Shown piece by piece: positions 1 to 64,000 of a DNA stretch of 64,000 bases. The notes under the pieces are model-generated. The model worked only from the letters and a program-made list of their open reading frames with translations. It had not been told where the DNA came from and ran no database searches. Positions within the stretch are counted from its first letter, which is position 1; the number at the start of each line of letters is the position of its first letter. The stretch is from Bispira polyomma. Taxonomy: Eukaryota. Where the stretch lies: contig OZ287750.1 in assembly GCA_965649765.1 (NCBI GenBank), positions 80,910,001 to 80,974,000 of the forward strand, read 5' to 3'. A program made the position numbers and the translations under genes.

Positions 1-149
1 TTATAGTTAATTAAATATTTTGTCAAAAATGATTTTTTTTAGAGGAAGTTGGTAATTATGATCCAATGTTTAACTGATCTATTGGAAAAATAATATGCAT
101 TTTACAATTTCTGAAGACCAAACAACCATTTAGTCTTGGTTGATCTATT

Positions 150-365
150 TGTTACATTTGCGGTTTTTGGATCTATTACATTTGTGGTTATTGCATTTGT
201 GGTTTCTCAATTTGTTATATTTGTGGCTATAACTTTTTTTGAGATTACTACATTTGTTGTCAGACATTGCTACATTTGTGGTTATAGCTACATATGTGGT
301 TGGAAATTGTTACATTTGTGGTTATTGCTACATCTGTAGTTTTTGCTACATTTGTGGTTGCCACA
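150..365. repeat. Degenerate ~18-19 bp tandem repeat (core TACATTTGTGGTT)
   Basis: About 10 imperfect copies of (gt/gc)tacatttgtggtt. The short ORFs at 136-442 are artefacts of this repeat. Confidence 0.8.
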
Positions 366-620
366 AATGCCTAATATACCAATGTTACCCAAGAAATGAT
401 ATCAATATAATAATAATAATAATTGAAATATTTATAAAGTGAAAAATTTATGAGAGAATCCTCTAAGGCGCTGTAAACGTAATTTACAAATGTAGTATCA
501 ATATTTGTACATCCAAACAAGCCAATAAATCTGTGACCGCATGTTTCAAATAAACTCCAGCTGAAATTCAAGTAAAGCCTGTGTGTAATATTCTTGTACA
601 CTTGCACAGGGAAATGACCT

Positions 621-855
621 CAGTCTACAACCAAATATGCCATATGAAGGTTAAGCTGCCAGACTAAGCTGACAAGCAATGATGGAGTGGTGGTGATGAT
701 TGTTGAATAGTAATATAATCATGGAGCAAGACAACAATGATTAACAACTTTGAGAATTTTTATTTTAAAAAATATTTTTAGTACTGTTAACTGTACAAAT
801 ATCTAAGTTGTTAAACTATCATGTTAATACATTTATTTATTACATTAATTTCCCA
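621..855 (-). repeat. Split direct repeat B2 (235 bp), 3' terminus of Ngaro element 1
   Basis: Near-identical to 1474-1708, with only a few substitutions. Confidence 0.95.
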
Positions 856-1206
856 TGTGAATGGTACTAAAACATTTGTAAATTAAAAATTTTTAAAATA
901 AGCTTTTTACTAAAACAGTAAAATGCCACGCTATGTCTATAGGTGAATTTTATATAAAGTTCTTCGTCAGTTCTTGTACGTGAACAATTGGTGATCCACA
1001 GATAATCCTGATCCAGAGATATACATAATTCCTGACACATGTAGACGAGAAACTGTACTTGTTCCAAGTTGACGTAAAGCAATCTAGGGAATATTCCATG
1101 AAATCCAGAGATATGACGTGTAGACGTGCTCCATTCTTGCGTCATGATGTGTACCTCAAAAACAAAGTGCAACAACTGTTAATATCAATGGTTGTGGGAG
1201 GGTGGG

Positions 1207-1708
1207 GAATTTGTAGAAGTTTTCCTCTGGAAGTTCAATCCCACACTGAACTGATATTGTTCAGCACTACCAAAGGAAAACCCCTGACCCCAGTCCACCA
1301 ATCACAAAAGACCACGTTAACATTATACATTGCTATACATGTCTAAACTTTCCTACCAACTGATTTACTCTAAGTCTGCACATGTTTTCAGGCCACACTT
1401 AGCTAATTTAATTATAAGGCCATTTTAAACTAAATATTTGTTTTCTACTGACACGTGGTCATAACCACAAACACAGCCTACAACCAAATATGCCATATGA
1501 AGGTTAAGCTGCCAGACTAAGCTGACAAGCAATGATGGAGTGGTGGTGATGATTGTTGAATAGTAATATAATCATGGAGCAAGACAACAATGATTAACAA
1601 CTTTGGGAATTTATATTTTAAAAAATATTTTTAGTACTGTTAACTGTACAAATATCTAAGTTGTTAAACTATCATGTTAATACATTTATTTATTACATTA
1701 ATTTCCCA
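1207..1708 (-). repeat. Internal B1-A2 junction (A2 1207-1473, B1 1474-1708)
   Basis: A2 matches 6592-6858 (267 bp, ~2 mismatches) and abuts B1 directly. This is the circle-junction template expected for split-direct-repeat elements. Confidence 0.95.
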
Positions 1709-1753
1709 AACCCAATGTAGGGATGTTGATATGTTGTTGAAATGCTTTAGGGA

Positions 1754-2547
1754 TTATGGATGCAGCCAATGGTGTAGACTGGAGACAGTACCAAATTGCA
1801 TCACATCTCCAGCCCCCATGAGCTTTAATGTTTTGCATTTGAACTTTATGATTAAAAGCGAATGACGCTCCGATCGTCTAAAGGCATGAAATCCAAAAGA
1901 TGAGTAAGGTAGTTTAAGTTTATCCAAAATAGTAGCCAGGGTAGAACAAACTTTGCATGCAGTCACTGGAAGAAGAGATGAGCTCCTGGAGATAACAAAC
2001 AGGGGATATTCTTGCTGCAAGCTATGAAACTGTATTAAGGTTTTCAGAGCAGTGACAGGGCAAAGATAAGGGTTACCAATGGCCGGAAGTTGTACAACTT
2101 GAGCTTGATTAGCAGCTTGCATTGCTTTGTGCCATTTGACTAACACATGGACTCCAGGATGTGCAAAAATGAAGTCACCAACAGTGAAGTGCCTTGTCAC
2201 GTCAAAGGCAAACATGGAGTTAGGTACAGTGTTAGATAACCTGAAAAACCCATAGTAGGCCATCAAGAAAATATTTTCTTGTGAGCCAGATGTGCTTGAG
2301 GCAAGTCATACAACTGAGAATAGTATCTAAGAACAGAAAGATAATTTTGCAAGGAACTTGCAGAATTATTTTGAGTTATCAAGTATTCCAAGAACATAAG
2401 GACAGTGTCCAAGGAGTAAGGAGGCACTCTAAAGTATGTAGCAAAAGCTAGAAAAAGTGAAAATTTGCCTTGATATGCTGTGGCCTTTGTGGGACGAAGT
2501 GCATTGTGTACTCTGGTATCAGCCTTGCTGAGCAGCATGTTTCCCAA
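1754..2547 (-). pseudogene. Tyrosine recombinase of Ngaro element 1 (internal deletion and frameshifts)
   Basis: ALRPTKATAY...LEYL...NYLSVL, then YGFFRLSN...KWHK...CPVTAL...FHAFRRS. A segment present in the element-2 YR is missing at ~2263-2266. Confidence 0.9.
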
Positions 2548-2565
2548 GGATGAGCCTACAATAAT

Positions 2566-5362
2566 TTAAATCGTAAAATCTGGTTCAAACAAGTTCTCAT
2601 TAATAGGCCACCACACACTTTGAGCAAGCTGCGATACCAAAGACTGATCTACCTTTGGTGAATACCATCTGGACAAGCAGTCAGCATACTTATTACCTGT
2701 GCCATATATGTGTACATATTCAACTAAGATATCATATTTGGCCGCTATGCTCCAAAGTGTGCGAGCACAGGCAATTAAATATGCATCATGCATTCTTCCA
2801 GAATTCAATGCATGCACCACTGCCATGTTATCGCACCAAACCTGAATTTTATTATGCTGAAATTGTTTAGCCCATACTTGGAATGCTATAACTATGTTCA
2901 AAATTTCCAAATGCACAATAGTTAAACCTTTAACTTTATGCAACGGGTATGCAGCTGCATACACGTTATCATTCCAGATTGCACCCACTCCCGTGAGAGA
3001 CGCGTCCACGTACAAGTCTACTTGTGACTTTTTATGATTAAAAACAACTTTACCATTAAATCCCACCAAAAACTTTGTGAACCAACCCAAGTCGCGAAAA
3101 AACATTTCTTGCAATTCGATTTTCCCTTGTGCAGGGGTACTTTTAAGGGTATGCAACATTGACGAATAGCCTAGCTGGGTGTACGTATTTATGAGCGTAG
3201 ATAAGTCTGCCTATGAGACTGTGTAATTGTTTTCTAGTTGCATGCGTCCTAGTTTCCCATTCTTTACATATGGCTTGCATTTATGCAAGTTTTGCAGGAG
3301 GAATAGAAATAATACCTGTAGAAATATTAATATCTATACCCATACATACTAGGCTAGTTGCAAGTGAATCTAGCTTATCTGGATTAATAGGAAGGCCAAG
3401 ATATCGAAATAAAGCTGTTAAAGTATTAAACGCTTGCGTTGCATCAGCAGAAGGCTGTACGCCTATTACGTCATCGATGTAGTTCCAAACAGTGTACCCT
3501 CGTGACGTCATGATGTCACGCACCACGTCCGTTACGCGCTGGCATAAGGCACTTCCCGTCTTAAGACTAAACGCAATACTAAGATCAATGTACGTATGAC
3601 CTCGGTGGGTGACGCCCATGACGTCATAGTCTTGAGGATCCAGTCTCAAATTTCTGAAAGCTCGACTTATATCTGCCTTATACAGAAGTACATCCGACCC
3701 CATATGTGCTATTTTATTAACTATGTCATCCACTGTTGGATACTTAAGTAAATAATCTTGCTGATCATAAGTACAATCTGCAATTGCTGAATTGACAGAG
3801 ATGCCCTTTGGCCAGCTTAAGTCCACTATTATGCGTCGTGACGCATTAGGTTTGGGTCTAGATAGCATAGGAGATATATGCAATTTTTTAATAACTGTAC
3901 TATCACAAGGACCTATAATGGCTTTATGTTTTCGTTCTTTTTCCAAGTAAATATCCACATCTAAAGGAAATTGTTTGGCTGAAGTATGATTATCAGCATG
4001 CACATTATATGTGAAATTATGCTTATCAATGCCTAAGGGAAACCCAAACTGAAGATACTGTGTGAGTACAAAATCAGGATGATTTTTCATAAGTGTCTTC
4101 CAGTTGGTTATGTTTAAATCTGAAGGTACCTCAATGCGAGCTTTCATGTAATTAGGGACACCTGTACCCACAACCAAGTCATGTGCCATGTGCACCCATT
4201 GATGAAGTGTATCTGCTTCAATGTTGTTAATATCATTAAAGGAAAAACTCTAGGAATGAAGTCAGCTATGAAGCCCACTTCCCTATGAAGTATTTGTTCC
4301 CTGTGATTATCAAACAAACTTGAATTAAATTGAACTGGTGTTCCATTTATACTAACAGAGAAGTGTGAACAAGTGTGAGTAGTATTCAGGTATTCTGGTA
4401 CACTATTATGTGCAGAGACACCAACACCCACTGAGGTGTGAACTGTTTTGTAAGGCTGAGACCTTTGTGTGTGTCTGGTAATGCCGCCATGTGTTGACCC
4501 AGATAATTTGTCGTCTGGGCTAGAAGTGGGACAAAGTACCGAGTTGGTGCACGTGGAAGTGCCACACGAGTTGTGTGTGCTAATAAAACAGCTGATTTGT
4601 GACTGGTCGCGTACTTGTGTGTATGTATCACATGAACCATGTGTACTATTATCGTTTACCGAACTAAAAGTGCTGTCATGCAAAAATTTTGCACTAGAAC
4701 ATTCCAAGTCCGATACAGGAGCCACATAACCACATGTGCCACTCAAACCAGTAAGATTATACATGTCGTGATATTGTGTTTGAAGCTCAGTATTTTGGGA
4801 CTTGTTCAAACTAAAATCACAATCTTTAAAAAGACAGTTAAAATCACTTTTGTACGTTCTTAACTACATAGTGTGAGATCTGATTATCAGCTCGCGCAAT
4901 ATTAGACCTGTGGTCGCTCATGCACACCTGACTGTTAACTTTACTGCAAACCTCGTTCACACCTCTAATGCCCGTGTCACACTGGGCCCCTTTGTCCATC
5001 CCCTTTTTACATTGGTCACGACTGTAGGTCAGTGAAAATACATTTGTGCCATTGTTTGTGGCAATACTGCCATTCAAACACACAGCCTGACTACCAACTT
5101 TCAATTTGATAGCAGTATTAATATGGGAAAATTCATTACTGTTTTGACAACTATTTGCACTATAACTAGCCATAAAGTTGGCACTTGAATTATTACTTTT
5201 TATAGGTGAAAGGCTATGAAGCCAGTCACCCCTTTTACATGCAATTTGATTCAAATCTAGCTGTTTAACAATATTAAAATTGTACTTTCTATTAATAAAT
5301 CTAACATTTGTTTTACTTCTGACTTTACATGCTAAGTCCGAGGTGTTTCTTTCTTTTCCCCG
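2566..5362 (-). pseudogene. Pol (N-terminal extension, reverse transcriptase, RNase H) of Ngaro element 1; frameshifted
   Basis: RRIIVDLSWP, KADISRAFRNL, YIDDVIG (RT); VDASLTGVGA, LEILN, WCDNMAVV, ADCLSR (RNase H). Split over ORFs 4844-5254, 4144-4809, 3281-4195 and 2566-3159. Confidence 0.92.
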
Positions 5363-6463
5363 TTTTTTGCAAACTTATTACATTCAAACTGCCTGTGGGA
5401 AAAGAACTTTTTGGATAGACTAAAGCAATATGCACACAAATGCTTGGCCCAATTGCTATCTTCAGGATGGTCAGCCTGATATGTACAAGTATTGTTGTTA
5501 AATTTTGAACAAATCACCTCTTTTTGTTTATTCTGCGAGCTATATTTTCCCCACTGTTTATTGCCATTACTTTGTAGCGTACGTTGAGTACATCTCATTC
5601 TAATGTTGTCTATGGACTCAAACTCGTCCCACCTGCATTTACCCCTTTCCATGGTTTGGAGAACTACACTATGTGCCCGTTTAACCGTGGCCCAGTTTGT
5701 CTCAATAGCATCCTGCATAAGCAGTTTGAGATACTCTAGCATATTATCTCTACAGGTCTGAGTTTTCTCTTCTTGCATACAAGAAACGTACCATACTATA
5801 AATTGAAAAGGACTTAACTCCTCGTATTGTGGGTTTTTACCATTTAAACCAGAATAACAATACTCATGGGGCCAGGGAACCTCAAGCTTACGTTTGGACT
5901 CATTCACACGAAATAAACTAGATTTTGTACCTGTGTCCTGTTTTTTCCCTTGAAGACCAAGCAACTTTTGCTGCACCTGAGCTTGCACAAAGTCATCTTC
6001 TCGTAGAAACTGGGCGTCCGGTAATATGCCATCATCCTCCTCGACCATGTGTGAGTGAGCAAAAGTCTTTCTAGCATGTCTGTCTCTACAACCATGTGTA
6101 CACTGATGTTTTTGCTTTGGAGAACTATGTGACATTCCCAGACTGTTCAAATGGAGCACTATCTAGTTTATTTTCAATACGTCTATTATTTTCTTCCAAG
6201 GCCTGTATCTTAGCCAAAATTACCGCCAACGGGTCGTCCCGAGTACCACGTGATGAAGGTGGATCCACTCCCCCAACAGCCCCTGCCGCGGAGTCGTCGC
6301 TGGGCTGGTCCTCACGCTCTCCTAGTGGAGCTGATATGTTGAGCCAAAACTTCAGTCCCACGGGTCTTGTGTGCTTAGATTCCTTTCCCAGTAGGTCACA
6401 TCGATGGCAGAAAAACGTGGCCATCCTACACGTGCAAATCTTCTTCCTCCAACAGCAGAACAT
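5332..6463 (-). pseudogene. Gag-like ORF1 of Ngaro element 1 (one frameshift near 6140)
   Basis: N-terminal CHRC...HTRPVG motif, WPHEY, WATVKRAHSVVL and a C-terminal Cys/His cluster. Homologous to 38315-39351. Confidence 0.85.
5362..5368 (-). promoter_or_regulatory. Predicted -1 ribosomal frameshift heptamer A_AAA_AAC (gag to pol), element 1
   Basis: Gag reads gca aaa aac ggg. The -1 frame is open for 36 codons and runs in frame into ORF 4844-5254. Confidence 0.7.
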
Positions 6464-6591
6464 GGCTTGTTAAATATCAAGCGAAGTTGACTAAAATTTT
6501 ACTAAAATTAAACTTATAAAATCTTTTCCACTTGATATTTTAAAGTTATTTCAAGGAGCGTTTATGCCCAACAAGCCGCGCCCTGCTGTTA

Positions 6592-6858
6592 GAATTTGTA
6601 GAAGTTTTCCTCTGGAAGTTCAATCCCACACTGAACTGATATTGTTCAGCACTACCCAAGGAAAACCTCTGACCCCAGTCCACCAATCACAAAAGACCAC
6701 GTTAACATTATACATTGCTATACATGTCTAAACTTTCCTACCAACTGATTTACTCTAAGTCTGCACATGTTTTCAGGCCACACTTAGCTAATTTAATTAT
6801 AAGGCCATTTTAAACTAAATATTTGTTTTCTACTGACACGTGGTCATAACCACAAACA
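6592..6858 (-). repeat. Split direct repeat A1 (267 bp), 5' terminus of Ngaro element 1
   Basis: Matches 1207-1473. Confidence 0.95.
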
Positions 6859-7012
6859 ATACATGTGACCATTCATTTTAATTGACCACTGAATTAAAAT
6901 ATCCAGTCACATTTGTCAGATTGAGAGATCTTCAAATAGAGGTTCGAGTCTTTTGAGATTTCGTCCAATTCGCCTCTCTAATTGATACATTCTATACTAA
7001 AGGGAGCTTTAT

Positions 7013-8460
7013 TTTATAATAATAATAATGAGATCTTGTAGAGCGCAATTCTATTTACAATGTGAAAATCAACACATGCTAGGCATCTTCTAAAGCGCAA
7101 CAGCAGAATCATTGGTCTAGTTATTAAGTCCATGGACATTGCAGGGTCGTAAGGAAGAAAGTGAGAGCTTGCACTAGGGAAGCTAAGGTGGGTAGGCAAG
7201 ATTAAAAAGATAGGTTTTAAGCTTTTTCCTAAAACCGATAAGTGTCTCAACTGATCTGAGGTCGACTGGGAGACTGTTCCATAACCGTGGAGTTGCAGTG
7301 GAGAAGGCTCTGAATCCTGCCTTTCTGATTGGTCTGATCGAAGTGACAGAGAGTCTGTTGCCTCTTTTGGGGTTACTGAACGAAAGAAGGGAGGCAAGGT
7401 AGAGGGGCTGTTGAGTGACTAAAGCCTTAAAAGTGGTAATGTGAATCTTAAACATAATTCGAGATTAAATGGGCAGCCAGTGTGAGCTTTTTAATGTGTG
7501 ACTTGTTTGCTCCATACAAAAGAAAATTGCAGTAGTCGAGGCGGCTACTCACAAGGGCATTTGCCACAGTTATCGCTGTGTCCATGGATAAGTGGTTTCT
7601 GATTCTTTTGATGTCGCATATGTGGTAATAGCAGGAGCATCAGATGTTGGAAATATGAGTATCAAATGAAAAAGCTGAATCGAAAGTGATACCCAGGTTT
7701 TTAGCATTTTCGGAAGGTAGTATGTCTTTTCCCAGCAGGGAGATGAGAAACAAAAATTTTAGGAGTTCACTCTTTTTCTTGTTTCCTATGAGGATAAATT
7801 CAGTTTTGTCTGGGTTAAGTTTTAGTTTGGAATAGTTCATCCACGCCTGGTCATCAGACAGACAGTCTGCAAGTAGGTCTATGTTAGTATTTGCATTTTG
7901 TGGATTGAGAGAGAGATAGACTTGAGTGTCATTTGCATACATGTGGTGTTTTATACTGTGTCTATTGATGACAGTGCTGAGAGGATGTGTATAAAGGGTG
8001 AAAAGTAGAGGGCCAAGGACGGATCCCTGGGGTACTCCATGTGGTAGCTTTATGGAAGATGATAGGTGATCATCTAGTTTAATTTTTTTGTGCCCTAAGA
8101 ATAAGGTAGGATCTGATCCATTTAAGGACACTGCCATTTATACCGAACCACTGCTTGAGAGTATCGCAGAGCAGGACATGATTAATAGTGTCGAATGCAG
8201 CTGAGAGATCCAGAAGGGTAAGGGCCACTTTCTGTAGAGTGGAATTTTCTATAAGCAGACTGGTGACGATTTTCAATGTTTTGTTTATTAAGGTGGTCAG
8301 AAATTTCTTGAGCTACAGCTTTCTCGGTAACTGTTGAGACGAAGCTGAGGTTTGACACCGGTCTGTATGTAGTTTTTCAGCTTGTTTTTATCAAGCCCTT
8401 GTTTTTTAATCAAGGGAGTTACATTTGCCGTATTTCTGGGTAAACAGACTGGTAGATTTT
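7013..8460 (-). mobile_element. 5'-truncated L2/CR1-group LINE (RT and 3' end), degenerate
   Basis: [66 protein letters not shown]. Has an L2-type 3' UTR (gcgcttt...gcgctct) and a (TTA)n tail at ~7013-7030. Confidence 0.9.
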
Positions 8461-9610
8461 TTGAAGGGGTTTTTACATAAATATATACAATTGTGCGACA
8501 CATTGAACTGTTGTTAAATATTTTTTAATTCACATGATACTGTGTATTATTTCTGCCTCTTAAAACAGTGTGTTGTTAACATATCTGATATAGAGTTTTG
8601 CAAACTATAGGTATCCTTTGAATTTGATTTTTAAAATGATTGAATTAATTTTAATTAGTTTTTGTATCTTGGTTCAAGAACAATCAATAAGTTATTTTTA
8701 CATCGCATGAAATATACATGACTGTGTTACAGATGACTTGATATTCATAAGGAAACAACCTTTGGCTAAGCCACAAAATGGATTTAAAATTAAAATAAAC
8801 TACCATAATAATTACGGTGTCTGATTTCGTGTCTTACAACAGATGTCTAAAAAATGTCCCAACATTGTTTTCATGATAATTTTGGCATCTGGAAGACAAA
8901 ATGTCAGGTTTACCATGTTGACAATTTAACCCTAGTTTTCCAGCTGAAGTTCACACTGTTTTTTATCATAAGGTAAATATTTGACATCTATCTGACAATT
9001 CATCCTGCAATTTTTCCAGCTGCCATATGGATTCCAGTTTTCATTACAACAAGCATATTATGTGATAACCATAGTTCTCTGTGCAATATTTCTAAAACGC
9101 TGTTTCTAATGTAAAATTTTGGTGTCCAGATTTAATTTTCAGGTGATACCAAAGATGAAATACCATGATATCCTGATACATTCCATTTCAGAAAACTGTT
9201 CTGCATGAATCTATCCAATTATTATTTGTGTTTTTGTTTGTGTCTACATCAACTGAACTTTATCATCTGGATTGACAACTAATAAAGTTCTAGTATTATA
9301 ATTCATAAAGAGTAGAGATCCAAGAAGTGTTTTGCTTGCTGTGAAGTTGTAACCATATATAGAATTGCCAGGGCAATTATAGTACAAACATTGAAATTAC
9401 AAAACACTATCATGTTGAGTTTATCTGGAGGCTAGATGTACCAACAGTTATAATGCATTATTTATTATTACCGCAGTTATTGTATTGACTAGGTAGGCTT
9501 GTAAGTTGTAAATGACCAGCAATAGTAATTCATCCAATTTATTGTATTTGTCTCCATTAGTTGAAACACTCACAATACCTTAATCTTTACCTGCCTTATC
9601 TGTGTTTCAT

Positions 9611-10828
9611 TCAATTCCTGAACCTTCCCAAGAAGATAATAAATATATCTTGCATAGTCTGAAAACATGGCACAATTAAAAAACATATGCTTAATATGAC
9701 AACATATAATGTCAGTAAAATACCAAAACAAATCCTCTCCATTCTTTTACTGACTGATTTCCAAGATTTCCTTCTCAAATCTGATGAATTTGCAAAACTA
9801 TTGCCTTGTAATTCTTCTGAGGGCTTTTCTCTACCATTTTCAAAAACATTGTCAATAATATGTTTAGTAGTAACATCAAAAAATAGCAACGCCATCCGCC
9901 ATCTTGGTGGTTGTTTTGGTCTGTTTTCATGGAAACAATACAAACCAGAACAGATTCAGCAATGCTGAGTGATGTCATGGTGATTAAGCAATAGATATAG
10001 ATTACAATGATGGGAACATTCCCAGAACTTTCTGGAATAATTTCGTTTACCATGAGGATGAATATAAAATTTGCAACCAAACGTGAAAGGCCCATGGAAA
10101 TCTTTTCTCCTGACTCAGATGGAAAATGAGGACTGAAGGATACTGATACTGATTATAGAGTAGAGCGGCTTGTAATACACAGGTGTATTCTGGATAGAAA
10201 ACTAATCCGATTGTAAATTGTTTCCTGACTAAGGAGTCATTGACCAAGTCCCATTGATATTTTTTTCAGCAAAACTATAGGATTGTTTTACTCGCTGTCA
10301 GATTTGTTGTCAGATTTACTGATTCTCCCGAATGACCCTAAATCTGAAACCAAAATCCGCATATTTGTTTATTGAATGGGAAATATTGCATATTTATCCT
10401 ACAGTCAGCTTTAAATATATCTGCTACTGGCCAGAAGATTTCGCCATTCTGATATATATCAACAATCTGATTTCACTGATGTCTCACCTGCAAAATTACC
10501 AGTAACGATAAAAGGAGTCCATACATGTTTAGCTGGGATGCTTAAAACTCTTTGACCTCCATATTGTGATGCATCCCAAGATAGATAAAGATCAATCCAA
10601 GAGGCTGCATAAGAACCAGCTACTACTAAAACTTGATTTCTGGTATTTAACTGCAATAGTTTTGTCATCTTAAAATGTAAGGCTATCTATACACCGTTGT
10701 TGGCTTGAACACGGGATGAATGACTGGACCATAATCATTTAATAATGAATTCTCCAGTCTTCTTTCTTTAGGGAAAAATGTAGCAGCATTTAAAATTATC
10801 AAAAGTATGGAGCTGTAAGTGAGTACAT
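9611..10828 (-). pseudogene. Intronless nAChR-like Cys-loop receptor pseudogene
   Basis: Fragments in several frames: ERRLENSLLNDY, SWIDLYLSWDASQYGG, HVWTP, FYPEY, GEKISMG..LVA, IPESSGNVPII, WKSVSKRMERICF. Multiple frameshifts and stops; no introns. Confidence 0.85.
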
Positions 10829-12479
10829 ATTCAATAGCTACTTTATAATTACATTAAACTGGTTCTTCCAAAATAAGACCTGTGTCTGATAAAAAAAACC
10901 ATGAAGAATAAAGCTTTAATGAGAAAACCACTGCTTAATGTGTAGGTAAATTTTATAAAAAAATCCTAGTCGACACCATGACATTAGCTTCATTGTATTT
11001 GTTCACTAGCACAGAACTCCTTAGGCTATATACCCAATAAAGAATTGCTCCCAAAAGTAGTTTAAGTGGAGATTATTTCCTGCCTTAAATTTGTAATGCA
11101 ATGTGAATTTAAATGAAAATGATAATAAATTTACCAAAACAATTAAGAATAAATAAATACAAATCTTATCATGAAATAAAAATGGATTCTAATAAAAGAC
11201 AAAAGACAAAAAACAAGCTTAGAATCACACTCCTTTAAATAAATGCTATTTATATCTAGTGTGAACCATGCTTTTTATCATGGCAACAAACAAAAATTAC
11301 CATCTAATTCCATTGTGTATTTAAAATGTTTTATTGTGACCACTTATAACTATAATTACTGATTGTATCTGTAATATTATTGTGTTTTTATTCATCAAAG
11401 GTATGATAAAAAGTTTTAAATATTACTTTGTATCATAATATTTTACTTAATATGAATCTAGAAAACCTGACAAGAAGGAGGGACAAGATAAACAATGCAC
11501 AAGTAAATTACAAAATAGATATGTTGTTTGTACACAGTGGATGGTATCTGGATAGACTGGTCAGTGTGGAGTGACTGCAGTGTCACCTGTGGAAGTGGAT
11601 CTCTCTCCAGGAACAGGATTTGTGTTGGACCATTCCAAGGGGGCCTGGAGTGTACAGGATCGGGATAGAACTGCAAAACTGCAGCATCCAGTGTTCAGGT
11701 AAGGAGTCTTAATTTTTTTCCATATATTCTATTTCATAAAACATAGCTCAATAGACAAGTACAGTAATTATTACAATTAAAAACAATTTGTAATTAGACT
11801 CCACCTGTCAATTCAAAAACAAACTGTAGACAAAATGAATGTTACACAGTGTCAACACTTGTGTGTGTGTTTTTTAGTCCACTGTGTCACCACTGTGTCA
11901 TGCCAACTTTGTAAATGTATTATCCAATTATCATATATGTCAATAAATGAACATTACTACATTGTACATCAACATTACACACACATAATAATCTATATAA
12001 TAATCGTCCTGAAAAACTATTCAAATGGTTTTTCTATTCATATAAATCCCTAAAATAAATCTCTAAATAAATTTAGATAAGTAAAACATAAGCAACACCA
12101 CCTTAATAATTAATCTACAAGGATATTTATCTGTTAATGATCTTGTATATACATGTATCGGGAGGTTTTGAATTAGTACCATGTTTTAAATTGAATTTGC
12201 CATTTTCCAATTGCACAAATTTGCCAATGTACTTTGTTTGAATGCAAAGATTAAGTGCAACAAAAGTTTGAGATCTTCTGTAATATGACGACACAAGTGA
12301 GTGTTTTTATATATTTAAAATATGGACCAAGTAAAACTTACAGCTACATATGTGTATTATATGCCAAAAAATTATATACACTGGAAATTCAATTATTTGA
12401 ATAGATGTATTACATTTTGTTTCTCTCTCCCAATTCATATTTTTTTGTTGTTTTAGACTAAAATACCTCCTTTAGATCT

Positions 12480-12880
12480 GGGCCTATATTCACTGACAGA
12501 CTTTAACAAGTCTTGGGCTTAAATCTAGTATACTTTGTGCTAGATTTAAGCCTGAGAATTAGCTTCAGGGGCGAATTTTGTGTCTGAATCCCCCATCCGA
12601 TGTCGGTTTCCGTCATTTGAAAAACTAAAATATAATAAAATAGAGAAGTAAAATACACCTGGCCGACAGCACCTCCAAATTGAGAGCCGAATTTTCAAAA
12701 TGAGGCTGGGAAAGTTTTTATTAATTAAACAGTATTGTATACTAGAAAAAAACTACCAATTTTTTGGATGTAGTGTATCTGCAAATTCGGACATCGCATG
12801 ACGGAAACGGATGTCGGATGACAGATTTGGACGCAAAATCGGCTAGGTATATACACCCCTCAAGTCTGTTAGTGAATATG
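12480..12880. mobile_element. Palindromic MITE (gggcctatattcactgacagactt...aagtctgttagtgaatat) hosting a nested MITE
   Basis: Terminal inverted arms plus an internal palindrome gcttaaatctag...ctagatttaagc. A related terminus ggggccgtattcacaaa occurs at ~12973. Confidence 0.6.
12568..12859. mobile_element. PIF/Harbinger-like MITE with TCA target-site duplication
   Basis: TCA-GGGG...CCCC-TCA termini and ~50 bp imperfect TIRs (catccgatgtcggtttccgtcat / atgacggaaacggatgtcggatg). Confidence 0.75.
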
Positions 12881-12972
12881 TGATGGTATTAACAAAAGGA
12901 CTAAACCATAACTTTGTCTTAGATCAAGTATACTTTTGTGCTAGATTTAGGACAATGTCTAGACTTAGCCAT

Positions 12973-13170
12973 GGGGCCGTATTCACAAAAGGTTTCAGAC
13001 TTAACCAAAAATTAGGCTAAGTCAAGTCTTAAATGTAACACTTTTGTCTTAGCTAAGTTTAAGGCCTAATGGTATGTTAAAACAGACTTAACCAAAACTT
13101 AGACTAAGTCAAGTCTTTAATATAACACTTTTGTCTTTGCTAAGTTTAAGGCCTAATGGTATGTTAAAAC
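12973..13170. repeat. MITE fragment with two ~88-bp tandem units
   Basis: agacttaaccaaaa...gcctaatggtatgttaaaac occurs twice after a ggggccgtattcacaaa terminus. Confidence 0.65.
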
Positions 13171-16100
13171 ATGTTACATTGTTTTATTTACAATATTACA
13201 TAACAATATTTACATTTTTACATGCACTAATATAATGTATAATTATTTAGATCTATATCAACATCCCAAAGTAAAAACAAAATGAATATCTAATAAAAAA
13301 GTTTTGTTCATTAGACTTTCACTTAAGACTGGCTAAGTCCCCATCACATAACTGATGATTCAAAATGTCAGGAATTATATGAATTTGTTTGATTCATGAC
13401 AGGTTGCAGTTTGGATTGTTTGATATATGATCATATTATCAAATTTAAATGTTTATAGTTTTTGATACACTGCAAAATACAATGCTTTATTTGTAAAAGT
13501 TAAGTAGAAAAGAGAAAAGACTACGACTTTTTACTGTAAAGTTAAGCCCTGCACCTAGAGATTTATATTACGGTAATACAAAAACATTTAAATAGTTTTT
13601 AGGACCATAATTACATAGATTATTATGCATACAATTTTAATATGTGTGTACACAGAATGTGCAATGTTTTAATGTTCATTTAATACCATAGACGGTAATT
13701 GAGCAATACCTGAACCAACGTGCATGGCATGACACAGTGGACTGAAACACACACAGGTGTTAAGTTCACTTGGTGCAGAATATGTCTATTAATTGCTTAT
13801 GTGATATTGCGCTATGTAGCATGATAAAATTATATTTTTCACATATTTGCATTGTAGCGATACTTATGATACTTCACATTGTAAGAAATAAAATTTGTTC
13901 AAAATGCACAAAATTACGGGGTTTAAAGTGAAAAGTTCAGTGAAAATAGGTCCATTAATTGATTGGGACTTCCACTTTATAAACAAAACAGAGAAACTAT
14001 AGAATCTTCATTTATGTCATTAATATTCCAATCTATGTTGTTTACTACATCAATTATATTCTTATTATTTGATCTACAATTATTTATATACCACTCCCCA
14101 AAAGCTATTAAGAATAGTTATTAATTTTGTTAATTGCAATTGATCTATTAACCTGATAGAAACTAATACCTCAGAAATTGTAAAATCGGGTATGGATTTC
14201 AAGTTAATGGCATGGCTAAATCTGTTTTTTTGTTCCCAAAAATGTGTGTGGACACAGTTTCTCCAGTGGAAGACATCTGCAATTAATATAATAATGCTCA
14301 CTTGAGACTACCATATTATTCAAATTACTATACATTCTAAAAGATCGTCTCTAATTCAAACATATTTTGAAAAGTCTTCTTTCTACTAGGTCTCTTAAGG
14401 GTTTAATAATATAATACCTAGGTTTAATTTACACGGATGTCCATTATCATTAAGTCTTCGTATCGATCAGTGACTGTACTTTTCAACTTTGTTTCAAATT
14501 TGTCTACTTTAGCGAATCAGAACCCTTCATTAACCCTTCCGTGAGCATTAGTCGCAGCATCACAAAAGTTTTAATCTGTTAAAAGCTTTCGGTGATGAAT
14601 GCTCATTCGTGAGGGTTTTTGTGGGGGATGGAGAGTTATACGTTATTCATTTTGGAACGTTTCTTGCCAGTAGTGATAGCTCATTTTGCATTAGTGTCAA
14701 TTAGTGGCAGTTATGGACCTTTCATTGAGATTAATGAGGTATTAATGAGTATTCATCTCTCATTAGTGGATCTTAATGGACGTATGTGTCACTTTTGCAG
14801 CAGGTCCATCACAGTTTTGTTATAGATCGTTGTAAACAAGACTCAACTTTGTGATCTTGGAGGAATTGGGGATGGAAGGGGGGAACTCTATTCGTAGATG
14901 AAAGCCTGTGAACAAGAATTTGCTAGATGCAACGAATATTGAAGAACGTCTGCCTGAATGACAAGCCTTAAGCACAGACACCAATCGCTGATACACCATG
15001 TTTTAGTATGGAAATGTTTATTCTTAAATGGACTAATTTACTTTTGTGTTGATTTATACATATCAATTATCATATTAACAGATATTTTGCAGAAACAGTT
15101 AAAATTTACAAAGTACATGCTTCACTAAAATGTCATAAATCATACCCAAACAAGGAATCAATAAATACTAAGATAGTGTAGATCATCAGGAATACTTATT
15201 CAATTAATATACAGCAACTGTATTAATTTATGAATACCCTTTCATGTAATTCTTTCCAGAAGAAAGCCATTTTGTATTCTCACTTATTATGACACGAGGG
15301 AACATATTAAAAAAAAATAATTGAATGTAATAATATATATAGGCATTTTAAAGTTAGGTAGTTCAATTGCACATTGCATATCAAGATGGTTTGTAATATT
15401 TAAAAGTTCAAGGTGACTGGTCTGAATGGTCTACATGGTCCATGTGTTATGTCATGTGTGATGGGAGTACAAGGTCCCGTGCTTTTAACACAACCGAAGA
15501 CGTCCCTGAGGGGCAGGAAATGGCATGTAACAGTGGGGAGGGTGGGGAATTTGAGGCCTGTCATCCATTTAGCTGTACACCAGGTATATTTGTCTAATAT
15601 GTTTTAAAGTATATATTATCAGAATCAACTAACATATTTGGTATTATAAATATATTGTATTCAATGCCATATAATTTAAAGAATAGAAATCTAAGGATTT
15701 TTAAGCTTGAGTTGATATGGATAAAACCTGTTATTCATTTTAACATCTGCAAGAATACAAATGTTTGACACTGGGACTGCAGGTACACCTTAATTTGATT
15801 TTTATGAAGATCTAGAAAAATATAAAGCTCTATGATTGCATGAATGATTGGTATTTTCTGTCCTTGGTAGGTGTTTATTATATTTATTAATATAATAGAT
15901 ATGTTTGCTTTAACAATCATAAATATATCGTTAGAGATGGGATACAATCAACTGAGCTAAACTACAATATAATTACACTATCTAAACAGTGGCTGGTTCT
16001 GGTGAAAAATGGAAGGAGAAAGAACTTCTAGACAGCACCGCTGCAGAAATTGCCCCTAATTTTGACAAGTTTGGGGCATTTTGTGTGATGGATGGTTATG

Positions 16101-18595
16101 ATGGATATATTGTCACACAAATAAGTATTTATCTACAAGTGACACAACATTTTAAATTACACAGTATTTAAATGATGCTGCATAGCATAGGTACATATTA
16201 TCTTGATGTGTAATTTATATGTAGAATAAAACATTTTAACAAGTATTGCTATATGTTATGACCATATTGATGGCTAATTGAAATATGGTACATAGTGTTT
16301 ATACCAATGACGTCTTAGTAACAATTAAATTTGTATTGTATGTTTTTTTTTAAATGTTTGTTTTAAAATTCCCAGACATTGTACTAAACATTTAATAGAA
16401 GCAACAGCTAATTCTTCAGTGAAGTAAAACGTTTCATTACTCGCTCATGTTAAATTTAAGTGACCTATAATTTATCTTTTAATATACTTTTCCTTTCCAC
16501 TTTCATCAAGCAAACATTTCAACCAGGTCACAATGTGCTCAGTGGCCAAAGTGTCAATGGTTTTGAATCTCAGTGAGGATTCATGTTAAAGCTAGAATAC
16601 AACAGCTCCCTAGCGCATGTCATCTCCTTGGGAGACAAATCCCTGGGATGCTGGCAATTCATAAGTTAGGAGTTTACAGGACATCTATCAAGAACCCTAG
16701 TGCCATTGGGGCCAATACCTATTGGACAGACAGTTTCCATGAACCCAAATATTACTGGGGTGGGGCCTCCTATGAGGGAGAGAACTGTGCCTGTGGGGAT
16801 ACAGGGACATGTTTTAACCCAGAAACCAAGTGTAATTGTGATGCTAATAATGAAGTCCTGAGGAAGGATGAAGGGTATCTGGATTATTTGCTGAATCTGC
16901 CAGTGACACAATTTTTGGCTGGAGGTACAGGTGAGAAGTCAGATTTGTTATTTGTGTCATATGTAAGATATATGATTTATTTTGAGCATTCCACATTTTA
17001 GGATCTGCTGCTTTGCGATCGAAGCTTTACAAAATTTTAACATCCATTGAAAATGATTTTGTCACAGAAAAAGTTTTAATATATAACAAATCACAGTGAC
17101 TGGTGATAATTATTTCAAACGAGTATTTAGATAAGGATATTTATATCAGCCCAAATTCAGGAATATTTATAAACTAAGATGAAAACCCAAGATGTGTATT
17201 GTTAAAATGGCCACTTTATTCAACTGACAAAAATGTATATATTAAACCAAGCATACAAGATCTTTACAATTTGATTACATCACACAAGTGACTTATATAT
17301 ACATTATTTATTTACCTAAATGTGTTGAGGGACACCAACCCAAAATACCGCAGGTATTCCTCACCCCACAACGAAAACTGAAGAAAACAGAAAACACATA
17401 TTGACATTGATATATTCAAATGCTATTTGAATGAAAAACAAATAAATGTAAATAAATTTTACATTCACCTTAAGAGGTATATATATCATACTTTAAACCA
17501 GTGTTAAAAATTACAGGAGATAAGAAGGTCATTCAAAAAATAGAAAACTAGCTCAATAGAGTCCATATATAGTCAATATACAGCCGATTATATCAAATTT
17601 TTTTTTAATATCTTTATAAAATGTTACCTATACCATGCGGTCAATAGTTATTTGATTAAATTATCAGCATACTGTTTATTGTTTGTGTTTAGTATTTGTT
17701 AGGTCTTGTGTGTCACATGCAGTAATGGAAAAATACAAAATTTTTAATGAGGTAGTTGAATATACACAAAGTATTTTGTAGTGTTGTATTGATGTGTTTT
17801 TTGTGTAAAATGTTTTTTCAGTAATATTAACTTATGTTAACATACTGTGTATGAAACATACTGTGGGACACCGATGGGATGTTTCCATTTCAGTAAAATT
17901 AAATCTGTGAAAAAGGGGTGAATAAACTGATTTAACTGAAAACAAAAATAAAAAAAATATTGACATTGATATGGTTCAAATCCTGATGTATTTCTCCAAA
18001 GTCCACTGAGTTTATATCAGAAGCAGAAAGGCCTATTTAAGCCAAATGGGAACAGGCACCAATGCAAAAGAAATGGGTTTTAATGTTTGATGGGCATTGA
18101 ATGTAGATGGACACTCTGGATATTTTTCTTTTAAAATAAAGATCTGCAAAAAGTGAAATATATAAAAATGCAAATAATGGGCCAGGAAAGGCTTGCCTGA
18201 GATATATATATATATATATATAATGTTTCACAGCTGTTTATGGAATGCCATTTGTATACATTCATCAAACAGAAGAACCTGGGAGAAATGAAATAAATCA
18301 GGGACAGTGATAGATGAACCTGAGACACTGAGTGTACACATATTAACCAGTGCATGAGCACATAAGAGAAACATACCCTTCATCAAAAGGTGTATATGCA
18401 GTATTGAAAAAAAACAGTTGGTGGACAAGATTAGTAGGGACAGGAGCTGTAAGTCACTGGATGGGTGTTGCCCTGAAATGCCACACAGTATTTTGGTAAC
18501 CATAAAAAAGTGATATGGGGTCAGTCAGTTTATTTATTGTAAAGATGACATGGCAGATTAATATGCAGAAATAGAGTAGGACAAATTTAGATCAA

Positions 18596-18748
18596 ACAGT
18601 GGCCGAGTGGTTAGCAAGTTTGGCATCTAATCACATGCTCTCACCTCTGCGTGGGTTCGCTTCCCAAAACTGACAATTGCTGCGGACCTGTCCCAATATG
18701 ACCCTGGCTGTTGAATGGGAAGAAAAACCCTAAACTTTGACTTTGTTC
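18596..18748 (+). mobile_element. Short tRNA-derived SINE
   Basis: A box gtggccgagtggtt, B-box-like gggttcg, tail gtcccaatatgaccctggctgttga. 12-bp TSD aatttagatcaa at 18584-18595 and 18749-18760. Confidence 0.8.
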
Positions 18749-19299
18749 AATTTAGATCAATCATACAACCAAAGGAAAATTACTTGAAAAAAATACTGGA
18801 TAGTGGGTGAAATACCCTAAAGGTCCATTCATTTTAACACAAATAAAACAGTGTGAGCATCCACACATTATTTATTTGTTCTGAAACACAAATAAACTTT
18901 AATTAAAACATATCTGACTCAACATCCAATCTCTAATCTGAAAAAGTACCCCACCCTTTCCCCACCTCCACCACCTGGTAAAGTGTAATGTCTCCAAGGA
19001 GTTTATTGGGATAAATATTGTTGTCACATATTTACCCAATGTTACACATATTGTGACCTACAGTATGTTGATATTACATGTTGATATTACATTATTGTAT
19101 AAGCAGAGTAATGTTGCAAGTATATTAATTTGGCCAGATAAATGCTATATTTAAATCATAAAACTGATGGAGCATATATTTCCTAAAGGTGATGTGGTAG
19201 TTTTATATCGTCACTTAACCAAATAAAGAAATAAGATCGTAGTTATTGTTCAATGAATACAAGCTTAATATAACTAAAACTTATGTATTTGTCTATGTT

Positions 19300-19640
19300 G
19301 TCTCTGTGGCTTAGTGGTTAGGGTGTCAGACTTGAGATCTCAGGGATCTTGAGAGCTCAGGTTTAATCATCGCTGCAGGCCTGAAGATTGTACCCTTGGA
19401 CAAGGGGCTTTACACAAAGTTGTCCCTCTCTACCCAGGTGTATAAATGGGACCTGGCCACTAATCGGTGTTAGTCTTTGTTTGCTGTATGTGGAGGCATT
19501 GCTAGTATGCTTCATGAGGGAGCTGAGACTGAATAATGATTGATAAGTTAAAGAACCCAGGCTAGGGGTGTAAACTGTAAAGTCGGCTGAGTCCTCAATA
19601 GAGGTGATATCAGATTATAAACCTACACACATTTACATTT
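19300..19640 (+). mobile_element. tRNA-derived CORE-type SINE with L2-like tail
   Basis: A box gtggcttagtggtta, CORE-like cccttggacaag...cccaggtgtataaatggg and a tgtaaagtcg...tataaa tail. A 5'-truncated second copy was created by the tandem duplication. Confidence 0.75.
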
Positions 19641-20599
19641 GTCGGTTCTGAAAAAATTCAATTTATACCAACAGTACTTTTTAGGACACTGCAATTTAAA
19701 ATTCCAACAACTAACTCCTTAGGGAAAAACATTGTGCATGCATGAAAGACTTAAAATACTTATTAAATATATCTAGGAGAGCACACACAGTACCACAGTA
19801 TAGAACCAATACAGTGCTGGGGTGAAAGCCAACGATATCAATATTTCTATTAGGTTTCTATTAAAAATATTGCAGTTTTATTTCTCATTCTCTTAGCTTG
19901 TGTCTTCTCATTCTCAATATTCTCTCATTGGCATGGATTTTTTTATGAATTTATTCACAATATGTACATATAAATTCACACTATCATCGCTGCAGGCCTG
20001 AAGATTGTACCCTTGGACAAGGGGCTTTACACAAAGTTGTCCCTCTCTACCCAGGTGTATAAATGGGACCTGGCCACTAATCGGTGTTAGTCTTTGTTTG
20101 CTGTATGTGGAGGCATTGCTAGTATGCTTCATGAGGGAGCTGAGACTGAATAATGATTGATAAGTTAAAGAACCCAGGCTAGGGGTGTAAACTGTAAAGT
20201 CGGCTGAGTCCTCAATAGAGGTGATATCAGATTATAAACCTACACACATTTACATTTGTCGGTTCTGAAAAAATTCAATTTATACCAACAGTACTTTTTA
20301 GGACACTGCAATTTAAAATTCCAACAACTAACTCCTTAGGGAAAAACATTGTGCATGCATGAAAGACTTAAAATACTTATTAAATATATCTAGGAGAGCA
20401 CACACAGTACCACAGTATAGAACCAATACAGTGCTGGGGTGAAAGCCAACGATATCAATATTTCTATTAGGTTTCTATTAAAAATATTGCAGTTTTATTT
20501 CTCATTCTCTTAGCTTGTGTCTTCTCATTCTCAATATTCTCTCATTGGCATGGATTTTTTTATGAATTTATTCACAATATGTACATATAAATTCACACT
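19366..20599. repeat. Apparently perfect 617-bp tandem duplication (19366-19982 / 19983-20599)
   Basis: No differences between the two copies seen by eye. Confidence 0.95.
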
Positions 20600-20879
20600 A
20601 CAATAGCAAAATATAAAAAATAAAACAATGTAGTTTGAAAAAATAGAAATGTACAACAGCTATTAAACATACATGACAATTTCAGTCAACTGTCCAGAAA
20701 TACCCCCCCCCTCCCCCCCCCCCCAAAAAAAAAAAAAAAAAAAAAATAATAAGGGTGAAACTTATAGCACAAAATAAAAAGCATAATATAAAACAGAAAA
20801 GTAATTAACAAATTACCTGGCCCAATGCAGGTATACTTTGTAACAGCCAACAAAAAATCACTATTTTCCAGTTTTTAAA

Positions 20880-21870
20880 TAATTTTTTTTCAGCTTTCCT
20901 CTTTTTTTCCTATTTCAGAAATATATGCATGGCTTTTCATCACGCTGTAATTTCTTAACTTTAAAATAATTTTTGACCTTTCATTGTATCTCTCGAAAAG
21001 TTTATTTTATTGGAACTCCGGGATAATTTTTATTTAAACTTCTAAAATTTCACTTTGCAATATTTTGAAAATTTAGCTTCATTAGCCTTGTGTAATGCAA
21101 TTAGATTATATCCTAGCATTTACCTTCAAAACAACCCCAATATCAGGGGAAATATCTTCAAGGGATTTAATTCTCTTTCCCAAAGGTTTTTTAATTCTGA
21201 AACAAAATTTATGTCTTTTCAAACAGAAAGCTGAGTCAAATATTTTTAGCTGAAGTAATATTCATATTTTAACAGAACAAATGGTGATCTGTAAAAGAGG
21301 AAACTATTGGGAGATGTGAAAAACAATTTTCTTTGGGTCATATAACCTGTCAAGCCTACATAACACCTTATTGTGCCCCTGGCATCCTTCCCAAGTGAAT
21401 TGTTTGTATCTTCTATTATTATACCTAAACACATCAACTAAATTAAAATCACACTTTAATCGTTTTAGTTTGCTCCCTTTTTATCAAGGTTTAAGTCCTC
21501 CACAAAGTTGAATCATCTCTTAAAATATTATGTATTTTAGTAACCATAAATTTGGATCAAATTAATACAGAAATCCAGAATTAATATCTTGCCCTTAAAG
21601 TCAAAATCAAGACTTAAAAATGTATAATGCAGATCATAATTTAAAAATATACCCACTGCAGCAGAATGTATTTGCCAAAAAACGCAAATGACTTGCATAG
21701 CCTGTCCCAGAGCTTTTTCTCTTTAATACTAGTACAATGCATTTCTTGCAAGAATAATGTGTCCAAATTTTCAAAATCCTGTAAAAGTGCCAATTTTTTT
21801 CTTTTATCAGAAACCGTTAAACCCCTTATATTTGAAGTACTTTTTTATATTTGTCATTTACATTTAACTT
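20880..21870 (-). mobile_element. Old degenerate L1/Tx1 LINE fragment (APE endonuclease region)
   Basis: Minus-strand broken frames read SNIRG..DKRKK..FLQEMH, AVGIFLN..KGKILILD..IQIYG, CDFNLV and DEKPCIYF. Confidence 0.6.
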
Positions 21871-23709
21871 TTTTATAACTCTCATTAGGATGAAAGTGCA
21901 AAAGTTTCACAATGGTTTTCACTGAATTTACTGACAAGTGTTGATTATCTTGGATAATGTGTGAATCCAGTTAAATTATTGAACAAGGAGCGATTTATAT
22001 ACATAGGACATATAACCAGCTCTAGATTTAGTTTAACAAACATTTCTTTATGGTAAAGTTCACTTTTTAGTTTTAGTGAGATAACCAATGATAACAGTTA
22101 CTGAACCAAAATTTTGAATTTCAGAAGGCCCTTTCAATCTTTAATGTTACTGCTTAAAGCATTATATCTTCTTTACTAGTTTTTATCTCCTTTTACTGGT
22201 AATTCTTGAAGTATCTCTCTTTTCAGCAGGATTATAATTTTCATATAAATATACGTATCGTTGCCAATACAACCTCTGTACTTTTTCTGTACTGAATGTG
22301 TTTTGCCTATTATAAATTTTCCATTACCTTTTATGTGTTTTTACATAATTTAACCTTTTACACAAAGTTTATATTTTGAATAATATTTTGTTTGCACAGT
22401 ACAAATTAATATGTACATAATTGTAATACATTGTTAGTAGATACTTAATTTCTTAATTGTGAACTCACATATTCTACATGTAAACACAGAGATAAAGACT
22501 GGTCTCTATAGTGTATATGTACATGTATAATTATTTTTATGAATACAATTGGGGCCTATGTAAGTACATATTAATTTTTTTCTGCTGCATCATGTGCTCT
22601 TTATAAGTTATGCAGACGCAATCAAATAGGTAACACTTTAGCTAGTACCTGTTAAGCTACTCATCTCTGTTGAAATATTTTATAGAGGCACATACTGTAT
22701 AAGTGGGAATTTTGGCCGCAAAAATGTTCGAATTTACAATTTGAATAGAATTAGTTTATTTTTAATCTATCACTGAGGTTTCATTATTTAACTTTAGGTT
22801 TTTTTATTACAGGAGGAGAAAATGAATATGGGTTTGCCAGAATTGGACCACGAGAATGTTATCGTACATCTGACAGTGGCTCCTATAAAAGCTACCTGTA
22901 TCCACAGAGATAACCTCACAAACATCTATATTTAACTGATACAGACTCTTGAAGTGCGTTGCTGATTTATATAATTGATATAAAAATCTTTTATTTTGTG
23001 ATTATTTTATTTGTATGGCATCATATTATGGATTAGAAATAAAATATAATGAATGCACATGTTTATTCTTCAATGTGCAAACGCTATTACTTATGATGGC
23101 ACGTATTTTACTTGATTTTAATATAATTGTAATGAAGTGAAATTATTATGACTTTCGACCCCAATGGGCAAAATTACTGTTATTTAAACCCTCTTAATTC
23201 ATAAGTTTAATTACTTATTGGTTTCGATTCTGATATACACTTTAAAAATAGTGGAACCAAAATAAAAATAAAAAAACACAATTATCTGCTATGCTCTGTA
23301 TGTTGGTACAGAGAATAGTTCAAAATAGTGTACAAGTACACAAACCAGTTTTAATTGTGTAGAATTGGTGCATTTAAGAGCCTCTAGTGTAAAAAACTAA
23401 AGTTAATATTTCTGATATTAAAATCTAACAAATCTAACAGGTCACACATGGGAAAAAGGGGAAAGACATTGTCAGGTTAAACTTGCTAATGTGGATGCCT
23501 ATGAAAGTATTGATGAAAGAAAAGATTCTGTGGGATGTTACAAAAACTTAACTACCATTACAACTATTTTAGGGAAATTGTTTTACTCATTTGTAATTTC
23601 AATATAACATTGGATGTCATTACCTTACCTATGCTAGATCATGTGATCATGTAAAGTATGATTTTGACGCCTAACCACAGCAAATTGTTTGATGGATGGG
23701 TGAAGGCAA

Positions 23710-23870
23710 ATCCAATCTTGCTCTTGACACTCTTATTAATGTGGTATATGGAACACAGATTTGTGGTATTTTGTGCCACAAACCAGAGGGCCATCTTGCT
23801 TTTGACACCTTTGTTGAAATAGTATATGGGACACAGATTTGTGGTATTTTGTGCAGCAACCCAGAGGCTC
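23710..23870. repeat. Two imperfect 78-bp tandem units
   Basis: cttgct(c/t)ttgacac...gtatatgg(a/g)acacagatttgtggtattttgtgc...ccagagg, repeated twice. Confidence 0.75.
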
Positions 23871-25612
23871 TTCTTGGTGTAGAACCTCTTTTGTCTTGAG
23901 CCTTTTAGTGATGTTACATATACTTTGATTATCTAAAATCTAATAGAGGTAAAAGTTTTTTCTTTTGTGTTACTTTGGGTTATTAAAGGCAAGCAGTGGT
24001 ATTGCTGGTTGATGCTGCTCATTGTTGTTGTTATTACATTTCTTTGTTCACAACATTTGTGTTGACACAGCTCAACTCTTTACAGTATAAAGGAAAATAA
24101 TGTTGGGAAACAATTTAACATTCTTTAGAAAAAGGGCTCAGATTGTGAAAGTTAATATTTGTATTTAGAATTTACATATTCACAGAAATTGGCTTAGCGG
24201 TGATACAAACAATCTTGTAAAACATAGGTATATTGTTATTTTATTGAAAAATAATTGGATGCTTGAAAATAATTTAATAAGAAACAAAAACATTTAACAA
24301 CTATTTGAAGAGTTTTTAGATAAATATACAAAAATAAGATCACATAGAAAAGACCATTTTTAAAACAAAATGGTATTGTGTTTGTGTGCAGAACCAAACA
24401 ATATGTCTTTGTTGATTGGCAAATAGTATTTTGTAACTTTTTAGTTTCACTAACTAATGTTTGTTATTCCTTCTCTTGTAACTTTTTTGCCTTGTCATTA
24501 GTTTAATAGGCTTTTAGCACATACTAATGTATGAGACACCGCTGATATGTAAACTTTCAAATCAAACACTATAATGCATATCTATTTCGGAATCAAATGT
24601 TGAAGGAACAAATAACTTGTGTCATCTTCCAATCATATTTAGTTAATTTATGTAAAAAACTCAAATCGTTATATAAATTTATAAAGCTTTAATCTGACAT
24701 TTGGACTAAAAATATTAATGCATACATTTTGACTATATATTTGCTATTTTAGTTTGATATTAATACAAGTTCAAATTTCTCATTAGTGAAATTAATTACT
24801 GGTGACAATTTTTACTTATACAGTAGATCGATCATGTGAGATGACCATGTAAACTGGCAAATGTTATATATGTGAATTTACTGTCAACTGAATGCAAACA
24901 GGTCAATCTAGAAAAATGTGAGCATTACAGTTCAAATAGACATTAGCATGACAGATTTTTATCCTGGCCAAATATTAGAATAATATCTTCTGGAAATACC
25001 ATGACAAGGTGTGTGTGAGTGTAGCTGCTGCAAATCTACCAAAATATGGATAATGTGATATAAATCAGAGGAAACAAAATGGATACTATGAATATATAAT
25101 ATCTTGTGATTATAATGTTATACTTCATTTTTGTAAAAAAGCTCTATGAATGCTAAATAATGGATACGTTTTATATGCTTTGAATTTTATTCCATGCTTC
25201 ATATTGATTGTCATATGGGTCTGTACACTCCATATATGGACAAGTTTATTTAAAGGCTAGAGTTTTACCAATGTCACTTTGAATAGTGTGTATAAAACTA
25301 GACTTTTGACACCTTTTTATCAGAAATTGGAAGTGCAGAAATATACCTCTCTTGGACTTTTGTACCTGAAATTACATGTCAGTGTTTTTATCACTTGAAT
25401 ATAACAAATAAACTGAATAATAGGATAGTTTGTGTTGAACTGGGCTTTAGACATTTTTTACTAGAAAGTGGGACAAGAGAGAAATAAATCTCCTGGAAAT
25501 TTGTAATAGGAATTACATGTTAATAAAGTATCTGTTTCCATCACTTGAACCTCAGAACACACATATATGGATTAAACCCCTAGACTTGTATATTTTTTAA
25601 AAACATTACTCT

Positions 25613-26877
25613 ATGGAAGCCGGACAAAATCTGGGTAACAGCTGTAGTTCACCATACATTGAATCAAGGAAAAGAACTAAGTCACAAGTTAGTTCGAGTC
25701 CTAGCCCTTTGTCTGTAAATCCAAATAAACTCATTAGGATGTCGTCTTTAGATAGGCCGCAAGGTGCAGTCAGTAAACCGGAACTTCCTGATGAATGGAC
25801 CAATTTATCTCAACACGAGAAGCTGGATAGACTAATGGAAAAACTTCTAACGCTGGATGACATTAAGAATAAAGTTGATACCATTATCCAAGACAAGGAG
25901 CAACAAGTTAGTAATGAGCTACTGTTGTCAAAGTTATCTACTTTGGAGGGGAAAAAACCACAGGTTGGAAAAAGAGGTCAAACGTCTGTCCACTAAAATG
26001 GAGGACTTAGAGTGGAGGAACATGAGTGATAATCTTGTGTTTTATAACATAGATGAAACCAAAGGTGAAAACTGTGAGTACTTTTTTGAGACATGAAATG
26101 AGGATTGCACCTGAGAACATTTACTCCAAGGAAAATCTGTCTGGAGACATCCGAGTTGATGTAGCCCACAGAGTAGGGAAAATAAATCCAACCGCCCGCA
26201 GAGCAAGACCTATTGTAGCGAAGTTTGTTATGCGTAAGGGTAAAGACTTTATTATGAAACATGTACGCAACCTGAGAGGGAAAAGGTATGCTGTTTGTGA
26301 ACAGTTGCCTCCACAAATGAGAGAACGCAGATCAGCCCAGATGGACACCTTTCAAGAACTAAGAAGGACCTACACGGATAAAAAGTCCCATAATATCCAG
26401 TTTTTCAAGGATAAACTGATGCATAATCGTGAGGAGGTTGGAAGTCCCTTTGAAAGCAACAACTTACCAAAACTGGATGTCATGCCTAGCGACTACAACA
26501 ATCTTTTCCACTCAAAGGAAATTACTGTCAAAGGAAGTATTTTTCAAGGTCATGCTGTACATGTTTACTCGATCGAGGATGCGGTGAGGGCAAGAGATGC
26601 ATTGTTCCAAGATATGAAGGTCGCCAGTGCAGATCATATTATGTATAGCTACAATATCAACAATGAGGATGGTGTATGTGCAACAGGGAATTCTGATGAT
26701 GGCGAGTGTAGAGGTAGTGAAATACTGGTGAAGTACATTGAGGATAACAAAATGGAGAATACTTTAGTGGCAGTGTCTAGAATCCATAATGGACCAAATT
26801 TGGGAAAACTTAGACTTGAACTAATTCAATGCGCTTGCAGTGAGGTGTCTAAACAACTGATGGGCACAAATAACTGA
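25613..26877 (+). pseudogene. LINE ORF1: coiled coil + L1-type RRM/CTD + C-terminal IMPACT/YigZ (UPF0029) domain; two frameshifts (~25955, ~26085)
   Basis: LEWRNMSDNLVFYNI.E..GENCE, VAHRVGK..RPIVAKF and EQLPPQMRERR (ORF1). Then KGSIFQGH..V.S, ASADHIMYSY, SDDGE..GS, VAVSR..GPNLGKLR (IMPACT ancient-domain motifs). Confidence 0.85.
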
Positions 26878-28143
26878 TCAACGATCAAGGTAGTAAATAT
26901 GAAAAACTCTAAAATTTTAATAAAATATGCCTTAGATCTGAACTGTAGAATTATTAATGTGATTCTTTAGTTGAACCTTGGTATATAAGATTTGATTAAA
27001 CTCCCTGTTTAGTAGAACATTATGTTCATTGTCCCATCACCGTAAATTCCCGTAATTTCTATGTTGTTACAAATAAATCACACATAAAATATAGGAACTT
27101 GATTGAAATCCAACCTACCAGGGTTCACCTACAGATGGTTGAAATAGATAATTTTATATTATAATGAATTGATTAAATTCTATACTATACGTCTAGATGT
27201 ATAGTTTGTGTTAGAGAAAAAATAGTTGCAATCTTGCCTCAAATACTATATTACATGTAAAATATTAATGTAATTTTCGTTATTCAAGGTAATGTTTAAC
27301 CACTTTAACAGGCGAACGTCAAAACTAAAAAAGACTTTTTAACTTTATATAGTTCACGGTTAAAACTGCTTAGTTAAGATTTCATATTTTAATTTTGTAT
27401 TTCAGAAGTTTATTTGAAAGATACTTTGTTTAAACTTGATAAAACTTGTATTATGTTATAATAGTCAGTAATCGGCTGGCTATGCATCATTCTTGATATC
27501 TTATTAGCAGTCATATTAATTTTGTATCAGTTTAGGTATTGCTTTACGATTATTTTATTTAAATATCACTGAAGAATCTCTTGATTCAAAGAATGGTTAC
27601 AAAGTTAGATGCAAGTTACCTTGCCCTTATTAAAGAGCTCAACATACTAGAGAGTAGAGTATCAGGTACCAGGCACATATTTTGCTAAAAGTGCTTCTTT
27701 AATAAAATTTTATTTCTTGAATAAACACTTCTTGATTAATAACATATAAGTGTAAATATTAAATTATCGCAGCTGATGTTAACCACTGTTTTATGACACA
27801 CATACCAGTTAAAATTTTCAGGTAGATTTGCTAATAAGCTTACACATGCAGGATATCATGGTATTCTGTTTGGGTTTTAACATACCTGTTTGTACATATT
27901 CTTTGTGTAGATTTCACAATCATATCATGTTCTCTGTACTAACTGAATATTTTTTCACTGTTGCTGTTATGCCTAGAGTTGTGAATTTATATACATATAT
28001 CTGCTTTGTTTTGATGTTGAAAAACCCTGGAAGTCTTATTTTAAATTACTTAATTTTTAGCCTCAGATCAAACATTGTGTTTCTATGTAAACTCTTTAAA
28101 TCAATTTTGAGCTACCTTGTAAGGGGTGCTTTAGCAAGGCTAT

Positions 28144-31100
28144 ATGGCAAACATAGGAAATAGCATTAAGGTGTTATCTGCAAACTGTCGAGGTTTAAGA
28201 AGCCCCGAGAAACAGTTAGATGTGATATCATATTTCAAAGAAACAAATGCCAACATTGTTTCTCTGCAAAACACACATTTGACGGATAATGATATTGCAG
28301 CTATTAAAGCGTTGTGGAATATTGAAATCTATTTAAATGGCAGCAGGACAAATTCTCGTGGTGTAGCAATTCTCCTAAATAATAACTTTGAATATGAGGT
28401 ACTCTCCAATAGCAAGGACAAAGATGGAAACCTTTTAAATCTCTTATTGAAATTAAGCTGTATGACAATAAATCTGATCACTTTATACGGTCCCAATAAT
28501 GATAACCCAGATTTCTTTGACAAACTACATACAGATTTACAAAATGAAAATGCAGACTATTGTATAATATGTGGTGACTTTAACTTAGTCTTAAACCCAG
28601 ATTTGGACACGCATAATAATAAAAACATAAATAATCCAAATGCAAGGCTCTCAGTTTTGAAAATGATCAGCGAGGTTGGTCTATGTGACATATATAGGCA
28701 ATTTCATCCAGACAGAAAACGTTATACCTGGAGAAAAAGATATCCAGTTAAACAAGCAAGGGTAGATTTCTTTTTAGGGTCATCAAGTATTTTAGATATA
28801 ACAAACAAATGTGACATAAAATTAAGCTACAGATCTGATCATTCCATTATAGAATTGGAACTTATGCTTAATAAGTTTACATTAGGTAAGGGAATCTGGA
28901 AATTCAACAACAATCTATTGGAACACCCTGATTATATAAAATTAATCAATAACATAATTGAGGAAGAGAAAGAAAAATATGCTCTCCCTATTTATAATCT
29001 AGACTTCCTGAAAGAAAATTATTCAAATATTGTCTTCACTATTGACATTGATACTTTTATAGAGACATTATTCCTCAGAATAAGAGGGGGGACAATAAAA
29101 TTTGCTTCTTTTGAGAAGAAAAAGAATATTACAAATGAAAAGAATTTGATAACAGACATTGAGACTTTAGAATCTAGCGATACTCTGCAAGAAACTAATG
29201 CTCCACTCCTACTTGATAAAAAAGCTGAGTTAGAGACAATCAGAAAGACGAGAATAAAAGGACAATTAGTTAGAGCTCGGATACAATGGCTTCATGAGGG
29301 AGAAAAACCTTCTAAACATTTCTGCAATTTTGAAAAAAAAAATTTTATTGACAAGACTATAAAAAAAATTTACTTGAACAATGATTCTTGTATCACTGAA
29401 CAAGGAGAGGTGCTGCACCACATAAGAGAATATTATGTAAATCTTTTCAAAAGTAGAGACAATGATCTTTGTGACACAGATTTTGAACAGCTCAGTTTGA
29501 ATTTTGATAAAACTGTGGGCAACAAAGATTTGGGTTTACCATTGGCTGAGGTCGGGTCTGTATTGAAAAAAATGAAACATAATAAAACTCCTGGCATAGA
29601 TGGGATTACAGCAGAATTCCTAAAAATCTTTTGGGGGAAATTAAAATATTTTATTACAAGTGCAATAAATTGCTGTTTTAGCAAAGGTCCGTTGTCAATT
29701 ACACTACGTTGGTGTGTAATAACATGTCTGCCAAAACCTAATAAAGATAGGACCTTTGTAAAGAATTGGCGTCCAATTTCACTTTTGAGTGTCCTATATA
29801 AATTAGCATCAGGCACAATTGCGGAAAGACTGAAACCAACATTAGATCACATAATATCAAACTGTCAAACAGGTTTTATCAAAGGCAGATTTATGAGTGA
29901 AAATACAAGGTTGATATACGATTTATTAAACGCTACAGAGTTGAAAAATATCCCCGGCCTCTTGATGTTAATTGATTTTGAGAAGGCCTTTGATTCCCCT
30001 TCTTGGAAATTTTTATATAAAGCTTTAGCCTCTTTTGGTTTTAGTGAAAACCTTATCAAATGGATAGAACTATTTAATAATAATATAACAGCTTTTGTTT
30101 TACAATGTGGAGTATTATCAAAGGAAATACCTATTGAAAGAGGATGCCGACAAGGTGATCCTATTTCACCCTATTTATTTTTGATAGGTGCAGAAATATT
30201 ATCAATGTTAATACAAGTAAATCCTCATATTAAGGGTATTATGCTAAATAAAACCGAGTTTAAACTCACACATTTTGCAGATGACACCACTTTAATGCTT
30301 GATGGAAGTCAGTGCTCCTTGCAAGCAGCTTTAAATACATTAGAAATAATGGAAACATATCTGGTTTGCGAATGAATAAAGACAAAACTAAAGTTATTTG
30401 GATTGGTCGGAAAAAAATTTCAAGGGATAAATTAAAAGTGTCCATAGATTTGAATTGGGGTGAATCTAATTTTAGTTTATTAGGTCTGGAATTTTCTACA
30501 AATCTACAAGAAATCTCAGAACGTAATTATAGTAAGACACTAGAAAGTATTAAAAAAGAGGTAACAAAATGGAATAGCCGGTATTCAACTCCATTTGGAA
30601 AAATAACTATTACTAAAACCAATATTTTGTCAAAATGTATCCATCTACTAACAACAATAGAAAGGTCAAATTCTTTTCTCAAGAAAATTAATAATATTTT
30701 ATACAAGTTTTTGTGGGATGGTAAACCTGATAAGATAAAAGAGATCTGTATTTTGCTCTGATTACATGCACGGAGGAATGAAAATGATTAATATATATAA
30801 TTTTGAAAAGGCATTAAAAGTCAGTTGGATTAGGAAGCTACTGTCCCAAACCAACTCTCAATGGTATAAACTTCTTGTTGAGATGTATGGAAATGTCAGT
30901 CATGCAGTAACATTTGGTGGTGGGTGGAGCTTTAATATTGTAGACAATATTCAGAATCAATTTTGGAAAAAATATTTTCGAAGACTGGATGCTCTTATGC
31001 GATAAACAAAGAGTTAATACAAACTCCGAGATTCTTCGTTCATGCATTTGGTATAATCCACAGATATTCAAAACCCCCACCTTTTTTCCAGATTGGTTTA

Positions 31101-31920
31101 AAAGAGGAATCTATATGGTTGGAGATATAGTTGAAACAAATGGGGGAATATTGAGTCTGAACGAAATTAACAGTAAATTCAAAATGAAGGTAAATATTTT
31201 GAACTATTATACAGTTAGCATGAACATCAAAACATTTCTTAGTAAGTATAAATGTGAAGGTCGTTGGCTGTATGAAACACCAACATACCCATTTCATTTA
31301 GGCAAGATTCTACCATCCCAAAAAGGCTGTAGAGAATTCTATAATTTATTTAATGAGAATAAGTTGAATGAGAAACCCTTATGTGAATTGCTATGGGAAA
31401 GCATGTTAAATATAGAAAACTATCAAACAAATCGGAAAGAAGTTTGGAGCAATATATACAAAAGCTGCTTCAAAAGCGTTATGACAATTGTCTTATCTGG
31501 TTTCAGTATCGAATACTTTTCAAAATTTTAGGCACCAAAGATTACCTGAGCAAACTAAAGCTTTCTGATGACAGTAAATGTAGATTGTGTAATCAATTCT
31601 CTGAAACGATTAAGCATCTCTTTTGTGACTGTGTGAAAGTAAATGAACTTAAAAATATTAAGCAATGGATTTTAAATAAACTTGGCATTGATTTTACAAT
31701 AACTAACACTATGAAAATTCTGGGATATTTACAAATGGACCAGCATTTTTGGCCAATGAATCTAATATTATTAGTGACAAGAAGACATATATTTTGGTGT
31801 CTAAAGAAAAATTATGCATTAAATGTTTACTACTTGCAGAAAGAAATAAAAAGAAAATATCTAGAACAAAAATCTTTATACAGCATACAAATGCAACATG
31901 TTAAATTTAACAATAGGTAG
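28144..31920 (+). pseudogene. LINE ORF2: APE endonuclease + reverse transcriptase + C-terminal CCHC zinc finger; several frameshifts after 30350
   Basis: SANCRGL, CGDFN, SDHS, TPGIDG, WRPISLL, DFEKAFD, RQGDPISP, FADD, CRLC..ETIKHLFCDC. Confidence 0.93.
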
Positions 31921-33037
31921 ATTCTTTGGCAAAACATTTTTATAGAGATATGAACAGGAAACGGTCTACCCAATGTTTACTTTTAATTTTTAATACTGCT
32001 GTAATTTTGTCTTTTTTCTTTGTTAAGCAAATTTTAATGGTAATATGTTTTGAGAATTTAAAACTATACTTAATTTTATTTATTGAGGCATTAAATATAC
32101 TAAAGCAATGTGAAAAATGTATTGTTATTTACTTAATGTAATTATTATTATAGGAGAAGAGAACTTGTAAATATTCTAACATATGAACTACTTTGTATTT
32201 TTTCTTCCTTTAATCTTTGTCTGTTAAAACCTTTTGATATTTTGTTTTTGTTTGTAATATGTTTAAAAAAGAAATAAAAATATAATAAAAAAAAACAAAA
32301 AAACACACACCACACAATAAAGGCCTCGCCTATATTTTTTTAAATGGTGCATTCTGCCGTACTAACAATTTCATATTGCGAGGAAATGAAAAGAACAAAA
32401 ATTCTATTTTTGGGGGTTGACTGCTTGCCAACACAAAGATTCTGAGAGTAACTCATACCATCAGATTCTGGCCGACAACCATAAAGTCATAAAGGTTAAT
32501 ATACAACTCCTCCCTGTGATTAACTTATACAGTGTTCTGGTCATGTGCTACTTAGTAGTGAAAGGATTGCATTGGATTGCATTAAAAACATTTTTATTTA
32601 GCATGATGTTAACAATATCATACTATCACAACTGCTAGATTACTGATCAAGAATTAACTTGACTTAAGTTGACTTCATTCATATACACTACTTTGAAATA
32701 CCTTGTGTATGTGCGGTTGGGTGTAGGTGTGCTTTATAAAACTACACCAGCACTTCAATTATCGGAACATCTTGGGAGAGATAAGATTATGTTCTGATAA
32801 TAGAATATACATAACTTGCAGAGGTATGTATTAGGAGAAAGCAACAGGGAAGATGATATTACTTGTTTTTCATCCAAAATAGTTTCTTCTGATCATTTAA
32901 TAAGACTGCCATTGTTTTGTTCAATCACTTGATTACTTCTCAAATTCTATTTGTTCCGCCAAATTGTTGCTAATGGTGACAGCCATAACAGTTCTAAACA
33001 GATTTAGATGGAATATTTATACTTGTTACTTCAAGTA

Positions 33038-33230
33038 TATTAGAACCTCTCTTATCCATACATGTAGGGAGAGCTACCTGTTGTTACGATAAGAAAAAGT
33101 TTATAATAAAGATAGAAGAGGCACTTTTGTATAAAAACAACAGGCAAAAACCTAAATGTGGCACAGTGGAAATGAATTTGTAAAATTCAATTTTCAGATA
33201 ATGGAAGCTTGAATAATAGAGGTTCTACTG
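33038..33230. mobile_element. Tc1/mariner (pogo-like) MITE, degenerate
   Basis: TA-flanked termini tattagaacctctcttatcc / gaataatagaggttctactg (CAGTAGAACCTC-type TIR). Confidence 0.6.
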
Positions 33231-34991
33231 TACATGCAAGTTATTTTGTCAACCTAATAAGGATATAAATAGAATATTTGATAAAGGGGGCTGGGGGCAG
33301 CTGTGTATCAACCCAATAAATATCTTTGTCCACAATTTTCAATGGTATTCTAATGTGTGTGTGTTTTTTTTTGTATGTTTTTTTAACTTTCTCAAATTTT
33401 AAATTTTGCTCTTTTCCTCAACGAAAAACAAATTTGGCCAGTTTTGGCAAAATTTAGGAATTTCTTGCCAAATCAAAAAAAAGATTATCAAAAACAAATA
33501 ATTTTATTTTTCCTGTTTAGAATAACATACAATGACTAATATACAGAATAACTGTTGCTGATAGTACAGCATATGTATAGAGAACATTATACACTTCAGC
33601 ATATGCTGACTAAATGGTCTCAACTCTAGAATGTGATATGACAAATGATTTTATCTTTGGACCCGAATTAGGTTCAAAATATCTCGGTAAATAATTAGGA
33701 CATAGCACGTTAAAAACATGTTTTGTTTCTGCAATTTGACAAAGTGTAAAATCTTCGAATCTAACTTATAGAATTACATCTAATATAAATTACAAACATA
33801 TATGTCTTGTCAAAGTCCTACAAAAAAATCATTTTGTTTTTTAGAAATATGCATATTAAATTATGGGGTAAATGTAATTCACCGGTAACAATTACATTTT
33901 TAAAAAGGGTGGAAAGAATGTTGAATAAAATTGTCCTACTTGAAGCAAATTTTACTTAAGTAATATAAAGTGTTAATAAACAGAATATTAATATCGAAAA
34001 GAAAATTTTTATAATATTTTAGCAAAACTTGGGTAAACCCCCAAAACTCCTTTTTAAAATGTTGAGGTTGAATTATGGTGATGTTACATTGGTATCAGGA
34101 AACTGTATTCCAGCCTTATAAAGTACACAGCTTACATCTTTTGTAACTAAAGAGAGTTTACAATAGCATGTGTGGTAAAAAAATATTAATGAATAAAAAA
34201 TGTATTAGTTAAAAAAAAAAAAAAAAAAAATATTAGCTTGAGTATAATGACTGCTAAGTTTGTCAATGTTGTTTGATGACTAGCTGTGCAATAAAATTCA
34301 GGCTCAATCTACATGTGATGCTAAGATGTTTGATATAAATAATTAAAAAAGGGTATTACAACAAATATTTTGCTTGTGGTATATTATAAAAAAAAAATCA
34401 TAATTATCAAAATTTTCAAGATAATATAAAGCTCTAAGATTGACAGTATCGATGGTTTGTTATTATCTGACAGTTGTTAATGTTTCTGTTACTGTTCTGT
34501 TATGTGCCTACCCAATGGCATTGATGATGTTTGTATATTTCTCTATACAAGTAAATTACTTTTCACTTAAATACAAATTATTGTATAAATAATGGCAGAT
34601 TGTCACCCACAATCTGTAGTAAGTCCTAGAAAGACCTGTTAAAGTAGCATTTTCTTTGGTTAAACTGAAATTCAATGGTAATGACTCAATTTTGGCTGTA
34701 TGAAATCTGCAACATAGCTAAGATTAATAAAATATATATAACACATTTTGACATTTGATATATACATAAGTGACGTATAATAAATACAGGTAGACAGGAG
34801 TTACATACTGTTGCTCCTTTAAGAGGTTGCCAAGTTCAAAACCTAATATTGCTTTTATGATACTTGCAAAAATACATGAATATTTTTTAGTCTTTAAAGT
34901 TGGTTAATGTGTTAGTGAAAATGTAAATGTTTTTATTAATACAACATGTTTATTTTTAAACCAATTGCCTTTTGCAAATCTCCATGCTGTC

Positions 34992-36197
34992 CTAGGATAT
35001 CAAAACAAAAATAATGGTAACCATTATTATAAACATCATTAAGAAGAACCAAAAGCAAAGATGATTTATTTTCTTGCCTATCATTCTCCATTCTTCAGTA
35101 ATCTTGCTATTGCTTGTCCAGTTAATTCTTGCATTGGCATTGTTTGTGTCTTCATCAGCTGAAGCATTCTGTCTGCACGGTTCACAGTTCTTACCAATTA
35201 GAATCCATCTAAGCCATGCAGGTGCCCTTGGATTGTCACCATGATGGAAACAGTACAAGAATATTACTGTTTCACTGATGCCCAATGTGACCATTAATGT
35301 TAGGCTATAAATAAAAATCAGGATTATTGGCATATTTCTGGATGATTCTGGAATATAACCACTGATACTCAAAGAGAGTACGGAAAAGGCTACTAGTATG
35401 GTAACCCCCATAGATATTTTCTCCCCTGACTCTGGGGGTAAATGAAACATGAGCAGAACTAAGAAGGCCAAACAAAGAGCAGGCAGCAGAATGTTGACAA
35501 CACAAAATAGTGGCTTTCTCTTAAAGTGCAACGTAAAATGAACCTCTGGATAGAATTCATAGTTGTCAATCGTAAACTCTTTTCTTTTGACAGATGTAGT
35601 CACAATATCCCAATCGTTGTTGTCTTGGTAAAACTCTAGAATTTTTTCCTCATAACTAGAAGTCAAATTGACCATTAATCCAGTGTATGCCCAGTTTTCA
35701 ATGATAAGAGAACAAATCTGTTCATCGTAGGGAAAATATCTGACATTCACTGGACAATGCAGCTTTAGTATCCCTCCAGGTGACCACCTTACTTCTCCGG
35801 CTTCAAAGATATCTAACATATAATGTGTCAGCCAAGATTCCTTTGGAGATATATCAGCAGCATTATTAGTAATAAATAACTCAGGTATCCAGATCTTCTT
35901 TGCTTGCAGGACTAACATATATATGCCTGCAAAGTCTGAGGCATTCCAAGTAAGAAAAGGGTCAATCCATCCTGCAACTAGCCAACCATTTAATGATATG
36001 GTTTGATCCCTAGTATCAAAGGTCATCACCCTGTGTAGTTGAAATGAAATATTTACTTTTACTGTGTCATGTGGGTGAATAACTGGCCTTGCTTGAGGGT
36101 CATAATCTTTCATCAAGTATTGTATTAGAGCTCTTTCTTCCATAGATGATAAAACAACGGATATAAATCCAAGTACTGACACTAAAATGCGAAACAT
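34992..36197 (-). CDS. Intronless nAChR-like Cys-loop ligand-gated cation channel subunit, non-alpha type, 401 aa
   Basis: Signal peptide, LMKDYDPQARP, WIPEL, Cys-loop CPVNVRYFPYDEQIC, ENWAY, four TM segments, PPESGEKISMGVT and a short M3-M4 loop. Single open ORF. Confidence 0.95.
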   Translation of the reverse strand: MFRILVSVLGFISVVLSSMEERALIQYLMKDYDPQARPVIHPHDTVKVNISFQLHRVMTFDTRDQTISLNGWLVAGWIDPFLTWNASDFAGIYMLVLQAKKIWIPELFITNNAADISPKESWLTHYMLDIFEAGEVRWSPGGILKLHCPVNVRYFPYDEQICSLIIENWAYTGLMVNLTSSYEEKILEFYQDNNDWDIVTTSVKRKEFTIDNYEFYPEVHFTLHFKRKPLFCVVNILLPALCLAFLVLLMFHLPPESGEKISMGVTILVAFSVLSLSISGYIPESSRNMPIILIFIYSLTLMVTLGISETVIFLYCFHHGDNPRAPAWLRWILIGKNCEPCRQNASADEDTNNANARINWTSNSKITEEWRMIGKKINHLCFWFFLMMFIIMVTIIFVLIS

Positions 36198-36559
36198 TAT
36201 ACACTTGTAGTTATCTTTTCAGAGCCTCTCTAATGAAAATAATAACCTTTCGGAACAAATGCTGGAATAAAAAGCACTGGTCACATAAAAGCTCCAGCAA
36301 ATATAGCTCTTTGTGTACAGTCTGTGGTGATGGCATTGTTTACATTTATTGATCTGATCAACAAGAGAAAACTTGGAGATCTATTTTTAATGATATGTAT
36401 TCCACTAATTGTACCAGTGACTTGAAAACCTGGATTGATCTTGAATAAGGAAGCAATGATGTCGAAAAATTGGTTTATTCTATGTGTGTGGTCCACACAA
36501 ATATTTACAGACTTTATTACTTTAGGAACACTTAAAATTAGCTAGGATTAACAGGGTTT

Positions 36560-37420
36560 GGTTAGGATACTTAAGTTTAGCAGGGATAATGAATTTTATT
36601 ATTTCAATTGCCATTAAATAGTTTGGATTGCAAGTACAATATTTAACTATTAAACCTGGTACTATAATGTTTGTGATATTTGGCTACTGATATTTGTGTC
36701 ATACTATCTTTGTTTGTCATATTTTAATCCTTCATCTCTATTGTTTTTGAACAATCCATGCTTTGGGAGAAAAATCAGAGAATGTTGTACAAAGCACCAT
36801 TTTTTACCAGTGTGTATTTTGTTATGCAATATCTATAGTTTAATAAACTAATTTATTTGGTGGTGTACTTTTGATATTGTGTGCTGACAGAGTAAATCAC
36901 AGCAACCATAGCAATTGAAACATTGGATTGACTAGGAAAGTATGATGGTAGGAACGTAGAAAGTTAGTTGCATATGCTACTGGTGACAATGTAATAAGTA
37001 GAAGGTTTCTCGGTCAACCTTTATGTTACAGTTGGCGTTAAATTTTGTCAGTATTTTTAATTTTGTGAATTAGCATTCTTGTGATACTTAAATTACAGTT
37101 ACCTGAACTTGAAAATCTTTAGCATGGATCAGGAATTGTATTATTTCAAGTGCCATGTTTTAAAAAAAACTTCATCATCTTTGGCTTTTTTGAGCTCCCT
37201 AAATATTAATTTCCTGGTATTAAATTAAGTCACAATAATTTATCCAAATAATGAGATATTTTTGGCTACTGATCTTTCTTTGTGTATCATACTATCTTTG
37301 TGTGTCATATTTTAATCTATTTGCTTTATAGTTTTGAAACAACCAATGCTTTGGAGAGAAAATCAGAGAATGTTGTACAAAGCCAATTTTTAACCAATTT
37401 CACATTTGGCTATGCAAGAA
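36560..37420. repeat. Diverged local tandem duplication (~550-580 bp period) upstream of the minus-strand receptor
   Basis: tttggctactgat...catactatctttgt...aaatcagagaatgttgtacaaagc at ~36679-36795 and again at ~37261-37384. Confidence 0.7.
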
Positions 37421-37494
37421 CTTTTTTTTATGCAAGAGGTGTGCAGTTAATATCCTGCACTGACACAGGTTTATACGGGAGCCCTTTTAGGACA

Positions 37495-37723
37495 TGGTAG
37501 AAATTTTTTTTAAACAATTTATATATTGCTAAATTGCCCAGGCAATTTGCAGACCGCCTGAGCAATTTACAAACCGCCCAGGCAATTTAGCAGTACACAT
37601 ATATATTTCTAAATTGCTTGGGCGGTTTGTAAATTGCCTAGGCGGTTTGTAAATTGCCCGGGCAGTTTATATATTGCCCAGGAAATTTAGCAATATATAA
37701 ATTGTTTAAAAAAAATTGTATCA
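37495..37723. mobile_element. Foldback/palindromic MITE with internal ~19-bp subrepeats
   Basis: tttttttaaacaatttatatattgctaaattgcccagg... is mirrored by ...cccaggaaatttagcaatatataaattgtttaaaaaaa. Confidence 0.8.
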
Positions 37724-38314
37724 AACAGTGCAGTCCCTTTCAATGAATAATAATGTAATGGTACATATATACGATCCAAAAACAATTTTTTTTACACAAA
37801 CATAATACACTGGTCAAAATAGAATAGGACTCAGACATTTAAATGTTGGAAATTTCAAAAGTGTGGAGAATTTTAATTATTTTGATATGTATACATATAA
37901 ACATTTAAATCTATTATCCTTTTTTATTGTCCTGCCATTGTTTTTATTCTGAAAAGGGTGCTGCCATCTTAGAAAATATGTAAGGCCTTCATGGATTGGT
38001 AGGAAGCAATCAAACTAGTCAAACTGTGGGGTGTCAGATCTATTGTTATCAGGCACAGCCTGGGGCCTGAGTATATAGTGTAAGGCAGCGCCCCAGCGCT
38101 GGCGTTTTCAGTTCTTGGGGTACCAGTCTTCCTCTCCACGCTTCATTGATTGCGGTAGTATATAAAGCGACCGTCTTCAAATCACCCGCCATTATAACAA
38201 TAGCGTTTACAGTACAAGCCACTTTTAGACGGACATCTTGGAAATTCGATGTTTATGTCTGATTATTTGACTGGTTTTAGTGTTTTTAGTTGATTTTATT
38301 CACTGTATTTTACA

Positions 38315-39351
38315 ATGCCGGCAGTTTTTAATTGTTCCAAATGCTTAGGGAAGCATAAGAGGCCAGTTGGGTCAGCTTGTACTAATGAAATTGTGTCTGA
38401 TGTCTCTGCCAATGCTGTCTTGTCTGAGGATTCATCTGCTCCATCAATGACCACAGGTTTGGAATCTAACTTAGTGTCTAATCAAATATTGTTGCAATTA
38501 CAATCTATGGCACAAATGATGGAGCGGATGGATCAACGACTCCAACAGACGGAAGCCGCTTTGGCAGCAGACAAAAATCAGGCAAGTAGTATTTCAAATT
38601 CTAGTGTAAATCCTGACGTCGCTAGTAGTTCTGTGAACAATGTCAGTGTTGAAACGTTGTCCTCTGATAATATAATTCCAGGGATTGATTTTCTACGGAA
38701 AAATACCCAGATTCAGAATCAAGAAGAAGTAAGATTAGCTGAGCTTAAACAGTTGAATGAAAATGCGAATCCAGGTAAATTGAAATCTCAAAGGGGGGGG
38801 GGGGGGGCGTTGATGTGCTAGTCAAATGCGTTGTCGAGTGGCCGCAGAATCATGTTTTGATAGGCAACTTTAAGTCCAGACCCACATACAACGACCTATC
38901 TTTAAACCAGTGGGTATGTGGGTTTACCCGTATAATTCATGAAGAAAAATCGAATGAAACCCGTGAGATAATGCTTGATTATACGGCAAATTTGATGGAG
39001 GACGCGGAGGACTTCTCTTGGGAAGCCGCGAAAGCGTGTCATGCCGTTGTCCTTACTTATATGGAGATGGACAAGCTTAACTGTTCGGACATTGATAAGT
39101 TGGACAGATTTCGCAGAGCGCATGCCCAGCAACATATTGTTAGCAACAGCTCGGTCAGTGTCAGTCGTGGTTCAAACAAGAGTAATGCCCAAGGTAAGCC
39201 ATCAACTGCCAATTGTAAATTTTACCAAGATGGCTCATGCAAATTCCCCAACAGCCACAAAACAGGTAATACTTATTTTAAACACGTGTGTGAAGCCTGT
39301 GGGGGAACACACAAGACCAACACCTGTAGCAAGAAAAATGCAAAAAACTGA
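38315..39351 (+). pseudogene. Gag-like ORF1 of YR element 2 (frameshift in the G15 run at ~38793-38807, possibly a homopolymer error)
   Basis: CSKCLGKHKRPVGSAC, WPQNHV, SWEAAKACHAVVL and C-terminal CKFYQ..C..H..H.CEAC..H..C. Confidence 0.88.
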
Positions 39352-39376
39352 GTAGCCACTGCAGTTTAGCAGTGGC
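39342..39376 (+). promoter_or_regulatory. Predicted -1 frameshift signal: A_AAA_AAC + 6 nt + 8-bp hairpin gccactgc/gcagtggc
   Basis: The heptamer 39342-39348 immediately precedes the gag stop. The -1 frame runs LSSHCSLAV into ORF 39372. Confidence 0.8.
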
Positions 39377-41771
39377 AAATCAAGAAATTAATGTCTATTC
39401 ACGAACTTTTTATAAGTTAAAATTCAGTGATTTTCACTGGTTCGATAAAGCTGCGACAGCTAAAATGCTTGCATACAGTAAAGGTACACGGCCGTGTTAT
39501 TCTTACAGCGAAGCGTTGAAAAAGGTAAATAAAAGTAAATATGGTGATGGAAAAACTGTAAATACATGTGATTATGACAAGGTGAGTGAACGTGTGGGGA
39601 AAATTCGGACCTGTGTAAAGAAAGTGCACAGGCAGGTCCTCCCACGCATTCACAAAAAACCGAGTGTAAATAGTGTCAATAAGTTCCCCTTTGTTCCTTC
39701 CACGCAACATAAAAGCAAAAGCTGTGATTTGGACGAAAGGGTTACCAGTGTAAATTCGAACAAAATTAACACGTGTCACACTTCTGTGTGGTATAATAGA
39801 TTTCACCCCCTCAGCCAAACCAATGTTGCCCTGGGCAGCAATGGGGAGGTCAAGTATAGTGGAAGTGTAGTGGAAGTGCAAGTATGGAAGCCTATAAGGG
39901 TCCTCAACAACCAATAGTTAACAAAACCAGTGATGCCAATCGCAAATATCAAGGCAAGGTTCCTTGCATAAAGACCCATAAGGAAACAAATTTGGCCGAT
40001 TTAGTTGCCTCCTCTGATAAATATGCGTTAGAGCTCAAGCAGAAACATAATAAACAAGATTTGCTGGCCAAGGCCTTGTCTAATAAAAATGGAAAGAGCA
40101 GAACAATGTAAGTTATGGGTTTACCCCTCTCACAACTCTGGGATGCAGAATTCTGGATAATGGCTCAAAAAATCATGGTCTCGATGTCTTTGAAATGCAT
40201 TCTAAACTGCGGGGGGATGGGAGACATAACTATAAGGGCTTACAACTGGCGGTAAAATCCCAATTAAATGCTGACAAATGGAAAGACTATCTTACTGACT
40301 ACTGGGACTGGCAATTGCCATTGCTGGTGAAATATGGCTTCCCTTTGGATGTGTGTAGAGACGAAATTAGTCAAACCGAAAATCCCAACCATAGTTCGGC
40401 TGAAAGTTTTCCTGAGCATATAGAAGCTTATCTTGAGGAAGAGTGTAAATTTGGGGCAATATTAGGCCCTTTTAAAGAACCCCCTCTCAAACAATTATGT
40501 TGCTCACCTATGATGACACGAGAGAAATCCAGTTCTGTTAACAGGAGAGTTATAGTGGATCTGAGTTGGCCACAGGGCCACTCAGTAAATGCAGGTGCAA
40601 ATTCCTATCTCGAAACAGAATTTATATTGTCCTATCCGTCTATTGATGACCTCACTAAGGAGGTCACCAGGCTTGGGTAAAGGTTGCCACATATTTAAAG
40701 TCGACGTGAGTAGGGCCTTTAGGCACGTGCCTATCGATCCTGGGGACATCAATTTACTAGGTCTGAAGTAGAAGCAATATTACGTCGATAAGTGTCTCCC
40801 ATTTGAGTATCAAAACGGAAGTACTATATTTCAACGTTTGTCAGACGCAGTCAGATTTATTATGAAGGCGGAAGGACACAAAGTCCACAACTACATAGAT
40901 GATTTTTTGACTGTATCACTTCCAAGTACAATAAATAATACCTATATCAGGTTGCATGCTCTTCTGAGGGAGCTAGGGCTGACAGTAAGTCAGAAAAAGC
41001 TCGTGCCCCCTAGTACTCAGGCTGTATGTCTAGGTATACTTATAAATACTGAGAATTTCACTACTTCCATTCCGGCTGAGAAAATGAGCGAAATTAGGGA
41101 AAAATGTGCTACCTGGCAGAATAAACAATATTGTACAAAGAAAGAACTCCAATCCCTGTTAGGGTCTTTATTATATGTGGCCAAGTGCATAAGGTATGCC
41201 AGAGTATTTCTGAATCGAATGCTGCAGTTACTTAGGGATAACCACAGCAAGATCAGATTTCGTGTAACTGAGGACTTTAGGCGTGACCTAAACTGGTTCA
41301 GAACCTTTATGCAACAGTTTAATGGGGTTTCCTTTTTTGCACATAAAGCCAGGGGGATTTGTGGGAACGAAGTTTATAAGTTACAAGTACCCGAATCTAT
41401 GACCACTGACAAAATTGCCTCCCTGGAAATGATTAACATACTAGTAGCATTGAAACTATGGTCTAGGGTCTGGAAGGGGCGTAGAATCCATTTTAAATGT
41501 GATAAATCAAGCTGCAGTGAGTATTCTAGAAACAGGACGCACCCATGATCCTTTGCTTGCTGCCTATAGTCGAAATATCTTTATGTGGGCTAGTAAATTT
41601 GATATAGATATCAGAGTGGTCCATATACTAGGTAAAAAGAACAGAATTGCAGACCTTCTCTCCCGTTGGGACAAAACGTCTAATAATGAGTACTTACTGG
41701 CTCAATGGGCTGGCCCAGTTAATTGGCTGGAGACTGATGTCACTTTACTGGAAATTGACCAGACAATATAA
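39348..41771 (+). pseudogene. Pol (RT/RNase H) of YR element 2; stops, frameshifts and a deletion of the RNase H DAS motif near 41348
   Basis: RRVIVDLSWP, KVDVSRAFRH, NYIDDF, LEMINI, IADLLSRW. Confidence 0.9.
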
Positions 41772-41818
41772 CCCTGTGCTTTGTCTATACAGTACCTTAT
41801 GTTTCAGACATTCACCCA

Positions 41819-42787
41819 TTGGATGCTTTGCTCAGAAGCCGAGCCTGTAAAAGACTGCACTTTGCCTTCGTGGAGTCTACAGCCAGAGTCTGCGACAGTA
41901 TGTTTAAGCTGTTTTTGGCCTTTGGGATCTTCATGCAATGGCCAGTTGATCAGGTGAATGTTTTTGGTATTCTATCTTTTCTAGAATTCTTAAGCTTTAA
42001 TCACATGTCAGCTTCTCAAATCGCTAATCACCTGGCCGTTAAGGCTAAGTGCATTCTCTTTCATATAGATGGGGACTGTTTTTCAGATCCCCGTATAGGC
42101 TACTTTAGTAAAGCTGTCAATAGACCCCTGCAAGCAACGTTAAAGGCTGTATTTGATATCCCCTTGTTAACTGCCCTAGTGGCTAAGTGTGATAGCACTT
42201 ATATGGGGCAAATTTTTAAGGCCGTTTACCTCACCAGCTTTTTTAGTTTTCTGAGGCTGTCAAATTTGTGTCCCCACTCTGTGGCAACTTTTTCTCCCCT
42301 CAAGCACTTGGCCAGAGGGGATGTGCTTTTCAAACCTGGCTACATTACCTTATTGATTAAATGGTCAAAGACCATGCAGACGAATAATCAGATTAAATTA
42401 TTAAATATTCCTGTACTGCAAAATATTAATCTGTGCCCGGTTGCTGCTTTGAAGAATGCTTTAGCCCTCACCCCCTCTGGCCCTAATGCTCCCCTTTTTC
42501 AATACAGGCTAGGTGGCTCTTGGATTCCCCTGACTGACACCAGGGTACGGCACCATCTGAAAAACATTCTGCAACTCCTGGGCTGTGCTCATCTAAATCT
42601 CACTTTTCATGCCTTCCGGCATTCAGGTGCCACTTTCGCGTTTAACAATAATGTCAGTATCCAGGACATCCAACGTCATGGCACCTGGACGTCGGACTGC
42701 GTGTGGAGGTATATAACAGATTCTGCACAGACTGGTTTTCAGGTTGCTGACTCCTTCAGATCTGCTCTCCAACCTACTTCTAGGTAA
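41819..42787 (+). CDS. Tyrosine recombinase of YR element 2 (open ORF starting at TTG; probably reached by splicing)
   Basis: FLRLSN (R), KWSKT (K), HAFRHSGA (HxxR), HGTWTSD..WRY (W, Y) catalytic motifs. Confidence 0.9.
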   Translation: MDALLRSRACKRLHFAFVESTARVCDSMFKLFLAFGIFMQWPVDQVNVFGILSFLEFLSFNHMSASQIANHLAVKAKCILFHIDGDCFSDPRIGYFSKAVNRPLQATLKAVFDIPLLTALVAKCDSTYMGQIFKAVYLTSFFSFLRLSNLCPHSVATFSPLKHLARGDVLFKPGYITLLIKWSKTMQTNNQIKLLNIPVLQNINLCPVAALKNALALTPSGPNAPLFQYRLGGSWIPLTDTRVRHHLKNILQLLGCAHLNLTFHAFRHSGATFAFNNNVSIQDIQRHGTWTSDCVWRYITDSAQTGFQVADSFRSALQPTSR

Positions 42788-43720
42788 CTCTGGTGTTTGG
42801 TGGTCTGGCATCTATGGCTCACCTGTCAAATAAATATATAAATGTTAATGTATAACAAATGCATACTGGACAGTTCACAATTCCCACTGTCCTGGGGCAT
42901 AAGATCAACTTATATCTCAGTACATTATGTACTCTTACATATCTTATTTCAAATCAATTTGCAACCTTTATAGTACGCTGTAAATCAGCAGTAAACTCAA
43001 ATTAGGGCTACCATTTGGTGCCCTCAACTTCCAGACTAACTTAAACTGAAGGTATGCTTTAATAAAATCTAAAAGTAAAGTTAGGGTCACTTAATGGTGC
43101 CCTTAATCATCTTACCTTGCAGACACAGGTTGCTAGTCTTAAACTAAATTTAGGGCCACCTTTAGGCCCTCTAAATTTCTGCTCTTAAGGTGACCTTAAG
43201 TCAACCTTACCTTTCTCTTAATTTAAGGTGACCTTATGTTCACCTCAGTTGTACTGCTGAGTTTAAGTTGACCTTATGCCCCTACCTTAGAGTCATAAAC
43301 TGTATATAATACTTGTAGATTTAACAATGCTAGATACTAATAAACTATATCCGCAATCCTTTTTCTGTGTTGAAGAAGGCAAGTTTAGTCTTAGGTTTAT
43401 TATAGAACCAACTTTCCCTCAACCACGGGGAACTGTGGCCATATCTGCTTTAGACTGTGCACCTGTGTCTCTTTCAAAAGAAAACTCTTGTCAATGATTT
43501 ATTTATGCTTAGCTGATTGAGACAAATATAACAGGACAACAAAATGCTCTTATGTGTCATTTGCACCGCCTTTACAGCCAATAAAATCATTAAGTGTACA
43601 ATATGTGATGCATTATCAATGTTTTTATATCTATACATGAATTTACTTGAGGTAAAAAAAATGTGATATATGGGAATTTTATTCAGTGCATTAGACGAAG
43701 ATTATTGGTAAAGACTCAAC

Positions 43721-44491
43721 ATGTTATTATATAGAATTTTGCAAGGAATAACTTGTTTGATTTGGTCATACAAAGTTGACACTGCAAAAGATGAAAAGAA
43801 GCTAATTAGATCTCTACTTACAGATTATGATATTAGAACAAGGCCAGTTCTTCATTTAACTGATACAGTACAAGTCAATCTTGTTTTTAAACTATTGGAT
43901 TGATTACAGAATGGCACAACAACCTTCTCAAGTGGAATTTGTCAGAATACAATGTTACTTTAACGTTGGTATTACCAGCAAATGAAATATGGAATCCCGA
44001 TTTGTACATTTACACATTGTTTCAGAAGCATTGCACAGAGAAGAGTGGCTATCCCATTTCAAGCTCGTGATACTGTATACAGGACGTATCACCTGGGTAC
44101 CTGGAGGGATACTGTAATTTGATTGCCCAATGGATGTGAGATATTTCCCATATGATGAGGAAGTGTGTAGAATGAGGTTTTCCAACTGGGCCTATGCTGG
44201 TGAAATGGTAAACTTAACGTCTGGTCTTGTAGTGCCGAATGATAGACTTAACAATTTCCAAGAAAACAATGAATGGGACATTTATACAACATCTGTTGAA
44301 AGAATTGAATTCAGGTACCCAGAATATGATGGTTTCTACCTAGGAATCCACTTCATTCTTCATCTTAAAAGAAAACCTGCGTTTCATGTGATCATTATCA
44401 TGATACCTTCTCTCTGTTCAGGAGTGTTAATACTCTTCATGTTCTATCTACCCCCACAATCTGGTGAGAAAATAGCAATGGGTGCAACAGT
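43721..44491 (+). pseudogene. Intronless nAChR-like pseudogene, close paralog of 58293-59564, truncated in M2 by a Gypsy insertion
   Basis: Near-identical blocks (LLTDYDIRTRPVL, CPMDVRYFPYDEEVC, SGEKIAMG) with stops and deletions. Homology ends at gcaacagt|TGTAAC. Confidence 0.92.
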
Positions 44492-47400
44492 TGTAACAAT
44501 ATGCAGTAATACTCCAGCAGTGGCGTGTATACCACAGAATAGATTGATCAAGTATATTTGTTTGTGTATAACTCATGTGTTGTTTCTAATATAATAGTTG
44601 TATGAAGTACATGTGTTTTCATTAGCTTTCTGCTTAAACTGACATATTTATACATGATGTGCAGCTTTGATGGTGCTTTATTTATATACAAGTACCTACT
44701 GTAGTGATGATTATACTGGTTTGTTGTGTGAAACCTTAGTGTGTTGTGTGTACCGGTATATATTTACGTGGGCTGCTATATTGACATTCAAAATAATAGC
44801 TCAGTTTATGGGACTCTCTCCCCTGAAAAAGTGAAAGTTGCCATTGATGGGAATAATGAAGCAATGTGGAGAATCAAGGAAGATTTTACATTTTTTTGTG
44901 CTGTCAGTTGGATTCAAATCCAAGAGTGATAAGGAGAAAATAGCCTTGCTGATAAATCTAGGCGGTGGTGAGTTGAAAGCAATATATAATTCTCTCACAT
45001 GGGCAGCAGCAACAGAAGCTGTTCCGGATGAATCAAAAGTGGATGAGAGAGTTATTGCCAAACTAGATGCATATTTCAATGTAAAGAAGAATCAGCTGAG
45101 TGCATGAAAATCGTTTAGTGGGCTAAACCAAAGAAAAGACAAAAACATGGACCAGTATATTACTAGAATACGCACGATGGTGAGAAATTGCTATTTTAGT
45201 GTTGAAGAAGCATTGACACAAATGAGAGATAGATTAGTGTTCGGTTGTAGAGAGAACAATCTCCTGGAAAAGTTCTACAAAGAAAAATATGAAACATTTG
45301 ATAAAACTGTTAAAATTTGTGGGGTCCATCAGTCAGCCAAAAGACAGTTAGCCTCATTTCATGAGACTGAAGATTCAGTACATGCAGTATCTGGTTAACA
45401 ACATCAGGATTCAAGACAGAAACGTAGGCCTAACAGCTATCGTGGCAAGCCTACACAAGGTAAGAACAGAATCTCACATCACTATCAGCCAATTTCTCAC
45501 TACAAGGAATGTCACTTTTGTAGCAGAAAGCTTGCCTGGGGCAAAACAAATGCTTGACTTATGGTAAGACTTGCACGAAATGTCGTGGAAGAAATCACTT
45601 TGCAGTGAAATGCAAAACCAGTGATAAAAAGAAAACTCAAGGCCACAAGAATAATCAGGTACACGCTATACGGGAAAAACAGAATCTAGTTCTGAGGTGG
45701 AATATGTTATGACTGTCAATGATGAGAAAAAGAATAACAAATCATTATTGGCTTATATGGAATTAGTTGATAAACAGGAAATAGTAACATTTCAAGTAGA
45801 CACTAGAGCAACTGTCAATGCTCTTCCACGTTCAGCGATACCGGATGTACCACTGCGTCCTACATATATAAAACTCAGAACTTGGGATTCCACAAACCCG
45901 AAACCACAAAAGAAGTACAATGTAGAATTCATTGTGGTGAAAGAAAAGGCAACTCCAATCTTGTGTAAAAAGGCCAGTAAACAGATGGAGCTAATCAAAG
46001 TAAATTATGACAACATTCAGGCAGTATGTCATACTGACAGTATATTGTCAGAGTTCAAGGACATATTTGCTGACAAAGTGGGTAGTTTGCCTGGATCTGT
46101 CCATCTCACGGTTGACAAATCGATAGCACCAACAGCTCATTGCATCATGCAGAATATCTATCAGCATTAGAAAACGGGTTGAGAAAAAACTTTAACAAAT
46201 GAAAAATGAAAAGATAATAGTAAAAGTTGAAGAACCAACAGAGTGGGTTTCAAGAATGGTTGCGGGAATAAAAAGAAATAATGACATCAGGATATGCATT
46301 GACCCATTATACTTCAACCAGGTGTTAAAAATGGAGATGCATTCATTGCCAATAATTGATGACATAGTTCCAGAGATGACAGGTACTCGCATAATTTCAA
46401 AACTTGACTTGAAGAAATGGATTTTGGCACTGCACTCTGAATGAGGAGTCCAGCTTGCCGAGTACATTCCAAATCCCAGTGGACAAGACTCCCTTTTGGT
46501 CTATGTGTTTTAAGTGAAATTTTTCAGAAAAGGCTACTTCAGGCTTTAGAGGGACTTTGAAACGTGGTGTGTGTAGCTGACAATATTCTCTTTTAAGGAA
46601 AGGGTGACAGCGAAGAGTAAAGTAATACGTGAACATAATGAACACATACGCAAGTTGCTGTTGCGATGTTGACAACTAGGCTTTTGAATTTGAATTTGGA
46701 TATTTAACGTCCACTCTAGTACCTTTTAGTAGGTTATATTGGGACGGGTAGTTGAAAACGCTGGAGGAAACACTGCATACAGTCGGTCAAGGATCTGCAG
46801 AGAAACCAGCGGCCCACAGTAAGGAACTACCACCTTTCCCACATAGGCATCGATGGGATTCGAACTCACGCCGCCCAGAGGTGAGAGACCAGTGATTGTG
46901 AAGCGCAATGTTTGCTAACCACTAGGCCACCGCGGCCCCGTTGATAACTAGGCATCAGACTAAACAAAAATAAGATAACGTTCCTAGGACACAAAATCAG
47001 TCGAGAATGTATAGCGGTGGACCCAGACAAAGTTGAATCCATAGTAAAAATGAAATCCCTGAAATGTGTCGCTGATATGGGAACTATCTGGCAAAATTCC
47101 TGCCAAAGTTATCTGATGTGATGAAACATTTAGAACAATTGACACTCAAAGATACACAGTGGACTTGGGGTTCAGACCAGGAAAAGGCTTTCCTCGAGGT
47201 GAAACACCTGTTAAGAAAAAGCCCAGTACTAACGTACTATGATCCATCTAAAGAACTCAAGATACAGTGTGATGCTAGCCAATCAGGACTTCAATGTATA
47301 TTGTTACAAAATGATTGCCCTATTGCATATGCAAGCAGAGCGTTGACTTAAACCGAAGATATGCCCAGATTGAAAAGGAGATGTTGGCTGTAGTCTTTGC

Positions 47401-48893
47401 TATACAAAATTTCCACCAATACACATATGGTAGGAAAGTTACCATATTGTTTGACCACAAACCTCTACAAACAATAGTGAATAAACCACTCCATTCTAGG
47501 CCGAAGTGACTGCAAGGGATGATTTTAAAATTGCAGCAGTACGACACAAACATTTAATATACACTAGGTAAAGAAATGGACATAGCTGATTTCTTGTCTA
47601 GATCTTACCTAAAAGACACCACAGGAGCAGAATCCTATGATTATGTGAGTCAATTAGTACATCTACCTGTTAGACAAGAAAGGTTGAAGAAAATTCATGA
47701 GGTTTTGCAGTCAGACCCAGTGATTCTACGGTTAGGAGACATTATCAGAACTGGCTGGCCAGAGCAAAAAAGTCAAGTGCTGTTAGAGGTCATGCCATAT
47801 TTTCATTTTAGAGATGAACTTACTGTGCACAATGCTTTAGTTTTTAAAGCAAACCAGATTGTGGTCCCCTCAGCTATCAGAAAAGAAATCTGTAAGGCGC
47901 TTCACGTTACACACACAGGTGTTAAAGGATGTTTACACAGAGCCTGTGACTGTGTCCTCTGGCTAGGGATGAACACCGACCTCAAGGAGTACTTCCAACA
48001 GTGTCAAATCTGTAACATGTATAACATGAAGCAACAAAAGGAAACTCTTATTTCACTTGAACTTACAGACAGACCTTATGAAAAAGTCAGCATTGACCTA
48101 TTTGAGCTGGAAGACCAATACTACTTGATCTCTGTTGACTATTACAGCAATTTTTGGGAAACCGATCTGTTGATGAACACACGTACGTCAACCATAATAA
48201 CAAAGCTGAAGTCACACTTCGCCAGATATGGTATCCCAAACGTATCAGTGAATGACAATGGTCCCTAATTTACCAGCAAAGAGTTGGAAAATTTTGTGTG
48301 CCAGCGGGACATTGAACATAGAACTAGTTCACCTGGACACCAACAAGCAAATGGGAAGGCAGAAGCTGCTGTTAAAATGGCAAAAAGAGTTATTTCAAGA
48401 GCCCGAAAAAATAACTAAGACCCCCACATAGCCATCTTAGAGTACAGAAATATACCATCGCAAGATACTGGTTCAAGCCCTGCACCAAAAATGTTCACAA
48501 GAATGGCAAGTACAATGTTGCCAGTGAAAGATGAACTGTTGAAGCCAAAAGATAGTGAAACAGTAAAAAAAGAATCAAATGTTGCCAGATATGCGGAAGG
48601 AATGGTACTACCACAAACATTCAAAAGATCTGGGACCTTCATGTGATGGTCAAGTGGTCAGATTGCGACTACTGGCTGATCACGACAAAAGTGATGACAC
48701 TTCCAATGTACACAACCAGGATGAAGCAATCATCTCTAATGAACCAAATGTTAACAATAACAAGTGTGACCAGAAACCAGATAAGGTTGTTTCCACAGAA
48801 AAGACCAGCATAGAACCAGAAAGCAGTCCTGGAGTGCGACGCTCTAACAAACAACACAGAGCACCTGAATATCTAAAGGACTATTCTTGTTAA
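44492..48893 (+). mobile_element. Ty3/Gypsy (Mag-like) LTR retrotransposon, degenerate; no 3' LTR found
   Basis: Starts TGTAAC. Gag MRDRLVFG with CTKCRGRNHFAVKC, protease FQVDTRAT, RT IRICIDP, RNase H CDASQSG / YAQIEKEMLA, integrase HVTHTG..C..C and DNGP, ending RRS..PEYLKDY. Confidence 0.9.
46682..46939 (-). mobile_element. tRNA-derived Meta-core-like SINE inserted in the Gypsy RT
   Basis: Reverse-complement copy of 59730-59981. 14-bp TSD gttga(c/t)aactaggc at 46668-46681 and 46940-46953. Confidence 0.9.
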
Positions 48894-49083
48894 AATATAA
48901 AATATCTTGTTAAAGACATTATTACTACCCAATGGAAAACCTAAGTAACTACTACCACTAGAGGCGCCACAGGAAGAGTCGGTCCAGACAATCCATCAAA
49001 TTCCCGGATGTAGCATTTACTTATAGTGTAGTTTGTAAACAAAGGGAGATCGCATACACATTGTAAATTTATGTTTTTAAAAG

Positions 49084-51114
49084 ATGTCAAAAGAGAGTAG
49101 CAAGATGGATACGGATCCATGACACTAAAACAACTAAAAGATGAACTTCGTAAAAAAATGCCAAGTTATCTGGAAGAAAACAAGAACTTGTTGAAAGGTA
49201 AGTAATCACCCACACACATACACGAGGATGGTTTATTGTTGTTTTTGTCTACATGTAAAGTGGTGTGTGTTCAGTAGGCTGTGTGTAATAAATCTCTTTT
49301 AAATATACAGTTGCAAGTGCATTTTAAAATAAGTATTCCTGAACTTTTTTATCTTCAGACATCGTGTTAGTATGAATACTATGAAAAACAGAAGTTCCAC
49401 ATATTATACTTTTTGTAATCACTTCCTGGTCACAAAAAATGTCTGGAATGACTTCATATATTGTGATTATATAGTAACAATTAATTAAGTAAAAATTCTG
49501 AAAAATATGTATGATTTCAGGAAATAATATAGTTGTAATAACTGTTATTACCTCATTAAATATTTACATAATTGTCTGCATGTTTTTTAGTTAAAAATTA
49601 GTTTGTGATATTTTTTCCACATCAAGGTAGTTGCAATGCTGATATATTTATAACCCATTTACTTTCAGATTAGAGTTTTGTGAGAGAAACAAAAGTGCTT
49701 CCCAGTCCAGTGACACACAATGTACATTCAATATGGATCTTCCAGCTGATTCTCTCTACTGTGACATCAATAGTGACACTGCTTTCGTTGGCTTTAATGT
49801 TTCTTCATTAACTGACTATTTGTCTCAGTTTGAAAAAGATGTGTCAAAGGAAGCCATTGCCATGTATGAAGAGAGATATTTTAGATTTGTCCGTTTGGCA
49901 CAAGTGAATGACACAACCTATATCAGAAGTCAATGTAAAGCCCAAATGAAAAAAACATGTTGTGTACACTGTAGATGGGAGTCTAGATCAGACAGGGAAT
50001 GTGTGCCAGGCCCAATGTGAATGTGGAGCTGGAATGGGACCGAACTGCCACTGCAATCACCTGTCTGGACTTTTATTTGGCCTTTCAAAATTTACGAAGG
50101 ACAAATTCATGAAAACAGGAAACCTGTACAGAAAGATTACAGACATTCCACAAGGCTAAGCGATTCAAAGGGTCTCCTGTTAAGTGTTGTGATCTTAAAC
50201 TTACAATGAAAACCAATGAGGCAAACTCAGTCAACTTTGATCCCCGCCCAGCAGAATTTCAAAACATGGCTGGGTAAAATGACTATTTCAGAAACATTTG
50301 TCACTCATTTCCCAGTGTGAATATGCCCATTGCTCAGTTATTTCCACCAGCAAATATGCGGGCAGTTTCTAGGGACCACGACTATTTGCAGAACACCCCA
50401 GATGAGCAGTTTCTCCACAATCACGACATCAGTCACATTTCACAGGATGAGATTGTAAAAGTTGAGCCTGGTACACAGGGACAAACAAAAAACAAAATGT
50501 GGCTTAGTGAAAGAAGTAGACGTATTCAGTCTTCGCAATTTGGCTGCATATGTAAAGCAACTGACAAAACAGATTTCAAAAAGTTGGCAAGATCATTAAC
50601 TGAGGTAGTGTCAGTTGAAAGTAAGGCCTTGAATCATGGTAGGAAATTTGAAGCTACAGCTATCACCAAATTTGAAAATTTAGCAAATGAAGCAGTTGTT
50701 CCTTGGGGGATATTCATATCGAAACAATTCCCTTTCCTAGGAAGTTCACCAGATGGACTTGTGGGTGAGGATGCTGTTTTGGAGGTCAAATGTCCATATG
50801 TGGCAAGGGAAAAAGAAATAACCCCACTAACAGTACCATACCTGAAAGTGAATGCCTCTGGGGATATTGAACTGGACAAGAGTCACATTTATTATTATCA
50901 GGTACAGGGTCAACTCTTGTGTACACTGAGGAAAAAGTGCTACTTCTGTGTCTTCACAAAAACTGATTTGAAGTACATATGTATTCACCGAGATGAACGT
51001 TTTATAGATGTTATGACCTCAAAATTGAAAACCTTTTATCTGGAACACTTCAAGAATGTTGTTTTAGAGAAACACTTCTACAAATTATCTCATGTGTTTA
51101 TGACATCTGTTTAA
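49084..51114 (+). pseudogene. SAP + SWIM + YqaJ (lambda-exonuclease-like) accessory gene, intron 49198-49668
   Basis: MTLKQLKDELRK..LSGRKQELVER|L (SAP, split by a GT-AG intron), CECGAG..CHCNH (SWIM), GSSPDGLV..LEVKCPY..YYYQVQGQL (YqaJ). Frameshifts and a stop are present. Confidence 0.85.
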
Positions 51115-51409
51115 CTATATCCCCTATGTTAAGTTAGTACAGTGTACAAGAGTTTGGTTAAAACTAAGCTGTATTTTCATAACTTAAAAACAAAATAAAT
51201 CTTTTTTTACTGTTTTTTTTTTTTTTTGTGACTACCTTCTTTAAACATTAGTCGTGTTACCATGTCATGCATGTATAAAACATATTATAAAATAATAACC
51301 TTGATATTGTACATGCAAGTGTGCAGTTTGTTTTCTATTTGACAGAATAAACCAGCAAACTCTATAATTTGAAGTCTTTTTATTTCAACTTTTCAAAACT
51401 TTAATTCTC

Positions 51410-51907
51410 TTAAGCATACTTAGACACTATGCAGTCTCTAAAATTACATAACATATAACAAACAAAAGTGATCTCTGTAGCAAGCTTTGTTTCAGTTACA
51501 TTGAAGGGCCTGTGTAATATCTTGTAGGTCTTCGCCTGTCCAATTATGCGTTCTATGTGAGCCCTCTTGCTCGCGATCTTACGATCTGACAGAACTGTTT
51601 CTCCAGACAATCGGTTTTTCTTTTTGAAAAAAGATGGAATGTTCACTGTCACATCATAAGTGGCAAATAGATCCTGAACATTAAAACCTTTGTCAGCCAT
51701 TACTGAGTCACCTGGATCACACATCCGGGTTAGGTCAGATCTTTCAACTATTTGTCTGTCACTGGTTGATCCTGAAAAAGCAGGTGAAATGTAGGACACC
51801 ATTACACCAGGGGTTGCACCTATTAGCACTTTTACTGTGTTTCGATTTTTGTAGGTCGAAAATGTAGCTTGTTGGGCTCGTGTGGTTGCTGGTTTCTGAA
51901 CTGGCAC
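51410..51907 (-). pseudogene. C-terminal part of a Harbinger/ISL2EU DDE transposase
   Basis: STYKNRNTVKVLIG, GSTSDRQI, VMADKGF, IASKRAHIERIIG. The N-terminus is lost at the BEL LTR (51908). Confidence 0.88.
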
Positions 51908-54900
51908 TGTTAGCAACAGCCCACAGATATAGGGCCTGACATAGATATACAGCTTTGTATGTAGTGTTAGCAACAGCCCACATACATCCCATGCTGTAAT
52001 TAGTCAATTTATCATTGTGGTTGAATTAGTTCAATGCTTATGTTTTACTACTACATGTAATTAGAAATACAAGCATCCTGTTTATGTGGGTATGCGGCTG
52101 TCCTGCTTTGGTCTTTACTTGTACACATTGATGCAGTTATATACAGTCATTTCCTCTCTTTGTTACATTTCTGTTTATAGTACTGATGCTGCCATGTTGT
52201 GTGTAAAAAGTCTTTGTTAAAAAAATTAAAGTTAAATCCTAAAAGATCATCAATATTTGGATACCATCAGGAGTTCCCAATGTGGTAAATAACATTTATT
52301 ATATTTAAAGATTTGTTTATATGACGTTATATGCGATAATATCATGTAATTTGTAAGATAAAACCATAATTATGTGAAAGCATGTAAAGTTACTAGCAGT
52401 AGATATGCAAGTAATTTTATGTAAATCAAATTCCATTTTTTGTATATCAAGAATAATTTGTTATTCAAGAATCATGTAATAGCTTGTATTTGTTTTAGTA
52501 TAATATCCAGAAAATAGTGTTTTGTGTATACAAATATCTTTCAACTGAATATTTTGTAATAAGTTACTTGTAACATGTGTTCTTATTATTATGTTCAGAT
52601 TAATGCCTTTCTTGTGTGAATATACATGTGTATTATGTTTTGTTTAACAAGTGTGATTTGGTAATTGTATTTTTTGGACAATGTCACATTGCTTGTGTAT
52701 TCTCTATTTCTATGTATACCTTTTACTTGAGGAAGTTTTCTTTTTCTTTTATTTTAGTTAAACCTCACAGACTTACAGTCTTACAATCTTAAAGATCCAA
52801 TCACACCTTTGTACTCTGAAGAAAATAAAAACACCAGATAACCACACTGTGTCTGTATGAGTATAACAGGGGAACAGAACAACACTAAATAATAAAACAA
52901 CTACACCAAGTGACTTAATGTGTACGCCACATTAAAAGTTTAACACAAGTTAACATAACTCCAGTGGTTAACAAGTTTAACACGAGGCTTAAGTTTAAAA
53001 AGACGAAAGTTAACACAACAAAAAACAAATACACCACACGTACACCAGATATAGATATGTCAACTAAAGGCAATCAGGAGACAGAATTCTCTACTTCAAC
53101 ATTGAAGAAAGATAGAGGCCATGCAAAGGCAAATGTCACCAGGATAATGCACCATATTGAACCCCTGCTCATAGGAAATGATGTTGAGCAAGTTAACAAA
53201 CTGATGACATCCTTTGACGAGACTATTCACACCTTTGAGGCTGCTCATACAGAGTACCATGTAAAGCTGGAAGATCCAGCAGATATAGCCGACTCTGAAG
53301 AATACTTCAAGAAATTTTCAATTGATGTGCAAACCTTCAGAGAAAAAGTGCACAACTGGCTAGCCGTGGGGCATTCTGATGCCTATCCACCTGCTCAAAC
53401 CAACACCATCGAACACCATTCAGTGTCAGAGACAAATACCAGCTCACAAAGATCCTCAATCCAACTATTTCAGAAAGAGAATCTTGAACAGAAGCTTGAG
53501 TTACTCAAGATGAAGTGTGACCTTCAGCTCCAGCAAGCCCAGGTGGACCAAAGAAAGAAAGAAATTGAAATGGAAGCAGTGGAACACCGGAGGCAACTGG
53601 AGTATGAGGTTAAGTTACAAAGGATGGAGCTAGAAAAGGATCGCTTTCTTATTGAAAAAAGGGAATTTGAAATGTCAAAGAAGATGGCTGGCACAGATAA
53701 TGCACCAAGCGACTCTGGCCACCACCACAGTTCAACTCATCAAGAAAAATCCACACCAAGCAGTGACAAGACCAGTGATGTAAACCAGTCTCCTTACTTA
53801 TCCATAAAAAGAAAGAGCCTTTCCAATGACCAAAATACAGGGACTGATGTAAGTAACATTCTGTGCCGCATGTTGAATGATTCCAGGATCCAGCAACAGT
53901 CATTAGTACAGGCAATCCAGCTTCCCAAGACAGAGCTCACACCCTATGATGGGAATCCATCGGAGTACCATTCCTTTCTGCAGTCTTTTGACAACTCTGT
54001 CCATCATGAGTCAGTGCCAGATCATGCAAAGCTTGGTCGCCTAGTACAGTACACCACAGGAAGAGCAAAGAAGGTAATACAGTGCTGCCTTTCCAAACCA
54101 CCCACCGAAGGTTATGCATTAGCAAGACAGTTGTTAAAGGATAGGTTTGGAAATCCAGATCACATCACCCACGCATAGATGGAGAAAATCCTTAATAGAC
54201 CCAAGGTGAGCGGAAGTTCCCAGCTGTTGGAATATGCAGATGACCTACGGTGCTGCATGGAAACATTAACAACAACAAATGCTGTGAACGAAATAAACAC
54301 TCAAGGGAAACTGTATATAATAGCAGAGAAATTACCAGACTACCTGGCTCGTCGCTGGCTCGCAAAAGCGCACAAGATCAAAACAGTTCGCTCTCTAACT
54401 ATCAAGGACCTAGTTGAATTTGTTTCTGATGTGGCAGAGGAAGCTTCAGATCCAGTTTTCGGCAAGCTAGCAGGCGGAAGAAAACCTCAAAATCCCATAG
54501 AGATGACTAGGTGGGGTAAAAGGGCCTACACTGTACAAACAACTACCCCAAATAAGCAAACATCTGCACCTAGGAAGGCCTACTCTGCCAAACCAGCAAA
54601 TCTCCAATCTTTCAGACAAGATTACAGTTGCCCTTGTAATCAAAACCATTTTCTCACCAGGTGTGAATCTTTCAGGTCCATGCATGTGAAAGATCGCTTA
54701 GGATTTGCACAATCTAAGCATCTCTGTTACCTCTGTCTGAAACCCAACCACAGTAGCACAGATTGTTCACGTACCTTTGTCTGTGACATAAATGGATGTG
54801 GTAAGAAACACAACCGCTTTCTACATCTACCAAGAGCTGAGGATCATCCTGGAGTATCATCCAGTGAGCTAACAAACACTGATATACACCCTCAAGCCAA

Positions 54901-57400
54901 AACTACACCAGCAGTTAGCTGCAACTTCAGTGGCTCAAAGTCAGGAAAGATTGCCTTGCCAATTATGGCTGTGCACATAAAAGGAAAAGGGAGAAATAAT
55001 TACATTGACACCTATGCATTGGCAGACACTGGTTCAAATCAGACATACATTACCAGGCAATTAGCTAACTCTCTTGGTCTAAGAAGCAGGCCTTTGGTTG
55101 TAGACGAAGCTACAATAAGTGGAAAGTACACCATGGAGGTACAGATTGCAGACATCTCACTGTCCACTACAGATGATGGCCAATGTTTTGAAGCCAGTGA
55201 TGTAATAATTAAACCAAACTTGAATATCGGTCTCGCCAGTCGCGTGTCACAAGCTGAAATTGTCAACTGGTATCACTTGAAAGATGTTGCTGTGCCTGAT
55301 GTTCAATCCGATGATGTTCACATCTTGATAGGCCAAGACCTTGCTGCTCTGTTAAAACCACTGGAATTGAGATCTGGAAGGGTGAGCCTTATGCCGTTAG
55401 AACTGTCTTTGGATGGTTAATCAATGGTGTTGTAAATACACAGGTACCCAAGGCAAGATTGAACCCAGCTAGCTACTTTGTGAAAATGGACCAAGAGCTC
55501 TCTGCACAGGTAGAAAGGTTTTGGCACCTGGAGGATGCAAGCTCAACAGAACCAGACATGTCAGTAGAGGACAGACAGGCGATTTCCATCTGGAATGAGT
55601 CAGCTGTCAAAATAGACAAACATTACACCTTGGACATACCATTCAAAACAAAACCCCCAAATCTGCCTGACAACCACCACATGGCCGAACACCGCCTAAG
55701 ACTACTGGGCAAGCGACTAGACAAGAAAGTAGAGCTAAAGGAAACATACTCCAAGGGAATTAATGAACTGTTGCATAAGGGCTACACAGAAAAAATTAAA
55801 CCAGAAAACCTCAATGGCCAAGCAGGCCGTGTGTGGTACCTCCCTCATCACCCTGTTGTCCATCCTAGAAAACCTGACAAGGTGCGCATTGTGTATGACT
55901 GTGCAGCTAAATATCAAGGAGTGTCCCTGAATGACAGAGTCATGCAAGGCCCAGACCTAGCAAACAAGCTTATTGGTGTTCTGCAGAGGTTCCCGCCAGG
56001 ACCCAGTAGCCTTCATGGCAGATATTGAAGGCATGTATCACCAGGTGCGTGTTCCTGTTGCAGATAGAGATGTACTCAGGTTTCTGTGGTTTGCTGATGA
56101 CAACACTGCTAACCCACCAGACGTGTATAGGATGACAGCTCATCTCTTTGGAGGAGTCTGGTCTCCTAGTTGTGCAAACTTTGCACTGAGAAAGTGTGCA
56201 GCTGATCAAGAACAGAATTATAGCCCAGAGACTATATCCACCATTAAGAACAACTTCTACGTTGATGACTGCCTAAATTCCTTACCCACAGCAGAAGCTG
56301 CCATCCAATTGATTAAAGAATTACACCAATTGCTGACAACAGGTGGTTTCCGCCTTACCAAGTTCCTGTCCAACTCCAGAGAAATTATGAAAACTATACC
56401 GGAATCTGAAAGGTCCAAGGTTATTTCTGAGTTAGATTTGGATCTGGAAGACTTGCCATCAGAGCGTGCTCTTGGTGTACTGTGGTCAGTTGAAGATGAC
56501 AACCTTACATATAATACTACAATCCAAGAAAGACCAAACACCAAAAGAGGCCTACTCAGTGTTGTGAGCTCTGTTTATGATCCCCTTGGCTTTGTGAGTC
56601 CATTCATTTTGAAGGCCAAGATGTTATTTCAGAATCTGTGCCGCCTGCAGTGTGACTGGGACCAACCTATGCCTGATGACATCGCCCACCAATGGTGTCG
56701 GTGGATGGAGGACCTGAAATATATTGACCAGCTAAAAATACCAGATGTATCACACCTTCGTCTTTCACAATTGGGAAAGCACAATTACACCACTTTGCTG
56801 ATGCATCTCAGCATGCTTATGGAGCTGTGTCATACATACGCCTAACAAATGGTGCCCATTACCATGTCAGTTTGTTGGTTGCTAAGTCCCGTCTGGCACC
56901 CTTGAAGACAACTACTATTCCACGGCTAGAGCTTGCAGCTGCTGTTGAGGCCACCAAACTAGATAAAATGTTGACAAATGAACTACAAATTCCTCTGGAT
57001 GAGTCAGTGTTCTGGACAGACAGTACTATTGTTTTGTGGTATCTGAACAACACAGAAAAAAGATTTCAAACATGTTGCCAACCGTGTCTCACTGATACAG
57101 CAAAATTCAGATTCAAGTCAATGGAGGCATGTGGACACTCACAATAACCCAGCTGATGACGTTTCCAGAGGACAAACAGCAGAAGAGCTCCTAAATAATA
57201 CTCGATGGATTCGTGGTCCCGAGTTTCTCTGCCAGAACAGTTCAAACTGGCCTGTACAGCCAGTACTATTAAATCCAGACTTAGAAGAGCAAGCTGAGAC
57301 CAAGAGAGAAGTCAAGATATATTCCAACACCTCAGCCGAAAATTGCATTGTTGACAAATTCCTACAAAGGTTTTCCTTGTGGACCAACTTAACAAGAACA
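51908..57400 (+). mobile_element. BEL/Pao LTR retrotransposon: 5' LTR (~51908-52884) + gag-pro-RT-RNase H; truncated before the integrase, no 3' LTR
   Basis: TGTTAG start. LPKTELTPYDGNP, three CCHC knuckles, ALADTGS protease, YLPHHPV, FYVDD, YDPLG, HHFADASQHAYG, PRLEL, NPADDVSRG. Confidence 0.92.
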
Positions 57401-58292
57401 CACTTATTACTTTTTATATAAGCATGGGTCGATGCATCATATTAAGCTAAGCCTCAGGTCACCACAAAACAGGTGCATGGAATTGAGCACAATATTTATA
57501 GCAATTTAAATTTTAGTCTGAAATGGGAATGAACTTTCCAATTAGTTATAATGAATTTTCATGGTGAAATGTAAGTCAGTCAAAAAAAGAATTTAGAAAA
57601 AATGGGACATAACGATAGATATCAATTTGACATATCAATAGCTGTGAAAGCTGTGAATGTGACCAATGATTATAACCTTTGCTTTGATGTATGGCACTAG
57701 TGTCATCGTACTGGCAGATTCATACCAAAACCTTTTGTTGATCATTCAGATTCATACCAAAACCTTTTGTTGATAATTAATGTATTGTTAAGAGAGTGTT
57801 TCTCCCCTAATGGCTTTTTATCAGGCGCAGCCTGACATTGTTTTCATTCTGAAAAGGGTGCTGCTATATTAGAAAATATGCAAGGCCTTTGCGGATTGGT
57901 TGAAAGCAATCAAATCAGCAAAACTGAGGGGTTTCAGATCTATTGTTATCAGGTACAGCCTGGGACCTAATTATATAGTGGCCATATCAAAGTCAGCGTG
58001 TTTTACACTGTGTGCCTATGTCTCTTTCAAAAGACAACTCTCGTTAATTATGTATGCAATTCAGACTTGCAGTTTATTTGTTTAGCTGATTGAGACAAAT
58101 ATAACAGGACAATAAAATGCAATTACGTGTCATTTGCACTGCCTCTACAGTCAATAATGTCATCAAGGGTACATTCGGTTATGCATTAGCAATGTTTTTA
58201 TATCCATAATGAACTTACTCGAGGTAAAAAACAATTGTCATATTGGAATTGTATTCAGCACATTAGACATACATTCTTGGTAAAGACTCAAC

Positions 58293-59564
58293 ATGTTATT
58301 ATATGGTATTTTGCAAGGAATAACTTTTTTGACTTTGTCATACACTGTTGTCACTTCAGAAGATGAAAAGAAGCTAATTGAATCTCTACTTACAGATTAT
58401 GATATCAGAACAAGGCCAGTTCTTTATTCAGCTGATTCAGTACAGGTCAATCTTGTTTTTCAACTATTGAAAATCATTCATGTAGACACAAAACAGCAAA
58501 TGATAACCGTCAGTGGATGGATTCATACAGAATGGGACGACAACTTTCTAGCTTGGAAATTGTCAGAATACAATGTTACTCCTACGTTGGTATTACCAGC
58601 AAATGAAATATGGACACCCGAGTTGTACATTGTAAACAGTGTTTCAGAAGCATTGCACAGAGAAGAGTGGCTATCCCATTTCAAGCTTGTGATACTGTAT
58701 AAAGGAAGTATCACCTGGGTACCTGGAGGGATACTGAAATTTGATTGCCCTATGGATGCAAGATATTTCCCATATGATGAGCAAGTGTGTAGAATGGAGT
58801 TTTCCAACTGGGCCTATACTGGTGCAATGGTAAACTTAACGTCTGGTCTTGTAAAGCAAGGTGATATGCTTAACAATTACCAGGAAAACAATGAGTGGGA
58901 CATTCATACAACTTCTGTTGAAAGAATTGAATTCAGGTACCCAGAATATGATGGCTTCTACCCAGAAGTCCATTTCATTCTCCATCTCAAAAGAAAACCT
59001 TTGTTACATGTGATTAATATCATGATACCTTCTCTCTGTTCAGGAGTGTTAATACTCTTCATGTTCTATCTACCCCCAGATTCTGGTGAGAAAATAGCAA
59101 TGGGTGTGACAGTGCTGGTGGCTTTCTCTGTGCTCTCTCTGACCATCAACGAACATATCCCTGAATCCTCCAGAAACATACCTTTCATTATCATCTTTAT
59201 CTATGGACTGATGTTAATGGCAACCCTAGGTATAGCAGAGACAGTAGTGGTTCTCTTTTGTTTCTATCATAATGGAAGTTCACGAGCACCTGTCTGGCTG
59301 AGATTTGTGACACTTTACAAACGATGTGGGCAGTTTAGGAACAAAATGGCAGAAGAGATGGGAAATACCAGTGTACCTATTAATGACATATCAAAAGAGT
59401 ACAAGTCACAAGTGGATACTGCAAGCCCAGAAAGCAGAGCCGAGAATATGAATGTTGCAGAGGAGTGGAAATTGATAGCCAAACACGTCAATTGTTTCTT
59501 CTTTGTATTGCAAATGATCATGTTTATTGGGTTGCTGGTAGTTCTAATGATAATATTTGTCTGA
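58293..59564 (+). CDS. Intronless nAChR-like Cys-loop ligand-gated cation channel subunit, non-alpha type, 423 aa
   Basis: Signal peptide, LLTDYDIRTRP, WTPEL, CPMDARYFPYDEQVC, SNWAY, PPDSGEKIAMGVT and four TM segments. Single open ORF with AATAAA at ~59584. Confidence 0.95.
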   Translation: MLLYGILQGITFLTLSYTVVTSEDEKKLIESLLTDYDIRTRPVLYSADSVQVNLVFQLLKIIHVDTKQQMITVSGWIHTEWDDNFLAWKLSEYNVTPTLVLPANEIWTPELYIVNSVSEALHREEWLSHFKLVILYKGSITWVPGGILKFDCPMDARYFPYDEQVCRMEFSNWAYTGAMVNLTSGLVKQGDMLNNYQENNEWDIHTTSVERIEFRYPEYDGFYPEVHFILHLKRKPLLHVINIMIPSLCSGVLILFMFYLPPDSGEKIAMGVTVLVAFSVLSLTINEHIPESSRNIPFIIIFIYGLMLMATLGIAETVVVLFCFYHNGSSRAPVWLRFVTLYKRCGQFRNKMAEEMGNTSVPINDISKEYKSQVDTASPESRAENMNVAEEWKLIAKHVNCFFFVLQMIMFIGLLVVLMIIFV

Positions 59565-59729
59565 TTAAAAATGATTCCACACAATAAATTGTATTAACTT
59601 AAATGTAAAGCAATTACATGAAATATATTAGACTACTAACTGTATATTAAAGTGAGGCAAGTCTTTTTGCTGTAAGAACCCGCCCTTGTTAACATGATGT
59701 GGGTGATGTTTTACTTATGTGCTTTTATA

Positions 59730-59981
59730 GGGGCTGCGGTGGCCTAGTGGTTAGCAAGCATTGTGCTTCACAATCACTGGTCTCTCACCTCTGGGCGGTG
59801 TGAGTTCAAATCCGGTCGATGCCTATGTGGGAAAGGTGGTAGTTCCTTACTGTGGGCCGCTGGTTTCTCTGCAGAACCTTGACCGACTGTATGCAGTGTT
59901 TCCTCCAGCGTTTCCAACTACCCGTCCCAATATAACCTACTAAAAGGTACGACAGTGGACGTTAAATATCCAAATTCAAAT
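59730..59981 (+). mobile_element. tRNA-derived Meta-core-like SINE
   Basis: A box gtggcctagtggtt, B box gagttcaaatcc, core gtgggaaagg..gctggtttc..gtttcctcc and tail (caaatt)n. 15-bp TSD ttatgtgcttttata at 59715-59729 and 59982-59996. Confidence 0.9.
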
Positions 59982-61008
59982 TTATGTGCTTTTATACGAT
60001 GTGCAGACATTTTTGGGTCATATTTGTTCGCCATCTGTCATCGTCACATAATTAGGCTCAAACTTTAATATGATCACAAAAACACATTTAATAGAAGTTT
60101 GTTTTTCTGTACATACATACACATGTATACCTTGGAAATGTACAAAATTTAAATTGTTTTTACATAATCTGGATACTTTTTCTTGGATTATTCTTGTTAT
60201 TTGCAAATGTGTCACAAATAACCACTAAATTTAGTACGAAAAAAGTTACTATATCTAATATAGATATTAAGTGCAACTGTATATATATATCTATTCTCTT
60301 GCAAATGTGCCAAATAAAAATATATAATATGGTGGTTAAAGATAGGTAGATAGATGGATTTTTATTATACTCTCACCTGGTAAATATAAAGACATATTCC
60401 AATTTAAAAAATGCAGACCCAGCCAGCCTGTTGTGACTTATGAGAGATTTTACGTGTAAAGATAGATTAAATGTACAATTACAGCGTCAATATAATATTA
60501 GCATTAAATGTATAATATGATATATATAAAATAACAATATACTAGATCCGACTTCCAAGCATCTTTAGTCCGATAGGCCTTTGCAGCGGGCTATCAGAGC
60601 CAAGAAAACATTTCCAGCATACTATTACAATTTGAAAGGTGAAGGAATTTGACTTAACACTCAAATTACATAATAGAAAGGAAAATATTTTGGTGTTATA
60701 ATGTAGCATAAAATGTCTTGTATAATATCTTATATATTAAAAGATTACAATATACTAGATCCGACCTCTGGATGCCTTTAGTCTGTTAGGCCTATTGAAA
60801 AAAAAAAATTATATAATAAAAGTGAACTAATGCTCTAATAACCAAACATTAACTTAAACTGAGTTCAACATATTTTGTCTTATTACCAATATGGCTTGTA
60901 TATAATTTTTTAGTTTATAAATGTTTGTTTTACACATAACCATTTGCCATTTCTCAAAATTTACATATTATCTCTTCAATCTGAAGATGTGTATGGTGTG
61001 TGACTCCT

Positions 61009-63030
61009 TTAACATACACCATGGAATGGGTAGTTCTTGTGATCTTTCATACTGGAAAAATATGATATAACAAGATGAGTTCATATTATAAAATATTTAA
61101 TCTATAGCTGACCTATCCGACGTTACCAAGAAATGTGTATACATTGCAGGAGGTTGTTAATTGTTTTTTGGGATTGGCCATTCTAGCAGAGAATAACTTT
61201 GTAAACAGTAAAGTATTTCTTGTATAATCCCTATAGACAACATCCCAATGTACACATCCACACAATTCACAAGTGAGGGGTAATGGTTATCTTTAAATAT
61301 TATAACAATTTAACTTATTTCTGGACTATATTGACTACATTATTATTACATATTGGAACTATATTGTTTTTCCTCCATAGTCCCCAGCGGTATCTGTGAG
61401 AGATTGTTTTGACTGCAAAATGATGATGTTGTGATGATGGGGGATCGATATAGAATTTTCAGGCTTACTGTTATAGTATGTTTTTTTTCCAAAAGAGATG
61501 CTGAATTGAATATATCTTAAATTTGTGTTTATAACTCTCACTAAAAAATTTATTCCCCAAAAATATGAGTCATATTCAGATCTAGACTTCCATTAATATA
61601 AGTGTCACTCTTTATTCATAGTAATTGTATGGTATAAATGTTTCAGCCCAATTAATAAATTTACAAAATAAACATTTGCAACTTACACATCTTATTCCAA
61701 TATTTACTAATTTTTACTTGTACAAATGTTTAACTACAAGTTTAAAAAACAAACAAATTCAGATAAATGTGGTTCTCCACTGTTGGTAAACATCTGTCAA
61801 GGGGTTTGGGCAGTAGCACGTTTTTTTGACCATGAGAACTTGTTTCAAGGTCAAAGGTAATAAATGGTGATAGGGATAAAAGTATCATGTCATAATGAAC
61901 AAAAAACAAATATGGTAATTGACAGATTCATGTTTTTGTGATGGACATACGGATGAACAAGATTGAACAGCAACATTGCGACCACTCAAGTAATAGGAAA
62001 AAGTATCTCACTGTTCTAATTTCAGGTATTTTTGTCGCCTGTTGAGTGTTTCTATTCTGTGCATATCTTCAGTTGTAATTTCAAAGTCAAATAACTGAAA
62101 CATTAATAAAACAATAATAAAACACAATACTGTGTTATAATATGGTATGTTAAATTTTTAAAGAATTTAGCGAATATTGAATATACATGTTAATTTATAC
62201 CTATAAATTAAAGTACGGAATACTTCTATTTTAAATAAATCAACATTTTAGACATTGAAGTGTGCGACGAATGGTATTGTGAAACAACCAGTATAATGAA
62301 CTCCTGTGTAGTGCATAGTGAATAAACAAAAGCCATTGCAAACTTGTTTGAATTCATATTTAAAAGTTGCTTCTGGTACTTCTCTATACCATCTACTAAC
62401 TACATAGCCTACTACACTGTGTTTGAATTGATTCTGGGGCCAGCAGATACTTATTCAGTCATTGGGTCATATGTGGCAGGTTAATTAACAATGGATATGT
62501 TAATAAATGATCTTCATCAAATCCCTCTCTCTCTCTCTTCAGTTAGAGGAATGAGAGTTACTGATACTGTTTGGCTGTATAGAGACAGTTACTTAAACGT
62601 TAACTAGCTTTTTGGATATTGGATACATATACTGAGTATGAATGTGAATACTACAACTACTACAAAAGTTACCTTACAATACCACAGTCCCACAGAGGTT
62701 GCATCTTCTACAGACCACATAAGGTAACTTACAAAAGTGTCTGAGACTTCATATCCAGATTTTAGTAGCAATCACATATAAATTTTGGTGATTACCCTAC
62801 GACCAGTGGCAAACCTGTCTTCCAAAGTGTGACTGGGGTATTACATACTAACTAGACTACAAACCTGCAGGTTCTCACGCTGTCTATCTTGGTTGGTACT
62901 ACAGGGTACCACAGCCAGTCCTTGTTGAATGAGGAATCTCAGAGCTATCTGGGCTGGTGTTTTTTTGTAATTCTTTGCAAGTTCATTGAGAACTTTGTCT
63001 TTGAGTGGGGATTCCCATCCTGGCGGCTGC
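61009..63030 (-). CDS. Aldo-keto reductase family gene, last three exons (63030-62865, 62094-62012, 61051-61009); 5' exons probably lie beyond the window
   Basis: Spliced translation QPPGWESPLKDKVLNELAKNYKKTPAQIALRFLIQQGLAVVPCSTNQDRQRENLQ|LFDFEITTEDMHRIETLNRRQKYLKLEH|MKDHKNYPFHGVC*. GT-AG introns with compatible phases; absent from the ORF track. Confidence 0.88.
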
Positions 63031-64000
63031 CTGTAAAAAGTTAATCTGAGATTTTAGTTATTTGCGATCAGATTATAGCAACATTAATCTACTTAAAGCG
63101 GGTAGGTTGCAAAATGAACAATTTACAAAATAATATAACCAAAACTTTTTTTCCATTTTATGTTTGTAACTTAACTTGAACTAGCTTGAACATTTACCAG
63201 TTTATATAGAAATGTGATTTGTACTATCTTAAATATATTGACAACTTTGATCAACATTTGGTGCTAGCCATATTGCTGCATACACACACTTAGGGGCCTC
63301 ATCTGTCCAGTAAGAAGAAACCATCTGCTTTAATATCACTATCCTCTCACATCTGAGGACAGTGTCTGCAAATCCTTTCCTTCATGTGATATTTTATATT
63401 ATGCACTGTCTTCGGAACTGTCATTAGCGGTTCAAAACATCGAGGGATTTAGACTGTTGTCTTTAGAACCTTTACCACCATAATTATATTAAATAAAATA
63501 TAAATTAAAAAAAGTAACTATCTTTTTCAAATTATATATTTTTTATATATTTTACCGACATATATTTACCGTGGAGAAGAAATTAAAAGAACTAAACTAT
63601 TTGTGACTATTAAAGTTATATATTATTTCAGAAACAACAAATATCCTTCACTCTGCAAATACCAAACCTTGTTTTATTTATTTTAAAGAATTTTAATTTT
63701 TACTTTTGATAACGGTATCCTTATATTATTTATATTATTTGTTGGGGATGGGAAGCATGTGTATATGAGCAACAATGGAAGAATTTTATGCAAATTAGGA
63801 TTTCTATCATAGTAAAGAGCACCCAGATATACCAACTTCGATATAAGGATATTTAACTGTCTCGCCAATATATATTACCCTATATCCACACAACTTGGAA
63901 GTTACTTGGAAACACACTCAGTAAACTAAAACAGAAAAAAAAAGGAATTTTATTGCTTCATTCACACTGTTTTAGGTAAAATTTACAATAATGGTTCGGA

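What the first reader, a model, noticed from the sequence alone, without database searches (positions are those of the whole stretch)
9611..59564. Cluster of four intronless, non-alpha nAChR-like genes: candidate chemosensory receptor array in birth-and-death evolution
Seen: two intact and two dead single-exon Cys-loop genes within 50 kb, in both orientations. The intact proteins have no loop-C vicinal Cys-Cys (KEFTIDNYEFYPEV; IEFRYPEYDGFYPEV), lack the loop-A Tyr (PELFITNN / PELYIVNS vs PDIVLYN), retain the loop-B Trp and the cation-type GEK, and have a very short M3-M4 loop. Established: canonical nAChR genes are intron-rich; intronless tandem expansions are known in molluscs; and cephalopod chemotactile receptors are divergent nAChR-like channels that lack the ACh-binding signature. 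Inference: a retroposed, tandemly expanded receptor family tuned to non-ACh ligands.
Basis: partly seen in the sequence, partly recalled or inferred. Interest (0 to 1): 0.72.

Follow-up and report, generated by a model that had tools for sequence, protein, structure and literature searches.

The report
Fan-worm intronless nicotinic-like receptor array
A likely fan worm carries a cluster of 14 intron-free copies of an acetylcholine-receptor-like channel gene, only three intact, whose varied binding pockets and unusual pore gate suggest they likely detect chemical cues other than fast nerve signals, though where they are expressed and what they bind is untested.

Summary
The window has two intact single-exon Cys-loop genes (A, 401 aa; B, 423 aa), two pseudogenes and a fifth fragment. 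They belong to a 14-copy array on contig C3 (13 copies in 143 kb, one 110 kb away): 3 intact, 1 frameshifted before M4, 10 dead. Half of it arose by one collinear block duplication, not gene-by-gene copying. The host is likely a sabelline fan worm, not a mollusc. The genes lack introns that their nearest paralogues keep, so one old retroposition is likely. They are not conventional beta subunits (AU test) and are further from cephalopod chemotactile receptors than from alpha7. Loss of the ACh signature is only partial: B keeps four of five aromatic-box residues, like ACh-gated EAT-2. No RNA evidence; ligand and tissue unknown. A new, annelid example of a known kind.

The parts
8802..9252 (-).
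   Evidence: tblastn E 1.5e-16 and blastn to gene B, in-frame stops; twin at C3:80,839.6 kb
9611..10830 (-). Receptor pseudogene (lineage F), stops and frameshifts; 5' end approximate
   Evidence: tblastn, frames read; pairs with C3:80,840.5 kb copy at 100/100
34992..36197 (-). Gene A: intact single-exon non-alpha nAChR-like subunit, 401 aa; 9' Val, 20' Gly; 3 of 5 aromatic-box residues
   Evidence: orthologue P0003, 56% identity, 99/97 support; AATAAA 37 and 54 nt after the stop
43721..44507 (+). Pseudogene of lineage B, 83% nucleotide identity to gene B, two deletions, one stop, cut in M2
44492..48890 (+). Decayed LTR-retrotransposon-like insertion that truncates the lineage-B pseudogene; ends approximate
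   Evidence: junction sequence; integrase zinc-binding domain at 47558-48265
58293..59564 (+). Gene B: intact single-exon non-alpha nAChR-like subunit, 423 aa; 9' Val, 20' Glu; 4 of 5 aromatic-box residues
   Evidence: model pLDDT 91.6; intact twin B' at C3:80,882,953, 86% identity; orthologue P0001 52%
8474..61414 (+). Right-hand copy of a collinear block duplication; left copy at C3:80,839,230-80,886,120, interrupted differently by transposons
   Evidence: collinear blastn segments; Jukes-Cantor distance 0.08-0.20 in 6 of 6 segments measured

Best explanation
The cluster is an old array of intronless non-alpha nicotinic-type subunit genes in a likely fan worm, likely founded by one retrocopy and enlarged by tandem and block duplication, whose intact members are predicted to form cation channels that likely sense small cationic amines outside fast synapses, for example at the body surface. 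Shown: the copy map, the missing introns, the block duplication, the residues and the selection pattern. Inferred: a spliced mRNA of an intron-containing, alpha10-like lophotrochozoan subunit was reverse-transcribed into this locus; it split into about seven lineages; a 50-85 kb block then doubled and most duplicates died. Inferred mechanism: subunits A, B and B' assemble as homo- or mixed pentamers. The invariant loop-B Trp and loop-C Tyr hold a cationic nitrogen (choline, betaine or ACh-like), while loops C, D and F differ between paralogues and retune specificity. The GEK ring passes cations. The Val at 9' and small polar residue at 17' would weaken the hydrophobic gate, giving more sensitive, slowly desensitising currents suited to tonic cues.
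For: 14 copies, 3 intact. GT/AG introns after loop A in 4 of 4 nearest intron-containing paralogues examined, after the M2-M3 loop in 3 of 4, and in the Cys-loop in 2 of 4; the array reads through all three sites. Array clade 100/97, nested in a 20-row clade 100/99, apart from alpha7 and beta. B vs B': dN/dS 0.44 (95% bootstrap 0.29-0.68); M1-M3 0.17, M4 0.09, extracellular domain 0.50; extracellular vs membrane Fisher p 0.007. Six of 30 extracellular differences fall in 7 residues of loop F (scan p 0.004). 9' Val in 7 of 7 array proteins of both genomes vs 6 of 93 relatives. 9' mutation L247T in alpha7 slows desensitisation and raises ACh potency 660-fold (PMC4548482, passages). Intronless tandem chemoreceptor families are a general pattern (PMC11526382, passages).
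Against: Nothing here shows expression, tissue, assembly or ligand. The 9' precedent read here is Thr, not Val. Loop F is a variable surface loop, and B-branch extracellular dN/dS is 0.99 (23 N, 6 S), which fits relaxation as well as retuning; it does not differ significantly from the B' branch (p 0.30). Only 3 intact genes is small for a chemoreceptor family (Octopus has up to 26 CRs). Bivalve intronless nAChRs are expressed in embryos, gonad and gill, and up to 31% barely at all (PMC6896357). The annelid orphan Alpo4 keeps the aromatic residues yet answered to none of more than 30 ligands (PMC10338036, passages).
Confidence: 0.42

Rival explanations
1. Internal cholinergic receptors: ACh- or choline-gated non-alpha homomers like EAT-2, or partners of the related alpha subunits, in muscle, gland, gonad, coelomocytes or embryos.
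For: B-type proteins keep W55, W149, Y188 and Y195 equivalents. EAT-2 is an ACh-gated homomer without Cys-Cys that keeps W149, loop-C Tyr and loop-D Trp. Orthologues are stable one-to-one across two genomes. A Cys-Cys-bearing relative lies in the same 20-row clade (P0176).
Against: Pocket residues differ sharply between lineages (A keeps 3 of 5, C 2 of 5 aromatic residues), which is unexpected for one fixed transmitter. Heavy gene death. Short intracellular loop.
Confidence: 0.3
2. Functional equivalents of cephalopod chemotactile receptors, binding poorly soluble hydrophobic molecules on the crown or collar.
For: Same genomic syndrome (intronless, tandem, no Cys-Cys). B adds aromatic residues to loop C (Y219, F222). 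CRT1 binds through aromatic residues (bioRxiv 10.1101/2025.03.03.641191, passages).
Against: CRT1 and CRB1 rank below alpha7 and Alpo4 (Z 23.3, rmsd 2.5, 286 aligned, 24% id; Z 23.2, rmsd 3.0, 306 aligned, 20% id; alpha7 Z 33.5, rmsd 4.4, 379 aligned, 29% id) and are not among the best 60 sequence hits. The cation-pi loop-B Trp is kept in all intact copies.
Confidence: 0.12
3. A family in decay: the intact frames are recent survivors with little or no current role.
For: 11 of 14 copies are damaged; lineages C to G have no intact copy here; B-branch extracellular dN/dS 0.99, near the pseudogene's 0.81.
Against: Membrane-domain dN/dS 0.09-0.17 with no indel across 423 codons, while flanks diverged 0.18-0.20. 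Intact orthologues persist in a second genome. Poly(A) signals follow all three stops.
Confidence: 0.12

Closest known systems
Intronless tandem nAChR arrays of bivalves (Jiao et al. 2019, PMC6896357)
   Same: Intronless, tandem, mostly non-alpha, retroposition followed by duplication, with decayed members.
   Different: Host is likely an annelid (that paper says intronless nAChRs were found only in molluscs; its Fig. 3a could not be seen). One locus with 3 intact genes rather than dozens; block duplication; fixed 9' Val.
Cephalopod chemotactile receptors CRT1/CRB1
   Same: nAChR-derived, intronless, no loop-C Cys-Cys, Cys-loop fold.
   Different: 20-24% identity and lower structural rank than alpha7; the aromatic box is largely kept; sensory expression and hydrophobic ligands are untested. 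No CR sequence could be put in the tree.
C. elegans EAT-2 (PMC7173930)
   Same: Non-alpha, keeps loop-B Trp, loop-C Tyr and loop-D Trp; cation-type.
   Different: No sequence comparison was made. EAT-2 is a pharyngeal ACh receptor that needs EAT-18; nothing here shows ACh gating or an auxiliary protein.
Alvinella Alpo4 (PDB 8bx5; PMC10338036)
   Same: Annelid orphan nAChR-like subunit without Cys-Cys, with aromatic residues kept.
   Different: 25% identity. Alpo4 has Phe in loop A, Leu at 9' and Met at 16'; the array has Val at 9' and Leu at 16'.
Lophotrochozoan alpha2/alpha10/beta3-like annotated subunits (Patella XP_055958875, Lottia, Haliotis, Mytilus, Lingula, Owenia CAH1801850)
   Same: Nearest named relatives (31-40% identity where measured); most also lack loop-A Tyr.
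   Different: They keep Leu at 9' and some keep Cys-Cys; the worm's own members of this group have introns. Which one is the parent is unresolved (polytomy, 93/91).

Membership tests
Cys-loop pLGIC, nAChR-like | LBD + TM domains, C-x13-C loop, four TM helices | tested here: met
   Pfam above cut-off; C152-C166; model with four helices and best match alpha7
Cys-loop pLGIC, nAChR-like | Cation-type GEK at M1-M2 with Glu at -1' | tested here: met
   7 of 7 array proteins; actual selectivity not measured
Alpha nAChR subunit | Vicinal Cys-Cys in loop C | tested here: not met
   absent in 7 of 7; present in 62 of 93 relatives
Alpha nAChR subunit | Full aromatic box (Y93, W149, Y188, Y195, W55) | tested here: not met
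   B 4 of 5, A 3 of 5, C 2 of 5
Conventional beta subunit | Groups with the beta2/beta4-like clade | tested here: not met
   own beta2-like gene identified; joining it with the array is rejected, p-AU 6e-69
Cephalopod chemotactile receptors | Intronless, tandem, no Cys-Cys | tested here: met
Cephalopod chemotactile receptors | Membership of the CR or CR-like clade | tested here: inconclusive
   low rank in sequence and fold searches and a non-cephalopod host, but no CR sequence in the tree
Cephalopod chemotactile receptors | Sensory-cell expression; hydrophobic agonists; ACh-insensitive | not testable with these tools
   needs RNA and electrophysiology
Retrogene-derived array | Loss of several ancestral introns together | tested here: met
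   three intron sites of nearest paralogues read through; N-terminal introns not examined
Retrogene-derived array | Poly(A) remnant, target-site duplication, identified parent | tested here: inconclusive
   none apparent in flanks printed; parent unresolved
Birth-and-death family | Mixed intact and dead paralogues; lineage-specific gain and loss | tested here: met
   3 intact of 14; C and D dead here but full-length in the other genome

The most novel reading that the evidence does not exclude
Fan worms independently turned a retrocopied nicotinic subunit into a family of peripheral ionotropic chemoreceptors, parallel to cephalopod chemotactile receptors, with a naturally weakened 9' gate that gives sustained, sensitive responses to water-borne cues on the feeding crown.
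Probability: 0.25. Interest if true: 0.75.

Novelty: new member of a known kind. Interest (0 to 1): 0.38.

Why it matters
What the expanded lophotrochozoan nAChR-like genes do is an open question; most are orphans. This array is small, well mapped and has orthologues, near-twin paralogues (B, B') that differ mainly in loop F, and a fixed natural change at the gate. That makes it a tidy test of whether neurotransmitter receptors became chemosensors again outside cephalopods. If it proves to be internal cholinergic signalling, it is an ordinary annelid extension of a pattern known from bivalves.

Tried and rejected
No RNA holder listed for gene B: no evidence either way. Atlas look-ups gave no result. 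No complex model was obtained. Earlier scan notes held nothing on this array. A profile homologue search added one protein only. Assembly error as cause of the frameshift in copy C: a 407-nt contig spans it without gap in 3 of 3 runs (at most 2 samples, possibly the assembly's own). A small intron rescuing copy C: no suitable donor in the sequence. Mollusc host: rejected on COX1 and gene strands. dS between lineages A, B and C is saturated, so those ratios were not used. Positive selection: not shown; no branch or region exceeded dN/dS 1. Search for an L247V paper found none. Kang 2023, Allard 2023 and van Giesen 2020 were not held; nothing of them was seen. Five rows were dropped before the 74-row tree (degraded copy psiA, three short exon pieces, one near-duplicate Patella protein). 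The duplicated exon-like ORF at 16526-16998 matched nothing in Pfam or PDB.
Full report
Observation. Six-frame translation and tblastn confirm two intact single-exon genes, A (36197-34992, minus, 401 aa) and B (58293-59564, plus, 423 aa), 48% identical, both above the Pfam cut-offs for the ligand-binding and membrane domains. The two dead copies are real: 9611-~10830 (minus) and 43721-44507 (plus). The latter has 49-nt and 1-nt deletions and a stop, and is cut in M2 by an LTR-retrotransposon-like insertion. A fifth fragment lies at 8802-9252.

Extent. The window is G000:C3:80,910,001-80,974,000 of a 1.035-Gb genome. I read C3 from 80.720 to 81.104 Mb. It holds 14 copies: 80.826 (dead), 80.834 (C, frameshift before M4), 80.838 (dead, A-like), 80.8396 (fragment), 80.8405 (dead), 80.883 (B', intact, 86% to B), 80.895 (fragment), 80.898 (C', dead), the five in the window, and 81.080 (D, dead). 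Three of 14 are intact. In one search (99 of 249 candidates scored) the best hits elsewhere matched in exon-sized pieces, with one long open frame on C2 as an exception; counts there are lower bounds.

How it grew. Collinear blastn segments pair 80,839,230-80,886,120 with 80,918,474-80,971,414, and 80,827.5-80,836.6 kb with 80,895.2-80,899.7 kb. Six aligned segments differ by 0.08-0.20 substitutions per site, similar to dS of 0.16 between B and B'. So a block duplication doubled an older set of about seven lineages (inference). The left block lacks the 2.5 kb that holds gene A; deletion or insertion cannot be told. The four nearest intron-containing paralogues examined have GT/AG introns after loop A (4 of 4), after the M2-M3 loop (3 of 4) and in the Cys-loop (2 of 4). 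Array genes read through all three, which fits one old retroposition (inference). The parent is unresolved.

Host. Mitochondrial COX1 is at most 76% identical to the 120 listed hits, and the top ones are annelids. In a 43-row tree it joins the sabellid Pseudopotamilla (100/85, long branches, so unsure). cox1-3 and nad3 lie on one strand and eight genes on the other, the split described for some Sabellinae (PMC13602327, passages). The host is therefore likely a sabelline fan worm.

Relatives. They pair one-to-one with A (99/97), B (100/97), C (99/95) and D (100/99) in a 74-row tree. The 12 array rows form a clade (100/97) inside a 20-row clade of unnamed sequences (100/99). Its named neighbours are Patella, Lottia, Haliotis, Mytilus, Lingula and Owenia subunits. 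An AlphaFold model of B (pLDDT 91.6) matches alpha7 best; Alpo4 follows at Z 27.9 (rmsd 2.3, 325 aligned) and CRT1 and CRB1 at Z about 23.

Pocket. Against alpha7, B keeps W55, W149, Y188 and Y195 equivalents (W76, W173, Y216, Y223), has Glu-Tyr in place of Cys-Cys and Val for Y93. A also lacks Y188; C also lacks W55. Y93 is already absent in Cys-Cys-bearing Patella and Lottia relatives, so it is an older loss. EAT-2 shows that such a pocket can be ACh-gated; Alpo4 shows that it may not be. 'Non-ACh' is thus open.

Pore. All 7 array proteins have GEK, Val at 9', Leu at 14', Ser at 15' and Thr, Ser, Ala or Val at 17'. Among 93 relatives, 87 have Leu and 6 Val at 9'. In alpha7, L247T at 9' slows desensitisation, raises potency and increases spontaneous opening. 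A milder effect for Val is my inference. A and its orthologue also lack the 20' acidic ring.

Selection. B vs B' gives dN/dS 0.44 overall, 0.17 and 0.09 in membrane parts, 0.50 extracellular and 0.88 in the M3-M4 loop (Nei-Gojobori). Extracellular and membrane parts differ (p 0.007). Loop F holds 6 of 30 extracellular differences in 7 residues (p 0.004). Branch counts give 0.99 for B, 0.43 for B' and 0.81 for the pseudogene, not significantly different. C vs C' is 0.25, so lineage C broke recently. Function of the pore is being kept; adaptive change in the pocket is not shown.

Comparison with print. Intronless tandem nAChR arrays from retroposition are described in bivalves (PMC6896357, parts 1-3 of 6 and passages), and CR-like clades in several mollusc classes (PMC13174522, passages and section 3.4). 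Searches for an annelid or sabellid case found only a general review (1 paper), mollusc papers (5 of 6 listed) and taxonomy or genome notes (10 of 25 listed); subscription papers are not covered.

Verdict. A real, well-resolved birth-and-death array, a new annelid member of a known kind. The most likely working is amine-gated, slowly desensitising cation channels outside fast synapses (0.42); internal cholinergic use is a close rival (0.30). Interest 0.38.

Noticed in passing
window 16526-16998 (+); L039:5597-6073: Cysteine-rich exon-like ORF present in both duplicated blocks (87% identical), with related pieces at C3:72.7 and 72.9 Mb. It resembles the fibrinogen-like part of Caspr/neurexin IV from recall; no Pfam or PDB hit.
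   Followed up: partly
window ~1200-6860 (-) and ~38300-42800 (+): Two decayed reverse transcriptase plus tyrosine-recombinase retrotransposons; the first has repeated segments at 621-855/1474-1708 and 1207-1473/6592-6858.
   Followed up: no
window 25601-31917 (+): LINE with endonuclease and reverse transcriptase, preceded by an ORF1-like frame with a UPF0029 (IMPACT-like) domain at 26053-26874.
   Followed up: no
window 50278-52003: YqaJ-like exonuclease ORF (+) facing a DDE_Tnp_4 transposase piece (-).
   Followed up: no
window 52919-57418 (+): BEL/Pao retrotransposon, broken, just upstream of gene B.
   Followed up: no
window 19366-20600: Exact 618-bp direct duplication (100% identity); very recent or an assembly artefact.
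   Followed up: no
L034:5718-6488 (+), C3:80.796 Mb: Last exon of a homeobox gene about 30 kb left of the array; useful as a synteny anchor.
   Followed up: no
L011 / L070:6134-7096 (+), C2:34.946 Mb: A separate Cys-Cys-bearing nAChR-like gene with a 609-codon open frame, apparently intron-poor and unrelated to the array: possibly a second retrocopy.
   Followed up: partly
L052-L053 (G000:C75, 15,503 bp): Strongly rearranged mitochondrial genome with genes on both strands and a very divergent COX1.
   Followed up: partly
window ~58255 (+) and ~36232 (-): Splice-acceptor-like sequences 33-37 nt upstream of the start codons of B, B' and A; a 5' UTR intron is possible.
   Followed up: no

Follow-up and report, generated by a model that had tools for sequence, protein, structure and literature searches.

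Gag-pol recoding varies among LTR retrotransposons, and the heptamer A_AAA_AAC, together with a stem-loop, is used by astroviruses and at the gag-pro junction of HTLV. In the available text of PMC5009743 and PMC3542737, A_AAA_AAC is one of the heptamers most prone to shifting, and GGA counts as an acceptable XXX triplet. The closest described elements are the Ngaro-like tyrosine recombinase (YR) elements of the order DIRS, which have in common a single orientation of gag, RT/RNase H and YR (PMC9210276, PMC4157794, PMC3783388, PMC8547959, as far as their accessible parts go), split direct repeats (A1-ORFs-B1A2B2) and the lack of a methyltransferase after RNase H, a lack that separates Ngaro from DIRS1 and PAT (PMC9210276, PMC4157794, same parts). 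Unlike the elements presented here, the published ones come with no description of a gag-pol recoding signal: none is given for YR elements in the accessible parts of PMC3783388, PMC6681497, PMC3266345, PMC8547959, PMC9210276, PMC7192593, PMC4157794 or bioRxiv 2022.06.16.496473. A targeted search retrieved no paper on gag-pol recoding in Ngaro or DIRS; the main reviews may already state one. The frameshift that Poulter and Butler (2015) proposed for the Ngaro YR ORF, as quoted in an excerpt of PMC13003380, is placed at the pol/YR overlap, not at gag/pol. In this work, we describe a conserved A_AAA_AAC at the gag-pol junction of Ngaro-like retrotransposons, which is likely a programmed −1 frameshift site giving rise to Gag-Pol.

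Two Ngaro-like elements and their surroundings

The window, i.e., the whole stretch of 64,000 nucleotides that was analysed (Bispira polyomma, contig OZ287750.1, positions 80,910,001 to 80,974,000), contains two degenerate elements, each with gag, RT/RNase H and a tyrosine recombinase on the same strand. The Pfam matches were to RVT_1, RVT_3/RT_RNaseH, Phage_integrase and Phage_int_SAM_1, several of them under the curated cut-off. Element 1 occupies 621-6861 on the reverse strand and bears the split direct repeats A1 (6592-6858), B1 (1474-1708), A2 (1207-1473) and B2 (621-855). Element 2 lies on the forward strand at 38079-43437, its limits being set by the relatives L174, L187 and L188. It differs from the Ngaro-like pattern in having A1-ORFs-B only, with A2 and B2 absent from the window copy when compared to complete relatives; its relative L174 shows no repeats. 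The B repeat of element 2 holds short palindromic repeats (42990-43290). The arrangement A1-ORFs-B1-A2-B2 was found in element 1 and in members of all five clades considered below (L177, L178, L180, L181, L186-L188), and several of the 20 long loci showed no detectable split direct repeats.

A domain search of the pol frames gave no match to a methyltransferase after RNase H, and pol ends 21-34 residues past the RNase H motif in 9/9 copies checked, so that none is present. Both elements are Ngaro-like according to the definitions in the accessible parts of PMC9210276 and PMC4157794, a class set by structure and not by an RT tree with named references; such classing can mislead, as the loss of the methyltransferase in a PAT lineage shows (PMC4157794, same part). 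A search of four open pol frames (L091, L131, L162, L153) for a protease domain gave none, and a Gag-Pol fusion may therefore stay uncut. In the same frames, a poorly conserved linker of 330-460 residues (230 in one clade) precedes RT; that of the +1 clade holds a W-x-S-x-H-L-G-x-C-x-C-x-W-C motif.

Around the two elements, the window bears single-ORF genes for Cys-loop ligand-gated channels at 34992-36218 (reverse strand) and 58284-59564 (forward strand), a decayed third copy of which (about 43700-44594, forward) adjoins element 2. A nested inverted-repeat array with units of ~20 nt, possibly a small DNA transposon, lies at 37502-37717, 360 nt 5′ of element 2. Furthermore, there are a BEL/Pao-like element (52919-57147, forward), a Gypsy-like remnant (about 44800-48268, forward), a LINE with endonuclease and RT (28135-30375, forward), a LINE 3′ fragment (7014-8137, reverse), a UPF0029-domain ORF (26053-26877) and, at 50278-52003, a YqaJ-like nuclease ORF on the forward strand facing a DDE_Tnp_4 transposase ORF on the reverse strand.

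The heptamer and hairpin at the gag-pol junction

In element 2, gag (38315-39351, forward) encodes a C-terminal zinc finger followed by AKN-stop, and its frame is broken at a G run at about 38793-38808. The junction (39342-39376) reads gca AAA AAC tga gta, followed by gccactgc, agttta and gcagtggc, exactly as the original prediction had it. The heptamer A_AAA_AAC, in the gag frame, is located at 39342-39348; the gag stop TGA (39349-39351) adjoins it and constitutes the first half of the 6-nt spacer (39349-39354); and the perfect 8-bp hairpin gccactgc/gcagtggc, the predicted frameshift stimulator, spans 39355-39376, with GCAG in its 3′ arm at 39369-39372. The fold has an energy of −17.8 kcal/mol and a z of −4.48, and 0/200 shuffles were as good. 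A stem like this one was found at 1 of the 44 AAAAAAC sites in the window vs. 27 of 18,270 sampled positions. In element 1, the identical heptamer in the same AKN context lies in the gag frame at 5362-5368 on the reverse strand, and the gag stop follows 9 codons past it. In both elements, the site is 4-5 codons past the Gag zinc finger.

Pol of element 2 extends over 39348-41771 on the forward strand and comprises the N-terminal linker, RT and RNase H. Its −1 frame stays open to 39914 and meets a stop at 39915, i.e., before RT. In element 1, the open −1 frame encoding the pol N-terminal linker (4844-5374, reverse strand) starts two codons before the heptamer, is open to 4847 and broken at 4846, likewise before RT. 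Thus, the stop-free −1 frame predicted for element 1 was indeed present, and the predicted continuity with pol held for the N-terminal linkers and failed before RT in both window copies; a frame open from the heptamer through RT was seen in other copies only. The similarity suggested between the first pol residues of the two elements (RTFYKLKF and RFINRKYNF) was not borne out, as BLASTP returned no alignment at E≤100.

Across the families, the stretch of open −1 frame ahead of the heptamer is usually short (2-9 codons), and the heptamer thereby marks the start of pol. The −1 frame is open to the locus end through the RT motifs in 1/25 loci of the element-2 family (five further loci with a deleted junction were left out) and in 4/30 loci of the element-1 family; most other loci of both families are decayed. 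Among more distant copies whose zinc finger is intact, the −1 frame runs without a stop from the end of gag up to and including YxDD in 3/33 of the element-2 type and 3/18 of the element-1 type, and pol is open in the +1 frame in none of either type. Gag and pol in one frame, a state that the original prediction had named as speaking against it, were encountered only together with local indels, namely in the single copies L102 and L134 through local deletions, and in seven copies (L043-L049) where one base inserted into the heptamer brings gag and the pol N-terminus into one frame. Since two of these seven have flanks that are 99.5% alike, the variant probably spread by duplication of the surrounding DNA, and we do not take it as showing that the elements can do without slipping. 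A deleted version of the element-2 family that exists in several copies (L026-L030) lacks the equivalent of 39081-39456 and the whole cassette with it; its deletion joint is visible also in contigs aligned to element 2.

The homologous place reads AAAAAAC in 57 of 71 copies, A_AAA_AA[AU] in 5 and otherwise in 9; all 71 have an intact zinc finger, and 9 more loci were dropped with the finger undetectable. The preceding codon specifies Leu, Ala, Ser, Thr, Val, Ile or Lys, yet it ends in A. In gag, A occupies 380/1494 third positions (75% are non-A), AAG makes up 88/242 Lys codons (36%) and AAT 102/180 Asn codons (57%). Throughout the 1.04-Gb genome, we counted 660 instances of the element-2 cassette, which consists of heptamer, stop and hairpin, vs. 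0 for the reversed control, and the cassette variants that keep Lys-Asn are rare: 24 with a non-A first position, 3 with AAG and 2 with AAT. These counts are not of independent events, because the copies share ancestry. The spacer and loop vary widely among the 100 cassettes listed, in which the T before GCAG is kept even where its partner cannot pair. The stop itself may be TGA, TAA or TAG across the element-2 clade.

In this clade, the hairpin begins 6-7 nt downstream of the heptamer. RNAalifold on 15 representatives gave an 8-pair consensus stem at an equal distance (−13.15 kcal/mol), and 88.7% of the stem cells pair vs. 17-51% in slid controls. Conservation and energy thus speak strongly for the stem and covariation only weakly, because two-sided changes occur in only 2/10 stem pairs, a result matched by 254/500 shuffles. 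Hence, the family alignment envisaged in the original prediction confirmed the conservation of the heptamer and yielded thin covariation of the stem. A search of Rfam returned three weak, unrelated matches only, all under the gathering scores. The hairpin is confined to the element-2 clade. No stable 3′ structure was found at the element 1 heptamer (z −1.24 and −0.76), nor any conserved stable fold within 45, 90 or 200 nt downstream in 8 representatives of the element-1 clade. A weak GGGG/CCTC stem at spacer zero, present in several copies, was considered as a stimulator for element 1; its register differs between families, and we rejected it as unproven.

Sister clades and other genomes

Three more YR clades with the same repeats each occupy a separate branch of the RT tree, which was midpoint-rooted for drawing only and therefore carries no order of the recoding switches. 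In the first (L162/L251-L280), a G_GAA_AAC heptamer lies in the gag phase in 25/29 anchored loci, 18 loci have a −1 frame without stops up to and including YIDD, pol has no Met for ~143 codons, and a long bulged stem is found 7 nt downstream (z −2.3 to −5.5). The divergent members L276 and L279 read A_GAA_AAC. We also considered C_CCA_AAA as the shift site of this clade; it is present in 22 of the 25 in-phase loci and absent from the divergent L151, L161 and L279, and G_GAA_AAC is the preferred candidate.

In the second clade (L153/L191-L219), gag ends with GTT-TAG in 24/30 loci, and pol is open in +1 through YLDD in 6/30; the distant members L157 and L159 keep the GTT-stop. In the third (L165/L221-L249), gag ends with TGA-C in 24/30 loci, and pol is open in gag's own frame through YIDD in 2/30. 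In both clades, the residues right past the junction are conserved in the expected frame, and no conserved 3′ stimulatory structure was found. The frames and motifs suggest a +1 shift at the GUU-stop and a readthrough of UGA-C, respectively. Some copies in the sister clades have 100% identical repeats and are therefore very young.

These data lead us to believe, with some reservation, that a retrovirus-style three-product program (Gag, a protease-less recoded Gag-Pol and a spliced Gag-YR) operates in closely related clades of one genome with its recoding device swapped: −1 with a hairpin, −1 without a stimulator, −1 at G_GAA_AAC with a long stem, +1 at GUU-stop, or UGA-C readthrough.

Beyond this genome, 84 Gag homologues were collected from ENA assemblies, with the zinc finger detectable in 45 and none detected in 39. 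Of the finger-bearing ones, 28 end with xKN, 12 place KN only a few residues away from the finger (mostly as KNE-stop) and 5 show neither. Four broken homologues read off-frame as K-[TP]-x-x-P-L-Q-x-C-S-G, which, as far as the protein tells, may represent the off-frame reading of a heptamer-stop-hairpin.

Routes to pol and comparison with known recoding systems

From the sequence, frames, conservation and predicted folding described above, we infer slippage, its rate, the products and the splice as follows. Translation would mostly terminate at the gag stop, yielding Gag; a smaller share of the ribosomes would move back by one base on A_AAA_AAC, with tRNA-Lys and tRNA-Asn re-pairing on AAA and AAA. 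The slipped ribosomes would read on through the linker of 330-460 residues, RT and RNase H, thereby making Gag-Pol from the unspliced RNA. The slip rate would be raised by the downstream hairpin (at 6-7 nt) together with the adjacent stop in the element-2 clade; in the element-1 clade, the heptamer would act alone or with a signal not found here. For the recombinase, an RNA of its own is predicted, spliced to encode Gag(N)-YR. Its predicted splice sites in element 1 (2556-5931, reverse strand) comprise a donor with 5931 as the last exon base and an acceptor with 2556 as the last intron base. In element 2 (forward strand), a predicted phase-1 donor lies within gag at 38772-38780 (exon end 38774), and the tyrosine recombinase ORF (41808-42787) follows a predicted T-rich acceptor (intron end 41807). 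In all clades, a phase-1 donor is located 545-587 nt before the zinc finger end and a T-rich acceptor just past the pol stop, in phase with YR, so that the signals of this predicted splice are conserved and phase-matched.

The −1 shift to Gag-Pol, already advanced in the original prediction, is favoured by the fact that the element-1 and element-2 clades are far apart on the RT tree, yet have the site in common, and also by the base constraint on the heptamer, the −1 start of pol in unbroken copies and a coding signature before the first pol Met. The last point bears directly on the possibility that pol is a product of its own that starts at a Met ~39 codons in, whether ribosomes reinitiate past the gag stop or translate a shorter RNA, while the heptamer is kept for the sake of the Gag C-terminus. 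A homologous pol-frame Met does exist 33-41 codons past the site in 13/15 representatives of the element-2 clade (at codon 39 in 17/25 loci of the element-2 family; the first in-frame ATG of element 2 itself is at 39465-39467), usually as part of AAAATG and in most cases preceded by a purine at −3, and the KN ends of the Gag homologues elsewhere could be explained by protein constraint. The conserved pol ATG, which the original prediction regarded as an argument against itself, is thus found in part: the element-1 clade has no fixed pol Met, and the G_GAA_AAC clade has none over the long stretch noted above. Moreover, the 26-30 codons from the hairpin to Met contain stops in 0/15 copies in the −1 frame vs. 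9/15 and 15/15 in the others, their differences at codon positions 1/2/3 number 848/669/1274, with a third-position excess, and they keep an R-x-F-Y...F...LFDK-like motif. This coding signature makes it most likely that these codons are translated from upstream. Given also that synonymous Lys and Asn codons are nearly absent at the site, we regard a separately made pol as unlikely, and the Met start may serve as a second route rather than the sole one.

Alternative splicing might also lead to pol: the phase-1 gag donor would be joined to the YAG that the hairpin carries in its 3′ arm, and AAC-TRA would act as the branch point. For the element-2 clade, such a Gag(N)-Pol splice is conceivable on formal grounds because the CAG of the arm is in phase 1 of pol, the same as the gag donor, in 14/14 representatives tested; CTRAN-like bases ~21 nt upstream and the retained T before GCAG would fit as well. 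What makes this route quite improbable is that the YAG sits inside a stem and lacks a T-rich tract, the mean T content before it being 0.19 vs. 0.55 at 18 candidate YR acceptors (two of which are mis-picked upstream AGs). It also leaves the five constrained A's upstream unexplained, and the element-1 clade has the same heptamer without such an acceptor. Contigs of three genomic-looking runs aligned to element 2 and a young relative displayed no GT..AG joint among the joints listed, a result that bears neither on expression nor on splicing.

A change of frame by polymerase slippage on the A run during transcription or reverse transcription, instead of ribosomal slippage, could explain why one A is often extra or missing (e.g., in L093, L111, L120, L122 and L124). 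We hold it to be very improbable, as the run consists of six A's only and is locked to the gag codon phase, and the G_GAA_AAC sister clade has four A's only, with a stem at ribosomal spacing. Finally, a chance motif, or one that acts in the DNA alone (e.g., as a palindromic binding site), can practically be dismissed in view of the fixed place at the gag/pol border, the fixed phase, the 6-7-nt spacing and the 660 cassettes vs. none in the control, even though AAAAAAC is common in AT-rich DNA (the 44 sites in the window) and the conservation of the stem consists mainly of identical bases and less of covarying pairs.

The ribosomal −1 shift at A_AAA_AAC therefore remains our preferred reading, and its putative signal, judged from sequence, is strongly conserved and canonical in a retrotransposon group where we found none described. 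It provides exact, short signals for how YR retrotransposons express pol behind gag, and the predicted protease-less Gag-Pol fusion bears on how RT reaches its RNA. The surprise is limited, because the −1 cassette itself is textbook; in our opinion, the more surprising part is that sister clades have probably exchanged one recoding mode for another, three in all. These clades make up a natural series with one junction apparently switched between −1, +1 and readthrough, including a GUU-stop site that resembles the poorly understood +1 signal of closteroviruses.

When compared to the canonical −1 signal, in which X_XXY_YYZ is followed by a 5-9-nt spacer and a stem-loop (accessible parts of PMC3542737 and PMC5009743), the element-2 clade matches in the heptamer, phase, spacer and stem, just as originally predicted, whereas the element-1 clade differs in having no detectable stimulator. 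A further difference is the gag stop directly after the heptamer; the control of the ratio of structural to enzyme gene products is presumably the purpose here too. The GTT-stop clade is similar to the closterovirus +1 shift at GUU_stop_C, with GTT-TAG/TGA and pol in +1, and differs in that the base after the GUU-stop is mostly U, not C; the TGA-C clade, with pol in frame, resembles the leaky UGA-C readthrough (for both, the relevant part of PMC3542737).
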